Source of the DNA: a virus
Taxonomy: Duplodnaviria; Caudoviricetes
Strand: one strand, 5' to 3'
Virus record (IMG/VR): IMGVR_UViG_3300009507_002699
Location: 1 to 62,223 of that record
DNA length: 62,223 nt
Shown here: positions 1 to 62,223 of the stretch, in pieces
Layout of the letters: every line of letters starts with the position of its first letter
Numbering within the stretch: position 1 is the first letter of the stretch
Program-made: the position numbers and the translations under genes
Notes under the pieces: model-generated
Databases searched by the model: none
What the model was told of the DNA's origin: nothing
What the model saw: only the letters and a program-made list of their open reading frames with translations

Positions 1-377
1 CTAACATTAATAATACCATTATAGTATTCATCTGTTTCAAGCACACGCCTATCAAACTGTTCTCTTGCCTCTATGTAGGACATTTCGCCCCTACCTTTAC
101 ATAGGTATAATATTTCTCTTGTAAACTTGTCTTCGCCTAGTTGTGCAACATCTGCGTTTAGTCTATCACTGGATCCCCAGTAATCACGCCAGTCGCTTTC
201 TTTAGTGCCGCGTCTTTTATTTTTCTTGCCTTTGAGTGGTGGCTTAGTAGTTTTAAATTTTGCTAGTTTTTTGCCTATGTATTTTTGGCCTGTAGTGGTA
301 TTGGTAATAAGATAAACAAAGCCTTCGTACTCATCTGGTATTTCATCTATTGTTTTTCCGTCATAAGTCCACTGCAT
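1..377 (-). CDS. GIY-YIG family endonuclease (Seg-like), truncated at window edge
   Basis: Not in the ORF track because no stop lies inside the window. Manual translation from ATG at 377 gives MQWTYDGKTIDEIPDEYEGFVYLITNTTTGQKYIGKK...DWRDYWGSS...FTREIL...YYNGIINV, with the GFVY-x9-YIG motif. Confidence 0.8.
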   Translation of the reverse strand, partial: MQWTYDGKTIDEIPDEYEGFVYLITNTTTGQKYIGKKLAKFKTTKPPLKGKKNKRRGTKESDWRDYWGSSDRLNADVAQLGEDKFTREILYLCKGRGEMSYIEAREQFDRRVLETDEYYNGIINV

Positions 378-398
378 GAACTTACTTACCTATGCCTA

Positions 399-593
399 TT
401 ATTTGTCTGCCTCTATTTTGGTTTTGAACTTGTTATTAATCTCATCCATACGTAATTTACTCAATTTACGTATTTCTCTGAGCCATTTCCGGCTTGCTCT
501 GTGGGTTCTGTACGATACACGGTTTTCAAAAGTTTCATTTGCTTTGAAATACTCCATATATGCTTTTGTTAATAGATCGTGCGTATCATCCAT
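399..593 (-). CDS. small hypothetical protein
   Basis: 64-aa ORF overlapping the end of the SufE-like gene and continuing the operon. No motif recognised. Confidence 0.6.
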   Translation of the reverse strand: MDDTHDLLTKAYMEYFKANETFENRVSYRTHRASRKWLREIRKLSKLRMDEINNKFKTKIEADK

Positions 594-990
594 GTTTTGC
601 TATACCTATGATTCTCTCAATTAAACTACCAAATCCTACTTGTCTTTGCATTGTTAGTAATTCTCTTATACCTAATGGTTTAAAACTGTCTAAAGTTAAG
701 TGTGCTATTGAACTTTTGTGTTCTCCGTTCACTAGATCAACAATAACTTTAGCAGTTCCTTTTGTAATCCAAGCATCACCGTCGTGTTTGTATTCTACAG
801 TACCGTCTTTGTTCTGTTTTCCAGTCACCCATAAATTACTTGCACATCCTCTTATTTTATTTTCTTCAATTTTGTCCTTTTCATTCAAAGGTTCAACTTC
901 TCTTGCTAGATCAACCAAGTACTGTAGCCTATCATGTCCTTGTAACATAGCAAGTTCATCACCACGTGCTTTGATTTTATCTAAAATCAT
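586..990 (-). CDS. sufE: SufE-family Fe-S cluster sulfur-acceptor protein
   Basis: 134 aa with RLQYLVDLAR, NKIRGCASNLW (conserved Cys in the GC-S-x-W motif), DGDAWITKG and LLTMQRQVG, matching the SufE/CsdE pattern. Confidence 0.85.
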   Translation of the reverse strand: MILDKIKARGDELAMLQGHDRLQYLVDLAREVEPLNEKDKIEENKIRGCASNLWVTGKQNKDGTVEYKHDGDAWITKGTAKVIVDLVNGEHKSSIAHLTLDSFKPLGIRELLTMQRQVGFGSLIERIIGIAKHG

Positions 991-2762
991 TAATCTACAA
1001 TCTCTATGTCATTTTCATAACTAGTAAAGCCATTTTCTTTTACAACTTTCATTAAATGATTAACTCTACCAATTAATTCGTCTTTGTGTGAGATAAGGAA
1101 AACATTTTTATGTCGTTCTCTACCCATCTTTTTAAGAACTGCTAATGCTCCTTCAACTCCTGCTGTGTCCATACCACTATCAATCAACTCATCAATAAAC
1201 AACAAGTTGATGTTTTGATATAAACTTTCCCAAACATCTCTAAATGCAAAACTCATGCCAAGGATAAGTCTGTTGCGTTCACCCCTTGACAAGTTATCAA
1301 AGTCTAAGTCTTGACCTAGTTGTGTAATTTCAACATTTAAGTCATTCATAAACACAACTTGATGTGGCAATCCTAGTTTATCTAAGTAATATGTAAGTCT
1401 GTTGTTTAAGTATGCTAAGTTTTGATCGATAATCTTTTTACGAATAAAACTATCCTTGTTAGTTAATAGTTTTAACAAGAACTCTTGATGGTCTTTAAAA
1501 TTTGTTAGGTCATTAATAGCAGACCAATCAACTTCTTGCATAGCAGTATTGTTTAATTCATCAATTTGTTGTTGATAAGGATCAATTTCTGCTTTTTTAT
1601 TTTCAAGTGCTGTCTTAAGACTATCAACGTTTTGTCTATGCTCGTATGCTTCTTTTGCTGTTTCGTAATATGTTGTAGGTTTGCCATTGATATCACCAAT
1701 ATCTTCAAGTCCTTTTGTAACATCATCTACTTTTTTAGCAATCTCTGATCGATAGTCAATTGCTTCATCTAGTTCTTTTTCTTTACGTGCTTCGAGTTCT
1801 GCTTTTTTATCTGCATGTAGTTCCTGTCCGCAAGTATAACATGTAGCATCTTCAAGATTTGTAATATCTTTAGTTGCTTTCTCTACAGACTTCTCTGCAC
1901 GTACTAATGCTGGTTCCAAAGTACTAAGTTCTTTTTTAAGAGCCAAAATAGCATTGTTGTGTTCATTCCAATTTTGTAATTTTTCGTGTGCATCTAATTC
2001 AACATTAACATCTAAGTGTTCTAATTCATCAATTGCACTAGTTAATTTGTCTACGTCTTGTTGCTTTTTAGAAAGCCAAGCACGTTGAGTACCCTGCAAG
2101 TTTGTAATAGTATCTTCAATTTTACTATTTGAACTTTGTATTGCTTCAATCTTTAACGTTTCTTGTGTAATAGTATCTTTAGTTTGACGTACTTGATCTT
2201 TTAGTGCATCGGCTTTTTCGCTAAGGATAGTAATACCTAATAACTGTTCAATAATAGCACGTTGATCGTTTTGTCTCATACTTAGAAACGGTTCGGTATA
2301 GGTATTTAGAGCAACAACGTGTTTGAACATATCATGACTCATACCTAACAATGTGTTTATTGCTTCTTGAGTTTTGCGACTGTCACCTTGCGACTCGTCT
2401 ACCTGCTCTTGTTCTTGATTATTAATGTAAAACTTTAGTACATTAGGCGAACGACCACGTTCAATACGATAGTCAATTCCATCCTTTTCAAAATCAAGAG
2501 AAACCAACATACCTTTGCTGTTGGTCTTATTAATTAAGTTATTGCGTTTGATGTTTGTTAACGCTACGCCATACAATGCATAACTTAGAGCATTAATGAT
2601 AGTAGTTTTACCTGTACCATTTCTTGATCCGTTATCATCGCCACCTTGATCTAAGTTTTCACCTAGTACAAGTGTTAATTGTTCTTTGTTAAAGTCAACA
2701 GCCTGAGTTTGGTTGCCCACACTCATAAAGTTTTTTACGGTTAGGTCTTTAATACGTATCAT
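990..2762 (-). CDS. gp46: recombination endonuclease ATPase subunit (T4 gp46 / Rad50 / SbcC-like)
   Basis: Walker A NGTGKTT, coiled coil with CYTC zinc hook, signature LSRGE, Walker B LLFIDE and H-loop ISH. Confidence 0.95.
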   Translation of the reverse strand: MIRIKDLTVKNFMSVGNQTQAVDFNKEQLTLVLGENLDQGGDDNGSRNGTGKTTIINALSYALYGVALTNIKRNNLINKTNSKGMLVSLDFEKDGIDYRIERGRSPNVLKFYINNQEQEQVDESQGDSRKTQEAINTLLGMSHDMFKHVVALNTYTEPFLSMRQNDQRAIIEQLLGITILSEKADALKDQVRQTKDTITQETLKIEAIQSSNSKIEDTITNLQGTQRAWLSKKQQDVDKLTSAIDELEHLDVNVELDAHEKLQNWNEHNNAILALKKELSTLEPALVRAEKSVEKATKDITNLEDATCYTCGQELHADKKAELEARKEKELDEAIDYRSEIAKKVDDVTKGLEDIGDINGKPTTYYETAKEAYEHRQNVDSLKTALENKKAEIDPYQQQIDELNNTAMQEVDWSAINDLTNFKDHQEFLLKLLTNKDSFIRKKIIDQNLAYLNNRLTYYLDKLGLPHQVVFMNDLNVEITQLGQDLDFDNLSRGERNRLILGMSFAFRDVWESLYQNINLLFIDELIDSGMDTAGVEGALAVLKKMGRERHKNVFLISHKDELIGRVNHLMKVVKENGFTSYENDIEIVD

Positions 2763-3769
2763 AGTTCGTTATAGATGTCCAATAGCATTTTCTTGTTAAA
2801 GTTATCTGAGTCGATTACAGTAATTTCTTTAGATACAATTTCGTCAACACTTTCAAATGTTGAAATATCTAAGTCTGTACTAATTTCTTCGACTTGTTTT
2901 TGCGGGATTAATGTAATCTCTCTACAACCGTGTTGTGAGATATACGTTTCTTTAATAAATTGTGCTTCTTCATAACTAATTGGAACATCAATAGTAACAC
3001 GTAGATACATATTACTTTTAATAATGTCTTGATTAGGGTCAAGAAGTTTGCTAAGTGTGGTTGTTCTGTACTTAGGACAATCTTCCCAGTTTAGGTATTC
3101 AGGCTCTTTGTTGTTTTCTCTGTCAAGTATCATCATTCCTCTTGCATCATCCCATGCATCTGCATAGTTGTGAGGAAATGCATTACCTAAGTAATGTACT
3201 TTGCCTTGTTTTTGTCGTTTATGAAAATGACCACTAAACACATATTCTTGGTGTTCAAAGTGTTCTGCTCGTAGTTCTCCATGATCTGGCATCTGTACCA
3301 TTGCATTCATGTAAAAACTTGGAAGTTCAAAATGACCAAACATGTATTTGCTTTTAATGTCTTTAATTTTACGCCATTCGTCGCCTACTAACCAAGGAAT
3401 CAGTGCAACATCTTCTTCTTGATATATTTCGTCAATGAATGTAATACCCGGAATGTATGTAGCAAACGCAGTTGAGTTTACATCACGCTTATCTTTGTAA
3501 TATAAATCATGGTTACCGTCAAAAAAGTAAAACTTTTCAAATGAACTACCTAATTTCTCCATACAACGTATTGTTGCATCCATGGTTGTAAGATTAAGAC
3601 TGTTTCTATTATGATGCCAGTCGCCACAAAAAATTCCTGTTTCGCATCCATTGGCTTTTGCTTGTGCAATATACCAATCTATGAAACGTTCACAATCATC
3701 GTTATGTACTTTACTATTGCCTTTTAAGCCAAGATGAATATCAGTAAAGACTGCCGCTTTCTTAAACAA
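2759..3769 (-). CDS. gp47: recombination endonuclease nuclease subunit (T4 gp47 / Mre11 / SbcD-like)
   Basis: Metallophosphoesterase motifs DIHLG, GDWHH, GNHD, GHFE and SGHFH. Adjacent to gp46. TTG start with AAGGA RBS. Confidence 0.95.
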   Translation of the reverse strand: MFKKAAVFTDIHLGLKGNSKVHNDDCERFIDWYIAQAKANGCETGIFCGDWHHNRNSLNLTTMDATIRCMEKLGSSFEKFYFFDGNHDLYYKDKRDVNSTAFATYIPGITFIDEIYQEEDVALIPWLVGDEWRKIKDIKSKYMFGHFELPSFYMNAMVQMPDHGELRAEHFEHQEYVFSGHFHKRQKQGKVHYLGNAFPHNYADAWDDARGMMILDRENNKEPEYLNWEDCPKYRTTTLSKLLDPNQDIIKSNMYLRVTIDVPISYEEAQFIKETYISQHGCREITLIPQKQVEEISTDLDISTFESVDEIVSKEITVIDSDNFNKKMLLDIYNEL

Positions 3770-3796
3770 ATTAAAATCCTTATTTTATACTGTTAA

Positions 3797-3825
3797 ATTA
3801 TATACTAAAAATGTACATGTGTCAA
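3797..3825 (-). promoter_or_regulatory. sigma70-type promoter for the gp47-gp46-sufE operon
   Basis: Minus strand TTGACA (3825-3820), 17 bp spacer, TATAAT (3802-3797). Perfect consensus in the intergenic gap. Confidence 0.85.
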
Positions 3826-3836
3826 CCACAATTTAA

Positions 3837-4667
3837 TTATTTTTTAGCATTAAGTTCTTCTTGTCTTTTCTGTGATGCTTCCCATTCTCCAGCATGTTGT
3901 CTAGTATAACTTGGATTCATATTATTCATTTCTAAAATATCGTCTCTAATATTTTGATTACGCTTTTCTAGGTTAATAACACGTACAAATGAGTTTGTAA
4001 CCGCCGCTGTATAGTATGCAAATGGATTTTGTGACTTAGATTCGTCAAATTGTAGTCCAATTTGTGCTAATTGTAGTATTGCTTGTCCGCGCATTTCGTC
4101 ATTGTAGGTGTATCCACGTACATTACCGCGTGTTGCATATCTATCACATAACTTCATCCACATCATAGCAAGTTTATTAGTTGCTTTACCGTGTGATTTG
4201 CTAAATCCGCCATTTTCCATGCCACCTTCCCAATGACTTTTACCTACACATACTAATTCACCGTCATCATTAAACTTAAAGTGCTGAAATGGTGGAAAAT
4301 TTAACTTTACTCTAGTATCTGCTACTGTTTTTGGGTTCTTTTTACGTCCAGGCTCTTCAGGAATATGATCAAATGTCATAATTCTAAAAATTAATTCTTC
4401 TTTTGTAATTTTTCTATAGTCTACTTCACATTCGGCTTGTTTTATCTTTTCACCTGCCGCTTTTCTAGTCTCAAATGCTAATTGACTTTGTTTTTTTGCC
4501 TTATTTCGCTTTGCTTCTGCTATAGTGCGTATGTTGATTTTGTCAATATCGGTTAAAATTATGTCAAAATTAGCATACTCGTCGTCCATATAACTACAAA
4601 ATGTACTTTTGGACTTGTGTATCTCTTTTAAGATATCTTTGTTGTTTAAGTAATTTACTTTTCTCAT
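3837..4667 (-). CDS. gp55: late-transcription sigma factor (T4 gp55-like)
   Basis: NYLNNKDIL N-terminus, GYTYNDEM and FDESKSQNPFAYYT motifs typical of gp55. gp55-gp47-gp46 synteny as in T4-like phages. Confidence 0.9.
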   Translation of the reverse strand: MRKVNYLNNKDILKEIHKSKSTFCSYMDDEYANFDIILTDIDKINIRTIAEAKRNKAKKQSQLAFETRKAAGEKIKQAECEVDYRKITKEELIFRIMTFDHIPEEPGRKKNPKTVADTRVKLNFPPFQHFKFNDDGELVCVGKSHWEGGMENGGFSKSHGKATNKLAMMWMKLCDRYATRGNVRGYTYNDEMRGQAILQLAQIGLQFDESKSQNPFAYYTAAVTNSFVRVINLEKRNQNIRDDILEMNNMNPSYTRQHAGEWEASQKRQEELNAKK

Positions 4668-4697
4668 TAGGGCTCCAGTTTTTAAAGTATTACATAC

Positions 4698-4726
4698 ATT
4701 ATAATATACGTAGTTAAAAAAGTCAA
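4698..4726 (-). promoter_or_regulatory. sigma70-type promoter for gp55
   Basis: Minus strand TTGACT (4726-4721), 17 bp spacer, TATAAT (4703-4698). GGAG RBS upstream of the ATG at 4667. Confidence 0.8.
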
Positions 4727-4733
4727 CTAAATA
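4726..4733 (+). promoter_or_regulatory. putative T4-type late promoter (ACTAAATA variant)
   Basis: TAAATA core upstream of the first structural gene, followed by AGGAG RBS and ATG at 4761. Confidence 0.5.
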
Positions 4734-4760
4734 ATACTATAAAGTTTAACAGGAGTAATA

Positions 4761-5603
4761 ATGGCCGCTAACCGATATCAACGTAATCCACACATTGATC
4801 ATGCCTATGATGAATTTGGTACTGTTCAAAGCACAATCAAGGAAAAAGCAAAAAGAATTATTGCTCATCCACATGATGCAGGTGAATATGCATCTTCTGT
4901 TCGCAGGGGGCCTTTACCACATGATGGTGTTCCTGTTTCAAAAACAACATCAGAAGCAAAAGTTGTTGATAAAGCCGCTGACAATGATTGGCGTGTAAGT
5001 ATTTCTATTCCTCCGGTGATCAAAGAACTTGAGTCGACATTAATTAATCCTTTAATTGACTCAGGTGAACGAATGATATTTCCTTTTACTCCGTCTGTAA
5101 TCTTTTCACACAGTGCATCTTATAGTTCGATGCAACCTGTACATACTAATTATCCTTTTTACAATTATCAGAATTCCGCTGTGGACGCTATAACAGTTTC
5201 AGGTGATTTTTTTATTGAAACAAACGCAGATGCAGAATATTGGGTAGCGGCAGTTACGTTTTTACGTACACTAACCAAAATGTTTTATGGAGACAACGGA
5301 TCTAATACAGGCAATCCACCTCCAATTGTAAAATTCAATGGATATGGAGAATATGTTTTTAAAAATGTTCCTTGTGTAGTAACAAGTTTTAACGTTGACT
5401 TACCACAAGATGTTGATTATATGAAAACAACTATTTCAGGAGCCGAAGCAGGCGAAACTGAAGGCGCACCAGGTACATGGGTACCAACACAAAGTTTAAT
5501 GGCTGTAACATTACAACCTGTTTACAGTAGATCGCATGTTGAACAATTTAGCCTTAATGATTTTATAAATGGAAACTTAATTAGCACGAGAGGATTTGTA
5601 TAA
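4761..5603 (+). CDS. baseplate / tail-tube initiator protein (gp48/gp54-like, CIS tube family)
   Basis: FPFTPSV, GNPPPIVKFNGYG, NVPCVVTSF and VPTQS motifs. First gene of the baseplate cluster. Confidence 0.65.
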   Translation: MAANRYQRNPHIDHAYDEFGTVQSTIKEKAKRIIAHPHDAGEYASSVRRGPLPHDGVPVSKTTSEAKVVDKAADNDWRVSISIPPVIKELESTLINPLIDSGERMIFPFTPSVIFSHSASYSSMQPVHTNYPFYNYQNSAVDAITVSGDFFIETNADAEYWVAAVTFLRTLTKMFYGDNGSNTGNPPPIVKFNGYGEYVFKNVPCVVTSFNVDLPQDVDYMKTTISGAEAGETEGAPGTWVPTQSLMAVTLQPVYSRSHVEQFSLNDFINGNLISTRGFV

Positions 5604-5908
5604 TGTCAGCATCATATAATAAGTCTAGTCCTTGGGCAAATACATCTATTGTTGATAACAAATATTTAGGAAATTTTCAAATACGTCCTGTTCCTGCAGA
5701 AGCAGATGATTTTTTATATACGATAGAAACACAGTATACACATAGACCAGATTTACTTGCATACGATTTGTATGGTAATAGTAAGTTGTGGTGGGTATTT
5801 GCACAACGTAATATGGATACAATAAAAGATCCTGTATTTGACATGGTAGCAGGAGTACAAATATTCATACCAAAAGGTCCTTCACTAAGAAACGTACTAG
5901 GAGTATAA
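5603..5908 (+). CDS. gp53: baseplate wedge protein gp53-like (LysM-related)
   Basis: RPDLLAYDLYGNSKLWWVFAQRN and IFIP motifs, 101 aa, baseplate context. Confidence 0.8.
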   Translation: MSASYNKSSPWANTSIVDNKYLGNFQIRPVPAEADDFLYTIETQYTHRPDLLAYDLYGNSKLWWVFAQRNMDTIKDPVFDMVAGVQIFIPKGPSLRNVLGV

Positions 5909-5909
5909 A

Positions 5910-8900
5910 TTGAATTTTAGATCGCTAGTCAATAAAGTGTCTAACAAGTTTGCACAAATAAGTTCGGCTGTTCCAGATATTGCAGGAGAATTGCAAGGAC
6001 AACTTAACAATACTTTGAATCAATTCAAAGTAGAAGGGGTAGATGAAGCCTTAGGAAAAATACAAGGGTTTACATCTTCTGCAAAAGACGGAAGTTTATT
6101 TGCATCAATGCATCCTAAAGAATTTAAAAGTAACTTACGAGCAAAACCAGGTCCGATTGGATTCACAACTAAAGCAGGACAAATGGTACCAGGAGAATCT
6201 CAACCACCTTGGCCTAATGAATTAGAAAATTTTGCAAGTATGAACTGTATTATTACACTTGCGGCATTAAGTCATAAAGAAATTTCCGATCCTGATAACA
6301 CTTATCGTAAAACCGGCTTGAATAATATTGTATGCCAAAGTGGTGGTGGCGCAGGTTCTAAGAAACAAAAAACACAAGTTGAAAAGGCTCTAGGTAGTAA
6401 TGTAGAATTTTTTATTGACAACTTAGATGTTGGTGCAAATATCACACCAAGTTTATCTTATGGTACAAATAGTAATGTAACAAAAATTACTTTTGATGTA
6501 ATGGAACCATATAGTATGGGACTGTTTTATCAAGCATTAAGTGTTGCCGCGGCAAAGGCAGGCTTTATGGATTATACAACAGCATGTTTTTGTTTACAAT
6601 TAGATTTTAAAGGTTGGACAGTTGACGGAACACAAGTAGATGTACCATATGCAAGAAGACTTATTCCAATTTCACTTACAACTTCACAATTTTCAGTTAA
6701 TGAAGGCGGTTCAACATATCAAGTCGAAGCCATTGCATGGAATGAACGTGCATTGCGTGATAGTGTGCAACAGGTTAAAACAGATATTGCAGTTACAGGT
6801 AGAACTGTTAGAGAAATTTTACAAACAGGTGGAAAAAGTGTAACAGGCATTATGAATAATAGATTACTTGAAATGCAAGAAGCAGATCAAGTTTCAGTTG
6901 CAGATCAATTTGTAATTATTTTTCCAAAAGAAGGAGCATCTACTTTTAGTCCTACAGCAAATGCAGAAACAAATAATTCTGCAACAGTGAATCCTAGTTC
7001 ATTTAACGAAGGTGCTGAAGGCGATATAATAGACGTCGACGAAACTAAAGAACATGTAACTAATCCAAAAATTTTAGAAGCATATTGGAAAAGTATAGGC
7101 GGCAGTGACGAACCAGTGCCAGAAGATTTTGATGAGTATCTTGCAACAATGTCAGGCAATGTAAAAAATGCAGGCAGACTAGATAACATACTTAAAAAAT
7201 ATGCCTCAAGTTCATTTAGCCAAAATGAAATTGGTGCATCAAAAATGCTTGACAGTCCTTTTGAAGGTGGCGCACAACCAATGCCTGAACCAAAAAATGT
7301 TCAAGGGGGTGGTATCGACGGATTTGTTGCTAGAAAAGCACAAGTTCAAGCAACCAATGAACAAATTGCAAAAGATAATGAAGAATTAAAAAAGAAAAAC
7401 GAAGAGTTCCAAGCAAAGTATCCTATATTTGCTCGTGCAGGATCTAATATGAAACTTAACGGCGAAGTTCGTACTTATAAATTTAGTGCAGGCACACGAC
7501 TACAAGAAATTATTGAGGAAGTTTTAATTACTAGTATGTATGGTAGAGAACTTGCTCAACAATTAAGAGATGTTAAAGATCCGTTTGGATATATTAAATG
7601 GTATAGAGTAGAAACAGATGTTTATACAGTTCCTACTAATAGTGAAATAGCAAAAACAGGAAGAGTGCCCTCTGTATACACTTATAGGATTGTTCCTTAC
7701 TATGTACACCATAGTGTGTTTTCTGCTCCAACTACTGCAAGTAAAGGAGTACCAGAATTAAAAGCACAAGCGGCAAAAGAATACAATTATATCTATACAG
7801 GTAAAAACAAAGATATATTAGAGTTTGAAATTGCTTACAACAAAAGTTTTATCTATCCAATAACAGCAGATAGAGGTTCGTCAACTGCGGCACAATCAAC
7901 AGGAGCGGCAGGAACACAAACAACAGGTGGCAAAGAGCCATCGTACAAAACCAACGATGGACCAAACGGATTATCGTCAGGAGAACCTGCGGCAAAACAA
8001 TCAGAAATTGTAAACACAAGATCTGGTAATTCTGGCGGCTCTGGATTTGATAACTCTGAAATTGGAATTGCTAGAATGTTTAACGATAGACTTATGAATT
8101 CTTTAGTTGACATGGTAAAAATTAATATGACTATTATGGGAGATCCGTTTTATTTGTCAGACAACGGTGTAGGCAATTATCATGCTGAAGAAACATCGTA
8201 TATTAATATGACTAAAGACGGACATGCAAATTATAACAATGGAGAACTACATGTAAACATATTATTTAGAACTCCGATAGACTTTGATCCAGACAAAGGA
8301 GATTATATATTTCCTGAAGAATTAATTATTGTGGATACGTTTAGTGGTCTTTATCGTGTTAATTTTGTTAATCATTTAATTAACAATAATTCATACACTA
8401 CAGTTTTACAAATGACTAGAGTAAGAGCACAAACTGAACAGACCCAAACACAGAATCTTGGAGCATTTATTGAAACTACTAAAGCAAGCGAATCAATGAA
8501 TGAGAAAGCAGTTGACTATGCTAAAAAAGTTTCTGATGCGGCAATCACAACAGGTGCTACTGAAAACTTGCAAGCATATAAAAAAGAAGTTGAATTATTA
8601 TTGCCTGGATACGAAGGTTTAAATGAACTTGTTTCACAGCAAGCACAGTCGTTAGGTTTACCAGCATTAGATGCATTTGGTAGAATAGGTGCTTCGTTAA
8701 AAACCATACAAGAACAAATTGGTATTGCAGACCTAGGAAAAATTGGATCAGAATTTAATAATTTAAAAAATGCCGCCACAACCTTCGCCTCAGAAACACT
8801 AAGTCAGGTAAATTTAAGTGGGAGTGATGTTTTAGGAAAATTTGGAACAACAGTAACAAACACAGTAGGAAACATATCCGGCTTACAAAAAATTGCTAAT

Positions 8901-9014
8901 ACAGCACCAACAGTAAATATGACTATTCCAAATAATTTAGAAGCAGTAGCGACGGCAAATGCAACTAAATTAGCAAAGTTGAATAGAGATTTAAAAAATA
9001 TAGGACCAACATAA
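5910..9014 (+). CDS. probable baseplate hub protein
   Basis: 1034 aa between gp53 and gp5. INMTIMGDPFYL and FSGLYRVNFVNH...LQMTR resemble the C-terminal region of hub proteins. The TTG start is uncertain. Confidence 0.55.
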   Translation: MNFRSLVNKVSNKFAQISSAVPDIAGELQGQLNNTLNQFKVEGVDEALGKIQGFTSSAKDGSLFASMHPKEFKSNLRAKPGPIGFTTKAGQMVPGESQPPWPNELENFASMNCIITLAALSHKEISDPDNTYRKTGLNNIVCQSGGGAGSKKQKTQVEKALGSNVEFFIDNLDVGANITPSLSYGTNSNVTKITFDVMEPYSMGLFYQALSVAAAKAGFMDYTTACFCLQLDFKGWTVDGTQVDVPYARRLIPISLTTSQFSVNEGGSTYQVEAIAWNERALRDSVQQVKTDIAVTGRTVREILQTGGKSVTGIMNNRLLEMQEADQVSVADQFVIIFPKEGASTFSPTANAETNNSATVNPSSFNEGAEGDIIDVDETKEHVTNPKILEAYWKSIGGSDEPVPEDFDEYLATMSGNVKNAGRLDNILKKYASSSFSQNEIGASKMLDSPFEGGAQPMPEPKNVQGGGIDGFVARKAQVQATNEQIAKDNEELKKKNEEFQAKYPIFARAGSNMKLNGEVRTYKFSAGTRLQEIIEEVLITSMYGRELAQQLRDVKDPFGYIKWYRVETDVYTVPTNSEIAKTGRVPSVYTYRIVPYYVHHSVFSAPTTASKGVPELKAQAAKEYNYIYTGKNKDILEFEIAYNKSFIYPITADRGSSTAAQSTGAAGTQTTGGKEPSYKTNDGPNGLSSGEPAAKQSEIVNTRSGNSGGSGFDNSEIGIARMFNDRLMNSLVDMVKINMTIMGDPFYLSDNGVGNYHAEETSYINMTKDGHANYNNGELHVNILFRTPIDFDPDKGDYIFPEELIIVDTFSGLYRVNFVNHLINNNSYTTVLQMTRVRAQTEQTQTQNLGAFIETTKASESMNEKAVDYAKKVSDAAITTGATENLQAYKKEVELLLPGYEGLNELVSQQAQSLGLPALDAFGRIGASLKTIQEQIGIADLGKIGSEFNNLKNAATTFASETLSQVNLSGSDVLGKFGTTVTNTVGNISGLQKIANTAPTVNMTIPNNLEAVATANATKLAKLNRDLKNIGPT

Positions 9015-9015
9015 A

Positions 9016-11619
9016 ATGGCATATGAAGACATACGTAGATCCAGTCCTAAAAGCACTAGTCAAACTGGTCCGTTCGAAGCAATAGTTGTAAACAACTTAG
9101 ACACCAAATATATGGGTACACTACAAGTTGAGTTGTTAAAATCAACAGGTTCGGGTAATCAGCCAGAACGTTCAGGACAAGTTTTTGAAGCAATGTACCT
9201 AAGTCCGTTTTATGGAGTAACACCTGTAAGCGGAAATACTAAAAATGAAGGTTATAGAAACAGTCAACAAAGTTATGGTATATGGGCTGTACCACCAGAT
9301 GTGGGTGTACGGGTACTTGTTATTTTTGTGGAAGGAAACACAAGTAAGTGTTATTGGATTGGGTGTGTACAAGACGAATTTATGAACTTTATGACACCAG
9401 GCTATGCTTCAACGTCATTACTTAAAGACTTTAATAAAAAAGCACCTGCTGTAGAATACAATAAACTTACAACTACAGATCCAACCACAGAACCAACTAC
9501 GCATAGAAAGCCTACACATTTAGATTTATTAAAAAATTATATTGTTTCTGGTTTAAGTGATGATGAAACTAGAGGACTTACAAGTTCTAGTGCAAGACGA
9601 GAATTGCCTAGTGCAGTCTTTGGCTGGAGCACTCCTGGACCATTAGATAAACGTGAAGGCGCACCTAAAGCAGAAATAGGATTTAAAGGAAATAAATTAA
9701 ATTACCCAAAAAGTAGATTAGGTGGTTCTAGTTTTGTAATGGACGACGGAGATGACAAATTTTTAAGAAAAGGTCATCCTAAAGATACTCCGATGGAGTA
9801 TGCTAACATTGAAGCACAAGAAGAAGGTGGCGATGTTACTAGACCTCATAACGAATTATTCCGTATGCGTACACGAACAGGGCATCAAATATTGATGCAT
9901 AATTCCGAAGATCTAATTTACATTGCAAATTCTAGAGGTACTAGTTGGATCGAAATGACCAGCAACGGTAAAATTGATATTTACGGTACAGATAGTATAA
10001 GTGTACATTCACAACAAGATTTAAACTTTACAGCAGATAGAGATATTAACTTAACCGCTGGACAAAATGTTAACATAGTTGCTAACAAAATTAGAACAAG
10101 TTCGCATGATAGCACTAGTATGATTACAGGTACACAGTTTAGTTTGAATAGTGGAAAAGATATTAATATTAATACTAATGAAGATTTAATTTTATATGCA
10201 AATCAAAACGGTATGATGGTTGCAGTAGAAAAACAAAACATTTCATCAGGTGATCAACTTTCAATTGGTAGTACAACCGGTATTGGTATTGAAGGACATA
10301 ATGAAGTAAAAATTACAACTGATGGTAACTATCATATGAAAGCATTAGGTAGTAGTTATATAAGTGCCGGCGCAGAAATACATCAAACAAGTAAATTGAA
10401 AACTACAATGCAATCTGGAAATGTATTAGATTTAAAAGCAGTTGGTAATTTGCGTATAAGAACTGATGCAGAAGGTGGCTTGGCTACTGGCGGCGCATTA
10501 AAAATCTACAGCGAAGGCAACAATATTGATATACAAGGAACAGCACCAGTTGCACCTACAGTACCAACTGAAGCAGTTATACCGCCAGCGCCGTTTATTG
10601 TAGATCCTACACCACCAGAAATTGCACTTAAAGCAAGTCGTGTACCACAACACGAACCTTGGTTTGAACATGAACATTATGATCCATTAAAATACACACC
10701 TGATTTAACAAGAGCAGGAGTTGATCCACCAGAAACATATCCACCAAGTACACCGGATACATTTAACAGAACTCCAGGAGGCTATGTAGTAGGAAGTGGT
10801 AGTCAGCCTAATGCTTATAATACAAGCGGTGCACCAGAAGGTAGTGCAAGATTTGATCCTATTGCGGCGGCAACAATTCAACCTGATCCTCCAGCAGTAA
10901 AAACTACAAAACAAGAACTATCGAGATTATTTGCGAAAGCATTGTTTACTGAAGGATTTACAGAAGAACAAGTTTATGCGGCTATTGCAACAGCAGAAAC
11001 AGAGTCAGGATTAAAACTGTCAACAGAAAACAGTTACAGCGGAACTAGCAACGAGCGTATACGTTCAATCTTTAGTAATGCTAGAACAGTTAGTGATGCA
11101 GAACTTACAGAAATTAAAAAAGATAAAGCAACTTTCTTTGAACTTGTTTATGGTTATACAAGTAAAATTGGTCCGGGAATGGGTAACACAACAGCAGGTG
11201 ATGGCGGTAAATTTATCGGTCGTGGATTAATTCAATTAACAGGTAAAGCAAATTATCAACGCTACGGAAAAGCGGCAGGACTTGTTAAACAAGAATTAGT
11301 AACTGATTATAATCCGTTTGGTGTTGAAATTGTAGCAGATCCAACAATATTAATTACAGACGTTGCAAAGTCAGTTGCAGTTACAGCGGCATATTTAAAA
11401 GAACGTTATAAAGATTTTGGTAGAGGAACTCTTGGTAACTTTAGGTTTGCTATTGCAGGAACCGAACGAGGATATGAATTAGGATTTCCTAAAGATCAAG
11501 GTTACTTACAAGCAAAACTTTTAACTAATGGCAAGTATGATCCAGACTGGATTAGAAATCCAGATAGAAGAAACGTTGTAGCAGGCATTGATCAAAACGA
11601 TCCAAGGAACATAGTATAA
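9016..11619 (+). CDS. gp5: baseplate central spike gp5/VgrG-like with C-terminal GH19-like glycoside hydrolase
   Basis: N-terminal OB-fold motif (SYGIWAVPPDVGVRVLVIF), RTRTGHQILM, beta-helix-like repeats and a Pro-rich linker, then ETESG...DGGKFIGRGLIQLTGKANY (GH19 signature). Confidence 0.85.
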   Translation: MAYEDIRRSSPKSTSQTGPFEAIVVNNLDTKYMGTLQVELLKSTGSGNQPERSGQVFEAMYLSPFYGVTPVSGNTKNEGYRNSQQSYGIWAVPPDVGVRVLVIFVEGNTSKCYWIGCVQDEFMNFMTPGYASTSLLKDFNKKAPAVEYNKLTTTDPTTEPTTHRKPTHLDLLKNYIVSGLSDDETRGLTSSSARRELPSAVFGWSTPGPLDKREGAPKAEIGFKGNKLNYPKSRLGGSSFVMDDGDDKFLRKGHPKDTPMEYANIEAQEEGGDVTRPHNELFRMRTRTGHQILMHNSEDLIYIANSRGTSWIEMTSNGKIDIYGTDSISVHSQQDLNFTADRDINLTAGQNVNIVANKIRTSSHDSTSMITGTQFSLNSGKDININTNEDLILYANQNGMMVAVEKQNISSGDQLSIGSTTGIGIEGHNEVKITTDGNYHMKALGSSYISAGAEIHQTSKLKTTMQSGNVLDLKAVGNLRIRTDAEGGLATGGALKIYSEGNNIDIQGTAPVAPTVPTEAVIPPAPFIVDPTPPEIALKASRVPQHEPWFEHEHYDPLKYTPDLTRAGVDPPETYPPSTPDTFNRTPGGYVVGSGSQPNAYNTSGAPEGSARFDPIAAATIQPDPPAVKTTKQELSRLFAKALFTEGFTEEQVYAAIATAETESGLKLSTENSYSGTSNERIRSIFSNARTVSDAELTEIKKDKATFFELVYGYTSKIGPGMGNTTAGDGGKFIGRGLIQLTGKANYQRYGKAAGLVKQELVTDYNPFGVEIVADPTILITDVAKSVAVTAAYLKERYKDFGRGTLGNFRFAIAGTERGYELGFPKDQGYLQAKLLTNGKYDPDWIRNPDRRNVVAGIDQNDPRNIV

Positions 11620-12386
11620 TGGGACAAATAATTATTCCTCTAACACCAACAGTAAATCCAACAGAAATTGCTGATAATTCGGAATGGAACGAAACTATAG
11701 AATCAAATAGATTCCCTGAGGGACAATTTGATTTAGAAGGCGACTATCCTAGATCCGGACCAGGACAATCTAACGGCAATGGTGGATATGTTAACACTAG
11801 TAATTTACCTCCTTTAGATCCTAAAATTTCACCAGGACCTTTACCTGAAGGACCGGGCTGGGAAAAATTAGATGCAGTACTTACTAACGTTCTTACCCAA
11901 GATTGGAGAGAACGTGGTAGAGAAGGTAATCCAAGAATTTTAGAATGTTACAAAGTATGCGGTAATAGTTATACAAGGGATAGTAGTTCTATGGCATATG
12001 CTTGGTGTGCGGCATTTGTAAGTTGGGCACTATACACAGCAGGTATTCCTACACTTCAAACAATGAGTAGCCAAGGATGGTATAATTGGGGAAGTGAAGT
12101 TGATTGGCGTGATACAACAAATATTCGAAAATGGGACGTTATAATTTTTAAATCAAAAAAACGTTCAGGAGGCCATATTGGATTTATACAAGAAATTACA
12201 TCAAACGGTGTTATAAAAGTATTAGGCGGAAATCAAGGAAACAATGCAAAAATTTCTAACTACAAATTTAATAGTAACAGTCAATATGTAAAAAGTATAA
12301 AACGTAATTGGAGTTTGCCTACTAAGTATGATGTAGCAGTTGACGGAACTGCTCCAGCAACAGCAGGAACGGATTCAACAGTATAA
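11619..12386 (+). CDS. NlpC/P60-CHAP-like peptidoglycan hydrolase (TIGR02594-like)
   Basis: AWCAAFVSWAL (catalytic Cys), GGHIGF (His) and VLGGNQGN. Confidence 0.8.
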   Translation: MGQIIIPLTPTVNPTEIADNSEWNETIESNRFPEGQFDLEGDYPRSGPGQSNGNGGYVNTSNLPPLDPKISPGPLPEGPGWEKLDAVLTNVLTQDWRERGREGNPRILECYKVCGNSYTRDSSSMAYAWCAAFVSWALYTAGIPTLQTMSSQGWYNWGSEVDWRDTTNIRKWDVIIFKSKKRSGGHIGFIQEITSNGVIKVLGGNQGNNAKISNYKFNSNSQYVKSIKRNWSLPTKYDVAVDGTAPATAGTDSTV

Positions 12387-12685
12387 TGCCATTAATAGCA
12401 AGACAAACAGATACATTAGACACGGGACACGGTTGTACAAGTACAACTACACTAGATGCTCCTGGACAAACATTTGTAAAAGTACAAGGGCAATATGTTG
12501 CCAGATTAGGTGATCCAACAGTGTCGCATACACACAATCCGCCTTTATGTCCTAGTCATGTAGAAGTTATAAAAGGTAGTAGTGCAGTAGTAAAAGTTTG
12601 TGGTATTTTAGTAGGTAGAGTTAACGATGCATGTGATGCTGGAAAAATAACCAGTGGAGCATCAGCAGTTAACGTGGGAGCATAA
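12386..12685 (+). CDS. PAAR-repeat spike tip protein (gp5.4-like)
   Basis: MPLIARQTD, VARLGD, VGRVND and ITSGASAV repeats with His/Cys metal ligands, 99 aa. Confidence 0.9.
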   Translation: MPLIARQTDTLDTGHGCTSTTTLDAPGQTFVKVQGQYVARLGDPTVSHTHNPPLCPSHVEVIKGSSAVVKVCGILVGRVNDACDAGKITSGASAVNVGA

Positions 12686-12688
12686 ATA
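12681..12688 (+). promoter_or_regulatory. putative late promoter (CATAAATA)
   Basis: One mismatch to TATAAATA, 5 nt before the gp25 ATG. Confidence 0.55.
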
Positions 12689-12693
12689 TTGTT

Positions 12694-13143
12694 ATGAGTA
12701 CTTTAGAAAAAAATTTATACGACAGAATTGCTGTTAAACCAACAACTCAACAGAAGAAACCTGTTGTTACAAGCAGGGCCTATAGAGGGTTATCTACAGT
12801 TAATCCGGAAAACACTTCTAGTACACTATTTGATCTTGCATTAATTAAACAAGATTTACTCAATCATTTTCATATACGTCAAGGTGAAAAACTACACAAT
12901 CCTAAATTTGGCACTATTATTTGGGACGCATTATTTGAGCCATTTACTGATGATCTTAAAGAAGCAATAGCCGCAAATGTTACAACTATTTGTAATTATG
13001 ATCCTCGTGTACAAGCAGAAAATATTAGAGTAACAAGTTATGAAAGTGGCATTCAAATTGAAATGGAACTTACATATTTGCCATATAATATATCAGAAAA
13101 ACTTAGATTAGACTTTGATGAGTCAGCCGGTCTAACAGCCTAA
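12694..13143 (+). CDS. gp25: baseplate wedge subunit gp25
   Basis: LIKQDLLNHFHIRQGEKLHNPKFGTIIWDALFEP and YDPRV motifs. Confidence 0.92.
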   Translation: MSTLEKNLYDRIAVKPTTQQKKPVVTSRAYRGLSTVNPENTSSTLFDLALIKQDLLNHFHIRQGEKLHNPKFGTIIWDALFEPFTDDLKEAIAANVTTICNYDPRVQAENIRVTSYESGIQIEMELTYLPYNISEKLRLDFDESAGLTA

Positions 13144-13152
13144 TTGATACTG

Positions 13153-13160
13153 TATAAATA
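13153..13160 (+). promoter_or_regulatory. T4-type late promoter TATAAATA (second AATAAATA at 13183-13190)
   Basis: Exact T4 late consensus in the intergenic region before gp6. Confidence 0.7.
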
Positions 13161-13214
13161 AAATACGCACTTATCTAATAGTAATAAATACATGTAACAA
13201 ATAAGGAATGTGAT

Positions 13215-16200
13215 ATGTCATCTACCGACCGACAAAATAGACTGCTAGTTGCAGAAGATTGGAAGCGTATATACCAGTCTTATCGTAATGCTGATTTCCA
13301 GAGTTACGATTTCGACAATTTACGCAGAACAATGATTAACTACCTAAGGACTAATTATCCTGAGGATTTTAATGATTACATTGAATCAAGTGAATATCTA
13401 GCACTAATAGATCTTATTGCATTTTTAGGTCAAAATATATCATTCCGTATTGACTTAAATGCACGTGAAAATTTCTTAGAATTAGCAGAACGTAGAGAGT
13501 CGGTCTTACGTTTAGCACGTTTACTCTCTTATAATCCAAAGCGTAATCAAGCCGCAGAAGGATTATTAAAAATTACATCAGTATCTACTTCGCAAGACAT
13601 TGTTGATTCGAATAGTTTCAATTTATCAGGACAACAAATTACTTGGAACGACCCTAGTAACTCAAACTGGTATGAACAATTTATAAAAGTAATGAATGCC
13701 GCATTACCAAGCAATGGTGTATTTGGTAAGCCTACTAAGAAAGCAACAATAAACGGTATACCGCATGAACAATATAGATTCAATGCTATTAATACTGACA
13801 TTCCTAAATATTCATTTACAAAAACTATTGAAGGACAGAGTTTACCATTTGAAGTTGTAAGTAGTGATATTGTCGAAAATGCACTTGAAGAAGAAATTCC
13901 ATTAGTTGGTAATAGTTTTGCATGTCTTTATAAAAATGATGGGCAAGGTCCTGCTAGTACGAACACAGGATTTTTTACATCGTTTAAACAGGGTGCATTA
14001 GATGACGGTCAATTTACAGTAAACAATCCAAGTGCAAATCAAAAAGTTGACATTGATGCAACTGATATTAATAATAAAGATATTTGGTTGTTTAAATTAG
14101 ACGAGCAAGGACGTGAAACCGAATTTTGGACAAAAGTAAGTTCAGTTGAAGGTAATAATGTAATTTACAATAGTCTAAATAAAAATATTAGAAACTTATA
14201 TTCAGTGCTTACAAGAGTACAAGATAGAATTAGTTTAGTTTTTAGTGATGGTGTTTTTGGTAATTTACCACAAGGTAGATTTAAAGTTGTATATCGTACA
14301 AGTGCAAATAAACGCTACACAATTAAGCCAAGCGAAATGCAAGGTATACAAATACAAATACCTTACTTGAGTGAATTTGGTGTTCCTGAAACACTAAACT
14401 TAACATTACAATTAAAATATACAATATCTAATAGTGCATTAAGTGAAAGTAACGAAAGCATTAAAGCAAATGCTCCGTCAACATTTTATACACAAAATAG
14501 AATGGTAACTGCTGAAGATTATAATGTTGCTCCTTTAGGAGTAAGTCAAGAAATTGTAAAAGTAAAAACAGTTAATAGAAACGCTAGTGGTATTAGTAGA
14601 TATTTTGATTTAATCGATTCAACAGGAAAATACTCTAGTACAAACTTATTTGGTAACGACGGCGTAATTTATAAACAGACATCAAACTTGAAAACAAGTT
14701 TTAACTTTGTAACTACAACAGATATTGAACAAGCAATTACAAACACTATTGAACCGATTGTACGTGATAAAAAAGTATACAATTATTACTTAGAAAACTT
14801 TACAAAAATTCTTGCATCAGATTTAGGAGTTAAGTGGACAAGTTCTACTCAAGATACAAATAGAAGTACAGGTTATATTAATGATGATAACAATACTAAA
14901 TTTAAAGTTGGTACATTTACAGCAAATAACCTAAGATTTGTTGAAGCAGGCACATTATTGAAATTTACTGCTCCTACGGGTTTCCACTTTATGACAACTA
15001 ATAAGAACACGCTAATGAGTGGTCCAGCAGATCATCCTGGTGCTGTTGATTACCTTTGGGTAAAAGTTATTAGTGTAAGTGGTGATGGTACAACAGTTGG
15101 TTCAACAGGACTAGGACCAATTGTATTAAATGATTTAATTCCAACAAATGCTGTACTAGCAGAAGTAAGACCAAAACTTGCTAATGTAATTACAGATGCT
15201 GTTAAAACCCAAATTGTTGATCAAGCGTTTGCAACAAATACTTTTGGATTACGTTATGACGTAGAAACACGCCAATGGAGAATTATTACAGAAGCAAATA
15301 TTGATAGTGTAAATAATTTTAGCACAGGTAAAACTGGAGATTCAAGTAACCAAAACTTAGATGCAAGTTGGATTCTGTATTTTAAAACTGACGGTGAACG
15401 ATATGATATTACTTACAGAACAATGAGATATGTTTTTGAAAGTGACAAAGAAATTAAATTCTATTACGATAGCACAGATAAAATTTATGACAATAAAACT
15501 GGTAAAATTATTAAAGACAAAATCGAAGTTTTAAATATTAATAATAAACCAGATGTATCTAATCCTTTTACAATAAATTATAATTGGGAAATTGTTAAAG
15601 AATATCGAGATGCAGAAGGATATGTTGATAGTAAGCGCATCGAAGTAAGTTTCTTTGATATAGACGATGACGGTGTTATAGATAATCCACAGGCATTTAT
15701 TGACATTGTTGCAGAAACTGTTAATCCTGAAACAAAATATATCTTCCAAAAGAAATATACTACAAGCGACGGTGTTGAAGATTACAGATTTGTAGACAAT
15801 ACAGTTGAAGGAATTCAAGTAAAAGCAAATATAGGAGCAGTTGGAGCATACTCTGCATATACAGCAGGACAAGTATTCTTTACTATGGATACAGAACTGT
15901 TCTATAAATTAGATAGTACAAAGAAAAATTTAGAAATAACTAAAGACTATAGAGGTTATACTGGACGCTCAGGAATTAAATTTAGATATTTGCATAGCGC
16001 AGACTATAATCAAAGAATCGATCCAGCCGCAAGTAATATTATGGATTCGTATTTGTTAACACGAACATACGATATTGCTTATAGACAATTTTTATCAGGT
16101 GACAGACTTACCGAACCACTACCGCCTAGTAGTGATGAAATGTATCGTACATACGGTGCAGAGTTAGATAAGATTAAATCTATTAGTGATGAAATAATTT

Positions 16201-16739
16201 ATCACCCAGTGAAATACAAACCCTTGTTTGGTGCATCGGCGGAGACTAGTTTGCAAGCAACATTTAAAGTAGTAACTAATCCTGATGTAGTTACTAATAA
16301 TAACGATATTAAATCAAGAATAATTGAAGCAATTAATGTTTACTTTAACTTAGATAATTGGGAATTTGGTGAAAGTTTTTACTTCAGTGAATTGTCAACT
16401 TATATTATGAATCAAATGACTCCTGATATTGTAAGTATTGTAATTGTTCCAAATGAACAAAGTCAATCATTTGGTAGTTTGTATGAAATAAAATCAGAGT
16501 CAAATGAAATTTTTATTAGTTCAGCAACAGTTGAAAATGTTGAAATTATAGATGCTATTACAGCAAGTAGATTGAGAGCAACAGGTAATGTTATTACATC
16601 AAGTCAAGAAACACTTAGTACTGGTGTTACAAGTTCTGCATCGCAAGCAGGTTCAGTTAGTTCAAGTAGCAGTAGTAATTCAGGATCAAGCGGATCAAGC
16701 GGATCAAGCGGATCAAGCGGCGGGGGATATGGTTACTAA
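13215..16739 (+). CDS. gp6: baseplate wedge subunit gp6-like
   Basis: DFDNLR, FNDYIESSE, ENFLELAERRESVLRLARLLSYNPKR, FSDGVFGNLP and QNRMVTAEDY motifs. Confidence 0.9.
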   Translation: MSSTDRQNRLLVAEDWKRIYQSYRNADFQSYDFDNLRRTMINYLRTNYPEDFNDYIESSEYLALIDLIAFLGQNISFRIDLNARENFLELAERRESVLRLARLLSYNPKRNQAAEGLLKITSVSTSQDIVDSNSFNLSGQQITWNDPSNSNWYEQFIKVMNAALPSNGVFGKPTKKATINGIPHEQYRFNAINTDIPKYSFTKTIEGQSLPFEVVSSDIVENALEEEIPLVGNSFACLYKNDGQGPASTNTGFFTSFKQGALDDGQFTVNNPSANQKVDIDATDINNKDIWLFKLDEQGRETEFWTKVSSVEGNNVIYNSLNKNIRNLYSVLTRVQDRISLVFSDGVFGNLPQGRFKVVYRTSANKRYTIKPSEMQGIQIQIPYLSEFGVPETLNLTLQLKYTISNSALSESNESIKANAPSTFYTQNRMVTAEDYNVAPLGVSQEIVKVKTVNRNASGISRYFDLIDSTGKYSSTNLFGNDGVIYKQTSNLKTSFNFVTTTDIEQAITNTIEPIVRDKKVYNYYLENFTKILASDLGVKWTSSTQDTNRSTGYINDDNNTKFKVGTFTANNLRFVEAGTLLKFTAPTGFHFMTTNKNTLMSGPADHPGAVDYLWVKVISVSGDGTTVGSTGLGPIVLNDLIPTNAVLAEVRPKLANVITDAVKTQIVDQAFATNTFGLRYDVETRQWRIITEANIDSVNNFSTGKTGDSSNQNLDASWILYFKTDGERYDITYRTMRYVFESDKEIKFYYDSTDKIYDNKTGKIIKDKIEVLNINNKPDVSNPFTINYNWEIVKEYRDAEGYVDSKRIEVSFFDIDDDGVIDNPQAFIDIVAETVNPETKYIFQKKYTTSDGVEDYRFVDNTVEGIQVKANIGAVGAYSAYTAGQVFFTMDTELFYKLDSTKKNLEITKDYRGYTGRSGIKFRYLHSADYNQRIDPAASNIMDSYLLTRTYDIAYRQFLSGDRLTEPLPPSSDEMYRTYGAELDKIKSISDEIIYHPVKYKPLFGASAETSLQATFKVVTNPDVVTNNNDIKSRIIEAINVYFNLDNWEFGESFYFSELSTYIMNQMTPDIVSIVIVPNEQSQSFGSLYEIKSESNEIFISSATVENVEIIDAITASRLRATGNVITSSQETLSTGVTSSASQAGSVSSSSSSNSGSSGSSGSSGSSGGGYGY
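16683..16718 (+). repeat. GGATCAAGC x4 tandem repeat (Gly-Ser-Ser) in the gp6 C-terminal tail
   Basis: Four exact 9-bp copies read directly from the sequence. Confidence 0.9.
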
Positions 16740-19700
16740 TGGCTTATGAAGATAATCAAAACGAAAGTCCATTACCGGTAGATGGCAACAAAGGTCCTTT
16801 TAAGTCTAGTACTTTACTACCTAAGTATTTCCGTACTACTAAAAACAATAAGTTCTTAGATGCAACACTTGATCAAGTTTTACAACCAGGAACTGCACAA
16901 AAATTAAACGGTTATTACGGTAGACGTACTGCTAAATCTTATAGAAACAATGACAACTACATTGGTGATGTTTCGGTGTCTAGAGAAGCATATCAACTAG
17001 AGCCGGCTGTAATTTCTAAAGATTTATATGATAATGTAACATTTTATAAAGACTACAATGATTATGTTAATCAAATTAAATCGTTTGGTGGTAATGTAGA
17101 AAATCATGACTTACTTAACGGTGCAGAATATTATTCATGGAACCCTAGCATTGATTGGGATAAACTTACAAATTTTAGAGAATATTATTGGATGCCAAAT
17201 GGTCCTATAGCAATTAACGTTGCAGGACAAAGTACAGAAGTAACACGCACATATACTGTTACAAGTATTGACAACGGAAATAATTTAGCATATGTTATTA
17301 ACGGAGACCTTACACAGAACCCTACAATAGAATTATATAAAGGGCAAACTTACACGTTTGATGTTAGTGCAACAGATATGCCATTTTCGATACGTACTGA
17401 ACGTAGTTTAGATGCAAATACAATTTACACAACAGGAATTACAAACGCAAATATTGAAAGTGGAACTGTTACTTTTACTGTACCACTTAATGCTCCTACA
17501 AGATTATATTATCAAAACAGTAATAATATTAATTCAGGCGGCATTATTAGAATAGCAGAAGTTGACGAAGCAACGGCTATCGATGTTGAATCAGAAATAC
17601 TAGGACAAAAACAATATACAACTTCTAAAGGTGTAGAATTACTTAACGGTATGAAGTTAAATTTTGTTGGACAAGTTACTCCAGAAAAATATGCTACAGG
17701 TAATTGGATTGTAGAAGGAGTAGGCACACAAATTAATTTAGTTAATACTGATGAATTAGTTATTGCTTTATCATATGCTGTAGACAAACCAATTGAGTTT
17801 GACGGTGATAATTTTGATAGCCTACCATTTGGAAATGCGGCTTCATATAGTGCTACAAAAGATTACATTGTTGTAAATAGAAATTCACCAGATAAAAATG
17901 CTTGGTCTAGAAATAATAAATGGTACCATAAATCTGTTATTGAAAAAAGTGCAGAAATAAATGGACAAACAGTAAACATTGATCAAGCACAACGAGCCAA
18001 GCGTCCAATTATTGAATTTGTTTCAGGCTTAAAACTTTTTAACTTTGGTACAGAAAAGAAAAATGATGTTGATTTAATTGATACCGTAACTAAAGATATA
18101 TTTTCAACAGTTGAAGGATCAGTAGGATTTAATATCGACGGCGTTGATATTACAGACGGCATGCGTATTTTGTTTACTGCCGAGAAAGATATTAGAGCAA
18201 CAGGAAAAATTTATAAAGTTAAGTTTATCAAACATAACAGCACAGTACCACAAATTGCACTAATTGAAGATACTGATGCAACTCCTCAAACAAACGAAGT
18301 TGTACTTGTTAAAAAAGGTACAAGCAATGCAGGTAAACATTATTACTATGACGGGACTAGTTGGAAAGTAGGACAACTTAAAACAAAAGTTAATCAACCA
18401 CCAATGTTTGATATGTTTGACAGCAATGGTATAAGTTTTTCAAATAAAACAACATACAATACAACAACATTTACAGGTAACAAAGTTTTTAGTTACAAAG
18501 AAGGAACTGGAACAGCAGATACTGAATTAGGTTTTCCGCTTACGTATCGTGCATTAACAAACGTAGGCGATATTACTTTTGACTTTAACTTGCTTACTGA
18601 AAAGTTTACATACCAAGAAACTACTAATGTATTAAGTGTAACTACTGACACAGGATTCTTAAAAACATACACTTCTTTAAATGCATTTAACTATAAAAAC
18701 GGTTGGCAAAAAGCAAAAAATTTATCACAACAAAAAGTTATTAGACAATATGATATAGAAGGACCAATTACACAATTAGAAATTGATGTATATAAAAATG
18801 CTGGTGATTTAAACGATTTAAATTGTAGCGTATTTGTAAATAATAAACATAATTTTGATTATACTATTTCTAGACAAGACGGAAAAGCAATAGTAGTTTT
18901 TAATAAAGCATTATCTGCAGGCGACACTGTTATACTTAAAACATCTTCGGCTACTAAGAAAAATGAAAACGGATTTTATGAGTTTCCAATTAACTTAGAA
19001 CACAATCCTAATAATGTAAATTTAACTACATTCACTTTAGGTGAAGTTAATGATCATGTGTTTTCAATGATCGAAGATTTAAAAGACTTCAACGGAGTAT
19101 TTCCAGGCAATAGTAATTTAGGAAGTTTAGGTGATATTAATACTGTAGGTAAAAAGTTTGTACAACATTCAGGACCTATTAATAATCCGTTATATCATAT
19201 TACTACAAAAGATGCAAACGTAATTAAAGCATTAGATTTTGCTAAGAATGAATTTAGAACATTTAAAAGATCATTCCTACAAGTTGCAGAAACACTAGGG
19301 TATGACGGTCCAGTAAAGCAACACGTTGACAAGATATTATACGAAGTTTTAAAGAATAAAACTACAAATGATCCGTATTATTTTAGTGATATGATTCCTT
19401 TCTTAGGAAACAAACGTTTAGAATTCACTGTGTATGATACTGAAAACAATTTTTTTAGTTTAAGTCAAGTTTTTGATAAAACTAAGTTAAGCAATAAAGC
19501 CGTAACAATTTATCGGAACGGAGCACAGTTAGTACATGGTAGAGATTATACTTTTAATAGTGATGGTTTTGCTGTAATTACAGCAACTAAAACAGACGGA
19601 GACTTAATAGAAATATACGAGTACGAAAGTACAGATGGATGCTATGTTCCAAGCACACCTAGTAAACTAGGATTGTATCCTTCTTTTGTACCTGAAATTA

Positions 19701-22700
19701 TTACTGACGATACTTATAGAACACCAACTAAAGTTATTGTTGGACATGATGGAAGTAAAACAGTTGCTTTTAATGATTATAGAGATGCATTATTATTAGA
19801 TTTAGAAAGAAGAATTTATAATAATATCAAGTCAGAATATGATATTAAAAAATTAGACATTCATGATTATATTCCCGGAGCATATAGAAAAACAAAATTT
19901 GCAGTTGATAATATCAATAAAGTATTATTAGGTGATTTTGTAAAATGGAATGAGTCATTAGGTGGACTAGATTACACATCAAATACATTTTATGAATTAA
20001 CTGATAGTTTCACTTACAACTATTCTTATATGTCAGGACCAAACGGTGAACCATTAACTGGCTTTTGGCGTTCGGTGTATAGAAACGCATACGATACTGA
20101 CCGCCCACATACACATCCGTGGGAAATGTTAGGCTTTCCAGAAATGCCAACATGGTGGACAACTGTTTACGGTGCGGCTCCGTATACAAGTAACAACTTA
20201 ATACTTTGGCAAGATCTTGAAGAAGGTAAAGTTGCAGAGCCAAATAAGCCGGCAAAATATTTAGAAAAATATGCAAGACCAGGATTAACTAAACATATAC
20301 CAGTTGACGAAAGCGGAAATTTACTAAGTCCGTTAGACTCTAAGTATGCAAACGAATATATTAATTCTTATACTAAATTAGGATTTAAATTTGGCGATCA
20401 TGCTCCAACAGAAAATGCTTGGAGAAATAGTAGTGATTATGCATTTAGTTTAATTAAATCTTGGTTATTAAATCAGCCTGCAAAAGTAATGTCAATAGGT
20501 TGGGACTTATCAAGAATAAGCAAAAACCTTGCAGGACAATTTGTTTATAGTGAAAATAAGCGTTCAATATCACTTGCTGATCTTGTTTTTAGTAATGTGT
20601 ACGGAGACACAACTAGAGTTTACACAAGCGGCTTCGTCGATTATATTATTAACTATACATTATCAAATAGCAAAATATCTACTAAAGATTATAAAGAGCA
20701 AATAAAAAGTTTAAAATACCAGTTAGGTATGAAATTAGGTGCGTTTACAGACAAATCTAAAATGAAATTTGTTTTAGATAGTAGAACACCATTTAATAAA
20801 GGTAATGTGTTTTTACCTAAAGAAAATTATCAAATATTTTTAAATACAAGTTCTCCTGTTGATACAGTTTCATATAGTGGCGTTATTGTAGAAAAACAGA
20901 GTTATGGATACGTTGTAAGAGGTTATGATAGAGCAAATCCTATATTCAAAATTCAGCCAGCGGTTCCACGCACTAATGACCCAGCAGTTAACATTGGCGG
21001 AGTATCTGATCCTTTTGTTGAATGGGAAGAAGATAAAAAATACACTAAAGACAAGTTTGTTAAATATTTAAATAAATTTTATAGAGTAACTACGGAACAC
21101 ACATCAACTGTTGAATTTGACGGAACTAAATTTAAGAAAATAGAAGATTTGCCTGTAAGAGGCGGAGCAACAGCATTGTTCCGTAAAAACTTTGAAACTA
21201 CGGTTGCTGAAATTCCATATGGAACAATATTTACAGAAATTCAAGAAGTTATAGATTTTCTATTAGGCTATGCAAAGCAACTTGACACAGCAGGATTTAC
21301 TTTTGATTTCTTTAATAAAGATACAAATACTGTTGAAGATTGGAAATATAGTGCTAAAGAATTTTTATATTGGACTACTCAGAACTGGGCCGCAGGCACA
21401 ATTATTGCATTGAGCCCTAGTGCTAATCAAATTAAATTTAGCAGACCGTATGCTGTAGTTGATAATTTATACGACAACTTTTATGACTATTCTCTACAGT
21501 CTAGTTCAGGAGAACCAATAGAAGAATCATTTACTAGATTAACTAGAAGTGGAAATGCTTTTGCTATTAATTTGGCAAGTACTGCTAATGGAATTTATTA
21601 TGTACAATTACCGCTTGTGCAAGTTGAACATGTTGCTATACTTGATAATACATCAGACTTTAAAGATGTAATTTATTCTCCAGCATCGGGTTATAGGCAA
21701 GACCGTATTAAGGTTATGGGATATAGAACTGCCAATTGGGATGGTACACTTAATATTCCAGGGTTTGTTTTTGACCAAGCCGAAGTTACAGAATGGGCAA
21801 GTTTTAAAGATTATGCAATTGGCGATACAGTGCGTTATAAAGAATTTTTCTATACAGCAAAAAATAAAATTGCAGGCGGCGCCAAATTTATTCCTGCTGA
21901 GTGGAATAGAATGGAAGGACGTCCTGAAACAAAACTATATACAAACTTTGATTATAGAATAAATCAATTTACAGATTTTTACGATCTTGACAGTGATAAC
22001 TTTGATACTGAGCAACAAAAACTTGCACAGCATTTAACAGGTTATCAAAAGCGCCAATATTTAGAAAATATTATTAATGATGATGTATCACAGTATAAAT
22101 TTTATCAAGGGTTTATTGCTGATAAAGGATCACGAAATAGTATTGACAAATTGTTTGATGCACTAGCAAGTGCTGACAAAGAATCAGTTGACTTTTATGA
22201 AGAATGGGCTGTAAAAAATAATCAATATGGTGCTACTACAAACTTTGAAGAAATTGAATGGCAGTTGGACGAGTCTAAGTTTAATTTAACTCCCCAACCA
22301 ATTGAACTAGTTGAAACATTACCTAGTGCCCCTACAGATTTAATTTATAGAATACCAAATTATGATGTATTCTTAAAACCACAAGATTATGATACAAATA
22401 AAATTCCTACAAAATATACAAACGAAGAATATGTAAAAACAGTAGGGTATGTAACTGGTGAAGATGTAAGTCGTGCAGTTATAACAAAGGATGGAATACT
22501 AGGATTTAGTATCGACGATATAAACAGGAACGACTATATTTGGGTAGCAACTGAAAATCAGACGTGGGACGTTGTTCAACATACTGAAACAGCATTAAGA
22601 ATTGAATCAGTTACTCCAATTGGCAACGAAGTTACTTTAGGATTTAACTTTACTGCTAGAGATATTTCTGTAGGAGATATTTTTGGTATTACTAATGCTA

Positions 22701-25700
22701 ATACACCAACACTTACTACACTAGATGGATTTTATAAAGCAACAAAGGTTGTTGGTAATGATGTAACTTTTGTAACTGAAAATCAAGATTGGCTGGAAAT
22801 AGACGAAACAGTAGATGTTACTGGCACAATAACTATTTTTACTACTCAACGTACAGCAACAGTAAAAGACGCAAACGCAAATGTTACTGCTAATCTAGGA
22901 ACAAATGAGTTAATTTGGATTGACGACGACGATAATAAAAAATGGACAGTGCTTAAAAATTCTCCTGTTTATTCAGAGCATCAAAAAATCCAAAGTTCAT
23001 TACAACTAGATAGTACACAACATGGATTTGGCCATGCTATTAGTGTAAACGATGCTAATACTAAAATGGCAGTTGGCATACCGTTTAAAGGAAACGGTGA
23101 AGTACACATTTATGTTCGTCCAAATGACAGTACAAATTTTGTTTTAGATCAAATTATTTACGCTCCGGCGGATGTTGCAGATATATATGACGGCAGTACA
23201 CCTACAACTTCTATGAATTTTGGCGAAAGTCTTGCACTTAGCCCAGATGGAAAATATCTTGTAATTGGATCTCCACAAGCATCAAATACTTACAGTTTTT
23301 ATAAAGGAGAATTTCAACAAGGTACTCCATATACAAAAAGTCAAATTGTACAATACGGACCAAACTTATATAAAGCAATTCAAAACATTGATCCTGCAAC
23401 AGGCGCAATTGAGTTTGATAGTTTTGATTCGTATGTGAATATAGTTTCAGAAAGTGATAGTACTTTTATTAATTTACTACAAACAGGTAATTACAAAATT
23501 AATGATAGTTTGGTAAATCATATGCTTATCAGAGCACCATTAGATGCTTATGAAGGAAGTACAGCCGGCGACGACATTGTATTAAAGTGGAACAACTATA
23601 GTAAATTAAATGTACAAGGATCCGCAACAAATGTTCAGCCATTTGATGGAGAGTTCCCTGCAATTGACGATGCATTTATTAATGGCACACATAATATTGA
23701 ATACAAAGTAGATAATGTATTAGTAATTGAAAATTTTGTTAACTTACCACAAGTTGGCGACACACTTTCGAGTAGTATTGCAAGTGGTACAGTTGTTTAT
23801 GTAGCAAACAGTTTAACCACATGTACAGTATATTTGTCCGGCGTTAACGGAACATTTTCTCAAGCAGGTTCAGTATTTGTCGGAACAATACGTATTGGTG
23901 ATTACACAGAAGATTATGTTAACTTAACAAGTAATTTAGGCGGATACTGGTATATTAATACACCAACTTATACTACTAGCGCAGATAGCACAAATACATT
24001 TGTTGATCCAGGACACGGATTGATATATCAAGATTTATTAACTACATCAAGTGGCAGATCTACACCAAACTTTTATTATAATATTACAGATGCTAGACAG
24101 CAAGCAATTGACGATGCTAATAGTTCTGGAGCAACTTTAAGTTTAATGGATCAAGCAAGTTTTGCACAAACATTAACTTATGAAGGTGATCCTTTAGAAG
24201 TGTTTGCAGTACAACAAAGCCCACTATGGACTGTAAGAGGCAATAAGACGTTTACAGATACATTAACAAATGGCGATAAATTTTATATGACCGTTGACAG
24301 TGTAAGTGGAAGTACAAACTTTACAGACACTGCAATGAGTGCGGCACTGTTTAACAAAGAACATACAGTGTATGACTTATGGGATGGTTATATAGATTTT
24401 ACTTTTGACGAATTTGATCAAGCAAATCAATTACCTTTTGAACCTATTGTAGGAGATACTATTGAAGATACAATCACTGGTGCTACTGCTGAAATTACTT
24501 TTTACAAAAGACAGTTTAATACTGTAAGAATTTATGTAAAAAATGTAACTGGTTCGTGGAGCAAAGGCGGTAATTATAACGAAGCGGCAGATATATTCCG
24601 TGTGCGTGGTGCTATTAAACGTAATATGGGTAGAATCGACGGTGTAAGTTTAGAAGGCACACGTATAGGTAAGATTATTGTTATAGAAGAATCAAGTAAC
24701 TTTGCAGATGCTACAATCAGCGAACTTAATGATTTTGAATATTGGTTCTATAACAAAATTACACTTGCAGGCATTCCGAGAATTGCTAATATTCCAGCAT
24801 CAAATAATAATGATTGGCAAATAGTTACTAATATTCCAGTATCGAATTTAAATGGAACTATGTCAAGTGGATTGCAATTAGAAGGAATGTTTAGTGTATA
24901 TGACTTAGATGACAAAATACAATTTAAAACTGTAAACCATTTTACAGTACCTGAAAGAAAAGCAAATGCAAAACTTGGTGATGAAATTCAAATTACTCAA
25001 GAAGGAAATTTATATAGGATTTTAGTAGCATCAAAAGGTGCAGGCACACAATCTAATGCAGGTAGTATACATTTTATTAAGCACGGTAGTAAAACTACAA
25101 ACGGAACTATAAACACATATGATTGGCAACTAGATGTTGATCCTAACTTTAGAGGATTGTTTAGTTCATCAGTTTTTTATAAACAAAACGAAATTGTTAA
25201 CAACGGAAGCAGATTATATAAAGCAAAACGAAATATTGCAAGCGGAAATGCGTTTATTGCAGATGATTGGGAAGCAGTGACTGATGGTACTGCACATGTT
25301 GGATTTATTCCAACACAAGGTACAAATAGAATTATTGGCGAAGATGTATTTGACCCAGAATTTGGAGTTAGAGATTTTGCAAGACAATTTGATCAATCTA
25401 AAGATGGCGAAGTGTTAGTTGTTAGTTCAAGAATACAAGGTAACGATAGTACAGGCGAACGTATAATTGTTGTATACAGAAGATTACCAGAAGGACAAAT
25501 GACAGTATCTCAAACTATTAAGCCACCTTATCAAGATTTATCAACAGGTTCATTTACTGGATTTGGTGATAGTATAAGCATTAGTAGTGATGGTGAAATG
25601 ATTGCTATTGGCGAGCCGTACAATGATGATAAGAAAAAAGATCAAGGTAAAGTATACATTTATACACTTGTAAACGGATTGTTTACATTAACCCAAGAAA

Positions 25701-28700
25701 TTTTTAGTCCAAATGGCGAGCAAGCAGAACAATTTGGTTCTTACTTGAACTTTGACGGTAATCAATTAGCAGTTACATCATTAAGTGGTGATATTGAATT
25801 GCCAACTACGTTTGATAATATTACAACTGTATTTGATGACGAGTTTACAAACTTTAAGTCGATGGATATGGACAGTGGTGTTGTGTTTATATACGAAAGA
25901 ATTAATCAATCGTTATTGTTCGCACAAGAATTTGTTATTGACGAACCGTTAGCAGTTAACTTTGGTAAAAACTTATTAATGCAAAACAACCATGTTTATT
26001 CTTCTATACCAGAGGTTACTGATCTTAATACGTTCCAAGGTATGATTATTGACTTTAGAAAAACAATAGGTTCAAAAGCATGGAAAACACATAGAAGTCC
26101 AATTGATCAAGTTGATATTACAAAAATTAAAGGTGCATTTTTATATAACACACAAACAAACACATTAATTGAAGATTTAGACTTTATTGATCCAGTACAA
26201 GGAAAAATTGCTGGCCCGGCAGAACAAGAATTGTCATATAAAACATATTATGATCCTGCGGCATATAGTATTGGCAACGACACTGTTGTTATTGACGAAA
26301 ATAATGCTTGGGGAGCAGAATATGCAGGTCAATTATGGTGGGATATTAGTGCAGTTAAGTTTTATAATTACCAACAAAATAATATTACATATCAAACAAA
26401 TTATTGGGGCGAAGTATTTCCTGGAACTAGTGTAGAAGTTTACGAATGGGTAGAAACTGATTTGCTACCAAGTGAATGGGATGCCTTAGCAGATAGTGAA
26501 AATGGTATTGCTTCGGGAGTAAGTGGTACTAGTAGATACGGTGATTTTGTATACTCTCAAAGATTAAAATGGGATCCTATTTCAAATACAAGTGTACCAA
26601 AGTATTATTATTGGGTAGCAAATAAACGTGTTGTACCAACAACTGCTAATAGAAAAATTACAGCATATGATGTAAAACGTTTGATAGAAGATCCAGTAGG
26701 TCAAGGACATAAGTTTGTAGGCCTAATGGCTAAAGACAGGTATGTACTATTTAATTGTGAACAACTATTAAGTGGTAACAATGTTGCATTTAATTTACGT
26801 TATTATACTTTAGATAACGTTGATCAAAATATTCATAACGAATATCAAATGCTAACACAAGGAGTAGGATCTAGTAAACCAACTAGAGATATTGAACGCA
26901 AATGGTTTGATAGTTTAATTGGGTATGACAATCAATTTAGATTAGTTCCAGATCCTAAACTAAGTGTTAAAGCAAAATATGGCATTAGTAATAATCCAAG
27001 ACAGTCTATGTTTATTAACAAGTCAGAAGCATATAAGCAAGTTATTGAACGTGTTAATGATGTTTTAATTAAAAATATTATTGTTGATGAATTTGATATT
27101 AGTGATTTAACTAAAAGCGATCCACAACCACTTGCAAGTTCACGGACTTATGATGTTAAAATTGATTCATATGAAGATCTTGCATTTGTTGGTGTAGCAA
27201 AAAGAATTACAGCATTACTAACGCCGACAATAGTAAATGGTAAAATTACTAGTGTTCAAATTTCAAATTCAGGTAAAGGATATGTAGATCCAACTTACGT
27301 TTCAACTGTAGGAGGAATTAGATTAGGTCCTCAAATTACAGTTACAGGTATTGGTAGAGATGCTGTTCTAGAATCTGAAATAAACGAACTAGGACAAATT
27401 ACAAAGGTTAATATTATTGATCCAGGATTAGGATATGACGAAAATACTACACTTTCAGTAAGAAACTTTAGTGTACTTGTTGCAAGTGATTTAAATGTTG
27501 CTAACAAATGGTCTTTATATAATTACAATGGTATTAAATGGAATAGAACTGTTAGTCAACGCTTTGATACAAATTTATACTGGAGTTATGCAGACTGGTT
27601 TGCAACAGGATATAGCGAATTTACAGAAATCGATAGTCTAATTGATTTCAGTTACCAATTATCTGCAATAGAAAATGATATCGGCGACACAGTTAAAATT
27701 TCATCTGTTGGTTCAGGAGGCTGGTTGCTATTAGAAAAAATTGCAAATCTACAGACTGAAGATTACACACAAAATTACAAAGTAATAGGTAAGCAAAATG
27801 CAACTATTCAATTTAGTAATAAGTTATATAATACTACAATTAACAAAACCGGTTTTGATACTGATACATTTGATACAGCATTTTATGACAATCAACCTGT
27901 AACTGAATCTAGAGTAGTTTTAGAAACTCTTAGAGATCATATTTTAGTTGATAATTTAGAAGTTCATTACAATGAATTATTTCTTGCAAGTGTACGTTAT
28001 GCGTTTAGTGAACAACCAAACATTGACTGGGCATTTAAAACATCATTTATTAAAGCACAACACAATGTTGGCGATCTAACGCAAAAAGTTACATTTAAAA
28101 ATGATAATATTGACAACTATCAAGATTATATTAACGAAGTTAAACCTTTTAAAACTAAAATTAGAGAATATGTATCTAGTTATGAAAAAACTGATCCTAC
28201 AAATAGTGTAATTACAGATTTTGATTTACCACCTAGATACAGTTTTTCGAAAAAGAAAATTTTAAGTAGTACAGCAAAAGTTTTTAATAACACAATTTCA
28301 AGTGTACCAAATAGTACTAGTTCTTATCCTGATAAGCATTGGCTAGAAAACAGTGGATATGAAATAAAAGAAATTTCGATCGGTAATGCAGGATCAAACT
28401 ACACATTACCACCAGTAGTTTCAATTGAAGGTGGCGGCGGCAGTGGCGCAAAAGCAAAAGCATTCTTAAATTCAGGTAAAGTAAGTAAAATTGAAGTTAC
28501 AGCACCGGGCAATGGCTATGTAAAAGCACCAGATGTAATATTAAACGGTAGTGTAGAAGATGGCGGAACAAAAGCAACTGCTAGAGCAGTACTAGGAAAT
28601 GGTAAAGTAAGAGGTACACATATTATTTCGCGCTTTGATAGAATAAGTGGCCAACCTTATTATTTAGAAGTAGCAAGATCAGAAATATTTACTGGAGATA

Positions 28701-31558
28701 ATGTAACATCAGTATACAATTTAAAATGGCCAATGAATTTAAATGGTGCAAAAGTTAAAATTTATATTGATGGAGTAGAATTATTAAAGAGTGAATACAC
28801 ATATTTAAATTATGTAGATACTACTAAAGATTATACTAGGAAACGTGGTAGAATTATATTTACTAAACCACCGTTGTTAACTAAAACAGTTAAAATAGAT
28901 TACGAATTAGCACCAGATTTACTTACTGCCCAAGACAGAGTACAAACATACTACACTCCAGTTGATGGTATGGTTGGCAAAGACATTTCGCAACTAATGA
29001 TGGGTGTTGATTTTGGCGGTGTAGAAGTAAAGAGTTTTGATTTTTCTCAAGCAGGAGGCTGGGAAACTAAAGGATTTGGAACTGAAGCATACGACATTTA
29101 TGATGCAACATTTGAGGACATTATTTTTTACTTAGATGGTTCAACAGCAATCCTTACTTGGACAACACCATTAGAAAGCGGAGTTGTATATAACATATAC
29201 AAAAACAATGTAAGACTTGATGATCCAAATTATCCAAATAATCCTACTAACCCTAATGCTGTAATGACAAGTATTGTAGGTGACGGAGCATTAACTGAAT
29301 TTAATATTCAAAACTTTGGAATAACCAGCAAAGACGATGATATATTCATTATAAGAAAAACAACAAGTGACGGAAGTTTCAAACCTGATCCTGCAAGTTA
29401 CGATACTCAACTAACTGGTGGCGCATTATCATATAGTAACGCTAAAGGTATTGATGCAAGTGATATTATTGTAGACGGTGATGGTTTTATAACTCCAATG
29501 ACAACGACTGGTCCTGAAGAATTAGTTCCAGGAAAAATTTCAGACACAGTCGACATCAAAGTTTTCCACAGACCAGATGACGGAACAAGTAATGTACAAA
29601 CACAATTCTTCCAAACAGATGGAGTAACACAGACTTATAGTACTGGTATACATCCACACAACAGCGAAGCAGTTTTTGTAAGTCTTGATAATGTTAGAGT
29701 TAATAATACTGATTATACAATTAACTATGTTAATGATACAATTACATTTAGTACTGCACCATCAACAGGAAAAGTACTAAGCATAGTTACAATGGGAGTA
29801 AGTGGACAGAAAATTTTAGATATCAATAAATTTGTAGCAGACGGAAGTACAAATACATACACTACTAATTTAAAATATCAAACAGGCGTAAGTCATTATG
29901 TTACAATTAACGGTGAAGCAATAAATTCTACACTATCTCAAGATACAAACAAATATTTTGTAATTACATTTGATACAGCACCGCAAGCAGGTCAATTAGT
30001 TGATTATGGATTATTTTATACTACAGCGAAAACGTTTAGTGCAACAAATGTTCAAACATTAACCGGTGACGGATCAACAACTGTATTTGATGTTAATCCA
30101 GCACTAGTTGGCGGATTACCGACTGCACAAAATGCTATTGTCGAAGTAAACAATAATATACTTGATGCAGGGTATAATGTAGACTTTACAATTACAAATG
30201 CGGCAACTAGAGAATATCAAATCCAAGAATGGCAATTTTTAAGTAACAGTATTAGAGGCGAAGATATAGAAGTTTATTTAAATGATGAACTACTTACAAA
30301 AAATATTCAATACAGATGGGATAGTACAAATAATAGCGTAAAACTTTCAGCAGGTATTGGAGCAGTAGGTGACAAGTTAGATGTGTTCTTTAGCATTGAC
30401 GGTCAATATGCATTTGGTTATGTAGGTGTTGGTGCAGATAGTACTACTAAGTTTTTACAAGACAGAAGTAAAATTTACTTTGATACAGCACCAGGATTAG
30501 GTGAAACAATTAGAATTACTTCATTTAGCAATCATGACGTACAGGATTTTGAGAGAATCAAATACAATCTTGTAAATAGAGTTTCACTAGTACCAGGTAC
30601 AACTAATTTTAAAGAATACATTAATTTAAGTAACGGAGTTGTAAAACTTAGACATAAATCAAAAGATTCAGAATATGTTTGGGTAATTGTAAATGGAGTT
30701 AAACTAGCGCCAAATGTTAATTACTATGTAACAGAAGATCAGCAAAATGTAAAAATCTTACAAAAACTAAATGCAAATGATAAGATAGAAATTATACAAT
30801 TTGGTGAAGAGCAATTAACCCATAGATTTGGTTTTAGACAATTTAAAGATATATTGAACCGCGTTCACTACAAGCGATTGGATGATGCGAATAAGTATAA
30901 GTTAGCACAGGACCTTAATTGGTGGGATACTAGAATTGAGTTAGTAGACGCTTCAGAATTACCAGAGCCGGGTAAGAAGAAACAAATACCAGGTGTTGTG
31001 TTTATTAACGGTGAAAGAATTGAGTACTACGTGAAGCAAGGAAATAGTTTACGTCAACTACGTAGAGGTACGTTAGGTACTGGTGTAAACGCATTAATTG
31101 CTTCAGGAACTGAAGTAAGAGATCAAAGTCCAGGTGAAAATGTGCCTTACACAGATCAAACACTTACACAAGTGTTTACAGCAGATGGTACTACAGCATC
31201 ATATGAATTAGACTTTACTCCTACACAGGGTATAAACGAGTTTGAAGTATTTGTTGCTGGAAGCAGACTTCGTAAAAATGCGATAAGTAGTTATCAAGTA
31301 GACACTAAAAATAGTGCAGGAAACTTTGTAACTAGGTTTATTGCACAAGATAGTGCCGAGGGAGACGTAACTTTACCAGTGGAATTCACATTAAGTGGTA
31401 GTACATTGAATTTAGCAGTTACACCAGAGCAAGATCAGAAGGTTACGGTGGTTAGACGTATTGGAAAAACATGGACAAAAGCAGGAGAAAGCCTAGTTGA
31501 TGCAGAAAATGACGTTGCACAGTTTCTTAAGGCAAGAACAACGGGACTACCTAAATAA
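16739..31558 (+). CDS. giant virion structural protein (4939 aa, gp7-position baseplate/fibre scaffold)
   Basis: Follows gp6. LLPKYFRT...KFL N-terminus, FG-GAP-like repeats, aromatic CBM-like modules, GSNYTLPPVVSIEGGGGSGA motif and F-x-[AGT]-D-[GN] repeats. Confidence 0.75.
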   Translation: MAYEDNQNESPLPVDGNKGPFKSSTLLPKYFRTTKNNKFLDATLDQVLQPGTAQKLNGYYGRRTAKSYRNNDNYIGDVSVSREAYQLEPAVISKDLYDNVTFYKDYNDYVNQIKSFGGNVENHDLLNGAEYYSWNPSIDWDKLTNFREYYWMPNGPIAINVAGQSTEVTRTYTVTSIDNGNNLAYVINGDLTQNPTIELYKGQTYTFDVSATDMPFSIRTERSLDANTIYTTGITNANIESGTVTFTVPLNAPTRLYYQNSNNINSGGIIRIAEVDEATAIDVESEILGQKQYTTSKGVELLNGMKLNFVGQVTPEKYATGNWIVEGVGTQINLVNTDELVIALSYAVDKPIEFDGDNFDSLPFGNAASYSATKDYIVVNRNSPDKNAWSRNNKWYHKSVIEKSAEINGQTVNIDQAQRAKRPIIEFVSGLKLFNFGTEKKNDVDLIDTVTKDIFSTVEGSVGFNIDGVDITDGMRILFTAEKDIRATGKIYKVKFIKHNSTVPQIALIEDTDATPQTNEVVLVKKGTSNAGKHYYYDGTSWKVGQLKTKVNQPPMFDMFDSNGISFSNKTTYNTTTFTGNKVFSYKEGTGTADTELGFPLTYRALTNVGDITFDFNLLTEKFTYQETTNVLSVTTDTGFLKTYTSLNAFNYKNGWQKAKNLSQQKVIRQYDIEGPITQLEIDVYKNAGDLNDLNCSVFVNNKHNFDYTISRQDGKAIVVFNKALSAGDTVILKTSSATKKNENGFYEFPINLEHNPNNVNLTTFTLGEVNDHVFSMIEDLKDFNGVFPGNSNLGSLGDINTVGKKFVQHSGPINNPLYHITTKDANVIKALDFAKNEFRTFKRSFLQVAETLGYDGPVKQHVDKILYEVLKNKTTNDPYYFSDMIPFLGNKRLEFTVYDTENNFFSLSQVFDKTKLSNKAVTIYRNGAQLVHGRDYTFNSDGFAVITATKTDGDLIEIYEYESTDGCYVPSTPSKLGLYPSFVPEIITDDTYRTPTKVIVGHDGSKTVAFNDYRDALLLDLERRIYNNIKSEYDIKKLDIHDYIPGAYRKTKFAVDNINKVLLGDFVKWNESLGGLDYTSNTFYELTDSFTYNYSYMSGPNGEPLTGFWRSVYRNAYDTDRPHTHPWEMLGFPEMPTWWTTVYGAAPYTSNNLILWQDLEEGKVAEPNKPAKYLEKYARPGLTKHIPVDESGNLLSPLDSKYANEYINSYTKLGFKFGDHAPTENAWRNSSDYAFSLIKSWLLNQPAKVMSIGWDLSRISKNLAGQFVYSENKRSISLADLVFSNVYGDTTRVYTSGFVDYIINYTLSNSKISTKDYKEQIKSLKYQLGMKLGAFTDKSKMKFVLDSRTPFNKGNVFLPKENYQIFLNTSSPVDTVSYSGVIVEKQSYGYVVRGYDRANPIFKIQPAVPRTNDPAVNIGGVSDPFVEWEEDKKYTKDKFVKYLNKFYRVTTEHTSTVEFDGTKFKKIEDLPVRGGATALFRKNFETTVAEIPYGTIFTEIQEVIDFLLGYAKQLDTAGFTFDFFNKDTNTVEDWKYSAKEFLYWTTQNWAAGTIIALSPSANQIKFSRPYAVVDNLYDNFYDYSLQSSSGEPIEESFTRLTRSGNAFAINLASTANGIYYVQLPLVQVEHVAILDNTSDFKDVIYSPASGYRQDRIKVMGYRTANWDGTLNIPGFVFDQAEVTEWASFKDYAIGDTVRYKEFFYTAKNKIAGGAKFIPAEWNRMEGRPETKLYTNFDYRINQFTDFYDLDSDNFDTEQQKLAQHLTGYQKRQYLENIINDDVSQYKFYQGFIADKGSRNSIDKLFDALASADKESVDFYEEWAVKNNQYGATTNFEEIEWQLDESKFNLTPQPIELVETLPSAPTDLIYRIPNYDVFLKPQDYDTNKIPTKYTNEEYVKTVGYVTGEDVSRAVITKDGILGFSIDDINRNDYIWVATENQTWDVVQHTETALRIESVTPIGNEVTLGFNFTARDISVGDIFGITNANTPTLTTLDGFYKATKVVGNDVTFVTENQDWLEIDETVDVTGTITIFTTQRTATVKDANANVTANLGTNELIWIDDDDNKKWTVLKNSPVYSEHQKIQSSLQLDSTQHGFGHAISVNDANTKMAVGIPFKGNGEVHIYVRPNDSTNFVLDQIIYAPADVADIYDGSTPTTSMNFGESLALSPDGKYLVIGSPQASNTYSFYKGEFQQGTPYTKSQIVQYGPNLYKAIQNIDPATGAIEFDSFDSYVNIVSESDSTFINLLQTGNYKINDSLVNHMLIRAPLDAYEGSTAGDDIVLKWNNYSKLNVQGSATNVQPFDGEFPAIDDAFINGTHNIEYKVDNVLVIENFVNLPQVGDTLSSSIASGTVVYVANSLTTCTVYLSGVNGTFSQAGSVFVGTIRIGDYTEDYVNLTSNLGGYWYINTPTYTTSADSTNTFVDPGHGLIYQDLLTTSSGRSTPNFYYNITDARQQAIDDANSSGATLSLMDQASFAQTLTYEGDPLEVFAVQQSPLWTVRGNKTFTDTLTNGDKFYMTVDSVSGSTNFTDTAMSAALFNKEHTVYDLWDGYIDFTFDEFDQANQLPFEPIVGDTIEDTITGATAEITFYKRQFNTVRIYVKNVTGSWSKGGNYNEAADIFRVRGAIKRNMGRIDGVSLEGTRIGKIIVIEESSNFADATISELNDFEYWFYNKITLAGIPRIANIPASNNNDWQIVTNIPVSNLNGTMSSGLQLEGMFSVYDLDDKIQFKTVNHFTVPERKANAKLGDEIQITQEGNLYRILVASKGAGTQSNAGSIHFIKHGSKTTNGTINTYDWQLDVDPNFRGLFSSSVFYKQNEIVNNGSRLYKAKRNIASGNAFIADDWEAVTDGTAHVGFIPTQGTNRIIGEDVFDPEFGVRDFARQFDQSKDGEVLVVSSRIQGNDSTGERIIVVYRRLPEGQMTVSQTIKPPYQDLSTGSFTGFGDSISISSDGEMIAIGEPYNDDKKKDQGKVYIYTLVNGLFTLTQEIFSPNGEQAEQFGSYLNFDGNQLAVTSLSGDIELPTTFDNITTVFDDEFTNFKSMDMDSGVVFIYERINQSLLFAQEFVIDEPLAVNFGKNLLMQNNHVYSSIPEVTDLNTFQGMIIDFRKTIGSKAWKTHRSPIDQVDITKIKGAFLYNTQTNTLIEDLDFIDPVQGKIAGPAEQELSYKTYYDPAAYSIGNDTVVIDENNAWGAEYAGQLWWDISAVKFYNYQQNNITYQTNYWGEVFPGTSVEVYEWVETDLLPSEWDALADSENGIASGVSGTSRYGDFVYSQRLKWDPISNTSVPKYYYWVANKRVVPTTANRKITAYDVKRLIEDPVGQGHKFVGLMAKDRYVLFNCEQLLSGNNVAFNLRYYTLDNVDQNIHNEYQMLTQGVGSSKPTRDIERKWFDSLIGYDNQFRLVPDPKLSVKAKYGISNNPRQSMFINKSEAYKQVIERVNDVLIKNIIVDEFDISDLTKSDPQPLASSRTYDVKIDSYEDLAFVGVAKRITALLTPTIVNGKITSVQISNSGKGYVDPTYVSTVGGIRLGPQITVTGIGRDAVLESEINELGQITKVNIIDPGLGYDENTTLSVRNFSVLVASDLNVANKWSLYNYNGIKWNRTVSQRFDTNLYWSYADWFATGYSEFTEIDSLIDFSYQLSAIENDIGDTVKISSVGSGGWLLLEKIANLQTEDYTQNYKVIGKQNATIQFSNKLYNTTINKTGFDTDTFDTAFYDNQPVTESRVVLETLRDHILVDNLEVHYNELFLASVRYAFSEQPNIDWAFKTSFIKAQHNVGDLTQKVTFKNDNIDNYQDYINEVKPFKTKIREYVSSYEKTDPTNSVITDFDLPPRYSFSKKKILSSTAKVFNNTISSVPNSTSSYPDKHWLENSGYEIKEISIGNAGSNYTLPPVVSIEGGGGSGAKAKAFLNSGKVSKIEVTAPGNGYVKAPDVILNGSVEDGGTKATARAVLGNGKVRGTHIISRFDRISGQPYYLEVARSEIFTGDNVTSVYNLKWPMNLNGAKVKIYIDGVELLKSEYTYLNYVDTTKDYTRKRGRIIFTKPPLLTKTVKIDYELAPDLLTAQDRVQTYYTPVDGMVGKDISQLMMGVDFGGVEVKSFDFSQAGGWETKGFGTEAYDIYDATFEDIIFYLDGSTAILTWTTPLESGVVYNIYKNNVRLDDPNYPNNPTNPNAVMTSIVGDGALTEFNIQNFGITSKDDDIFIIRKTTSDGSFKPDPASYDTQLTGGALSYSNAKGIDASDIIVDGDGFITPMTTTGPEELVPGKISDTVDIKVFHRPDDGTSNVQTQFFQTDGVTQTYSTGIHPHNSEAVFVSLDNVRVNNTDYTINYVNDTITFSTAPSTGKVLSIVTMGVSGQKILDINKFVADGSTNTYTTNLKYQTGVSHYVTINGEAINSTLSQDTNKYFVITFDTAPQAGQLVDYGLFYTTAKTFSATNVQTLTGDGSTTVFDVNPALVGGLPTAQNAIVEVNNNILDAGYNVDFTITNAATREYQIQEWQFLSNSIRGEDIEVYLNDELLTKNIQYRWDSTNNSVKLSAGIGAVGDKLDVFFSIDGQYAFGYVGVGADSTTKFLQDRSKIYFDTAPGLGETIRITSFSNHDVQDFERIKYNLVNRVSLVPGTTNFKEYINLSNGVVKLRHKSKDSEYVWVIVNGVKLAPNVNYYVTEDQQNVKILQKLNANDKIEIIQFGEEQLTHRFGFRQFKDILNRVHYKRLDDANKYKLAQDLNWWDTRIELVDASELPEPGKKKQIPGVVFINGERIEYYVKQGNSLRQLRRGTLGTGVNALIASGTEVRDQSPGENVPYTDQTLTQVFTADGTTASYELDFTPTQGINEFEVFVAGSRLRKNAISSYQVDTKNSAGNFVTRFIAQDSAEGDVTLPVEFTLSGSTLNLAVTPEQDQKVTVVRRIGKTWTKAGESLVDAENDVAQFLKARTTGLPK

Positions 31559-31561
31559 ATA
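31554..31561 (+). promoter_or_regulatory. putative late promoter (AATAAATA)
   Basis: Overlaps the stop codon of the giant gene, upstream of 31583. Confidence 0.45.
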
Positions 31562-31582
31562 CAGTAGCAGTGAGAGAAAAAC

Positions 31583-32188
31583 ATGACAGATAAACTAAAT
31601 GATAAAAGCGGAGTAGTAGTTAAAGGACATATCAAAATACATGACCCTAAAACAGGCGAAGTGTATGTTGATAAACGTAACGCTATCCACTACGAAAATA
31701 TGAGTATTGCTCTTGCAGAAAGCCTTGCAAATCAAGGTCAAGGGATGATATACGAAATGAGTTTTGGCAACGGCGGAACAAGTGTTGATCCAACAGGTGT
31801 TATTACCTACTTAACTCCAAACAGTACAGGAACTAATGCTAGTTTGTACAATCAAACATTTACAAAAGTAGTAGATGATAGAAGCACAAGCAACACTGAT
31901 CCTGTAAGAAATAAAATTGAAACACGTCATGTTAGTGGAACAAATTACACAGATGTTGTTGTAACTTGTTTGTTAGATTATGGTGAACCAGAAGGCCAAG
32001 ATGCATTTGATACTGCTACAGATACAGATAACCTTTATGTGTTTGATGAACTAGGACTTAAGAGTTATAGCCCATCAGGCTCAGGTAGATTAATTACACA
32101 TGTTATTTTCCACCCTGTACAAAAAAGTTTAAACAGATTAGTTCAAATTGATTATACAGTGCGTGTACAAAGTTTGTCAGGAGTTTAA
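31583..32188 (+). CDS. probable baseplate structural protein
   Basis: 201 aa with KGHIKI, FGNGGT, FDELGL and HVIFHPVQKSLNR motifs. Lies between the giant baseplate gene and the fibre genes. Confidence 0.55.
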   Translation: MTDKLNDKSGVVVKGHIKIHDPKTGEVYVDKRNAIHYENMSIALAESLANQGQGMIYEMSFGNGGTSVDPTGVITYLTPNSTGTNASLYNQTFTKVVDDRSTSNTDPVRNKIETRHVSGTNYTDVVVTCLLDYGEPEGQDAFDTATDTDNLYVFDELGLKSYSPSGSGRLITHVIFHPVQKSLNRLVQIDYTVRVQSLSGV

Positions 32189-32191
32189 TAG

Positions 32192-34216
32192 ATGCCTTAT
32201 ACAATTAATTTCACTGACGTAACAAACAAAGGTAGCGTCACAGTTGAAGATAACGAAATCAACGTATCAACTAGTTTAAGTTTAGTTGGACGTAATACTA
32301 CGAGTTACGGTGTTGAATTTAATCAAAACTTTTTAAAACTTTTAGAAAATTTTGCTAATACTACTTCACCAGCAAATCCAGTTGAAGGACAATTATGGTA
32401 CGATAGTACAGCAGGCGGCGAACAACTTAAAGTATATGATGGAACAACTTGGGTAGCAAGTGGTGGTCTTAAAAAAGCAACTAACCAACCTGATGCCGCA
32501 AGTAGTTTAACAGGCGATCTTTGGGTTGATACAGATAACCAACAGTTATATTTGTATACAGGTTCGGGTTGGACGCTTATTGGTCCTGAGTATGCTGGCG
32601 GATTAAGCACAGGAGTAAGTCCAGCAACTATATTAGGACAAGACAATGTTGAATATACTGCATTGCAAGTTGAGATAAACGCTAAACCGGTTGCAATTAT
32701 TAGTGCTGATACATTTACACCAAGAGCACAAATTAATGGTTTTGGACAAATTAATCCAGGTATTAATTTAAGTACAGCAGATATTACTGGTGACGGAGCC
32801 GCAAGATTTTACGGACCAGCAGAGCAAGCAGAAAATTTAGTTGTTGCGGGAGCAAAAATTCCTGCGGCAAATTTCTTACGTGGTGATGTTGTTAGTACAA
32901 CAACCAACCAGTTAAGAGTAAACACTGACGATGGTATTATCTTAGGAAGTGGTAACCAAGTTACATTAGGAGTTGAAGGACAAATTGGTGTTATTAGTCA
33001 TAACACTAGTGGAGCAAGTTTAGATATTCGTGTAAACGATCAAGGTACTACAAAAACAGTAATGCGTGTTGATTCAACAACAAATGTTGGTATTAATAAT
33101 ACAGCACCAAGTGAAGCATTAGATGTTACTGGTAATATTAAAGTTAGTAATGCAATTACTATTGACGGAACTACAGCAAGTACAAACTTTGGTACAGGTA
33201 GTTTAATTGTAAAAGGCGGTACAGGTATTGCAGGTGATTTAAATATCGGTGGAACAATAAATGTACAAGGTGATACAGAAACTAGAAATATTATTCCAGA
33301 CGTAACAAACTCAAGAAATATCGGATCATTAGCAAACAAATATGCTGGTATCTATGCAACAACTTTTGTAGGTAACTTAACAGGTAATGTCACAGGACAA
33401 GTTAGTGGTAGAGCAGGTAGTGCAGACAAACTTTCAAGTTCTACAAACTTTACTTTAGCAGGAGAAGTTAGTGCGCCAACTATTACATTTGATGGACAAG
33501 CGGGCGGATCTACAAAAACATTTCAAACAACTGTTGCAAACAGTTTTATTAGTAATAAAACATACACTAGCGGCGCTGATGCTAGTGACGAGTTCCTATT
33601 AAACAGAGTACAAGGACAAGTTGGTCTTTATAGAATTAGTAGAAGAGATTTATTATCTACAGTACCAGTTAATCCACCAGGCGTAATGATGCCGTATGCA
33701 GGTACAACAGCACCGACATTTTGGTTACTATGTTACGGACAAGAAGTATTACAAGCAGACTACCCAGAATTATTTGATGTAATTGGTTTTACATACAAAC
33801 AGTCAGGATTATTAAGTGACAACGGTGTAGCAAGATTTGCTCTACCAGACATGCGCGGTAGAACTGCTCAAGGTTTGGATGACATGGGCGGCACAGCGGC
33901 AAACAGAATTACAGGATTGCAGGGCAGTGAACTTGGTAACAGTGGCGGCCAAGAAACAGTAACTATACAAAATACTAACTTACCAAATCACGAACATGAT
34001 TTAATTGTTGAAGGTACACAGTTTTATGCAATACTAGATGCACCAAAAGGTGCTAACAGTCCAGTGTCATCAATTACTTTTGATGCACCAACAGGACAAA
34101 ATGCAGGACAGGCTGTAACAACAAGTGGTGGCGTTGCTGGAACAACTGGACAGGCAATGGAAACATTAAGTCCGTTTATGTCCTTAAATTACATAATTTA
34201 CACAGGGAAAGTTTAA
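32192..34216 (+). CDS. tail fibre protein with C-terminal tail-collar domain (gp12-like)
   Basis: PPGVMMPYAGTTAPTFWLLCYGQ...YPELFDVIG...FALPDMRGR collar motif, LPNHEH and PFMSLNYII. Confidence 0.8.
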   Translation: MPYTINFTDVTNKGSVTVEDNEINVSTSLSLVGRNTTSYGVEFNQNFLKLLENFANTTSPANPVEGQLWYDSTAGGEQLKVYDGTTWVASGGLKKATNQPDAASSLTGDLWVDTDNQQLYLYTGSGWTLIGPEYAGGLSTGVSPATILGQDNVEYTALQVEINAKPVAIISADTFTPRAQINGFGQINPGINLSTADITGDGAARFYGPAEQAENLVVAGAKIPAANFLRGDVVSTTTNQLRVNTDDGIILGSGNQVTLGVEGQIGVISHNTSGASLDIRVNDQGTTKTVMRVDSTTNVGINNTAPSEALDVTGNIKVSNAITIDGTTASTNFGTGSLIVKGGTGIAGDLNIGGTINVQGDTETRNIIPDVTNSRNIGSLANKYAGIYATTFVGNLTGNVTGQVSGRAGSADKLSSSTNFTLAGEVSAPTITFDGQAGGSTKTFQTTVANSFISNKTYTSGADASDEFLLNRVQGQVGLYRISRRDLLSTVPVNPPGVMMPYAGTTAPTFWLLCYGQEVLQADYPELFDVIGFTYKQSGLLSDNGVARFALPDMRGRTAQGLDDMGGTAANRITGLQGSELGNSGGQETVTIQNTNLPNHEHDLIVEGTQFYAILDAPKGANSPVSSITFDAPTGQNAGQAVTTSGGVAGTTGQAMETLSPFMSLNYIIYTGKV

Positions 34217-36033
34217 TGGCATATAAACTAAACAAAACGGATGGCACATTATTAGTAGACTTAATTGACGGTACTATTGACGTTAATAGTACATCTATTA
34301 CATTAGTAGGAAGAAATTATACAGGATACGGCGAAGCGTTTAATGAAAACTTTATTAAGTTATTAGAAAATTTTAGTAACGCTAACTCTCCAGTTAATCC
34401 AATAAAAGGACAACTTTGGTGGGATACAAGTGAAGCACGTTTAAAAGTTTATGAAGGAACAGTATTTAAAGCGGTTGGTGGACCATTTGTACAAAAAACT
34501 CAACCTAATATGGTTGCTGGTGATTTATGGATGGATAATGTCAATAATCAACTTTACTTTTTTGACGGCACTGATTTAAGTTTAGCAGGACCTATTTACA
34601 AAGCAGGTCAAGGTGAAACAGGATTTAGAATTGAAAGTGTACTTGATACACAAGACAGAAGTAGAACACTTGCTAGTTTATATTTAGGTAACGGCACAGA
34701 CGGAACTACATCAAGAGCCGCAGTAATTAGTAATGTAGAATTTACTCCAGCAGTAGGATATGCAATTACAGGTATTACTGGTAATGTTAAAAAAGGTATT
34801 AACATTATTGATAAAACAAACTTCCTTTTTGAAGGAACAGCAGATGCGGCAAAATCATTAATTAAAGCAGATGGCACTAAAGTCGGAGCAGATAACTTTG
34901 TAAGTGCAACATCAGATAACGTTGTTACAGGCTCATTAACAGTTAGTAACTCTGCAGGTGTTACAATTGGTCCAAACGCTAACCAAGTGTTAAGTATTTT
35001 AGGTAACTCATTCGTTACTGCTAACCAACAGTTAGATGAAAATTATATAATTAAAGTTACAAGTACAGGTGCAGGATCACAACAAGTAGATGCAGTGTTT
35101 ATTGATGCGGCAAACCAGCGTGTTGGTATTTTTGATAATACTCCAGAATATACTTTAGATGTTACAGGAGATATCCGTGTAACAGGAAATTTAATAGTTG
35201 AAGGCTCAAGTGCAAGTATTGATGTTAGTACACTAAGAGTTGAAGATAAACAAATTGAACTTGCTATTACAAGTGACAGTACACTATTAACAGATTCGGG
35301 TGTTGACGATGCTGGTATGGTTGTAAGAGTAACTGGTGCAGATAAAAAATGGACTTGGATTCAAGCAACAAACAGTTGGACAACAACAGAAAATATTAAT
35401 GTAACTACTGGTAATGAATATAAAATTGCAGGAACATCAGTTCTAAATGCAACAACATTAGGAAGTAGCGTTACAGCATCAAGTCTTACAAGTGTAGGAA
35501 CTTTAACAGCATTAGATGTTGATAACATTAACTTAAATGGAAGCACCATTACAGGCACTAGTGGATTAACAATTAATTCAAATGGTGATCTTAATGTATC
35601 TAATCAAAAAATTACTTCTATGGCATTACCGACGCAAGATACAGATGCGGCAAGCAAAGTTTATGTTGACCAAGCAATTTCAGGTGCGGCTATTTCATTT
35701 AGTATGGATGTTACTGGATTAAATGATACACAAATTGGATTAGTGCTAAACGACTTAGTTCCAGCAGGTAATGTTGCTAACGGTACAACTGCACGTATTC
35801 ACTGTACAACACTTGGCGGCGCAAGCGTTACAGGTATTGATATTGGGGCAGTAACAACTAAATCATTCATTGCGGTAGATGCCGCAGGAGTACAAAATGA
35901 ATCAGTATTGCAAGATATTGGATTTACAAATGCAACAGGTACAGTTACAGTTAGTGTAACTAGATCGTTGAAAGAATACGTCACATCGGGTGGAAGTTGG
36001 GCATTTAGTCAAAACTTATCATCTAGTGTGTAA
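34216..36033 (+). CDS. tail fibre / structural protein
   Basis: Shares the LVGRNY...NENFIKLLENF...GQLWWD N-terminal domain with its neighbours. PTQDTDAASKVYVD fibre motif. Confidence 0.7.
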   Translation: MAYKLNKTDGTLLVDLIDGTIDVNSTSITLVGRNYTGYGEAFNENFIKLLENFSNANSPVNPIKGQLWWDTSEARLKVYEGTVFKAVGGPFVQKTQPNMVAGDLWMDNVNNQLYFFDGTDLSLAGPIYKAGQGETGFRIESVLDTQDRSRTLASLYLGNGTDGTTSRAAVISNVEFTPAVGYAITGITGNVKKGINIIDKTNFLFEGTADAAKSLIKADGTKVGADNFVSATSDNVVTGSLTVSNSAGVTIGPNANQVLSILGNSFVTANQQLDENYIIKVTSTGAGSQQVDAVFIDAANQRVGIFDNTPEYTLDVTGDIRVTGNLIVEGSSASIDVSTLRVEDKQIELAITSDSTLLTDSGVDDAGMVVRVTGADKKWTWIQATNSWTTTENINVTTGNEYKIAGTSVLNATTLGSSVTASSLTSVGTLTALDVDNINLNGSTITGTSGLTINSNGDLNVSNQKITSMALPTQDTDAASKVYVDQAISGAAISFSMDVTGLNDTQIGLVLNDLVPAGNVANGTTARIHCTTLGGASVTGIDIGAVTTKSFIAVDAAGVQNESVLQDIGFTNATGTVTVSVTRSLKEYVTSGGSWAFSQNLSSSV

Positions 36034-36041
36034 GATAAATA
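36034..36041 (+). promoter_or_regulatory. putative late promoter (GATAAATA)
   Basis: Intergenic, one mismatch to TATAAATA. Confidence 0.5.
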
Positions 36042-36065
36042 TAGTTATAATTAAAGGGTTGAAAC

Positions 36066-37544
36066 ATGGCTTATACGATTAACAAATACAGCGGCGCAAC
36101 ACTAGTAGTAGTGCAAGATGGTACCGTTGATGTTACAACAGACTTAACGTTTGTTGGCAAAAACTACGCTGGATACGGCGAAATACAAAACGAAAACTTT
36201 TTGTTTTTATTAGAAAACTTTAGCGGAACTTCACAACCGCCAAAACCACTAAGCGGACAGATATGGCACGATTCAACAAACGGCAAAATTAAATTCTACG
36301 ATGGTACAAAGTTTAAAACTACAGGCGGTGCAGAAGTTTCAACCACACAGCCAGTAGGTTTAACAGCAGGCGACTTTTGGTGGGATTCAGGTAACAGTCA
36401 ATTATATACTTACAACGGAACATCATTTGTACTAGTTGGACCGCAAGGTGCTGGTACAGGTCTTACACAGATGCAGAGTAAAACAGTGCGTGATACAGCG
36501 GCTGTGAATCATAGTGTTATCGCCGCAACAATTGAAGATGAAATTATATATATTATTAGTGGACAAGAATTTACAATTGATGCTACTGATCCTGCAAATG
36601 CAATTACAGGATTTGATGTTATCAAAAAAGGATTAACATTAATTAATACGACAGATGCAACAAATGGTGTAACATCAACTAATCATTATTATTGGGGAAC
36701 ATCAAGTAATGCATTAAGATTAGGTGGATTACTTCCAAGTAGTTTTGTACAGAGTACACCAGGTATACCAACAACATTTGATGATATTGTAAGATTTCCA
36801 GATGCAGGTATTACAGTAGGTGATCAAAACGATTTACACATTTACATTGAAAATGGTAACCAGGGCGTTATTGCTAATGAAGTTGGAACAAACAATATTA
36901 TTAGATTTAAAACAAGTAATGCAAATAGTGTTCAAACTAACAGTGTTATTATTCAATCAACTGGTATCAATCCAGGTTCAACAAGCACATACACACTAGG
37001 ATCAAGTATTGCTAAATGGTCAAACGTTTGGGCAGACAATTTCCAAGGTAATTCATCAAGTGCAAGTGCAATTAGATTTAACAGTGCAGATTATGCAGGC
37101 GACACAAGTGCTATTGCAAGCACAACAGCATTGCGTGATAGCACAGGTGATTTACATGCTAATTTCTTTAGAGGAACTGCAACACAAGCACAATATGCCG
37201 ACTTAGCAGAAAACTATGAAACAGCAGTACATGAACCTATTGGTACAGTAATGGCAGTAGGTGGAGAAAAAGAAGTTCGTCCAGCAAAAGTAAGTGATCT
37301 TTGTATAGGCGTTATTTCAGAAAATCCAGCATATTTAATGAACAGTATGTCTCCTGGACAAGCAGTTGCACTTAAAGGTCGAGTTCCTGTAAGAGTAAAA
37401 GGACCAGTTTCAAAAGGACAGGCAGTTTATGCATGGCAAGATGGTGTTGCTTCAACTATTGCAAGTAACGGATTAGTTGGTGTTGCATTGGAATCAACCA
37501 CTTCTGATTCAGAGCAGTTAATAGAGTGTGTTTTAAAAGTATAA
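36066..37544 (+). CDS. tail fibre protein with C-terminal intramolecular-chaperone (peptidase G2/IMC-like) domain
   Basis: Shared N-terminal domain. C-terminal YADLAENY, IGVISENPAYLMN and VALKGRVPVRVKG. Confidence 0.75.
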   Translation: MAYTINKYSGATLVVVQDGTVDVTTDLTFVGKNYAGYGEIQNENFLFLLENFSGTSQPPKPLSGQIWHDSTNGKIKFYDGTKFKTTGGAEVSTTQPVGLTAGDFWWDSGNSQLYTYNGTSFVLVGPQGAGTGLTQMQSKTVRDTAAVNHSVIAATIEDEIIYIISGQEFTIDATDPANAITGFDVIKKGLTLINTTDATNGVTSTNHYYWGTSSNALRLGGLLPSSFVQSTPGIPTTFDDIVRFPDAGITVGDQNDLHIYIENGNQGVIANEVGTNNIIRFKTSNANSVQTNSVIIQSTGINPGSTSTYTLGSSIAKWSNVWADNFQGNSSSASAIRFNSADYAGDTSAIASTTALRDSTGDLHANFFRGTATQAQYADLAENYETAVHEPIGTVMAVGGEKEVRPAKVSDLCIGVISENPAYLMNSMSPGQAVALKGRVPVRVKGPVSKGQAVYAWQDGVASTIASNGLVGVALESTTSDSEQLIECVLKV

Positions 37545-37547
37545 ATA
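37540..37547 (+). promoter_or_regulatory. T4-type late promoter TATAAATA
   Basis: Exact consensus overlapping the stop codon, followed by AAGGAAG RBS and ATG at 37577. Confidence 0.65.
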
Positions 37548-37576
37548 TTAAAACACGTATATAAAGGAAGTAGGCT

Positions 37577-38485
37577 ATGGCAGTTGGCGATTTAATTACA
37601 GCCGCAAGATATAATAATGCACAAGGTAGAGTGGAAGCAATACTTGGTGTAGGTTCAACGACTGAAGGTTACGGACAAACAGTTACTAGTGAACAAGTAT
37701 CGAGTAACGTTATAATTAATGCATCTCATGTTAATGCCCTATATACAGATTTAAACAAAATTTATGTTCACCAAACTGGTGGAAGTCCAAATTCAATTGC
37801 ACAAGTAGAAGTTGGTGATGTTGTTGCTGAAGATACAAGCGGTGGCGATACACTAGAAGGATTTGTTGATTATGAAAACTTTATTAGTATTATCGAAACA
37901 TCTGGAAATAGATTTAGACTAGCCGGTGCTCAAAGTAGTACATTAAATAATGCAAAAGTAATCCAAAGAAGAAATCAATGGACTGCACCAATCGAATGTG
38001 AATTTTTAATATCATTTACTAATGCTAATGCACGTAGACATTTTTTTAATGCAGGCGGCAAACTTACATTTATTAGTTCATTAAGCGGAACACCAGTTAG
38101 CGGTGACAGTGTTGCAAAAAGTCAAGACTGGGCGGCAATACTTGGAAATGCTGGAACAGTTAGTATGGATCATAATGTAACTACAACATCAGGATCTGGA
38201 GTTGTACAAAGTATTGGTAATTTTGATTTAACAACTTCTTACCAAGAAATATATAGAAAATCAGCAACAGGAGTATATGGAAATAACAACTATATTCTTT
38301 ATGCTAAGGCGCCTACTAGTTCTACTATAGAAGTAAAATATGATTTTTATGATGCCGCAGTATCCGGCTATAAAATTGATGAACCAGTCCAAGGACTTTT
38401 AGAAGCCAAAATAGGATTTGTTAGAGCAAGTGGATCGTATGTTGATACGCCTGCGCCAGCATTTTCGGCCACAAATAGTCTTTAG
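37577..38485 (+). CDS. virion structural protein (paralog 1)
   Basis: Ser/Thr/Gly-rich, preceded by a late promoter, colinear with the next gene. Confidence 0.65.
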   Translation: MAVGDLITAARYNNAQGRVEAILGVGSTTEGYGQTVTSEQVSSNVIINASHVNALYTDLNKIYVHQTGGSPNSIAQVEVGDVVAEDTSGGDTLEGFVDYENFISIIETSGNRFRLAGAQSSTLNNAKVIQRRNQWTAPIECEFLISFTNANARRHFFNAGGKLTFISSLSGTPVSGDSVAKSQDWAAILGNAGTVSMDHNVTTTSGSGVVQSIGNFDLTTSYQEIYRKSATGVYGNNNYILYAKAPTSSTIEVKYDFYDAAVSGYKIDEPVQGLLEAKIGFVRASGSYVDTPAPAFSATNSL

Positions 38486-38529
38486 GATAATTAATAATAT
38501 ACGGTATTTGCCGTAACGAGGAGATTTAA

Positions 38530-39468
38530 ATGGCCGTTGGTGATCTAATTACCGCAACTAGATATAATGCTTTACAAACTCGAGTAGAGAGTATTCTTGC
38601 CAACGGATCAGGCACTGAAGGGTATGGACAAAATACAGCCAGTTCACAAGTTGCCGTAGGAAATTTAGTTACTGCAACTCATGTAAATCAGTTAAAGACA
38701 GATATTGATCGAATTAATAGACATCAGACTAATCAAGCGGCAGGTACTATTGCTACTGTTGCTATTAATGATTTAATTGCTGATGAAACAAGTGATGACC
38801 CAAACGGTATATTAAAAGGATTTGTTGACTATGAACAGTCAATGAATACTTTAGAAACATCACCAAACAGATTTAGACTAGCACCATTACAAAGTACTAC
38901 AGGTAGTAATTCTGTATCGTCACAATTTACAACAAATTGGAATCAGAATTTAAATGCTTACTTTAGGGTAACATTTACTAGTGCAGATGCACGTAGACAT
39001 TATTTTAATGCTGGTGGTACAATTACATTTGTAAGTAGTTTATCTAGTTCAGCAACTGGCGGAAATGTTGCTAAAACAAATGACTGGGCAACTATGCTAT
39101 CAAATGCAGGAACAGTATCAGTGGGGTACAATTATACTTCAACTAGTAATAGTGGTACTGGTAGTGCAATTGGTAATTATCAATTAACTTCATCAGAACA
39201 ACAACTTTTTAGAAAAACAGGTAGTGGTGTTTATGCTGATAATAACTATTACATTAGAGGAAGAGAAATTAATTCTTCAACTATTGAATTCCGCATTAAT
39301 ATGAACGAAGCAGATACAGGACAAGGCTTTGGTAAAGCGCCAGCACCTGTTGACGAATATGTACAAGGCACATTAACAACAAACGTAGGTTTTGTAAGAG
39401 CAAGCGGGTCGTATGTTGATACTCCAGTACCTTCATTCACTGTACAATCTAATTTTAGTGGCAGTTAA
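38530..39468 (+). CDS. virion structural protein (paralog 2)
   Basis: MAVGDLITA.RYN, ARRH.FNAGG and GFVRASGSYVDTP are shared with 37577-38485. GAGGAG RBS. Confidence 0.65.
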   Translation: MAVGDLITATRYNALQTRVESILANGSGTEGYGQNTASSQVAVGNLVTATHVNQLKTDIDRINRHQTNQAAGTIATVAINDLIADETSDDPNGILKGFVDYEQSMNTLETSPNRFRLAPLQSTTGSNSVSSQFTTNWNQNLNAYFRVTFTSADARRHYFNAGGTITFVSSLSSSATGGNVAKTNDWATMLSNAGTVSVGYNYTSTSNSGTGSAIGNYQLTSSEQQLFRKTGSGVYADNNYYIRGREINSSTIEFRINMNEADTGQGFGKAPAPVDEYVQGTLTTNVGFVRASGSYVDTPVPSFTVQSNFSGS

Positions 39469-39471
39469 TAC

Positions 39472-39500
39472 TTGACTTTCTAGCAATTTTACCGTATAAT
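39472..39500 (+). promoter_or_regulatory. sigma70-type promoter at the start of the modification island
   Basis: TTGACT (39472-39477), 17 bp spacer, TATAAT (39495-39500). GGAGA RBS before ATG 39520. Confidence 0.8.
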
Positions 39501-39519
39501 AGTAATATATGGAGAAATT

Positions 39520-39855
39520 ATGGATCAGCGTCTAAAAAAAGCACTCGAACATGCAGATTATGTAACAACATTTAAGAATCAAAAACGTGTTCTACTAGAA
39601 AAATTTAATAAAGAATCTACAATATATTATGAAGGTGGGCAATATACTGCAACAAGAGAACTTATTGCAAGTATAAAGACTATTGACAGTCATATTTTTA
39701 TAGATAATAACAATATTCCTATCCGTATATTAAATAGAGGCGAATTCTACAATACTTTAATTGATGCGTATGAATCTGCATTAGAATCTTATAATAAAGA
39801 ATATCAAAAATTAGTAAAAAGTGAGCGTACTGTACAAGGAATTCTTGATGTCTAA
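39520..39855 (+). CDS. hypothetical protein
   Basis: 111 aa with a good RBS and promoter. No recognised catalytic motif. Confidence 0.7.
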   Translation: MDQRLKKALEHADYVTTFKNQKRVLLEKFNKESTIYYEGGQYTATRELIASIKTIDSHIFIDNNNIPIRILNRGEFYNTLIDAYESALESYNKEYQKLVKSERTVQGILDV

Positions 39856-40645
39856 AGGCATACTTGTTCATGCGTTCAACAATGAAGAAATAAATTACGT
39901 TAAGCAAGCATGTATGGTTGCAGAACGGGCAAAGAAATATCTTGATCTACCTACAAGTATAATAACCGACGGTGATGTTCCAGAAAATGTTTTTGATAAC
40001 GTAATTAAAGTTGATACTCCACAAAAGTATACTAAGAAATTATATAACAACGGCAATAACGGAACACATCTTACATTTAAAAATAATGCAAGAGTTTTAA
40101 GTTACGATTTAACACCGTACGATCAAACTTTAATGATTGATAGTGATATTATTATTTGTGATGATACTTATAAACATTGTTTCGATCAAAATTCTCCTTT
40201 GTTAATGTATAGAAGTGCTTATCATTTAGCAAACGAATCTCAGCACATCGACTATAGAGAATTTGATAAAATAAGTGATGCAAGTGTAGACTTTTATTGG
40301 GCAACTTGTGTTTATTTTGTAAAGTGTAAGCAGAATAAAATTTTCTTTGACCTATTGCAACACATTGAAGAACAATGGTCGCATTATAGAATGTTATATC
40401 AGATTGTACAACAAACATATCGTAATGATTTTGCTTTTAGTATTGCTGTACATATAATGAATGGACATAGCAAAGGTGACGTTGCTAGACCAATGCCAGG
40501 TAAACTTTATTATACAATTGACAAAGATACTTTATGTAATATTCAAAACGATGAACTTACATTTGTAATTGATAACAATCCAATTAAAACAACAGGCATG
40601 ACTGTACATACAATGAACAAGTACAATTTAGAGGAACTACTATGA
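39848..40645 (+). CDS. GT-A fold (DxD) glycosyltransferase-like protein
   Basis: Start moved to ATG 39848 (MSKGILVHAFNN). YDLTPYDQTLMIDSD and YRNDFAFSIA. Confidence 0.7.
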   Translation: MSKGILVHAFNNEEINYVKQACMVAERAKKYLDLPTSIITDGDVPENVFDNVIKVDTPQKYTKKLYNNGNNGTHLTFKNNARVLSYDLTPYDQTLMIDSDIIICDDTYKHCFDQNSPLLMYRSAYHLANESQHIDYREFDKISDASVDFYWATCVYFVKCKQNKIFFDLLQHIEEQWSHYRMLYQIVQQTYRNDFAFSIAVHIMNGHSKGDVARPMPGKLYYTIDKDTLCNIQNDELTFVIDNNPIKTTGMTVHTMNKYNLEELL

Positions 40646-41448
40646 CGCAAGGCATCTTAATTTTTGCACAGAATAATTCAACTGATGATTATGTAAAACA
40701 AGCCTACTTGTGTGCAATGAGTGGCATGCATAGTGGTAACAAACATTTTACTCTTGTAACAGATAAAGATGTTGATGAAAAAACAGCGTTTATATTTGAT
40801 AAAGTGATAGTGTTGAAACACGACCAAGCCTCTAATAGTGAATGGAAAATAGAAAATAGATGGAAAGCATTTAATCTTAGTCCTTACAATGAAACTATTG
40901 TAGTTGATAGTGATGTATTATTCTTAGACAAAATTGATTGGGATTTATTTGAAAAACAGGAATTGTACTTTACACAAAATCCAATAACATATAGGCAAGA
41001 ACCTATTAATGACACGTATTATAGAAAAGTATTTCATCAAAATAACCTATTTAATGTTTATACAGGATTGTATTACTTTAAAAAAACAAAACGTGTATCA
41101 CAGTTTTTTGCATTATTAGAAACTGTAATAACTGATTGGAAAGAGTTTTACGAAGTATTCTGTACAGAGTTTAAACCAAAGCATTGTAGCATTGATGTTT
41201 GTGCGGCGATTGTTCTTGAGTTAATGGAATATGATAGATTTCAAAAAGTAGATCTAATTGATTTTGTACATATGAAGTTACATGCACAAAATTGGGTAGA
41301 TACAAGTGAGCATTGGCAAGAAAAGGTAGACTGGTACTTTAATGATGGACTTAAAATTGGAAATCATCAACAGCACGGAGTATTTCATTATACTGAAAAA
41401 GATTTTTGCGATAAAATTTTAGCAAGGTATGAAGAATGTATTGGTTAA
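40642..41448 (+). CDS. GT-A fold (DxD) glycosyltransferase-like protein, paralog
   Basis: QGILIFAQNN...YVKQAY, NLSPYNETIVVDSD, FVHMK and FHYTEK. ATGA overlap with the upstream gene. Confidence 0.7.
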   Translation: MTQGILIFAQNNSTDDYVKQAYLCAMSGMHSGNKHFTLVTDKDVDEKTAFIFDKVIVLKHDQASNSEWKIENRWKAFNLSPYNETIVVDSDVLFLDKIDWDLFEKQELYFTQNPITYRQEPINDTYYRKVFHQNNLFNVYTGLYYFKKTKRVSQFFALLETVITDWKEFYEVFCTEFKPKHCSIDVCAAIVLELMEYDRFQKVDLIDFVHMKLHAQNWVDTSEHWQEKVDWYFNDGLKIGNHQQHGVFHYTEKDFCDKILARYEECIG

Positions 41449-41954
41449 TATTTGATAAAGATACTAGTAAAATAGTTGGTCTACAAAACTATACCCCCGA
41501 ATCGGAGTATTGTTTAGAGGTTACCGAAGATCAATATGTCGACTTTATAACTAATCCTGATAAGAAAGACAATTATATTGTTAAGTATGATCTTTCTCAA
41601 AAGAAATATGTAATGTTAGCATATGAACAACCTAAACTTACATATGATATTAAAGATGTAATATATCATATACCTAAACAAAGTGTAGGCGATTGTATTA
41701 TAAAACGTACAACTGAATGGAATATACTTGTTAATCTCAAAGAACAAATGTTATTAGACCCAAGACAAATGTGTAAATTTAGTATTACAAAAGCAAACGA
41801 CCCCCATTTACTAATTAGAACATTTGTTGCAACAGTAGAACAAATCACTAAAGGATATACAGTCCAGTTTGACTACGAAGAAGAGAGTGGCGATGTAAGT
41901 ATATATACGCCAAAGATTTTTGATACATACGGATTTATCGATGAAACAATTTAA
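41436..41954 (+). CDS. hypothetical protein
   Basis: 172-aa ORF overlapping both neighbours in the operon. Confidence 0.65.
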   Translation: MYWLIFDKDTSKIVGLQNYTPESEYCLEVTEDQYVDFITNPDKKDNYIVKYDLSQKKYVMLAYEQPKLTYDIKDVIYHIPKQSVGDCIIKRTTEWNILVNLKEQMLLDPRQMCKFSITKANDPHLLIRTFVATVEQITKGYTVQFDYEEESGDVSIYTPKIFDTYGFIDETI

Positions 41955-44900
41955 AGTTCTAGACTACGACATTATATATTTGTCGTATGACGAGCCAAAT
42001 GCTGAAGAAAATTATTCAAACTTACTTACAAAAGTGCCGTGGGCAAAACGTGTACACGGTGTAGAAGGTTCAGATGCGGCACATAAAGCCTGTGCTAAAA
42101 TTGCGGAAACAGATAGGTTCATTACTATTGACGGCGATAATCAAATAGATGAACAGTTTTTAAATCAAACAATTAATTTTCAAGATGGCGTAGATTTATC
42201 AAGACATGTGGTAAGTTGGACTGCTGATAATATTATTAACGGTTTGCGTTATGGTAATGGCGGTATTAAATGTTGGGATAGAGAAACTGTTTTAAAAATG
42301 AAAACACATGAAAATGCTGACCCGGGTAATGTTGCGGCCGGTATTGATTTTTGTTGGGATTTAGAATATATTCAAATTAATAGTTTAATGAGTACAGTAT
42401 ATAATAATGCAACTCCACAGCAAGCGTGGCGTGCAGGGTTTCGTGAAGGTGTTAAAATGTCCTTAATTGAAGGAGTTAAGCCTTCTAAAACTGAACTTAT
42501 TGGCAATCATTGGAAAAACTTAGAACGTTTATATATTTGGTGTATGACTGGTGCTGATGTTGAAAACGGTCTTTGGGCTGTATATGGCGCTAGAGAAGGC
42601 TTGTACAAAACAATGTGTACAGACTGGGATTATGTAAATGTTCGAGACTTTGAATACTTGAACAAATTATGGAAAGATAAAGTACAAGACGAAAGCGACT
42701 TAATAGAAGCAATCAAAGATTACGGTGAAAGATTAAAAGAACAATTGGATATTCCTATTGCTGTAACGCCCTTAGACGCTCAACAAAGCAAGTTCTTTAA
42801 AAGTACATACCGCAACCCACCAAGACCAGAACATCCTTATATACGTACATCTACAACACAGTTTAATAGTTTTTCATCGCAGTTTAAAACTTATACGCCT
42901 GAACAAGCACCAGTTACTAAAGAATATGATATTGTAATGATATCTTATGATGAAGCAAATGCAGACGAAAACTTTAACAAACTAAAAACAAGATTCCCTA
43001 GAGCACAGCGTATACATGGGGTAAAAGGAATACATCAAGCACACATTGCCGCGGCTAATATCTGCTCAACAGAAATGTTTTGGATTGTAGACGGTGATGC
43101 TGTAATTGAAGATGAATTTAATTTTGATTATGTTGCAGACGATAACAGAGCAGTACATGTGTGGCGTAGTAAAAATCCTATCAATGATTTAGTATACGGC
43201 TATGGTGGTGTAAAATTATTTCCAACACAAATGACACGTGATATGGATACAAGTCGTCCTGATATGACTACAAGTATTAGCGATAGATTTAAGAAGATGG
43301 AAAAGATATCCTGCGTAACAGGATTTAATTCAAGTGAATTTAGTACTTGGCGAAGTGCATTTAGAGAATGTGCAAAACTAAGTTCTAAAGTTATTGATAG
43401 GCAAAAAGAGGATGAAACAAATGAAAGATTACGAATTTGGACAACAATGGGAAAAGACCGTCCCTTCGGCGAACACGCTATTAAAGGTGCTATTGCTGGC
43501 AGGGAGTTTGGGCTTTCTGATGGCGCTGATCTTCGGTTAATAAATGACTTCAATTGGTTGTATGAACAGTTTGTAGAAAATACAGATACTACAGAAGAAT
43601 GGCAAGAATTATACAAACAAGATGATAAAACTCAAATATCAACTCCAGTCGACATTGCTCCTGTTGAAATACAAACAAATACAGAATGGAAACAAACTGA
43701 TCCTGTTGAAATACAAGCAGATACAGAATGGAAACAAACCGTACCATTCAAACAAGACGACCCATTACCTCCAAGAGACACATTTATTGTAGACTTATTA
43801 GATAGATTTGAAATACTATACGGAGATAAAGTTTCTAACTTAAGACGTTTTTATAATGACGGCCATATGTTAGATATCTTACGCATAATTGGCAATGACG
43901 ATTTGCGTAGATTTGTTGAAGAACGCAACTATCATAGTTTATTTAGATACTTAGAATCTAAAGGTATTGAGATAGAAGATGAACGTAAAATGTATATTGA
44001 AAAAAATGTACACAGTTTATTTAGATTGTTAGGTGAAGAACACGAAGATTTACGTAAGGCCGTTGTTGAAGATAATGTACATAGTTTGTTCAGGCTAGTA
44101 GGCGATGAACACGAAGAATTACGCAAAGCAGTTGCTGAAGAAAACTTACATAGTTTATTTAGGTTACTAGGTGATGAATACGAAGATTTGCGTAAAATAG
44201 TTACAGAAGATAACGTACACAGTTTATTTAGATTGCTTGGTGAAGAACACGAAGAATTGCGTAAGACTGTTGTCGAAGAAAACTTACATAGCCTATTTAG
44301 ATTGCTAGGCGACGAATACGAAGATTTACGTAAAGTTGTTATTGAAGAAAATTTACATAGTTTGTTTAGAATATTAGGACCTAATCATGATAATCTTCGT
44401 ACAGCAATGCTTGATAAAAATTTACACGGTCTATTTAGATTATTAGGTCCACAGCATGAAGATATGCGTAAAGCAATGGTAGAAAAAAACTTTCATGGCT
44501 TGTTTAGATTGTTAGGTAAAGACCACGAAGATTTACGCAAGGCTACTACAGAGAAAAACTTGCACAGTTTATTTAGACTTGTAGGTGATGGTCATGAAGA
44601 TTTACGTAAAGCAATAGTAGAGAAAAACTTTCATGGACTGTTTAGATTGCTTGGCGAAGGATATGAAGACCTACGTAAAGTAATGACAGAAAAAAATGTA
44701 CACAGTTTGTTTAGACTAATTGAACAAACAGATACTACAGATGATTTAAGAAAAGCACTAGTTGAATCAAACGAAATGAGTTTGTTTAGATTAATAGAAG
44801 GCAAAGATACTATTGTTGAAGATGTTAAAAAAGCAGGTTTCTTTAAAAATATTTGGAGTCTAAAACGTATTGAGCCAGACGTTACTGACGAAGTTAATCT

Positions 44901-45588
44901 TACCATGGACAATAATAGGCATGCATTATGGCGTGTACTTGATAAGCATACAGGAAGTGCATTTGTAAAACCATTAGAAATATTAGACAAGCATGAAATA
45001 GAATATGACAAAGATGTAATGAGTCGTGGGCAGTTAAAAAGTAAAAAATGGTTAGTTGACGAACTTAGTAATTTAAATCTATCACTAGGTACAATATTCT
45101 TGTGTGCTGGTTGGTATGCTAGTATTGTTCCATTAATGCAAGAAGCAAAATTAGACTTTGAAAAAATACGCAGTTTTGATATTGATCCTGATGTATGGAA
45201 AATTGCAGAAACGTTTAATGCTGATCTAGTTAATGAAGGCTGGCAGTTTAAAGCAAGTACGCAAGATATTATGCATATTGATTATGTTGAACACAACTAT
45301 AACACAGAAAAATTAGACGGTGCAATAATACCGTTAACTGATATGCCACACACTATTGTTAATACAAGTTGTGAACATATTCCTAACTTTACTGATTGGT
45401 ATAATTTATTACCAGAAGGTAGATTAATTATACTACAAAGTAACAATTATTTTGAAATTGAAGAACATGTTAATTGTTCTAATAGTTTAGAAGAGTTTAG
45501 TGCTAGTGCGCCGATGCAAAAAGTATTATACGAAGGTGAACTTGATCTAGGAAAATACACGAGGTATATGAAAATTGGACATAAGTAA
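41941..45588 (+). CDS. multidomain protein: two glycosyltransferase-like (DGD) domains, 23-aa repeat array, class I SAM methyltransferase-like domain
   Basis: Start at ATG 41941. Duplicated SYDE.NA.EN...HGV.G...AH...DGD...YG.GG.K...WR..FRE..K domain, then repeats, then C-terminal IFLCAGWY, RSFDIDP and VNTSCEH. Confidence 0.75.
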   Translation: MKQFKVLDYDIIYLSYDEPNAEENYSNLLTKVPWAKRVHGVEGSDAAHKACAKIAETDRFITIDGDNQIDEQFLNQTINFQDGVDLSRHVVSWTADNIINGLRYGNGGIKCWDRETVLKMKTHENADPGNVAAGIDFCWDLEYIQINSLMSTVYNNATPQQAWRAGFREGVKMSLIEGVKPSKTELIGNHWKNLERLYIWCMTGADVENGLWAVYGAREGLYKTMCTDWDYVNVRDFEYLNKLWKDKVQDESDLIEAIKDYGERLKEQLDIPIAVTPLDAQQSKFFKSTYRNPPRPEHPYIRTSTTQFNSFSSQFKTYTPEQAPVTKEYDIVMISYDEANADENFNKLKTRFPRAQRIHGVKGIHQAHIAAANICSTEMFWIVDGDAVIEDEFNFDYVADDNRAVHVWRSKNPINDLVYGYGGVKLFPTQMTRDMDTSRPDMTTSISDRFKKMEKISCVTGFNSSEFSTWRSAFRECAKLSSKVIDRQKEDETNERLRIWTTMGKDRPFGEHAIKGAIAGREFGLSDGADLRLINDFNWLYEQFVENTDTTEEWQELYKQDDKTQISTPVDIAPVEIQTNTEWKQTDPVEIQADTEWKQTVPFKQDDPLPPRDTFIVDLLDRFEILYGDKVSNLRRFYNDGHMLDILRIIGNDDLRRFVEERNYHSLFRYLESKGIEIEDERKMYIEKNVHSLFRLLGEEHEDLRKAVVEDNVHSLFRLVGDEHEELRKAVAEENLHSLFRLLGDEYEDLRKIVTEDNVHSLFRLLGEEHEELRKTVVEENLHSLFRLLGDEYEDLRKVVIEENLHSLFRILGPNHDNLRTAMLDKNLHGLFRLLGPQHEDMRKAMVEKNFHGLFRLLGKDHEDLRKATTEKNLHSLFRLVGDGHEDLRKAIVEKNFHGLFRLLGEGYEDLRKVMTEKNVHSLFRLIEQTDTTDDLRKALVESNEMSLFRLIEGKDTIVEDVKKAGFFKNIWSLKRIEPDVTDEVNLTMDNNRHALWRVLDKHTGSAFVKPLEILDKHEIEYDKDVMSRGQLKSKKWLVDELSNLNLSLGTIFLCAGWYASIVPLMQEAKLDFEKIRSFDIDPDVWKIAETFNADLVNEGWQFKASTQDIMHIDYVEHNYNTEKLDGAIIPLTDMPHTIVNTSCEHIPNFTDWYNLLPEGRLIILQSNNYFEIEEHVNCSNSLEEFSASAPMQKVLYEGELDLGKYTRYMKIGHK
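43660..43740 (+). repeat. 42-bp tandem duplication (PVEIQ.. TEWKQT x2)
   Basis: cctgttgaaatacaa...acagaatggaaacaaac starts at 43660 and again at 43702. Confidence 0.85.
43999..44760 (+). repeat. 69-bp (23-aa) coding tandem repeat: 10 regular units plus degenerate flanking units
   Basis: Consensus E[KED]N[LVF]H[SG]LFRLLG.E[HY]EDLRK... Units start at 43999 in steps of 69 bp up to 44689. Confidence 0.92.
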
Positions 45589-45799
45589 ACTAACATTGAG
45601 GCAGTTGCAAACTGAAAGTGCTAGAGCATTAAGCACTATGGAAGCAACTAATAATAACATATATCAGTTTAACAAACAAGCACATCATAACAGTCAAAAT
45701 TGGTATGTTGCTGTAATTGATTGGTACGTAAATCAATATGGAGATTTACCTAGCCGTGCAGGTCCCGGCAAGGATATTAAATTGGTATACGATGTATAG
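45575..45799 (+). CDS. small hypothetical protein
   Basis: 74 aa, overlapping both neighbours, just before the first radical SAM gene. Confidence 0.6.
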   Translation: MDISKLTLRQLQTESARALSTMEATNNNIYQFNKQAHHNSQNWYVAVIDWYVNQYGDLPSRAGPGKDIKLVYDV

Positions 45800-46874
45800 A
45801 TACGAAGACATAAGAGAAGTACATTTAGAAGTTACACAGAAATGCCAAGCGGCATGTCCTATGTGCGATCGTAATATGAATGGCGGCGCTGATAATCCGC
45901 ATATTACAAATGCTGAACTAAGTTTAGCAGATGCAAAACGTATGTTTAGTCCTGACTTTATTAAGCAATTAAATGTAATGTACATGTGTGGTAACTTGGG
46001 TGATCCTATTGTTGCAAAAGATACACTAGAAATATTTGAATATTTTAGAGAACACAATGATAAAATGTGGCTTAGTATGAATACAAATGCTGGAGCAAAA
46101 GATATCTACTGGTGGGCGAAACTTGCAGAAGTTATAGGGCGCAGAGGCGCAGTAATTTTTAGTGTTGACGGACTACGAGATACTAATCATCTATATAGAC
46201 AAAATGTAGTATGGGATAATGTAGAAAGAAATATGCAAGCGTTTATTGAAGCAGGCGGTAGAGCCCGATGGGACTTCTTAATTTTTGCACACAATGAACA
46301 TCAAGTTGAAGAAGCAGAAGCACTTGCTAATCAATGGGGGTGTGAAAAGTTTATTAAGAAAAAATCAGGTAGATTTATTACAAGTGATATTAAACCTAAA
46401 ACATCTCATCAAGCAGTAAACCGCAAAGGTGCAGAAACACAAAATTTAGCACAGCCTAAAGATGAAAAGAATAAAAATCTAGCATTACTAAAACAAAAAG
46501 AGATTGAAAAGTCTTATGGTAGTATGAAAGAGTATTTAGATAAGTGTTCAATAAATTGTAAAGTTGCAAAGCAAGGAAGTATCTTTGTAACAGCAGAAGG
46601 ACTTTTAATGCCATGTTGTTGGACTGCTGGACGTATGTACAAATGGTGGCATGAAGATCCGCGTGTAGAACAAGTATGGGATCATATCGATAATGCTGGT
46701 GGAAAGCAAGGCATAAGTATTATTGACAACGATATAAAATACGTAGTTAATGGAAGATTGATAGATAGTATTACTTCAAGTTGGCAAAAAGATAGTATTG
46801 CTAACGGTAAACTTGGTGTCTGCGCTCAAAAGTGTGGTAGTGAGTTTGATCCTTATGCGGAGCAGTTTAAATAA
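45792..46874 (+). CDS. radical SAM protein with C-terminal twitch/SPASM-like domain (type A)
   Basis: Start at ATG 45792. CQAACPMC, GNLGDP, FSVDG, C-terminal C...MPCC...CAQKC. Confidence 0.9.
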   Translation: MYRYEDIREVHLEVTQKCQAACPMCDRNMNGGADNPHITNAELSLADAKRMFSPDFIKQLNVMYMCGNLGDPIVAKDTLEIFEYFREHNDKMWLSMNTNAGAKDIYWWAKLAEVIGRRGAVIFSVDGLRDTNHLYRQNVVWDNVERNMQAFIEAGGRARWDFLIFAHNEHQVEEAEALANQWGCEKFIKKKSGRFITSDIKPKTSHQAVNRKGAETQNLAQPKDEKNKNLALLKQKEIEKSYGSMKEYLDKCSINCKVAKQGSIFVTAEGLLMPCCWTAGRMYKWWHEDPRVEQVWDHIDNAGGKQGISIIDNDIKYVVNGRLIDSITSSWQKDSIANGKLGVCAQKCGSEFDPYAEQFK

Positions 46875-47963
46875 ATGGATATTACACAGTTAAAAAAAGT
46901 AGAGTTAGAAATTACAAGTAATTGTAATGCGGCATGTCCAGGGTGTGCTAGAACAATAGCAGTTGCTAACGGTTCACTTGAGCCCCAAGGTGAAGATTTT
47001 ACACTTGATGATTTAAAAAGAATGTTTCCTCCTGGAAATTATACTGGTGTTGAATTTAAGTTCTGTGGAGTATTAGGTGACCCTGCAATACATCCGCAGT
47101 TTGCTGATATGTTAGAATACCTTTTAGAAAATGAAGGTATGTGTAGTATTAGTACTAATGGTGCTGTTGGCACAGCAGATATGTGGCGTAGATTAGGAGC
47201 ATTGTGCAAAAAATATCAAAAAAGATTTCATTTACACTGGTGTATAGACGGACACAAAGAAACTAATCATATCTATAGAGTAAACACAGTATGGAAGGTT
47301 CTTGAAAGAAATATGAATGCTTTTGTTGAAACTGTAGGCGAGTATACATATCGTGCAAAATGGGTGTATATTGTTTTTGATCACAATGAGCATGAAGTTG
47401 ACGCGGCTAGACAACACGCTGAACGTTTAGGATTTAATTTTGCAACTCGCACAGGAATGCGTAATAGTTTTCATCAATGGACTGCTCAAATTAAAAAGAA
47501 AGATCATGAAAAGAAAAAAGTTGTAACAACAACAAAGGTTATTACTACTACCGGCAAAAAAGAACACAGTAAGGTAGAACAAGTAAAAGAACTTGATAAG
47601 TTTATTGCTAACGAAAATAAAACAAAAGAAGAAACATTTAAAATTGTAAATTCAATACAATGCAAATATGTACATGAAGCAGAAATTTTTATAAGTGCTG
47701 ATCAAACCATGTGGCCTTGTTGCTTTCTTGCAGATTGGGGCAGAAAGAATAATGATAATATATTAGATAAACTTGCTGAATATGGTACTGGTTGGAATAG
47801 TCTTAAAGACAAAAGTGTTACTGAGATTATGCAACATCCTTGGTTTGAAAAAATTCTAGCAGATAGTTGGGATCCAAGTCATCCAAAACATTTAAAAAGA
47901 TGTATTAGAACTTGTGCGTATAACAAAGCCTATCATAACGAATTAATAGACGAGACAAAATGA
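46875..47963 (+). CDS. radical SAM protein (type A)
   Basis: CNAACPGC, GVLGDP, STNG, WPCC...CIRTC. Confidence 0.9.
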   Translation: MDITQLKKVELEITSNCNAACPGCARTIAVANGSLEPQGEDFTLDDLKRMFPPGNYTGVEFKFCGVLGDPAIHPQFADMLEYLLENEGMCSISTNGAVGTADMWRRLGALCKKYQKRFHLHWCIDGHKETNHIYRVNTVWKVLERNMNAFVETVGEYTYRAKWVYIVFDHNEHEVDAARQHAERLGFNFATRTGMRNSFHQWTAQIKKKDHEKKKVVTTTKVITTTGKKEHSKVEQVKELDKFIANENKTKEETFKIVNSIQCKYVHEAEIFISADQTMWPCCFLADWGRKNNDNILDKLAEYGTGWNSLKDKSVTEIMQHPWFEKILADSWDPSHPKHLKRCIRTCAYNKAYHNELIDETK

Positions 47964-48916
47964 GTTGGTCTAGCGAAACATTAGAATGGATAGACATTGA
48001 ACTAACTAGTTTTTGTAATATCAAATGCAAAGGCTGTTTTCGTGTACTGTCAGATTACAAAGATGACATACTTAATAAAACATATCTTGACTTAGATACT
48101 ATAAAAGAAAAGTTCCAAAAAGATATGTTTCCAAATATGAAGATTATTAATTTTTGCGGTAGTGTAGACGAGCCATGTAGTCATCCTGAGTTTCATGAAA
48201 TTATTAAACACTTTGCTAGTTGGGGATGTCATATTAATGTTGCTACTAATGGAAGTTTACGCACTACAAGTTGGTGGGAAAAACTAGCAAAAGAATTAAC
48301 ATGTAGTCATAGAGTGACTTGGGGTATAGACGGAAGTGATGAACTATCAGAAGTATACAGAGAAGGTTCAAGTTTTAAAAAAGTACAACAAAATTATAGA
48401 GCATTTATTGCCGCCGGCGGACAAAGTGTTTGGCAATTTATTAGTTTTGAACATAACGAGCATCAATTAGAAACAGCAAAGCAAATGGCCAAAGACGAGG
48501 GCTTTAGAGACTTCAAAACTATTATTAGTCATCGTAAAGATACTAAAACTATTAAGCATAAAAAAGCAAAAGCAGATCCTAATCCTGGAGAACGTGCATG
48601 TATCAGTTGTAAGTATGCAAATCAAAAACGTATTTTTGTAAATCATATGGGTAATGTAATTCCTTGTTGTCATTTGAATAGTAAAATGTTAGAATTTCCT
48701 GTAAGTGGTAAACACAAAGATAGATTTGAAGATATACTTGTTGAAAATGATTATATGAATGATATCAATCTAAAAAATGTTACATTAGATCAAGCAATGA
48801 ATAGCAAAGTGTGGCAAAGAATAAAAGATAGTTGGACTGATGATGTGCGTATACCTAAATGCGAAAGCACCTGTGCGGAAAAAATACGAGATAAATTTCT
48901 TAAGGAGAAGTTATGA
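47960..48916 (+). CDS. radical SAM protein (type A)
   Basis: CNIKCKGC, GSVDEP, ATNG, IPCC...CESTC. Confidence 0.9.
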   Translation: MSWSSETLEWIDIELTSFCNIKCKGCFRVLSDYKDDILNKTYLDLDTIKEKFQKDMFPNMKIINFCGSVDEPCSHPEFHEIIKHFASWGCHINVATNGSLRTTSWWEKLAKELTCSHRVTWGIDGSDELSEVYREGSSFKKVQQNYRAFIAAGGQSVWQFISFEHNEHQLETAKQMAKDEGFRDFKTIISHRKDTKTIKHKKAKADPNPGERACISCKYANQKRIFVNHMGNVIPCCHLNSKMLEFPVSGKHKDRFEDILVENDYMNDINLKNVTLDQAMNSKVWQRIKDSWTDDVRIPKCESTCAEKIRDKFLKEKL

Positions 48917-49572
48917 TTGTAAAAAACTCCCAGCAAGATATTATTATAGAAGAAGATGAAACAGTTAAAACTATAGGACTAAAAATTTCTGGTGGCGCCG
49001 ATAGTGCTATTGTTGCCTATATGTTATCAAAGTTTGTTGTAGAGGAACGTCCTCTTATTAAGATTTTGCCTATTACAACTACACTTGAAGAAAAACCATA
49101 TCAATTAAAATATGCCAAGCGTGTGGTAGAATTTTTAAAAAACAAGTTTGGCAATATATTTTTAGAACATCAAACTAATCATGCAGAGAACAGCACAGTA
49201 TATGTTTCAAAACAAGGTGAGTTAGTACAAGATTTAAGAACTACATACGATCTGAAAATTTTATATAGTGGTATTACTGCTAACCCACCTAAAGAAATAT
49301 ACAAACAATGGTTACCACACACAGGTCCTGTAGATAATAGAGATGGAAAAATATTTCCTACAATACGAGGAACTTCAAGGTTACCTTTAGTAAATATTGA
49401 TAAAAAAGGTGTTGCAGAACTTTATAATACACTAGGAGTTATGGATACATTATTTCCAATAACTCGTAGTTGTGAAGCATTAGCAAAAGATGAAGAGTAC
49501 CATATTGAAAAACATTGCGAAACATGTTGGTGGTGTCGAGAACGGTACTACGGATTTGGAAGATATAAATGA
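48913..49572 (+). CDS. QueC-like PP-loop ATPase
   Basis: ISGGADSA PP-loop, PLVNIDK, TRSC...HCETCWWCRER Zn-binding motif. Confidence 0.75.
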   Translation: MIVKNSQQDIIIEEDETVKTIGLKISGGADSAIVAYMLSKFVVEERPLIKILPITTTLEEKPYQLKYAKRVVEFLKNKFGNIFLEHQTNHAENSTVYVSKQGELVQDLRTTYDLKILYSGITANPPKEIYKQWLPHTGPVDNRDGKIFPTIRGTSRLPLVNIDKKGVAELYNTLGVMDTLFPITRSCEALAKDEEYHIEKHCETCWWCRERYYGFGRYK

Positions 49573-50609
49573 GTTGGCCAGCCAGTATAACCCAAATCAA
49601 AAAACTACAAATGGAAATAAGCAATTATTGTAATGCTAGATGTCCCGCTTGTGCTAGAGAAAAAAGCATAACTAACGATAATAAAAAGCATATTGGAATA
49701 AATGATACTTACGTAAGTTTAGAACAGTTTAAAAATTGGCTAGGCAACGACAGTTGGGATAGTTTGCGTTTAATTGATTTTTGTGGCAATTATGATGAAC
49801 CTACAACGAATCCAGACTTACTTGAAATCATAGAATGGATATTTACTTCTAAATTATTTAATGAGAATTTACAAGTTAACATTGCAACAAATGGCGGAAC
49901 ACGAGATAAAAAGTTTTGGTTAGAACTAGGAAAATTAAGTTCTGCTTACAAATTTACAAATACAGAGTATGATTATCTAAGTAGAATAAATGTCATTTGG
50001 GGCATAGATGGACTAGAAGACACAAATCATTTATATCGTATAAATGTAGACTGGAATAAACTACAAGAAAATTTTCGTACATACATATCAGCAGGTGGTA
50101 GAGCAAGTTGGCAATTCATATATTTTAAACATAATGAACATCAAGATGAGTTAGCAAAACAACGAAGTATTGACGAAGGGTTTGAACGTATAAAATTTAG
50201 AGGTACAAAATCTAGAGAACATAAAGTTGTAACACCAGGCACAGGCAAATACGAACTTGATACACAAAAAACTGTAAAAAAAATTGTGTGCAAAGCATTG
50301 CTTAGACCAAATTATCGTGGATTAGACTCAGGTCTTTATGTTACTGTTAAAGGACAAGTTCTTCCGTGTTGTTGGTGGGGAACTGAAGTACATCTAAATG
50401 ATCTTGACAAAAGTTACAATCTAAGTTATAATATAGATAACATAAATTTAAATAGTGGAAATAGTTTCCAGGAGATTCTAGACTCGCCTTGGTATAGTAA
50501 TCTACACGATACAATACAAACAGAAATATTTGATAAGTGTGTACACCATTGTAAAGACAATATTATAAGCACAATCAATAATCAGATGAACACAGGAACC
50601 TTAAAATAA
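49569..50609 (+). CDS. radical SAM protein (type A)
   Basis: CNARCPAC, GNYDEP, ATNGG, LPCC...CVHHC. Confidence 0.9.
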   Translation: MSWPASITQIKKLQMEISNYCNARCPACAREKSITNDNKKHIGINDTYVSLEQFKNWLGNDSWDSLRLIDFCGNYDEPTTNPDLLEIIEWIFTSKLFNENLQVNIATNGGTRDKKFWLELGKLSSAYKFTNTEYDYLSRINVIWGIDGLEDTNHLYRINVDWNKLQENFRTYISAGGRASWQFIYFKHNEHQDELAKQRSIDEGFERIKFRGTKSREHKVVTPGTGKYELDTQKTVKKIVCKALLRPNYRGLDSGLYVTVKGQVLPCCWWGTEVHLNDLDKSYNLSYNIDNINLNSGNSFQEILDSPWYSNLHDTIQTEIFDKCVHHCKDNIISTINNQMNTGTLK

Positions 50610-50620
50610 GTAGTTATATA

Positions 50621-52036
50621 ATGACAGATAAAGCAAATAAATACCCCTCAGAAACGTTCTGCTTATTGCCTTGGGTACATCTAAGTACCCGTCCTGACGG
50701 TAGTATGCGAGTATGTTGTACAGCAAACGCAAGTAGCGTAGGTCCTACTAATGACAAAGAGCATGGCGGACAAGTTGGCATTTTAAAAGACGAACAAGGA
50801 AGACCTAACAACTTAAATGTTAGTGATTTTGAAACAGCATGGAATAGTACCTATATGCGTAATGTGCGTAAACAAATGCTTAACGGAGAACAACCTCCTA
50901 GTTGTATTAAGTGCTACAAAGAAGAAGCCGCAGGACATAATTCAAAGCGTATGTGGGAAACACACTATTGGAGCCAGCGTGTTGATCTAGATAAAATTAT
51001 TGCAGACACAAAAGCAGACGGCAGTGTTCCTCCGCAGTTAGCATATATTGATTTACGTTTTGGTACTAAGTGTCAACTTGCTTGTGTTATGTGTAGTCCA
51101 CATGATTCAAGTGGATGGATCAAAGACTACAAAGCAATTTTTCCAGCAGTACAGGATGAAAGTCTTAAAGAAACAATGCAATGGAAAGATAAAGGAAGTT
51201 TTAACGGCAGTAGTTACAATTGGCACAAACAAAATCCTACATTTTGGACACAGTTTTATGAACAGATGCCTAGTATGCAACAAATTTATTTTGCAGGCGG
51301 TGAAAGTCTTATTATTGAAGAACACTACGAAATACTTGAACATGCAATTAAAATGGGTTATGCTAAAGATTTAGAACTACGTTATAATTCAAATGGTGTT
51401 GAATGGCGTGAAGACCTGTTTGACTTATGGAAAGAATTTAAATTAGTACGTTTTCATTATTCAATAGACAGCATTAAAGAAATGAATGATTATATTCGTT
51501 ATCCTAGTACATGGAGTAGACAAGAAGAAGTATTCCACATACTTGATAATGACACACCTAACAACACAGAAGTTACAGTTGCATGTGCAGTGCAGGCTCT
51601 GAACATTTATTACTTACCAGACTTTATACAATGGAAATTAGAACAAAACTTTAAGAAAATTAATATGTGGCCATTTGGCGCAGGTGCTATTAACTATCAC
51701 TTTGTATACCATCCCCCGCATCTTAATGTTAAAATTTTACCTAAATGGTTTAAAGAAAAGTGTCGAGAAAAATACGAAGCATGGTATCCGTGGTGGGAAG
51801 CAAATTGGGAAAAGGGTGTTCCAAGTTGGCACAAAGGCAAAGTTGATTATGATACATGGCGTAATGCTAGTTATGGTATTAGCAGATTAAATGGTATGCT
51901 ACAGTTTATGGAAAGCGAAGACTGGAGCAGACGTTTACCCGAAATGAAAGAATTTTTAGATCTTTGTGATAAGCAACGTGGCATTACGTTTGCAGAAACG
52001 TTTCCAGAGATGAAGGACATATTTAATGATATCTAA
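50621..52036 (+). CDS. radical SAM protein with N-terminal twitch domain (type B)
   Basis: N-terminal FCLLPWVH...VCC...CIKC, then CQLACVMC, AGGES and HYSID. Confidence 0.9.
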   Translation: MTDKANKYPSETFCLLPWVHLSTRPDGSMRVCCTANASSVGPTNDKEHGGQVGILKDEQGRPNNLNVSDFETAWNSTYMRNVRKQMLNGEQPPSCIKCYKEEAAGHNSKRMWETHYWSQRVDLDKIIADTKADGSVPPQLAYIDLRFGTKCQLACVMCSPHDSSGWIKDYKAIFPAVQDESLKETMQWKDKGSFNGSSYNWHKQNPTFWTQFYEQMPSMQQIYFAGGESLIIEEHYEILEHAIKMGYAKDLELRYNSNGVEWREDLFDLWKEFKLVRFHYSIDSIKEMNDYIRYPSTWSRQEEVFHILDNDTPNNTEVTVACAVQALNIYYLPDFIQWKLEQNFKKINMWPFGAGAINYHFVYHPPHLNVKILPKWFKEKCREKYEAWYPWWEANWEKGVPSWHKGKVDYDTWRNASYGISRLNGMLQFMESEDWSRRLPEMKEFLDLCDKQRGITFAETFPEMKDIFNDI

Positions 52037-53201
52037 GACGTATTGTCCATTGTTGTATATGCATCAATTCATTTCGTCAACAGGATATCCTACACCTTGT
52101 TGCCACGGATATGAAGAGGGAAAATCAGCATGGGAATTGGCAAAGTTTGAAAAGGGCATTACAACAGGTAGATACAATGTTATGCGTGAACAAATGAAGC
52201 ACGGTCATTGGCCTAGTTTTTGTAATAAGTGCAAAATTCAAGAAGAAAGAGGTACTATAAGTCATAGACAAATAGCACTTGAAAGGTTTGGATACACAGA
52301 AGAAGTAAAAATCAAATATCTTGACATTGCATATAGCAATAAATGTAATCTTGCATGTAGAATGTGTAAGCCATCAGATAGTGATAAGTTAGAAGAATTA
52401 TATAGAGGTCAAAAAGAACGTCCATCATGGATTGCCGGTAATTATAGAGATACTAATTATTATTCAGAAGAAAAAGTAGAATGGACTAAGCATCTTATTA
52501 AAGACGGACTTGAATTATTAAAAGTTACAGGTGGAGAGCCTACGGCTTGCAAATATTTTATGGGATTAGTAGAATGGATGATTGATAATAATTATGCTAG
52601 TAACATGGAATTACAACTTACAACTAATGGAACAAAGTTTAATAAACCATTAATTGAAAAACTATTAAAATTTAAGAAGGTAAAACTATTATTAAGTATA
52701 GACGGTACAGGAAAAGTATACGATTATATAAGGCATCATGCTTCATGGGAAAAAACTTACAGTAATCTTAAACTATTAACAGAAGAAACACAGTTTCAAT
52801 TACAAGTTGCATTAGTCGCATCTTTTTATAATGTTACAAATATTTTAAGTTTAATTGAAGAATGTAAAAAAATAGGAATAAGTGTATATACTGACCAAGA
52901 TTTAAAGCCTGAAAATTCTGAAATATCTCCACTTAATATCGATAGTAACATTAGAAATATATTGATTAAGCAAGCAGATATACTAGAAAAAGAGTACAAT
53001 TCTAAATCTATAGTAGATTATCATGCTAGACAGAGTGCAAAAGCATTACGTAATATTGCAACAAGTAATCCAGTAGAACCTCAGCGGAAACTTAGATTGC
53101 TACAAACGATACAAATACAAGATAAATTATACAAAACTAACTACAAAGATTTCCTACAAAAAGAACAAATAGAATATTTAGAAGGAGTACATAATGGATA
53201 A
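52026..53201 (+). CDS. radical SAM protein (type B)
   Basis: YCPLLYMH...PCC...CNKC, then CNLACRMC, TGGEP, TTNGT and LSIDG. Confidence 0.9.
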   Translation: MISKTYCPLLYMHQFISSTGYPTPCCHGYEEGKSAWELAKFEKGITTGRYNVMREQMKHGHWPSFCNKCKIQEERGTISHRQIALERFGYTEEVKIKYLDIAYSNKCNLACRMCKPSDSDKLEELYRGQKERPSWIAGNYRDTNYYSEEKVEWTKHLIKDGLELLKVTGGEPTACKYFMGLVEWMIDNNYASNMELQLTTNGTKFNKPLIEKLLKFKKVKLLLSIDGTGKVYDYIRHHASWEKTYSNLKLLTEETQFQLQVALVASFYNVTNILSLIEECKKIGISVYTDQDLKPENSEISPLNIDSNIRNILIKQADILEKEYNSKSIVDYHARQSAKALRNIATSNPVEPQRKLRLLQTIQIQDKLYKTNYKDFLQKEQIEYLEGVHNG

Positions 53202-55692
53202 TCCAAAGTCTAAATTACCTTGTCATTATGCACATGGTGGAGTAAACTTTAAAAATGGATTTGCTACTACTTGTCCAATTAGTTCTGCTCACTTAGTTGA
53301 ACTAGGAGAGTTTGGCGGAGTACCAAGTGAGTTTTGGAATAGTAAAGGATTTAGAGAATATAGACAACAACTAGATAGAGGTGAATGGCCAGAACATTGT
53401 CATCTTTGTCAAAGTGCTGAAAAGGAAGGAACTAAAAGTATGCGTCATGATTATGAAGCAGATCTAACACATTATGATCCTGCGACAGGAGAAGTTGATT
53501 TTAACGGACTAAAACATGTAGAAATGAGGTTTAGTAATAGTTGTAATATGGCATGTTTGCATTGTAGTGAAGTATACAGTAGTCAATGGGGTAGTAGATT
53601 AAAGGACTATACTCCAGATCAAGATGATTGGGATCATAATTTAGAGCAATTACTAAAAACACAGCATAGAGAAGGACCGGATGATAATAAACAAATTAGA
53701 TTATCAAAAGCAGATGCATTAGCCATTGCAGATGATCTTAATAAAAACTTTCCTAATATTCAAAAAATTGATTTTGCAGGCGGCGAAGTATTATACCAAA
53801 AGCAATTCTTTCCGGTACTAGAGCGTTTGGCTCAACATCCTAATGCTAAAAACTTATATATATTCTTCCATAGTAATTTTAATGCACCATTTGATGTAAA
53901 CACACTTAATGATTTACTTAAACCTTTTAGGCAGACAAAGATTAAAATTAGTGTTGATGCAGGAACAAATATTTATAGTTACTTTAGAGACGGTGACTGG
54001 GATGTCTTAAAAAATAATCTTGCTAAGTTTAAAGAGATTAATAAAACAACCTACCTTGATGCAGTGTGTACAACTAGCATTTATCAAATCCTTGACTTAA
54101 AAAATATACTAGTATCGTTGGCTAGTTTAGATGTAAACGAAATATCAATGAGTACTGTGTTTACACCGAGATATATTAACCCAGCAGTTGCATATAGAAT
54201 GTTTGGGCAGGCTGTAATAAGTGATATACACGAAGCCGCTGATGCTTTAATGAGTATAAAGAAGAAACGCATGGCATCATCTAATAAAGAAAATTATAGA
54301 TCTTATATGCCTGAGTATAATGATTATGCTGATATTAGCGGATGTCTTAGAGATTTAGAACATATTAGAACTTATATTTTAAATCATCCTACAAAACAAA
54401 GCGATGTACAAGCGTTTTTATCATATGCTAATAAGATGGATAAATTATGGAAACAAAACTTCAATGATGTATTTCCAAGATGGATACTTACAAAAGATTC
54501 GTTATTAAGAAATAACAATATTGATTATAGCGGAGAGTTTCCATATAATAAGTGTGATATAAACCAAGAAATTAAAGATGTTATAACAAAATCACAAGAA
54601 GAAGGCAATATAGTTAGACCTCATTACCAAAAACTTTTAACTATGCCAATGCCAGAAGATGTAAGAGATGTTGAAGAAAGGCAATTAAAAGATTGGGCTG
54701 AAGAAATTTCTCAAGCGATAAAAGTACTACGATGGCATATGGGTACATCAGGGAAAGAAGAAATTGATAAGAAATTAGAACACCTTGAACATATGAAAAC
54801 TCGTCCAGAGTATAATGGGTGGGTACGGTATGAAAACTATCTTGCACAATCAAGAATTGCTGTAAAGTCAATCGAAGAAGAATTTTCGAAATGGGAATTT
54901 AATAAAGAACGAGTTGTAAAACTTGCTTTACACACAGCAGGCTTTCAACATTTTACACACGATAATTTAAATATTCCTTTCAATCCAGACTGGAAAAAAA
55001 TTGCTGTAAATGTAAGTGGCGGAGCAGATAGTTGTTTATTAACTTTCCTACTTTGTAAACACATTGAAGAAAACAATTTAGATTGTAAAGTTGATATAAT
55101 TACACATCAACGTGTATGGACAGTTCGTCCATGGGCAGGTCCTGTAAGTGTAGAAGTTTATAATAAGTTAAAAGAAAGATATCCTAATATTATTGGTAAT
55201 AGATTAACAAACTATATACCGCCTGAACTAGAACATAGTACACTAGGTAATATTGTAGAAGATAGAAGTGGCGATCAAATTATAGTTCAAAGTTATAATG
55301 ATTTTATTGCCGCACAAAACGATTACAATGCAGTGTTTAATGCAACAACAAAAAATCCTAGTATGGAAACTCCTACAGAAGATAGAATGAGAAATAGAGA
55401 CCACCAAGCGTTTGGATTAAATGAGTTTGTTTGTTTATATTTTAATTATTGGCAATGTATGCCGTTTATTGCTACAGAAAAAGACTGGGTAATTAAACAG
55501 TATAAAGATTTAGATATACTAGACTTTTACACTACTACACGTAGTTGTGAAGGTGATGGTAGAGACGGAGGACCATTGCTTGGCAAAGACTACTGGTGGT
55601 ACAAATATAATATGGATCAGCCTGTAGAAACTTGTGGTAAGTGTTTTTGGTGCGTAGAAAGAAAATGGGCGGAAGATCAGAATGAGTTTTGA
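53194..55692 (+). CDS. radical SAM (type B) fused to QueC-like PP-loop ATPase
   Basis: PCHYAH...CHLC, CNMACLHC and AGGEV, then C-terminal VSGGADSC and TRSC...TCGKCFWCVER. Confidence 0.85.
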   Translation: MDNPKSKLPCHYAHGGVNFKNGFATTCPISSAHLVELGEFGGVPSEFWNSKGFREYRQQLDRGEWPEHCHLCQSAEKEGTKSMRHDYEADLTHYDPATGEVDFNGLKHVEMRFSNSCNMACLHCSEVYSSQWGSRLKDYTPDQDDWDHNLEQLLKTQHREGPDDNKQIRLSKADALAIADDLNKNFPNIQKIDFAGGEVLYQKQFFPVLERLAQHPNAKNLYIFFHSNFNAPFDVNTLNDLLKPFRQTKIKISVDAGTNIYSYFRDGDWDVLKNNLAKFKEINKTTYLDAVCTTSIYQILDLKNILVSLASLDVNEISMSTVFTPRYINPAVAYRMFGQAVISDIHEAADALMSIKKKRMASSNKENYRSYMPEYNDYADISGCLRDLEHIRTYILNHPTKQSDVQAFLSYANKMDKLWKQNFNDVFPRWILTKDSLLRNNNIDYSGEFPYNKCDINQEIKDVITKSQEEGNIVRPHYQKLLTMPMPEDVRDVEERQLKDWAEEISQAIKVLRWHMGTSGKEEIDKKLEHLEHMKTRPEYNGWVRYENYLAQSRIAVKSIEEEFSKWEFNKERVVKLALHTAGFQHFTHDNLNIPFNPDWKKIAVNVSGGADSCLLTFLLCKHIEENNLDCKVDIITHQRVWTVRPWAGPVSVEVYNKLKERYPNIIGNRLTNYIPPELEHSTLGNIVEDRSGDQIIVQSYNDFIAAQNDYNAVFNATTKNPSMETPTEDRMRNRDHQAFGLNEFVCLYFNYWQCMPFIATEKDWVIKQYKDLDILDFYTTTRSCEGDGRDGGPLLGKDYWWYKYNMDQPVETCGKCFWCVERKWAEDQNEF

Positions 55693-56860
55693 TACATTAG
55701 ATTTAAAAACAGGCAACGTATTCCAAGTAACTTGGGATTTAGGCAGACGATGTAATTATGATTGTTCATACTGTCCGGTAACACGCCACGACAACTTTAG
55801 TCCACATGCTACGCTAGACGAACTAAAAGCAAATACAGATTTCTTGTATGAGTATATTGATACGTATATGCAACATCGTTCATACAAGCGTACTAGCATT
55901 GGTTTCACTGGCGGTGAGCCTACAGTAAACCCAAACTTTATTCCTTTTATGCAATATTTAAAAAGTGAATACGAAACCAAGTATCAAAGCAGATGGAGTG
56001 CAAACTTTGCACTTACAAGTAACGGTGCTATGGGACAAAAAATGGCACAAAAAGTAATGGAGAATTTTGCTCACATTACAGTAAGTTATCACGCCGAAAG
56101 TAATGAAAAACTAAAAAAACAAGTACGTGATAGAATATTACAATTTCACAAGGATGGTCCTGCACACAAAACAACAATGAGTATTAATGTTATGTTTCAT
56201 GCAGAACATTTTGATGAATGTAAAGAATTATGCGAATGGCTGGACGGGCATGAAATAAAGTATGTTCCGAGAGTCATTGGTGAAGAGCCTGATAGTAAAC
56301 CTAGTTTTGCACACAAGTACAATGATGAACAATTACAGTACATGCGAGATTTTTGGAAAAACAAAAATGCTAAACTAAACACTAAAAAGAAAAAAGAAGA
56401 AGAAGTTACTAAAGTACTAAGTGCGGCAGGAGAAAAAACTAGCGAAAAGAAAAAACTAGGACTTGTTGAAGGTCGCCCATGTTGCGGTAGTAGAGAAATG
56501 TGCTTGTCAAATAAGGGCGATAGTCGCAATGCTACCTTTGTAGACTTGCGTGAGTTTAAAGGTTGGCAATGTAGTGTTAACTTTTTCTTTTTACATTTAG
56601 AACAACAAACTGATCAAGTGTTCCATCATCAAACTTGTCAAGCACGGTTTGACGGTACTAGAGGACCAATAGGTAAAATAAGTGAAGGTAAACAAATTGT
56701 TGCAGATTTAGTCAAAAAGTTAGAAACAGATACAATGCCAACTATTACTTGCCCTAAACATGTTTGTGGTTGCGGATTATGTGCGCCTAAAAGTAAATTC
56801 CCAGAAAATTACAAAGAAGTTATGAAGAATCATTTAGTTCGTCCAGAGGTACTAGCATAA
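55682..56860 (+). CDS. radical SAM protein with Cys-rich C-terminus (type C)
   Basis: WDLGRRCNYDCSYC, TGGEPT, VSYH, C-terminal RPCC, GWQC and CPKHVCGCGLC. Confidence 0.9.
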   Translation: MSFDTLDLKTGNVFQVTWDLGRRCNYDCSYCPVTRHDNFSPHATLDELKANTDFLYEYIDTYMQHRSYKRTSIGFTGGEPTVNPNFIPFMQYLKSEYETKYQSRWSANFALTSNGAMGQKMAQKVMENFAHITVSYHAESNEKLKKQVRDRILQFHKDGPAHKTTMSINVMFHAEHFDECKELCEWLDGHEIKYVPRVIGEEPDSKPSFAHKYNDEQLQYMRDFWKNKNAKLNTKKKKEEEVTKVLSAAGEKTSEKKKLGLVEGRPCCGSREMCLSNKGDSRNATFVDLREFKGWQCSVNFFFLHLEQQTDQVFHHQTCQARFDGTRGPIGKISEGKQIVADLVKKLETDTMPTITCPKHVCGCGLCAPKSKFPENYKEVMKNHLVRPEVLA

Positions 56861-57648
56861 TGAAGATAGGAATTTTTGGAGATAGTTTTGCAGATAATAA
56901 AACTGGTGGAGAACCAATTTATCAAGAAACATCATGGCCGTCATTATTATCAAATAAGTTTGATGTAACTAATTACAGCAAGGCCGGTAGTGGTTTAGAA
57001 TATTCTTTAGAACAAATTTTCCTTCATGCTGACAAATTTGATAAAATAATTTTTGTGTCAACTAGTCCTCAGAGAATGATGATAAATGAAGATCATCATC
57101 ATAAACTTATACAAGATGAAGAAGATGATATGACTTTATGGCATCATATCCGTCCTGTTGATCTGCGCGAACGAAAAGTCAATGGTAAAGAAGATAAATT
57201 TTATAATATGGCTTTAAAAGTTGCACAGCAATATAGTGACCTTTTTGTTAAAAACGATCACCTTGATATGAGAGTTGCACTAATATGGAAAGCACTAAAG
57301 GCTCACTACGGCGACAAACTTTTATTATTATATATGGCAGTGCCTGAAACTGGTGGATATATAGGACAAAAATTTTTAAGAAGATATAATATTTGGCCAG
57401 ATAATGAAATGAGTCTATACGATATAACGGATTATGAGAATCAACTCATTTTTGGAAAAAATCCTTATAATCCTGAGTATGATCGACGTTCGTGTCATAT
57501 AACGCACTGGCATCATAATATGTTATATGAAAAAATGCTCCGCTGGATTCATAGTGGTGAATTTAGTTTAACAGCCAAAGATTTAGTAGAAATTAAACTT
57601 GAAGAAATATTTGAAATGTACCATGGACCGTGGATTAAAAAAATATAA
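56860..57648 (+). CDS. SGNH/GDSL hydrolase-like protein
   Basis: IFGDSF (block I), NYSKAGSG (block II) and DRRSCHI (candidate catalytic His). Confidence 0.65.
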   Translation: MKIGIFGDSFADNKTGGEPIYQETSWPSLLSNKFDVTNYSKAGSGLEYSLEQIFLHADKFDKIIFVSTSPQRMMINEDHHHKLIQDEEDDMTLWHHIRPVDLRERKVNGKEDKFYNMALKVAQQYSDLFVKNDHLDMRVALIWKALKAHYGDKLLLLYMAVPETGGYIGQKFLRRYNIWPDNEMSLYDITDYENQLIFGKNPYNPEYDRRSCHITHWHHNMLYEKMLRWIHSGEFSLTAKDLVEIKLEEIFEMYHGPWIKKI

Positions 57649-57649
57649 T

Positions 57650-58747
57650 ATGGATAAATCTTTTAAATATGCCTGTCCGTTACCATTTAATCATATGGCT
57701 GTTAGACCCGACGGTAAAATATTACCATGTTGTGTTTTCAGATGGGACGATGTACCACAAGATTTAAATATTGATTACAAGGATCCTTTCAATCATCCTT
57801 TTATGAAAAATCTTAGGGACAAAATGTCTAAAGATGTTTATGTCGAAGGATGCAAAGAATGTTATCAAAAAGAAGAGTTTGGTAATCAAAGTTTTAGAAA
57901 ACTTGTACTAGACAAGCATCAAGAATTTGGTGCTACTAGTTTAGTAGAAGGAACACCACCAGAACTTACATATGTAGATTTGAGTATCAGTAATACTTGT
58001 AATAATAAATGTAGAATGTGTAATCCAGGCCTTAGTACATCTTGGTATAGTGATGCAAAGAAGTTAGGTATAGAAATTCCTAAAGGGATTATTAAAAATC
58101 CTTTTATTGAAAATACTGACTTTAGTAAATTAAAATTTATTAAATTGCTAGGCGGAGAACCGCTTATGGAACAAAAGGCTATTAAGAAAATTTTAAAACA
58201 ATGTGATCTTTCACAGTTGCATATTCAACTTATCACTAATGGTACAGTAATACCTGATGATGAACTAAAAGGTATGTTAGAACATGTTAAGCGACTAGAA
58301 GTAAAACTTAGTATAGATGCATACGGAAAACTAAACGACTTTTTACGCAGTGGTAGTAAATGGGAAACTGTTGAAAAAACAGTAGATTGGTTTAAAGGAT
58401 TTGTTAATAAAAAGTTTTTAAGTATCCACAGCGTAGCAAGTATATACAACATTAATAAGTTAGACGAAATGGTCGAATACGCAAAGTCAAAAGAAATTTA
58501 TCACGAATATGTACCACTTGATGATGTTGATTACATGCAAACAAAACATTTACCTTTAGAGGCTAAAAAATTGTTAGCAGAGAAAATAGCAAGTAAAAAT
58601 TATAAATTTGGTGTAAGTTTAATTTATGAGTTAGAACAGCACGGAGATATTAACATATTCTTAAAACAAGATGCTATCATGAACAGTTTACGTACAGAGC
58701 ACTGGAAAGATTATAATCCTGAATTATTTGAATTGACAAAACTATAA
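57650..58747 (+). CDS. radical SAM protein (type B)
   Basis: Start at ATG 57650. ACPLPFNH...PCC...CKEC, then CNNKCRMC, LGGEP and ITNGT. Confidence 0.9.
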   Translation: MDKSFKYACPLPFNHMAVRPDGKILPCCVFRWDDVPQDLNIDYKDPFNHPFMKNLRDKMSKDVYVEGCKECYQKEEFGNQSFRKLVLDKHQEFGATSLVEGTPPELTYVDLSISNTCNNKCRMCNPGLSTSWYSDAKKLGIEIPKGIIKNPFIENTDFSKLKFIKLLGGEPLMEQKAIKKILKQCDLSQLHIQLITNGTVIPDDELKGMLEHVKRLEVKLSIDAYGKLNDFLRSGSKWETVEKTVDWFKGFVNKKFLSIHSVASIYNINKLDEMVEYAKSKEIYHEYVPLDDVDYMQTKHLPLEAKKLLAEKIASKNYKFGVSLIYELEQHGDINIFLKQDAIMNSLRTEHWKDYNPELFELTKL

Positions 58748-58761
58748 AAGGGTGCTATAAT
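58733..58761 (+). promoter_or_regulatory. consensus sigma70 promoter with extended -10
   Basis: TTGACA (58733-58738), 17 bp spacer, TATAAT (58756-58761) preceded by TGn. ATG at 58767. Confidence 0.85.
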
Positions 58762-58766
58762 AAATT

Positions 58767-59879
58767 ATGAATGAAGATTTAAAATGGTCGAACTATGACT
58801 TTACTAAAATACCATTTGACGACATTGTCGCTGTGGGTCAACGTACTCTGCTTTATCGCGATCTATTTACTGTATCCTGGCTCTTGGGAAGATTCTGTAA
58901 CTACAGATGCTCCTACTGTTGGCCCTATGCACGTTCCGATCGTAAAGACCATAGACCTACCGAGTTATGCTTGCGAACAGTGGATGAAATCAAACGTCAA
59001 GCCAGAGACAACGGTTTTAACAGTTTCCACTTCTCCTTGTCGGGAGGAGAGCCTACTTTCCATCCTGGATACTTGGATATACTAAAACATCTTAGTGACG
59101 ATGTAGAAAATACAAATTACACAAGTGTACACATGACTAGTAATTGTAGTCGTCCAATGAAGTGGTTTGAAACATATGTTGAATATGCAAAGCCTTTTCA
59201 CAGAGCAAGTATAACAGCAAGTCTGCATACCGAACACGTAAATAGTAAAGAGAAGATGCAAGACTTTGCAGACAAGTTAATCTTCTGTCAGGAGCATGAT
59301 GTACAAGTTACAATTAATCAAGTTATGGTACCAGAATGGTTTGAACGTGATTGGGAAAATGCATTATTCTTTCACGAACAAGGTATCAACGTTACTCTTA
59401 AACCACAATCAGACCCTACTGCTTCTAGAGTTGTTGATGGGTACAAAGAAGAAGATCTTAAGAAACTCTACAACGGAATGCCACAACGGGCGTACACAGA
59501 AAGCAAACGTAAATGGGCAAGTCGACCAAAACCGTCTTTCCAAGTACCTCAAGGAGTAGAGGGTAAAATGGATACTAGTATACCTTGGCATATGCAAGTT
59601 GAAATGGAAGACTCTAAAGGCAATAAGTACTATATGGACCAAGCAGAACGGTTTAATGCCTTTAATTTCAATAATTTCGAAGGATGGCGGTGTAATGCCG
59701 GTTACAGCGGACTTATAATACGCGAGCCAGACGGTTCGGTAAAAAGGAGTTATTCGTGTCACGATGCGCCACTAGGCAACATCGAAACAGGTTTCGAACT
59801 GTTTAAGACACCTAAAACTTGTATTACAAAAAGTTGTGTAAGTTCTGCTGATAGTAAAATTCCAAAAAGGAAAGTGTAA
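58767..59879 (+). CDS. radical SAM protein (type C)
   Basis: WLLGRFCNYRCSYC, SGGEPT, ASLH, C-terminal GWRCNAG, SC and CITKSC. Confidence 0.9.
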   Translation: MNEDLKWSNYDFTKIPFDDIVAVGQRTLLYRDLFTVSWLLGRFCNYRCSYCWPYARSDRKDHRPTELCLRTVDEIKRQARDNGFNSFHFSLSGGEPTFHPGYLDILKHLSDDVENTNYTSVHMTSNCSRPMKWFETYVEYAKPFHRASITASLHTEHVNSKEKMQDFADKLIFCQEHDVQVTINQVMVPEWFERDWENALFFHEQGINVTLKPQSDPTASRVVDGYKEEDLKKLYNGMPQRAYTESKRKWASRPKPSFQVPQGVEGKMDTSIPWHMQVEMEDSKGNKYYMDQAERFNAFNFNNFEGWRCNAGYSGLIIREPDGSVKRSYSCHDAPLGNIETGFELFKTPKTCITKSCVSSADSKIPKRKV

Positions 59880-60535
59880 TGGAATATAAGGAACTTATTG
59901 AAACCCGTCAGAATCATTTTACATGGGACTATTCAAAAGAAGTTCCTAAAGAAGATATAGTAGAAGTATTTGAAGAAGTATATTTAAATGTGCCTACAAA
60001 AAATCTTATGTATCCCTATGAAGTTACTTTATATAAAAATAGTGATCTGGAAAAGCGCAAAGAAATTATGTCTGTTTGTCATAGGAATATGGATCATGAT
60101 ATAGAAAGAGATCGAGGAAACCCCCAAGTATTAGCACCTTGGCTTGTAGGTATCGGCCAACGTAATGTAGTAGATTTAGAAACTAGATATGATCCTGTGT
60201 ATAGGCGTCCTGTTCCTTGGGTTGATAGAATGGATGCTTTTGAAGCAGGTATATTGTCAACATATATTATGCTCGGTTTACAAAATCGTGGATACAATAC
60301 AGGAATAAGTCAAAACTGTTGTAATGATCCTCAACGAACTGCTGAACTTATAAATGCTAGTATGCCTACTATATTTCTTATAGGTATTGGGTACGGAACA
60401 AATGATGAAACATATTTAGATCCAAGAACTGACACAATTAAGCAAGTACCATTTACTATAGATGTAGTTAGACCAAGTAGAGAACGTAAGAAAACAGAAG
60501 GCACCCCAAGTTTTACAGATGTATTCAAACTATGA
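59879..60535 (+). CDS. nitroreductase-family flavoprotein
   Basis: YKELIETRQNHFTW...VPTKNLMYPY N-terminal pattern, GNPQVLAPWL, GYNTG and IGIGYG. Confidence 0.65.
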   Translation: MEYKELIETRQNHFTWDYSKEVPKEDIVEVFEEVYLNVPTKNLMYPYEVTLYKNSDLEKRKEIMSVCHRNMDHDIERDRGNPQVLAPWLVGIGQRNVVDLETRYDPVYRRPVPWVDRMDAFEAGILSTYIMLGLQNRGYNTGISQNCCNDPQRTAELINASMPTIFLIGIGYGTNDETYLDPRTDTIKQVPFTIDVVRPSRERKKTEGTPSFTDVFKL

Positions 60536-61242
60536 GAACACAAGAACAAATAACAGCAATCAAGAATACACAAAGTGATCCTAAGCAACATTGGGATATT
60601 TTAAACTACGGAAATATTATGGATCTGTTAACACACTATAATGATTCTAGTAAAAAAGTAGAACAAAAAACTACAGGACCTAAAGTACTTTATGTTAAAG
60701 AAGGTGAAGGTGTAATAGATGATATTTTACAAAAACTAAGAAAAATTTACGGAGAGTTTGGAGTACGTTCTGCACATTATTTTGATGTAACTAAACCACA
60801 CATAATACACAATGATGACGACTTTGATTATCCGCAGTGTTACAAAGCATTTGTAATACCATTACTTGTAGAAGGTACTACATGTGACAAAGCAAAGTTT
60901 TTTGTATTTGATCAAAGTTACTACGGCGGTCCTGCAAAGTTTGTTAACGGCGAAGATGTAACAGGTAAGCCGGTACACTATAATACATTTTTAACAGATT
61001 ATAAAGATGTAGAAGACAAAGCAATTTGTGGATTAGATGATTTTGAATTACAACACCTTACACATCTCAAATCCAAATGGCTAGAAGGTTTAAGTGTTAA
61101 CAAGTATTTTGATTGGCGCATTGGAAGCGTTATATCTTTTGATAGTCTAAATTTACATTGTTCGAGTGACTTTAATGCATCGGGTATTACACGCAAAATT
61201 GGACTCAGTATTTTTACAGAGAAATATGATGCCGCAGTGTAA
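60532..61242 (+). CDS. putative 2OG-Fe(II) oxygenase-like (DSBH) protein
   Basis: IIHND (HxD), FVIPL strand, WRIGSVISFDSLNLHCS (distal His) and a following basic residue. Confidence 0.5.
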   Translation: MRTQEQITAIKNTQSDPKQHWDILNYGNIMDLLTHYNDSSKKVEQKTTGPKVLYVKEGEGVIDDILQKLRKIYGEFGVRSAHYFDVTKPHIIHNDDDFDYPQCYKAFVIPLLVEGTTCDKAKFFVFDQSYYGGPAKFVNGEDVTGKPVHYNTFLTDYKDVEDKAICGLDDFELQHLTHLKSKWLEGLSVNKYFDWRIGSVISFDSLNLHCSSDFNASGITRKIGLSIFTEKYDAAV

Positions 61243-62221
61243 TGCTTTAAAAAATCATTTGTGTATAAGTGTAGATGGAAACTTTCTACCTTGCTGTCGT
61301 TATAGTAAAAATGATCAAAGGTTTCATGTAAATGATTACACATTTGATGAATATCGCAACACAGATTTTTATAATAACATTATATCTAATATGGAAAGCG
61401 GTTGGGATGAAGGTTGTCTAAAATGTAAAAAAGAAGAAGACATGGCCACTAAGTCTAGTATGCGGCAACGACTAAACAAAGACTTTAGTGGTAGCAATAT
61501 AGAGTTTATTGAAATTAGTATTAGTAATAAATGTAATATCACTTGTAGAATGTGTGGTCCTAAGTTTAGTAGTAAGTGGGCTGAAATAGATAATGTTGAA
61601 GTAGAAAAACAAAACTATAGCACTTTGTTAGACACTATAGATTTCTCTACTGTAAAGCGTATAAAATATTTAGGCGGAGAACCGTTTATTACTCCAGAGT
61701 TTAAAGAACTTATAGACAGGGTTACTAATAAGGAAAATGTTGATTTACAAGTAAACACTAATGCAACATTTTTTCCAAATAAGTACATAAACGAATTAGC
61801 AAAATTCAAAAATATGTATGTTGCTTTGAGTATAGATGGTATAGGCAAAGTTGACGAATACATTAGACAAGGCACTGATTGGAATAAAAAATTATCTGTA
61901 ATCAAACAATGGCTAGATACAGACTTTACATTGTACATCCATACAGTTGTTCAAGCATACAACATACACGATATAAAGAATATAAAAGCATTTGCAGACG
62001 AAAATAATTTACATTGGTCTCCTGCTGTGATTGATTCTCCTAAAGAATTTCAATTACATGCACTTGATAAAGATTATGTTGACCAGATTAAAGACGATGA
62101 TAATGCAGTGTTTTTAAATACGATAAGTAGTTATAGTGAAGATCTTAATAAAAAGTTCAAATCAACTACTGAACGATTAGATAAATTGTTTGATACAAAG
62201 TGGGAAGACATTGTTAAATGA
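61226..62221 (+). CDS. radical SAM protein (type B)
   Basis: Start at ATG 61226. QCNALKNH...PCC...CLKC, then CNITCRMC, LGGEP and LSIDG. Confidence 0.9.
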   Translation: MMPQCNALKNHLCISVDGNFLPCCRYSKNDQRFHVNDYTFDEYRNTDFYNNIISNMESGWDEGCLKCKKEEDMATKSSMRQRLNKDFSGSNIEFIEISISNKCNITCRMCGPKFSSKWAEIDNVEVEKQNYSTLLDTIDFSTVKRIKYLGGEPFITPEFKELIDRVTNKENVDLQVNTNATFFPNKYINELAKFKNMYVALSIDGIGKVDEYIRQGTDWNKKLSVIKQWLDTDFTLYIHTVVQAYNIHDIKNIKAFADENNLHWSPAVIDSPKEFQLHALDKDYVDQIKDDDNAVFLNTISSYSEDLNKKFKSTTERLDKLFDTKWEDIVK

Positions 62222-62223
62222 TA

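Follow-up and report, generated by a model that had tools for sequence, protein, structure and literature searches.

In pelagimyophages, radical SAM genes occur as cassettes of the host recognition cluster (HRC) (Zaragoza-Solas et al. 2020, PMC7029224); in the part of that paper dealing with them they receive two sentences and no function. The Campylobacter phages CP220 and CPt10 encode 11 and 12 radical SAM proteins and have an interchangeable five-gene module, for which the cited sections of Timms et al. 2010 (PMC2853527) give no function. According to its annotation, the CP220 module, which adjoins baseplate genes, has an amidinotransferase and a PAP2 phosphatase in addition to five radical SAM genes and two nucleotide-diphospho-sugar-transferase-domain proteins. 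The region between the tail fibres and VrlC of Pelagibacter phage Mosig EXVC030M is annotated with nitroreductases, Asp_Arg_Hydrox and FA_desaturase as well as three 'MoaA-like' genes, a carbamoyltransferase, an epimerase and a sugar aminotransferase. Given the numbers in CP220 and CPt10 and the pelagimyophage cassettes, as far as these sources describe them, the implication of the initial annotation of the DNA analysed here, that such an island has no precedent in phages, is not supported. The window, i.e. the whole stretch of 62,223 nt that was analysed (IMG/VR record IMGVR_UViG_3300009507_002699), holds such an array, in which a conserved core of five genes (U1222, sP, A1, N1 and C2), newly described here, lies within a variable shell.

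Phage origin of the window

The window is an entire viral contig on which genes for baseplate and fibres are present, and an uncultured marine jumbo myovirus is the best explanation of its source. The jumbo phages PA5oct and Atu_ph07 are its nearest cultured relatives, the Rad50-like protein is nearest to those of PA5oct, Phosso and Atu_ph07 (44-49%), and records related to the window reach 382 kb. Tail-fibre genes (32192..37544, + strand) with matches to the Pfam phage tail Collar domain (4.3e-14) and the Peptidase_G2 autoproteolytic domain (3.8e-7) are located directly upstream of the island and co-oriented with it; the baseplate genes lie farther upstream. Among independent assemblies, at least 95% of the sampled words of the window were present in 16 runs, at least part of the stretch was present in 20 rows from 8 studies, and positions 51649-56626 recurred as an identical 4978-b contig from a run that bears no flag as a possible source. 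The same DNA thus recurs in independent assemblies, and the analysis supports its being phage DNA.

The eleven radical SAM genes

All eleven CxxxCxxC motifs reported initially were found between 45792 and 62221, each in one ORF of the + strand, to which all genes described below belong. These ORFs start at 45738 (true start 45792), 46875, 47960, 49569, 50621, 52026, 53194, 55682, 57599, 58767 and 61166. Among open frames of 100 aa or more, 11 of 23 within 45500-62223 contain the motif; in the remainder of the window, as a control, 0 of 36 (15,647 aa) do. Pfam Radical_SAM matches all eleven enzymes, eight above the gathering cut-off of 29.5 bits and A1 (28.1 bits), A2 (24.0 bits) and A4 (26.1 bits) just below it. 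As first noted, the island genes share one orientation and most of them overlap, by 1-50 nt. The five N-types (N1-N5) reach 203-416 bits with NF033640 (cut-off 170), the six A- and C-type enzymes only 30-55 bits; four N-terminal Cys and the CxxxCxxC motif are invariant in an alignment of 11 members of this family. The island genes are functional: the orthologue pairs, which cover U1222 and 14 of the 15 ORFs of the island (N5 was unpaired), all have dN/dS values of 0.03-0.31, indicating purifying selection, and the catalytic Cys triads are unbroken in all eleven enzymes.

None of the eleven enzymes reaches an NCBIfam equivalog cut-off of a named cofactor pathway: MoaA scores are at most 60.6 (cut-off 284), PqqE 17.8 (381), NirJ 47.9 (515) and QueE 37.9 (260); the PP-loop protein PP1 scores 19.6 with QueC (150.3). 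With every equivalog score far under its cut-off, the island maps to no known cofactor pathway. The N5 stop lies 2 nt before the end of the window, and a continuation of the array had been considered: in the closest relative eight further co-oriented ORFs do follow, but none carries the motif, and the N5 orthologue is the last radical SAM gene there.

The conserved core

In the fusion protein U1222 (41920..45588; 1222 aa), a pair of GT-A-fold domains with DGD motifs (residues about 13-302 and 335-555) is followed by helical repeats of 23 aa in tandem and, at the C-terminus, by a methyltransferase-fold domain of class I (residues about 1000-1222). The repeats preceding the methyltransferase-fold domain (TRF period 69 nt, 10.4 copies, 43997-44715) vary in sequence across lineages. 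Both folds are shown by predicted structures. The Ub model (pLDDT 90) matches WrtF, SunS and PBCV-1 A64R in Foldseek (E about 3e-4) and IspD, MobA, GalT and B4GALNT1 over 124-137 residues (VIA Z 9-11), a GT-A match at fold level only, with TM of 0.3-0.43 and VIA Z tied between nucleotidyltransferases and glycosyltransferases; the Uc model (pLDDT 82) matches NodS, Coq5 and CouO (E 1e-7, TM 0.50-0.57). The glycosyltransferases and methyltransferase initially placed upstream of the island are confirmed as domains of this single protein, but the ORFs at 39821-41448 have no glycosyltransferase support.

The small ORF sP (45575..45799; 74 aa, TTG start, read directly from the DNA) overlaps the U1222 stop by 14 nt and the A1 start by 8 nt. 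By tblastn it was detected in 67 of 80 phage loci, in each of them after the homologue of U1222 and ahead of the first genes of the island. It lacks Cys, and its conservation spans the whole length, with 35 invariant columns among 16 sequences. No match was obtained in the Atlas; in an hmmsearch at E<=1 no Bdellovibrionales locus matched, only four phage-like MAG contigs.

A1 (45792..46874, start corrected from 45738; CQAACPMC) has a C-terminal Cys-rich SPASM/twitch-like region, and its orthologue cluster covers 73 of 81 sources (dN/dS 0.05-0.18). N1 (50621..52036; CQLACVMC), with an N-terminal twitch domain and 416 bits to NF033640, shows the strongest conservation of all island genes (82-96% identity over 80 IMG/VR loci, dN/dS 0.05-0.12); the only PDB sequence matches of its profile are SkfB (8.9e-9, just 120 residues) and tetraether lipid synthase (1.9e-4). 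C2 (58767..59879; CNYRCSYC; Pfam 53.3 bits) is preceded by a perfect TTGACA-17-TATAAT promoter at 58733-58761, ending 6 nt before its ATG, and this promoter recurs at most 15 nt from the start in 15 of 50 loci with a C2 orthologue. A1 and C2 gave no PDB sequence match at E<=0.01.

The core is common to phage islands and Bdellovibrio-like predatory bacteria. In Bdellovibrionales chromosomes it is present without sP, and the three domains of U1222 are separate genes beside N1, A1 and C2. N1 orthologues (52-61% identical) were found in 57 of 58 cellular loci, A1 orthologues (43-46%) adjoining N1 in 45 and C2 orthologues (55-67%) beside it in 46. Proteins encoded no farther than 7 kb from cellular N1 orthologues gave 140 cluster representatives, among which Glycos_transf_2 leads the Pfam families (12), ahead of class I methyltransferases (3). 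In the one isolate genome, six of ten scanned neighbours match families of glycosyltransferases, and next to them lies a Peptidase_S74 fibre protein of 1355 aa; of all 58 cellular loci, only 17 have GT2-like neighbours and only 3 an S74 fibre.

The variable shell

The shell contains three A-type radical SAM genes: A2 (46875..47963; CNAACPGC; cluster in 35 of 81 sources, dN/dS 0.16-0.26), A3 (47960..48916; CNIKCKGC; 22 of 81), which has a C-terminal SPASM domain (Radical_SAM 35.3, SPASM 21.6 bits) and is 27% identical to CP220 gp084 over 294 aa, and A4 (49569..50609; CNARCPAC; C-terminal SPASM, 22.9 bits; 10 of 81). The N-terminal-twitch enzymes are N2 (52026..53201; CNLACRMC; NF033640 227 bits; 6 of 81), N3PP (53194..55692; CNMACLHC; 211 bits over residues 21-430), N4 (57599..58747; CNNKCRMC; 240.6 bits; 15 of 81) and N5 (61166..62221; CNITCRMC; 203.5 bits), the last gene of the contig, whose orthologue in the closest relative is 65% identical. 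C1 (55682..56860; CNYDCSYC), a C-type enzyme with a Cys-rich C-terminus, matches Pfam (42.5 bits), phrog_1802 and phrog_13987, and its cluster covers 32 of 81 sources (dN/dS 0.03-0.10).

The QueC-like ATPases of the initial annotation were confirmed as two SGGADS PP-loop domains. PP1 (48913..49572), a PP-loop ATP pyrophosphatase with a QueC-like C-terminal Cys motif, is above the Pfam cut-offs for QueC (24.2 bits) and NAD_synthase (23.7 bits), although it scores 19.6 against the NCBIfam QueC cut-off of 150.3; its family occurs within the islands of 46 of 81 sources. The other forms the C-terminal third of N3PP and ends in a CxxCxxC tail (TilS_N, E 0.0055; QueC-like phrog_1550, E 0.0018), a fused form seen in 6 of 81 sources. 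The nitroreductase assignment likewise held for the flavoprotein at 59879..60535 (family in 29 of 81 sources): Pfam gives only E 0.062, but a profile of 14 homologues matches PDB nitroreductases over the full length (E 6.8e-11). For the ORF at 56860..57648 an SGNH/GDSL-type hydrolase is probable, with G7, S9, D61, R72 and H213 invariant in 14 homologues; TesA/GDSL chains match weakly (E 0.014-0.06) in the N-terminal block only, and Pfam, NCBIfam and PHROG gave no match. The ORF at 60532..61242 (family in 29 of 81 sources), initially called 2OG-Fe(II)-like, is a possible oxygenase of this type by its invariant H93, D95, H209 and K222, but without a family or PDB sequence match; as a lead only, the nearest named Atlas cluster is DUF6445, a name on 27% of that cluster's members.

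N1 is encoded by 175 IMG/VR stretches, and all 80 N1 loci fetched contain radical SAM genes, 2-13 per locus. Clustering of 633 radical SAM proteins from 81 sources yielded 107-137 clusters, and the radical SAM subfamilies of the shell number over 100. Compared with the closest relative, the genes form a mosaic, some being 94-96% identical and others 72-80%, and the island in phages is always located after fibre genes and a U1222 homologue. These data bear out a diversifying island adjoining the fibre genes, with the shell as a cassette pool swapped between phages. The paralog expansion proposed initially is half of the picture: the shell is diversified, but A1, N1 and C2 belong to the core shared with Bdellovibrionales, and the rest are exchanged cassettes.

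Possible function of the island

A glycan-type product is the best fit to the gene context, and the island is tentatively read as a glycoconjugate tailoring system, with a probability of roughly 0.4. This reading is based on the GT-A- and methyltransferase-fold domains of the core (fused in phages, with translational coupling of the fusion protein to sP and A1), the prevalence of Glycos_transf_2 near cellular N1, the constant position after the fibre genes and U1222 homologue, the pairing of A-type radical SAM homologues with sugar enzymes in the cultured analogues CP220 and Mosig, and the hypervariability of functional genes that reach no named pathway cut-off. Within a hypervariable region of the 'host-recognition-cluster' type, the island would be the part rich in enzymes. 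Its core probably builds an unusual sugar-based decoration through a constant series of steps on a substrate that contains sugar, auxiliary Fe-S domains accompanying the radical SAM cores of A1, N1 and C2. The shell, here eight radical SAM enzymes, two QueC-like PP-loop ATPases that may activate and amidate carboxylates, the nitroreductase-fold flavoprotein, the probable SGNH esterase and the possible 2OG oxygenase, would then vary the product between phages. The product would most likely decorate a surface structure, either the phage's own fibres or the envelope of the infected cell. We infer the glycan or glycoconjugate substrate, the order of steps and the target, and the 'assembly line', 'virion fibres' and 'arms race' of the initial annotation are to be read in the same way. 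Against this reading, no nucleotide-sugar biosynthesis was found in the window (0 matches to the DegT, Glycos_transf_2 and Epimerase families), and in the complete relative these families lie outside the island, save one weak DegT-like fragment. The U1222 GT-A assignment is at fold level, the cellular counts for GT2-like neighbours and S74 fibres are low, and FA_desaturase and Asp_Arg_Hydrox (LpxO-like) in related islands also suit lipid or protein substrates. Most of the SPASM/twitch radical SAM enzymes characterised so far mature peptides, and SkfB and a tetraether lipid synthase are the only PDB sequence matches of the N1 profile.

The weak NCBIfam and PDB matches of the island are mainly to SPASM/twitch enzymes (SkfB, PapB, YhhB, WgkB, anSME). 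In a RiPP-like maturation, which is considered unlikely, the radical SAM enzymes would cross-link, epimerise, methylate or oxidise residues of a phage protein, for example a fibre, sP or the repeats of U1222. The GT-A domain would serve as a glycosyltransferase of proteins or peptides, with amidation by the PP-loop enzymes and oxidation by the nitroreductase and 2OG proteins. The strongly conserved sP directly upstream of A1, the peptide S-glycosyltransferases SunS and ThuS and the capsid-glycosylating PBCV-1 A64R among the Foldseek matches, TPR repeats in two of ten long family members and Asp_Arg_Hydrox in 11 related islands are in line with this. However, Bdellovibrionales loci keep N1, A1 and C2 without sP and share no conserved small ORF (58 loci; largest cluster 4 loci), sP is Cys-free and conserved at full length, the U1222 repeats vary, and RRE/PqqD, protease and exporter were all absent from searches of the window.

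Phages use radical SAM, glycosyltransferase and methyltransferase enzymes on DNA, and the QueC-like domains together with weak QueE-like PHROG matches of C1 and C2 could point to a 7-deazaguanine-like or decorated pyrimidine base, subsequently glycosylated or methylated, that evades restriction. Such DNA hypermodification is highly improbable, as TGT/DpdA matches were found in 0 of 5 related records (including one CheckV-rated 100% complete), QueC (19.6 vs 150.3) and QueE (37.9 vs 260) scores are low, the island has no nucleotide-metabolism or DNA-binding gene, and its cellular counterpart stands among GT2 genes. Unlikely too, but less so than a modified base, is a diffusible small molecule or cofactor from a natural-product-like pathway (e.g. 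nucleoside- or aminocyclitol-like) or a boost to host metabolism by auxiliary metabolic enzymes. The many tailoring enzyme classes and the amidinotransferase and aminotransferase genes of the CP220 and Mosig analogues would suit it; in the cited part of their paper, the CP220 authors propose a metabolic advantage (PMC2853527), and a cyanophage paper, in the part used, interprets three genes (radical SAM, AHBA-synthase-like and amidinotransferase) as serving antibiotic production. Genes for export, resistance or regulation were not recognised, though, no match attains a cofactor-pathway cut-off, the place inside the structural/fibre module is conserved, and the extreme cassette turnover fits surface-recognition loci better than a metabolic function.

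Comparison with known systems

The island resembles the HRC, as described in the cited part of its source, in being a hypervariable island in the structural module near tail fibres whose radical SAM cassettes vary among closely related phages, and it shares with the HRC and Mosig the nitroreductase, Asp_Arg_Hydrox, FA_desaturase, methyltransferase and sugar enzymes. Mosig_00084 is 23-31% identical to the A-type enzymes of the window, Mosig_00090 28% identical to the U1222 methyltransferase-fold domain and Mosig_00080 68% identical to the FA_desaturase of a related jumbo-phage island. Mosig differs in its phage backbone and in having three annotated radical SAM genes versus eleven. No Pelagibacter phage was among the tblastn matches of N1 and C2 in 50,697 GenBank phage records, and no Campylobacter phage among those of N1. 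CP220 gp080, gp083 and gp084 align to the A-types (23-27% identity, E down to 3e-26), but CP220 and CPt10 are T4-like 178-kb phages of a gut-bacterium host; in the fetched 18.5-kb CP220 region, U1222 found nothing at E<=1e-3 (local tblastn) and N5 only a 49-aa match (E 0.001).

NF033640, the 'twitch domain-containing radical SAM protein' model (N_Twi_rSAM) that matches five of the eleven enzymes, is a 'subfamily' model without an assigned reaction. With SkfB, anSME, BtrN, MoaA, PqqE and NirJ the enzymes share a radical SAM core and an auxiliary Cys-rich Fe-S domain; unlike in the characterised SPASM/twitch enzymes, this auxiliary domain is N-terminal in the N-types of the window.

Gene content of the island and enzyme families

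On the + strand between 45738 and 62221, 15 ORFs of 200 aa or more follow directly on one another, mostly with an overlap of a few bases. A CxxxCxxC motif is present in 11 of the 15, and these are exactly the eleven motifs listed in the initial annotation. Within 45500-62223 the motif was found in 11 of the 23 open frames of at least 100 aa, compared to 0 of 36 (15,647 aa) in the other 45 kb, which served as control. Membership in the radical SAM superfamily (PF04055) was defined by this motif together with a family-model match, the gathering cut-off being 29.5 bits. All eleven proteins are matched by Pfam and eight exceed the cut-off; A1 (start at 45792), A2 (46875) and A4 (49569) lie 1.4-5.5 bits below it (24.0-28.1 bits). 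Moreover, a GGE-type motif is visible in the island radical SAM sequences.

In the enzymes A1 to A4 (A3 starting at 47960) the radical SAM core comes first and the C-terminus is Cys-rich and SPASM-like. In N1 (50621), N2 (52026), N3PP (53194), N4 (57599) and N5 (61166) an N-terminal twitch domain precedes the core, and C1 (55682) and C2 (58767) carry the motif CNYxCSYC and a Cys-rich tail of their own. The curated cut-off of the family NF033640 (N_Twi_rSAM), in which the twitch domain precedes the radical SAM core, is 170 bits; it is exceeded by five of the eleven proteins, namely N1 (416 bits), N4 (240.6 bits), N2 (227.2 bits), N3PP (211.3 bits) and N5 (203.5 bits), and is not reached by A1-A4, C1 and C2 (29.9-54.6 bits). 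The SPASM/twitch family PF13186 (cut-off 21.5 bits) is exceeded by A3 (21.6 bits), A4 (22.9 bits), N1 (22.6 bits) and N4 (22.8 bits), in which an auxiliary-cluster domain is predicted from this match; N5 remains below with 18.0 bits. A1, A2, C1 and C2 are Cys-rich, yet do not match PF13186. Ten long relatives of N1 (within proteins P0127-P0268) were additionally scanned: eight comprise two radical SAM stretches plus SPASM domains in one polypeptide, i.e. tandem-duplicated units, and two contain TPR repeats. No tRNA gene was found in the window.

The four ORFs of the island without a radical SAM domain encode a PP-loop ATPase (PP1, start at 48913), a probable SGNH hydrolase (56860), a nitroreductase-fold protein (59879) and a possible 2OG oxygenase (60532). 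An assignment of PP1 as QueC, which would call for a full-length equivalog match and a QueD/QueE/FolE/TGT context, was rejected: the score for TIGR00364 was 19.6 versus 150.3, the Pfam QueC match covered only the C-terminal 60 residues, and TGT was detected in 0 of 5 related records. Judged by its sequence, PP1 is not QueC but a PP-loop ATPase whose Cys tail is QueC-like. A second domain of this kind is fused to the C-terminus of N3PP.

The initial annotation had named the other three as a nitroreductase, an SGNH hydrolase and a 2OG-Fe(II)-like protein, and the first of these names is well supported. A single nitroreductase-fold sequence reached only an E-value of 0.062 in Pfam; a profile of 14 homologues matched PDB 8cqt with an E-value of 6.8e-11 at positions 1-191 of 206, i.e. 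as a full-length family match, and had 35 PDB sequences at E≤1e-3 and 58 at E≤1. For an SGNH hydrolase, the block I GDS(L) serine and the block V DxxH histidine were looked for. Residues G7, S9 and H213 are invariant in 14 homologues. The profile matched PDB entries only with E-values of 0.014 or weaker over the first 40 residues, and Pfam gave no match. This call is weakly supported. A 2OG/Fe(II) oxygenase is characterized by an HxD...H facial triad, a double-stranded beta-helix and a basic 2OG-binding residue. The invariant residues H93, D95, H209 and K222 fit the pattern H-x-D...H...K and are the sole basis of this name, whereas no sequence match was obtained in Pfam, NCBIfam, PHROG or PDB, and an Atlas search returned unnamed viral clusters and a weak DUF6445 lead only.

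The upstream fusion protein U1222 and the small ORF sP

The 1222-aa protein U1222 (41920-45588), encoded directly upstream of the sP/A1 end of the island, is composed of two homologous N-terminal domains with a DGD motif, an array of 23-aa repeats and a C-terminal domain. The repeats are located at 43997-44715 with a period of 69 nt, 10.4 copies according to TRF and more by eye, and a consensus of about NVHSLFRLLGEEHEDLRKAVVEE. AlphaFold models were built from alignments that included cellular homologues. The N-terminal repeated domain was modelled as a GT-A fold with a pLDDT of 90. Foldseek retrieved GT-A transferases at E-values of 3e-4 to 5e-3, with WrtF, SunS and PBCV-1 A64R at about 3e-4, and VIA Z was 9-11 over 124-137 residues, with glycosyl- and nucleotidyl-transferases tied. 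DGD is present in both copies and its last D is invariant in 14 sequences. The N-terminal domains are thus predicted to have a GT-A glycosyltransferase fold with a DxD-type motif.

The model of the C-terminal domain shows a class I SAM-methyltransferase fold (pLDDT 82, above 90 within the domain). It has at least 500 PDB matches at E≤1e-3, the best being NodS, Coq5 and CouO with an E-value of 1e-7 and TM scores of 0.50-0.57, and G74, W75, D97 and D99 are invariant. Since a sequence-level family match is absent, the domain was assigned to the methyltransferase (MTase) fold and to no named MTase family. When profiles of the two U1222 domains, A1, C2 and the 2OG-like family were searched against PDB sequences, nothing usable was returned. 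Homologues with the MTase fold from other phages and from Bdellovibrionales carry other helical repeats at this position, and the number of these repeats varies.

Between U1222 and A1 a previously unannotated ORF of 74 aa with a TTG start, designated sP, was identified on the + strand at 45575-45799. Its ends overlap both neighbouring genes, by 14 nt at the U1222 stop and by 8 nt at the A1 start, and the A1 start was moved accordingly to 45792, in agreement with the first coordinate that had been proposed for the island. Of the 80 phage loci, 67 have sP at the same position, and its conservation per alignment column is about 85%; the Atlas search gave no usable match. The segment 39821-41954, between the fibre genes and U1222, contains three ORFs of 274, 268 and 172 aa without family match, which are kept at 35-85% identity in many related loci; the 268-aa ORF has a weak Mannosyl_trans3 match (E-value 0.024).

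Candidate promoters

Two perfect sigma-70 consensus sites (TTGACA-17-TATAAT, 12/12) were found at 50404-50432 and 58733-58761. The latter ends 6 nt ahead of the C2 start codon, and a C2 mRNA from it would therefore be leaderless or near-leaderless. A perfect site within 15 nt of the start of the C2 orthologue occurs in 15 of the 50 loci with such an orthologue, and across the 81 sources (the window plus 80 IMG/VR loci encoding N1) 53 perfect sites lie on the + strand versus 8 on the - strand. The promoter and terminator scan of the window was not above shuffled sequences (71 vs 88.9 and 6 vs 7.7, respectively) and was used solely for the two perfect promoter matches.

Phage origin and lineage-wide variation

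The window is a complete IMG/VR viral contig, linear and with a CheckV completeness of 13%. Upstream of the island lie genes for Rad50/Mre11-like nucleases, for gp25 and a baseplate hub containing a lysozyme domain, an ORF of 4939 aa, and genes for two fibres, one of the tail-collar type and one with a Peptidase_G2 domain. The Rad50-like protein is nearest to those of the jumbo phages PA5oct (48.8%), Phosso (47.6%) and Atu_ph07 (43.8%). The single 4939-aa ORF (16739-31558), located between the baseplate and fibre genes, may encode a giant fibre or a VrlC-like protein. From the CheckV completeness of the window (13%) and of its closest relative (18%), genome sizes of about 470-480 kb are implied, compared to about 355-382 kb for the others of the five related records.

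For the region 45738-55692, 16 public runs contain at least 95% of the sampled words, and the region is at least partly present in 20 rows from 8 studies. One run that carries no flag as a possible source yielded contigs, up to 4978 b long, that are identical across N1-N2-N3PP-C1. Misassembled or contaminating cellular DNA, the former of which the initial annotation had listed as a refuting outcome, is excluded since the same DNA recurs in public runs, including identical contigs from an independent assembly, and since phage genes accompany it. In RNA libraries (two runs of one study), contigs covered 28 and 24 of the 30 bins, each listed piece showing 0-18 differences; as DNA can occur in such libraries, they hint at transcription weakly at best.

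A total of 175 relatives of N1 were confirmed in IMG/VR, and the 80 loci kept are 82-96% identical. All 80 contain 2-13 radical SAM genes within 10 kb on each side, many being cut by contig ends. Whole related records have 7-14 Radical_SAM matches, nearly all in one cluster; in a record of 381,886 b that is 100% complete according to CheckV, 13 of 14 matches are located at 252-271 kb. One 90% cluster of N1 comprises 2014 member sequences, and 2225 proteins match at E≤1e-5. Megablast of the island versus 50,697 phage records gave no match, and tblastn against the same records found N1 in 3, C2 in 2 and A1 in 4 records only, at 20-26% identity.

The 633 radical SAM proteins of the 81 sources form 107 clusters at 40% and 137 clusters at 50% identity. 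N1, being the query, is present in 81 of 81 sources by construction; the clusters of A1, C2, A2 and C1 are present in 73, 45, 35 and 32 sources, and most others in fewer than 10. U1222, sP, A1, N1 and C2 are here referred to as the core and the remaining island genes as the shell. Several accessory families recur: PP-loop proteins occur in 46 sources, 2OG-like and nitroreductase-like proteins in 29 each, an unknown 290-aa family in 20, SGNH-like proteins in 15, Asp_Arg_Hydrox in 11, FA_desaturase in 10 and B12-binding radical SAM proteins in 9. The closest relative is a mosaic in which A1, A3, N1, C1, N4 and C2 are 94-96% and A2, PP1, A4, N2 and N3PP 72-80% identical; it has two additional N-type genes and no SGNH gene. 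Paralogue expansion, as initially suggested, does not hold as duplication in situ. Identity among the paralogues of the window is no more than about 20-35%, and orthologues of the cassettes occur in other phages, which argues for cassette exchange and not local duplication. The dN/dS ratio was 0.03-0.31 in every orthologue pair tested, covering U1222 and 14 of the 15 island ORFs (no pair of N5 passed the filter), and these genes are therefore maintained by selection. The island is real, abundant and under selection.

A related module in Bdellovibrionales

A profile scan of one genome per prokaryotic species, seeded with a close alignment because 11 diverse N-type enzymes were too divergent as seed, yielded 78 loci. 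Most belong to Bdellovibrionota, closed chromosomes and one isolate among them. Others come from marine MAG contigs that have sP and 11-13 radical SAM genes and look like mis-binned phage. With an N1 of 50-86% identity, the contigs L086-L088, L124, L127, L132, L135 and L139, binned as Flavobacteriales, Neisseriaceae, Rickettsiales, Gammaproteobacteria, Verrucomicrobiales, Chloroflexota and Acidimicrobiaceae, look like phage contigs of this mis-binned kind, some having sP, 7-13 radical SAM genes and low GC.

Among the 58 cellular loci analysed, orthologues of N1 were found in 57 (52-61% identity), of C2 in 46 (55-67%) and of A1 in 45 (about 41-46%). Homologues of each of the three U1222 domains are encoded as separate genes beside them, the MTase-fold proteins with variable helical repeats ahead of the MTase-fold domain. 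sP is absent from these loci and no small ORF is conserved. Three Bdellovibrionales genomes have 7-9 NF033640 paralogues each, compared to 0 of 14 control genomes. Ten radical SAM genes lie within 21 kb at one cellular locus. On a Bacteriovoracaceae chromosome (L095, 7137-20331), about 13 kb contain ten ORFs for radical SAM enzymes of types A, N and C; thus, multi-radical-SAM islands are not limited to phages. The module is patchy, with N1 orthologues in 4 of 151 genomes across the phylum and 2 of 101 in the family of the isolate. In a quick, paralogue-rooted ML tree of N1, the phage clade (32 rows, SH-aLRT 100) and five phage-like MAG rows are nested within Bdellovibrionota. This would fit a single transfer from predatory bacteria to phages; due to the support of 85-93 at the nesting nodes and the long outgroup branches, the direction is suggestive only.

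Possible substrates of the island enzymes

A one-to-one map to a known cofactor pathway (Moco, PQQ, heme d1 or queuosine), which the initial annotation had listed as a refuting outcome, was not found. All named-pathway scores lie far below the equivalog cut-offs, the best being 60.6 versus 284 for MoaA, 17.8 versus 381 for PqqE, 47.9 versus 515 for NirJ, 37.9 versus 260 for QueE (Clostridial type) and 26.5 versus 500 for AhbD. Partner genes of the cofactor pathways are not present in the window.

The leading reading, to which a probability of roughly 0.4 was given, is glycoconjugate tailoring. It was ranked first because of the glycosyltransferase neighbours, the position next to fibres and the cultured analogues, weighed against contrary points. 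In phages, fibre genes always precede the island. Apart from glycosyltransferases, no functional neighbours of the cellular module recur, GT2 being the top Pfam family among 140 neighbour-cluster representatives (12/140), and in the isolate 6 of 10 scanned neighbours match GT families and a Peptidase_S74 fibre protein adjoins. Since a looser phmmer count detected GT2-like genes in 17 and S74 fibres in 3 of the 58 cellular loci, the glycan link of the cellular module is moderate and the fibre link in bacteria anecdotal; on the same count, no general fibre association is claimed for Bdellovibrionales. Two observations weigh against a glycan: DegT, GT2 and epimerase families have no match in the window, and the characterised relatives of the island enzymes are mostly peptide maturases. 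Maturation of a protein or peptide was ranked second and is considered unlikely. It would suit the conserved 74-aa ORF sP upstream of A1 in phages. A RiPP pathway is recognised by a precursor peptide gene, a leader-recognition (RRE) element and a maturase; the cellular loci are without any conserved small ORF and the window without an RRE/PqqD match.

A diffusible product or a role in host metabolism is somewhat less probable again. Readings of this type are in print: Timms et al. (2010, PMC2853527) counted 11 radical SAM proteins in CP220 and 12 in CPt10 and interpreted an interchangeable module of five genes as metabolic aid, and a 2025 cyanophage paper (PMC12801897) takes one radical SAM gene as antibiotic-related. 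DNA hypermodification is argued against by the absence of TGT/DpdA from all five related records, including the complete one, and by the glycosyltransferase and fibre context, and appears highly improbable. Part of the total probability was given to none of these four readings. Glycoconjugate tailoring can be extended to a more specific proposal, which is speculative and doubtful in its entirety: the unit of GT-A-fold and MTase-fold domains, A1, N1 and C2 might be an undescribed radical-SAM pathway to a new class of modified sugars or glycoconjugates that decorates adhesive fibres or surfaces of two types of predators of bacteria, jumbo phages and Bdellovibrio-like bacteria, with the more than 100 radical SAM subfamilies of the shell as a combinatorial library of new C-H-functionalising sugar chemistry driven by host-recognition arms races.

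Comparison with known systems

Radical SAM enzymes rank among the main sources of new enzyme chemistry; for most of the characterised SPASM/twitch members the substrates are peptides. Here, an abundant ocean phage lineage swaps more than 100 radical SAM subfamilies around a fixed core, and none of these enzymes has an assigned reaction or resembles a known pathway. Such islands have been noticed twice before and never explained, and the core/shell structure, sP, the U1222 fusion and the Bdellovibrionales counterpart were not found in print in the literature searched. As the core is shared and present in at least one cultured Bdellovibrio isolate, the question is experimentally approachable, and the isolate offers a tractable entry to a system otherwise seen in metagenomes only.

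Two cultured analogues combine homologues of the A-type radical SAM enzymes with sugar enzymes. In CP220, five radical SAM genes are accompanied by genes for two nucleotide-diphospho-sugar-transferase proteins, an amidinotransferase and a PAP2 phosphatase. In Pelagibacter phage Mosig, the stretch between tail fibres and VrlC contains three MoaA-like genes, a sugar aminotransferase, a carbamoyltransferase and an epimerase, as well as nitroreductases, Asp_Arg_Hydrox and FA_desaturase. The FA_desaturase of a related jumbo-phage locus (L063, 19562-20212) is 68% identical over 210 aa to Mosig_00080 of this cultured SAR11 myophage, which suggests a common gene pool and possibly a common host group.

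The host recognition cluster of pelagimyophages is defined by Zaragoza-Solas et al. (2020, PMC7029224) as a large non-syntenic island in the structural module with tail fibres, glycosyltransferase and radical SAM cassettes. The window resembles such a cluster in that fibre genes (32192-37544) are followed by the U1222 fusion and then by the radical SAM island, the content of which varies among the 80 related loci; its phage differs from pelagimyophages by the Rad50-like protein. Should fibres or the cell envelope be decorated by the product, this would represent a new layer of host-range determination in marine phages, and could explain the radical SAM cassettes of pelagimyophages and Campylobacter phages.
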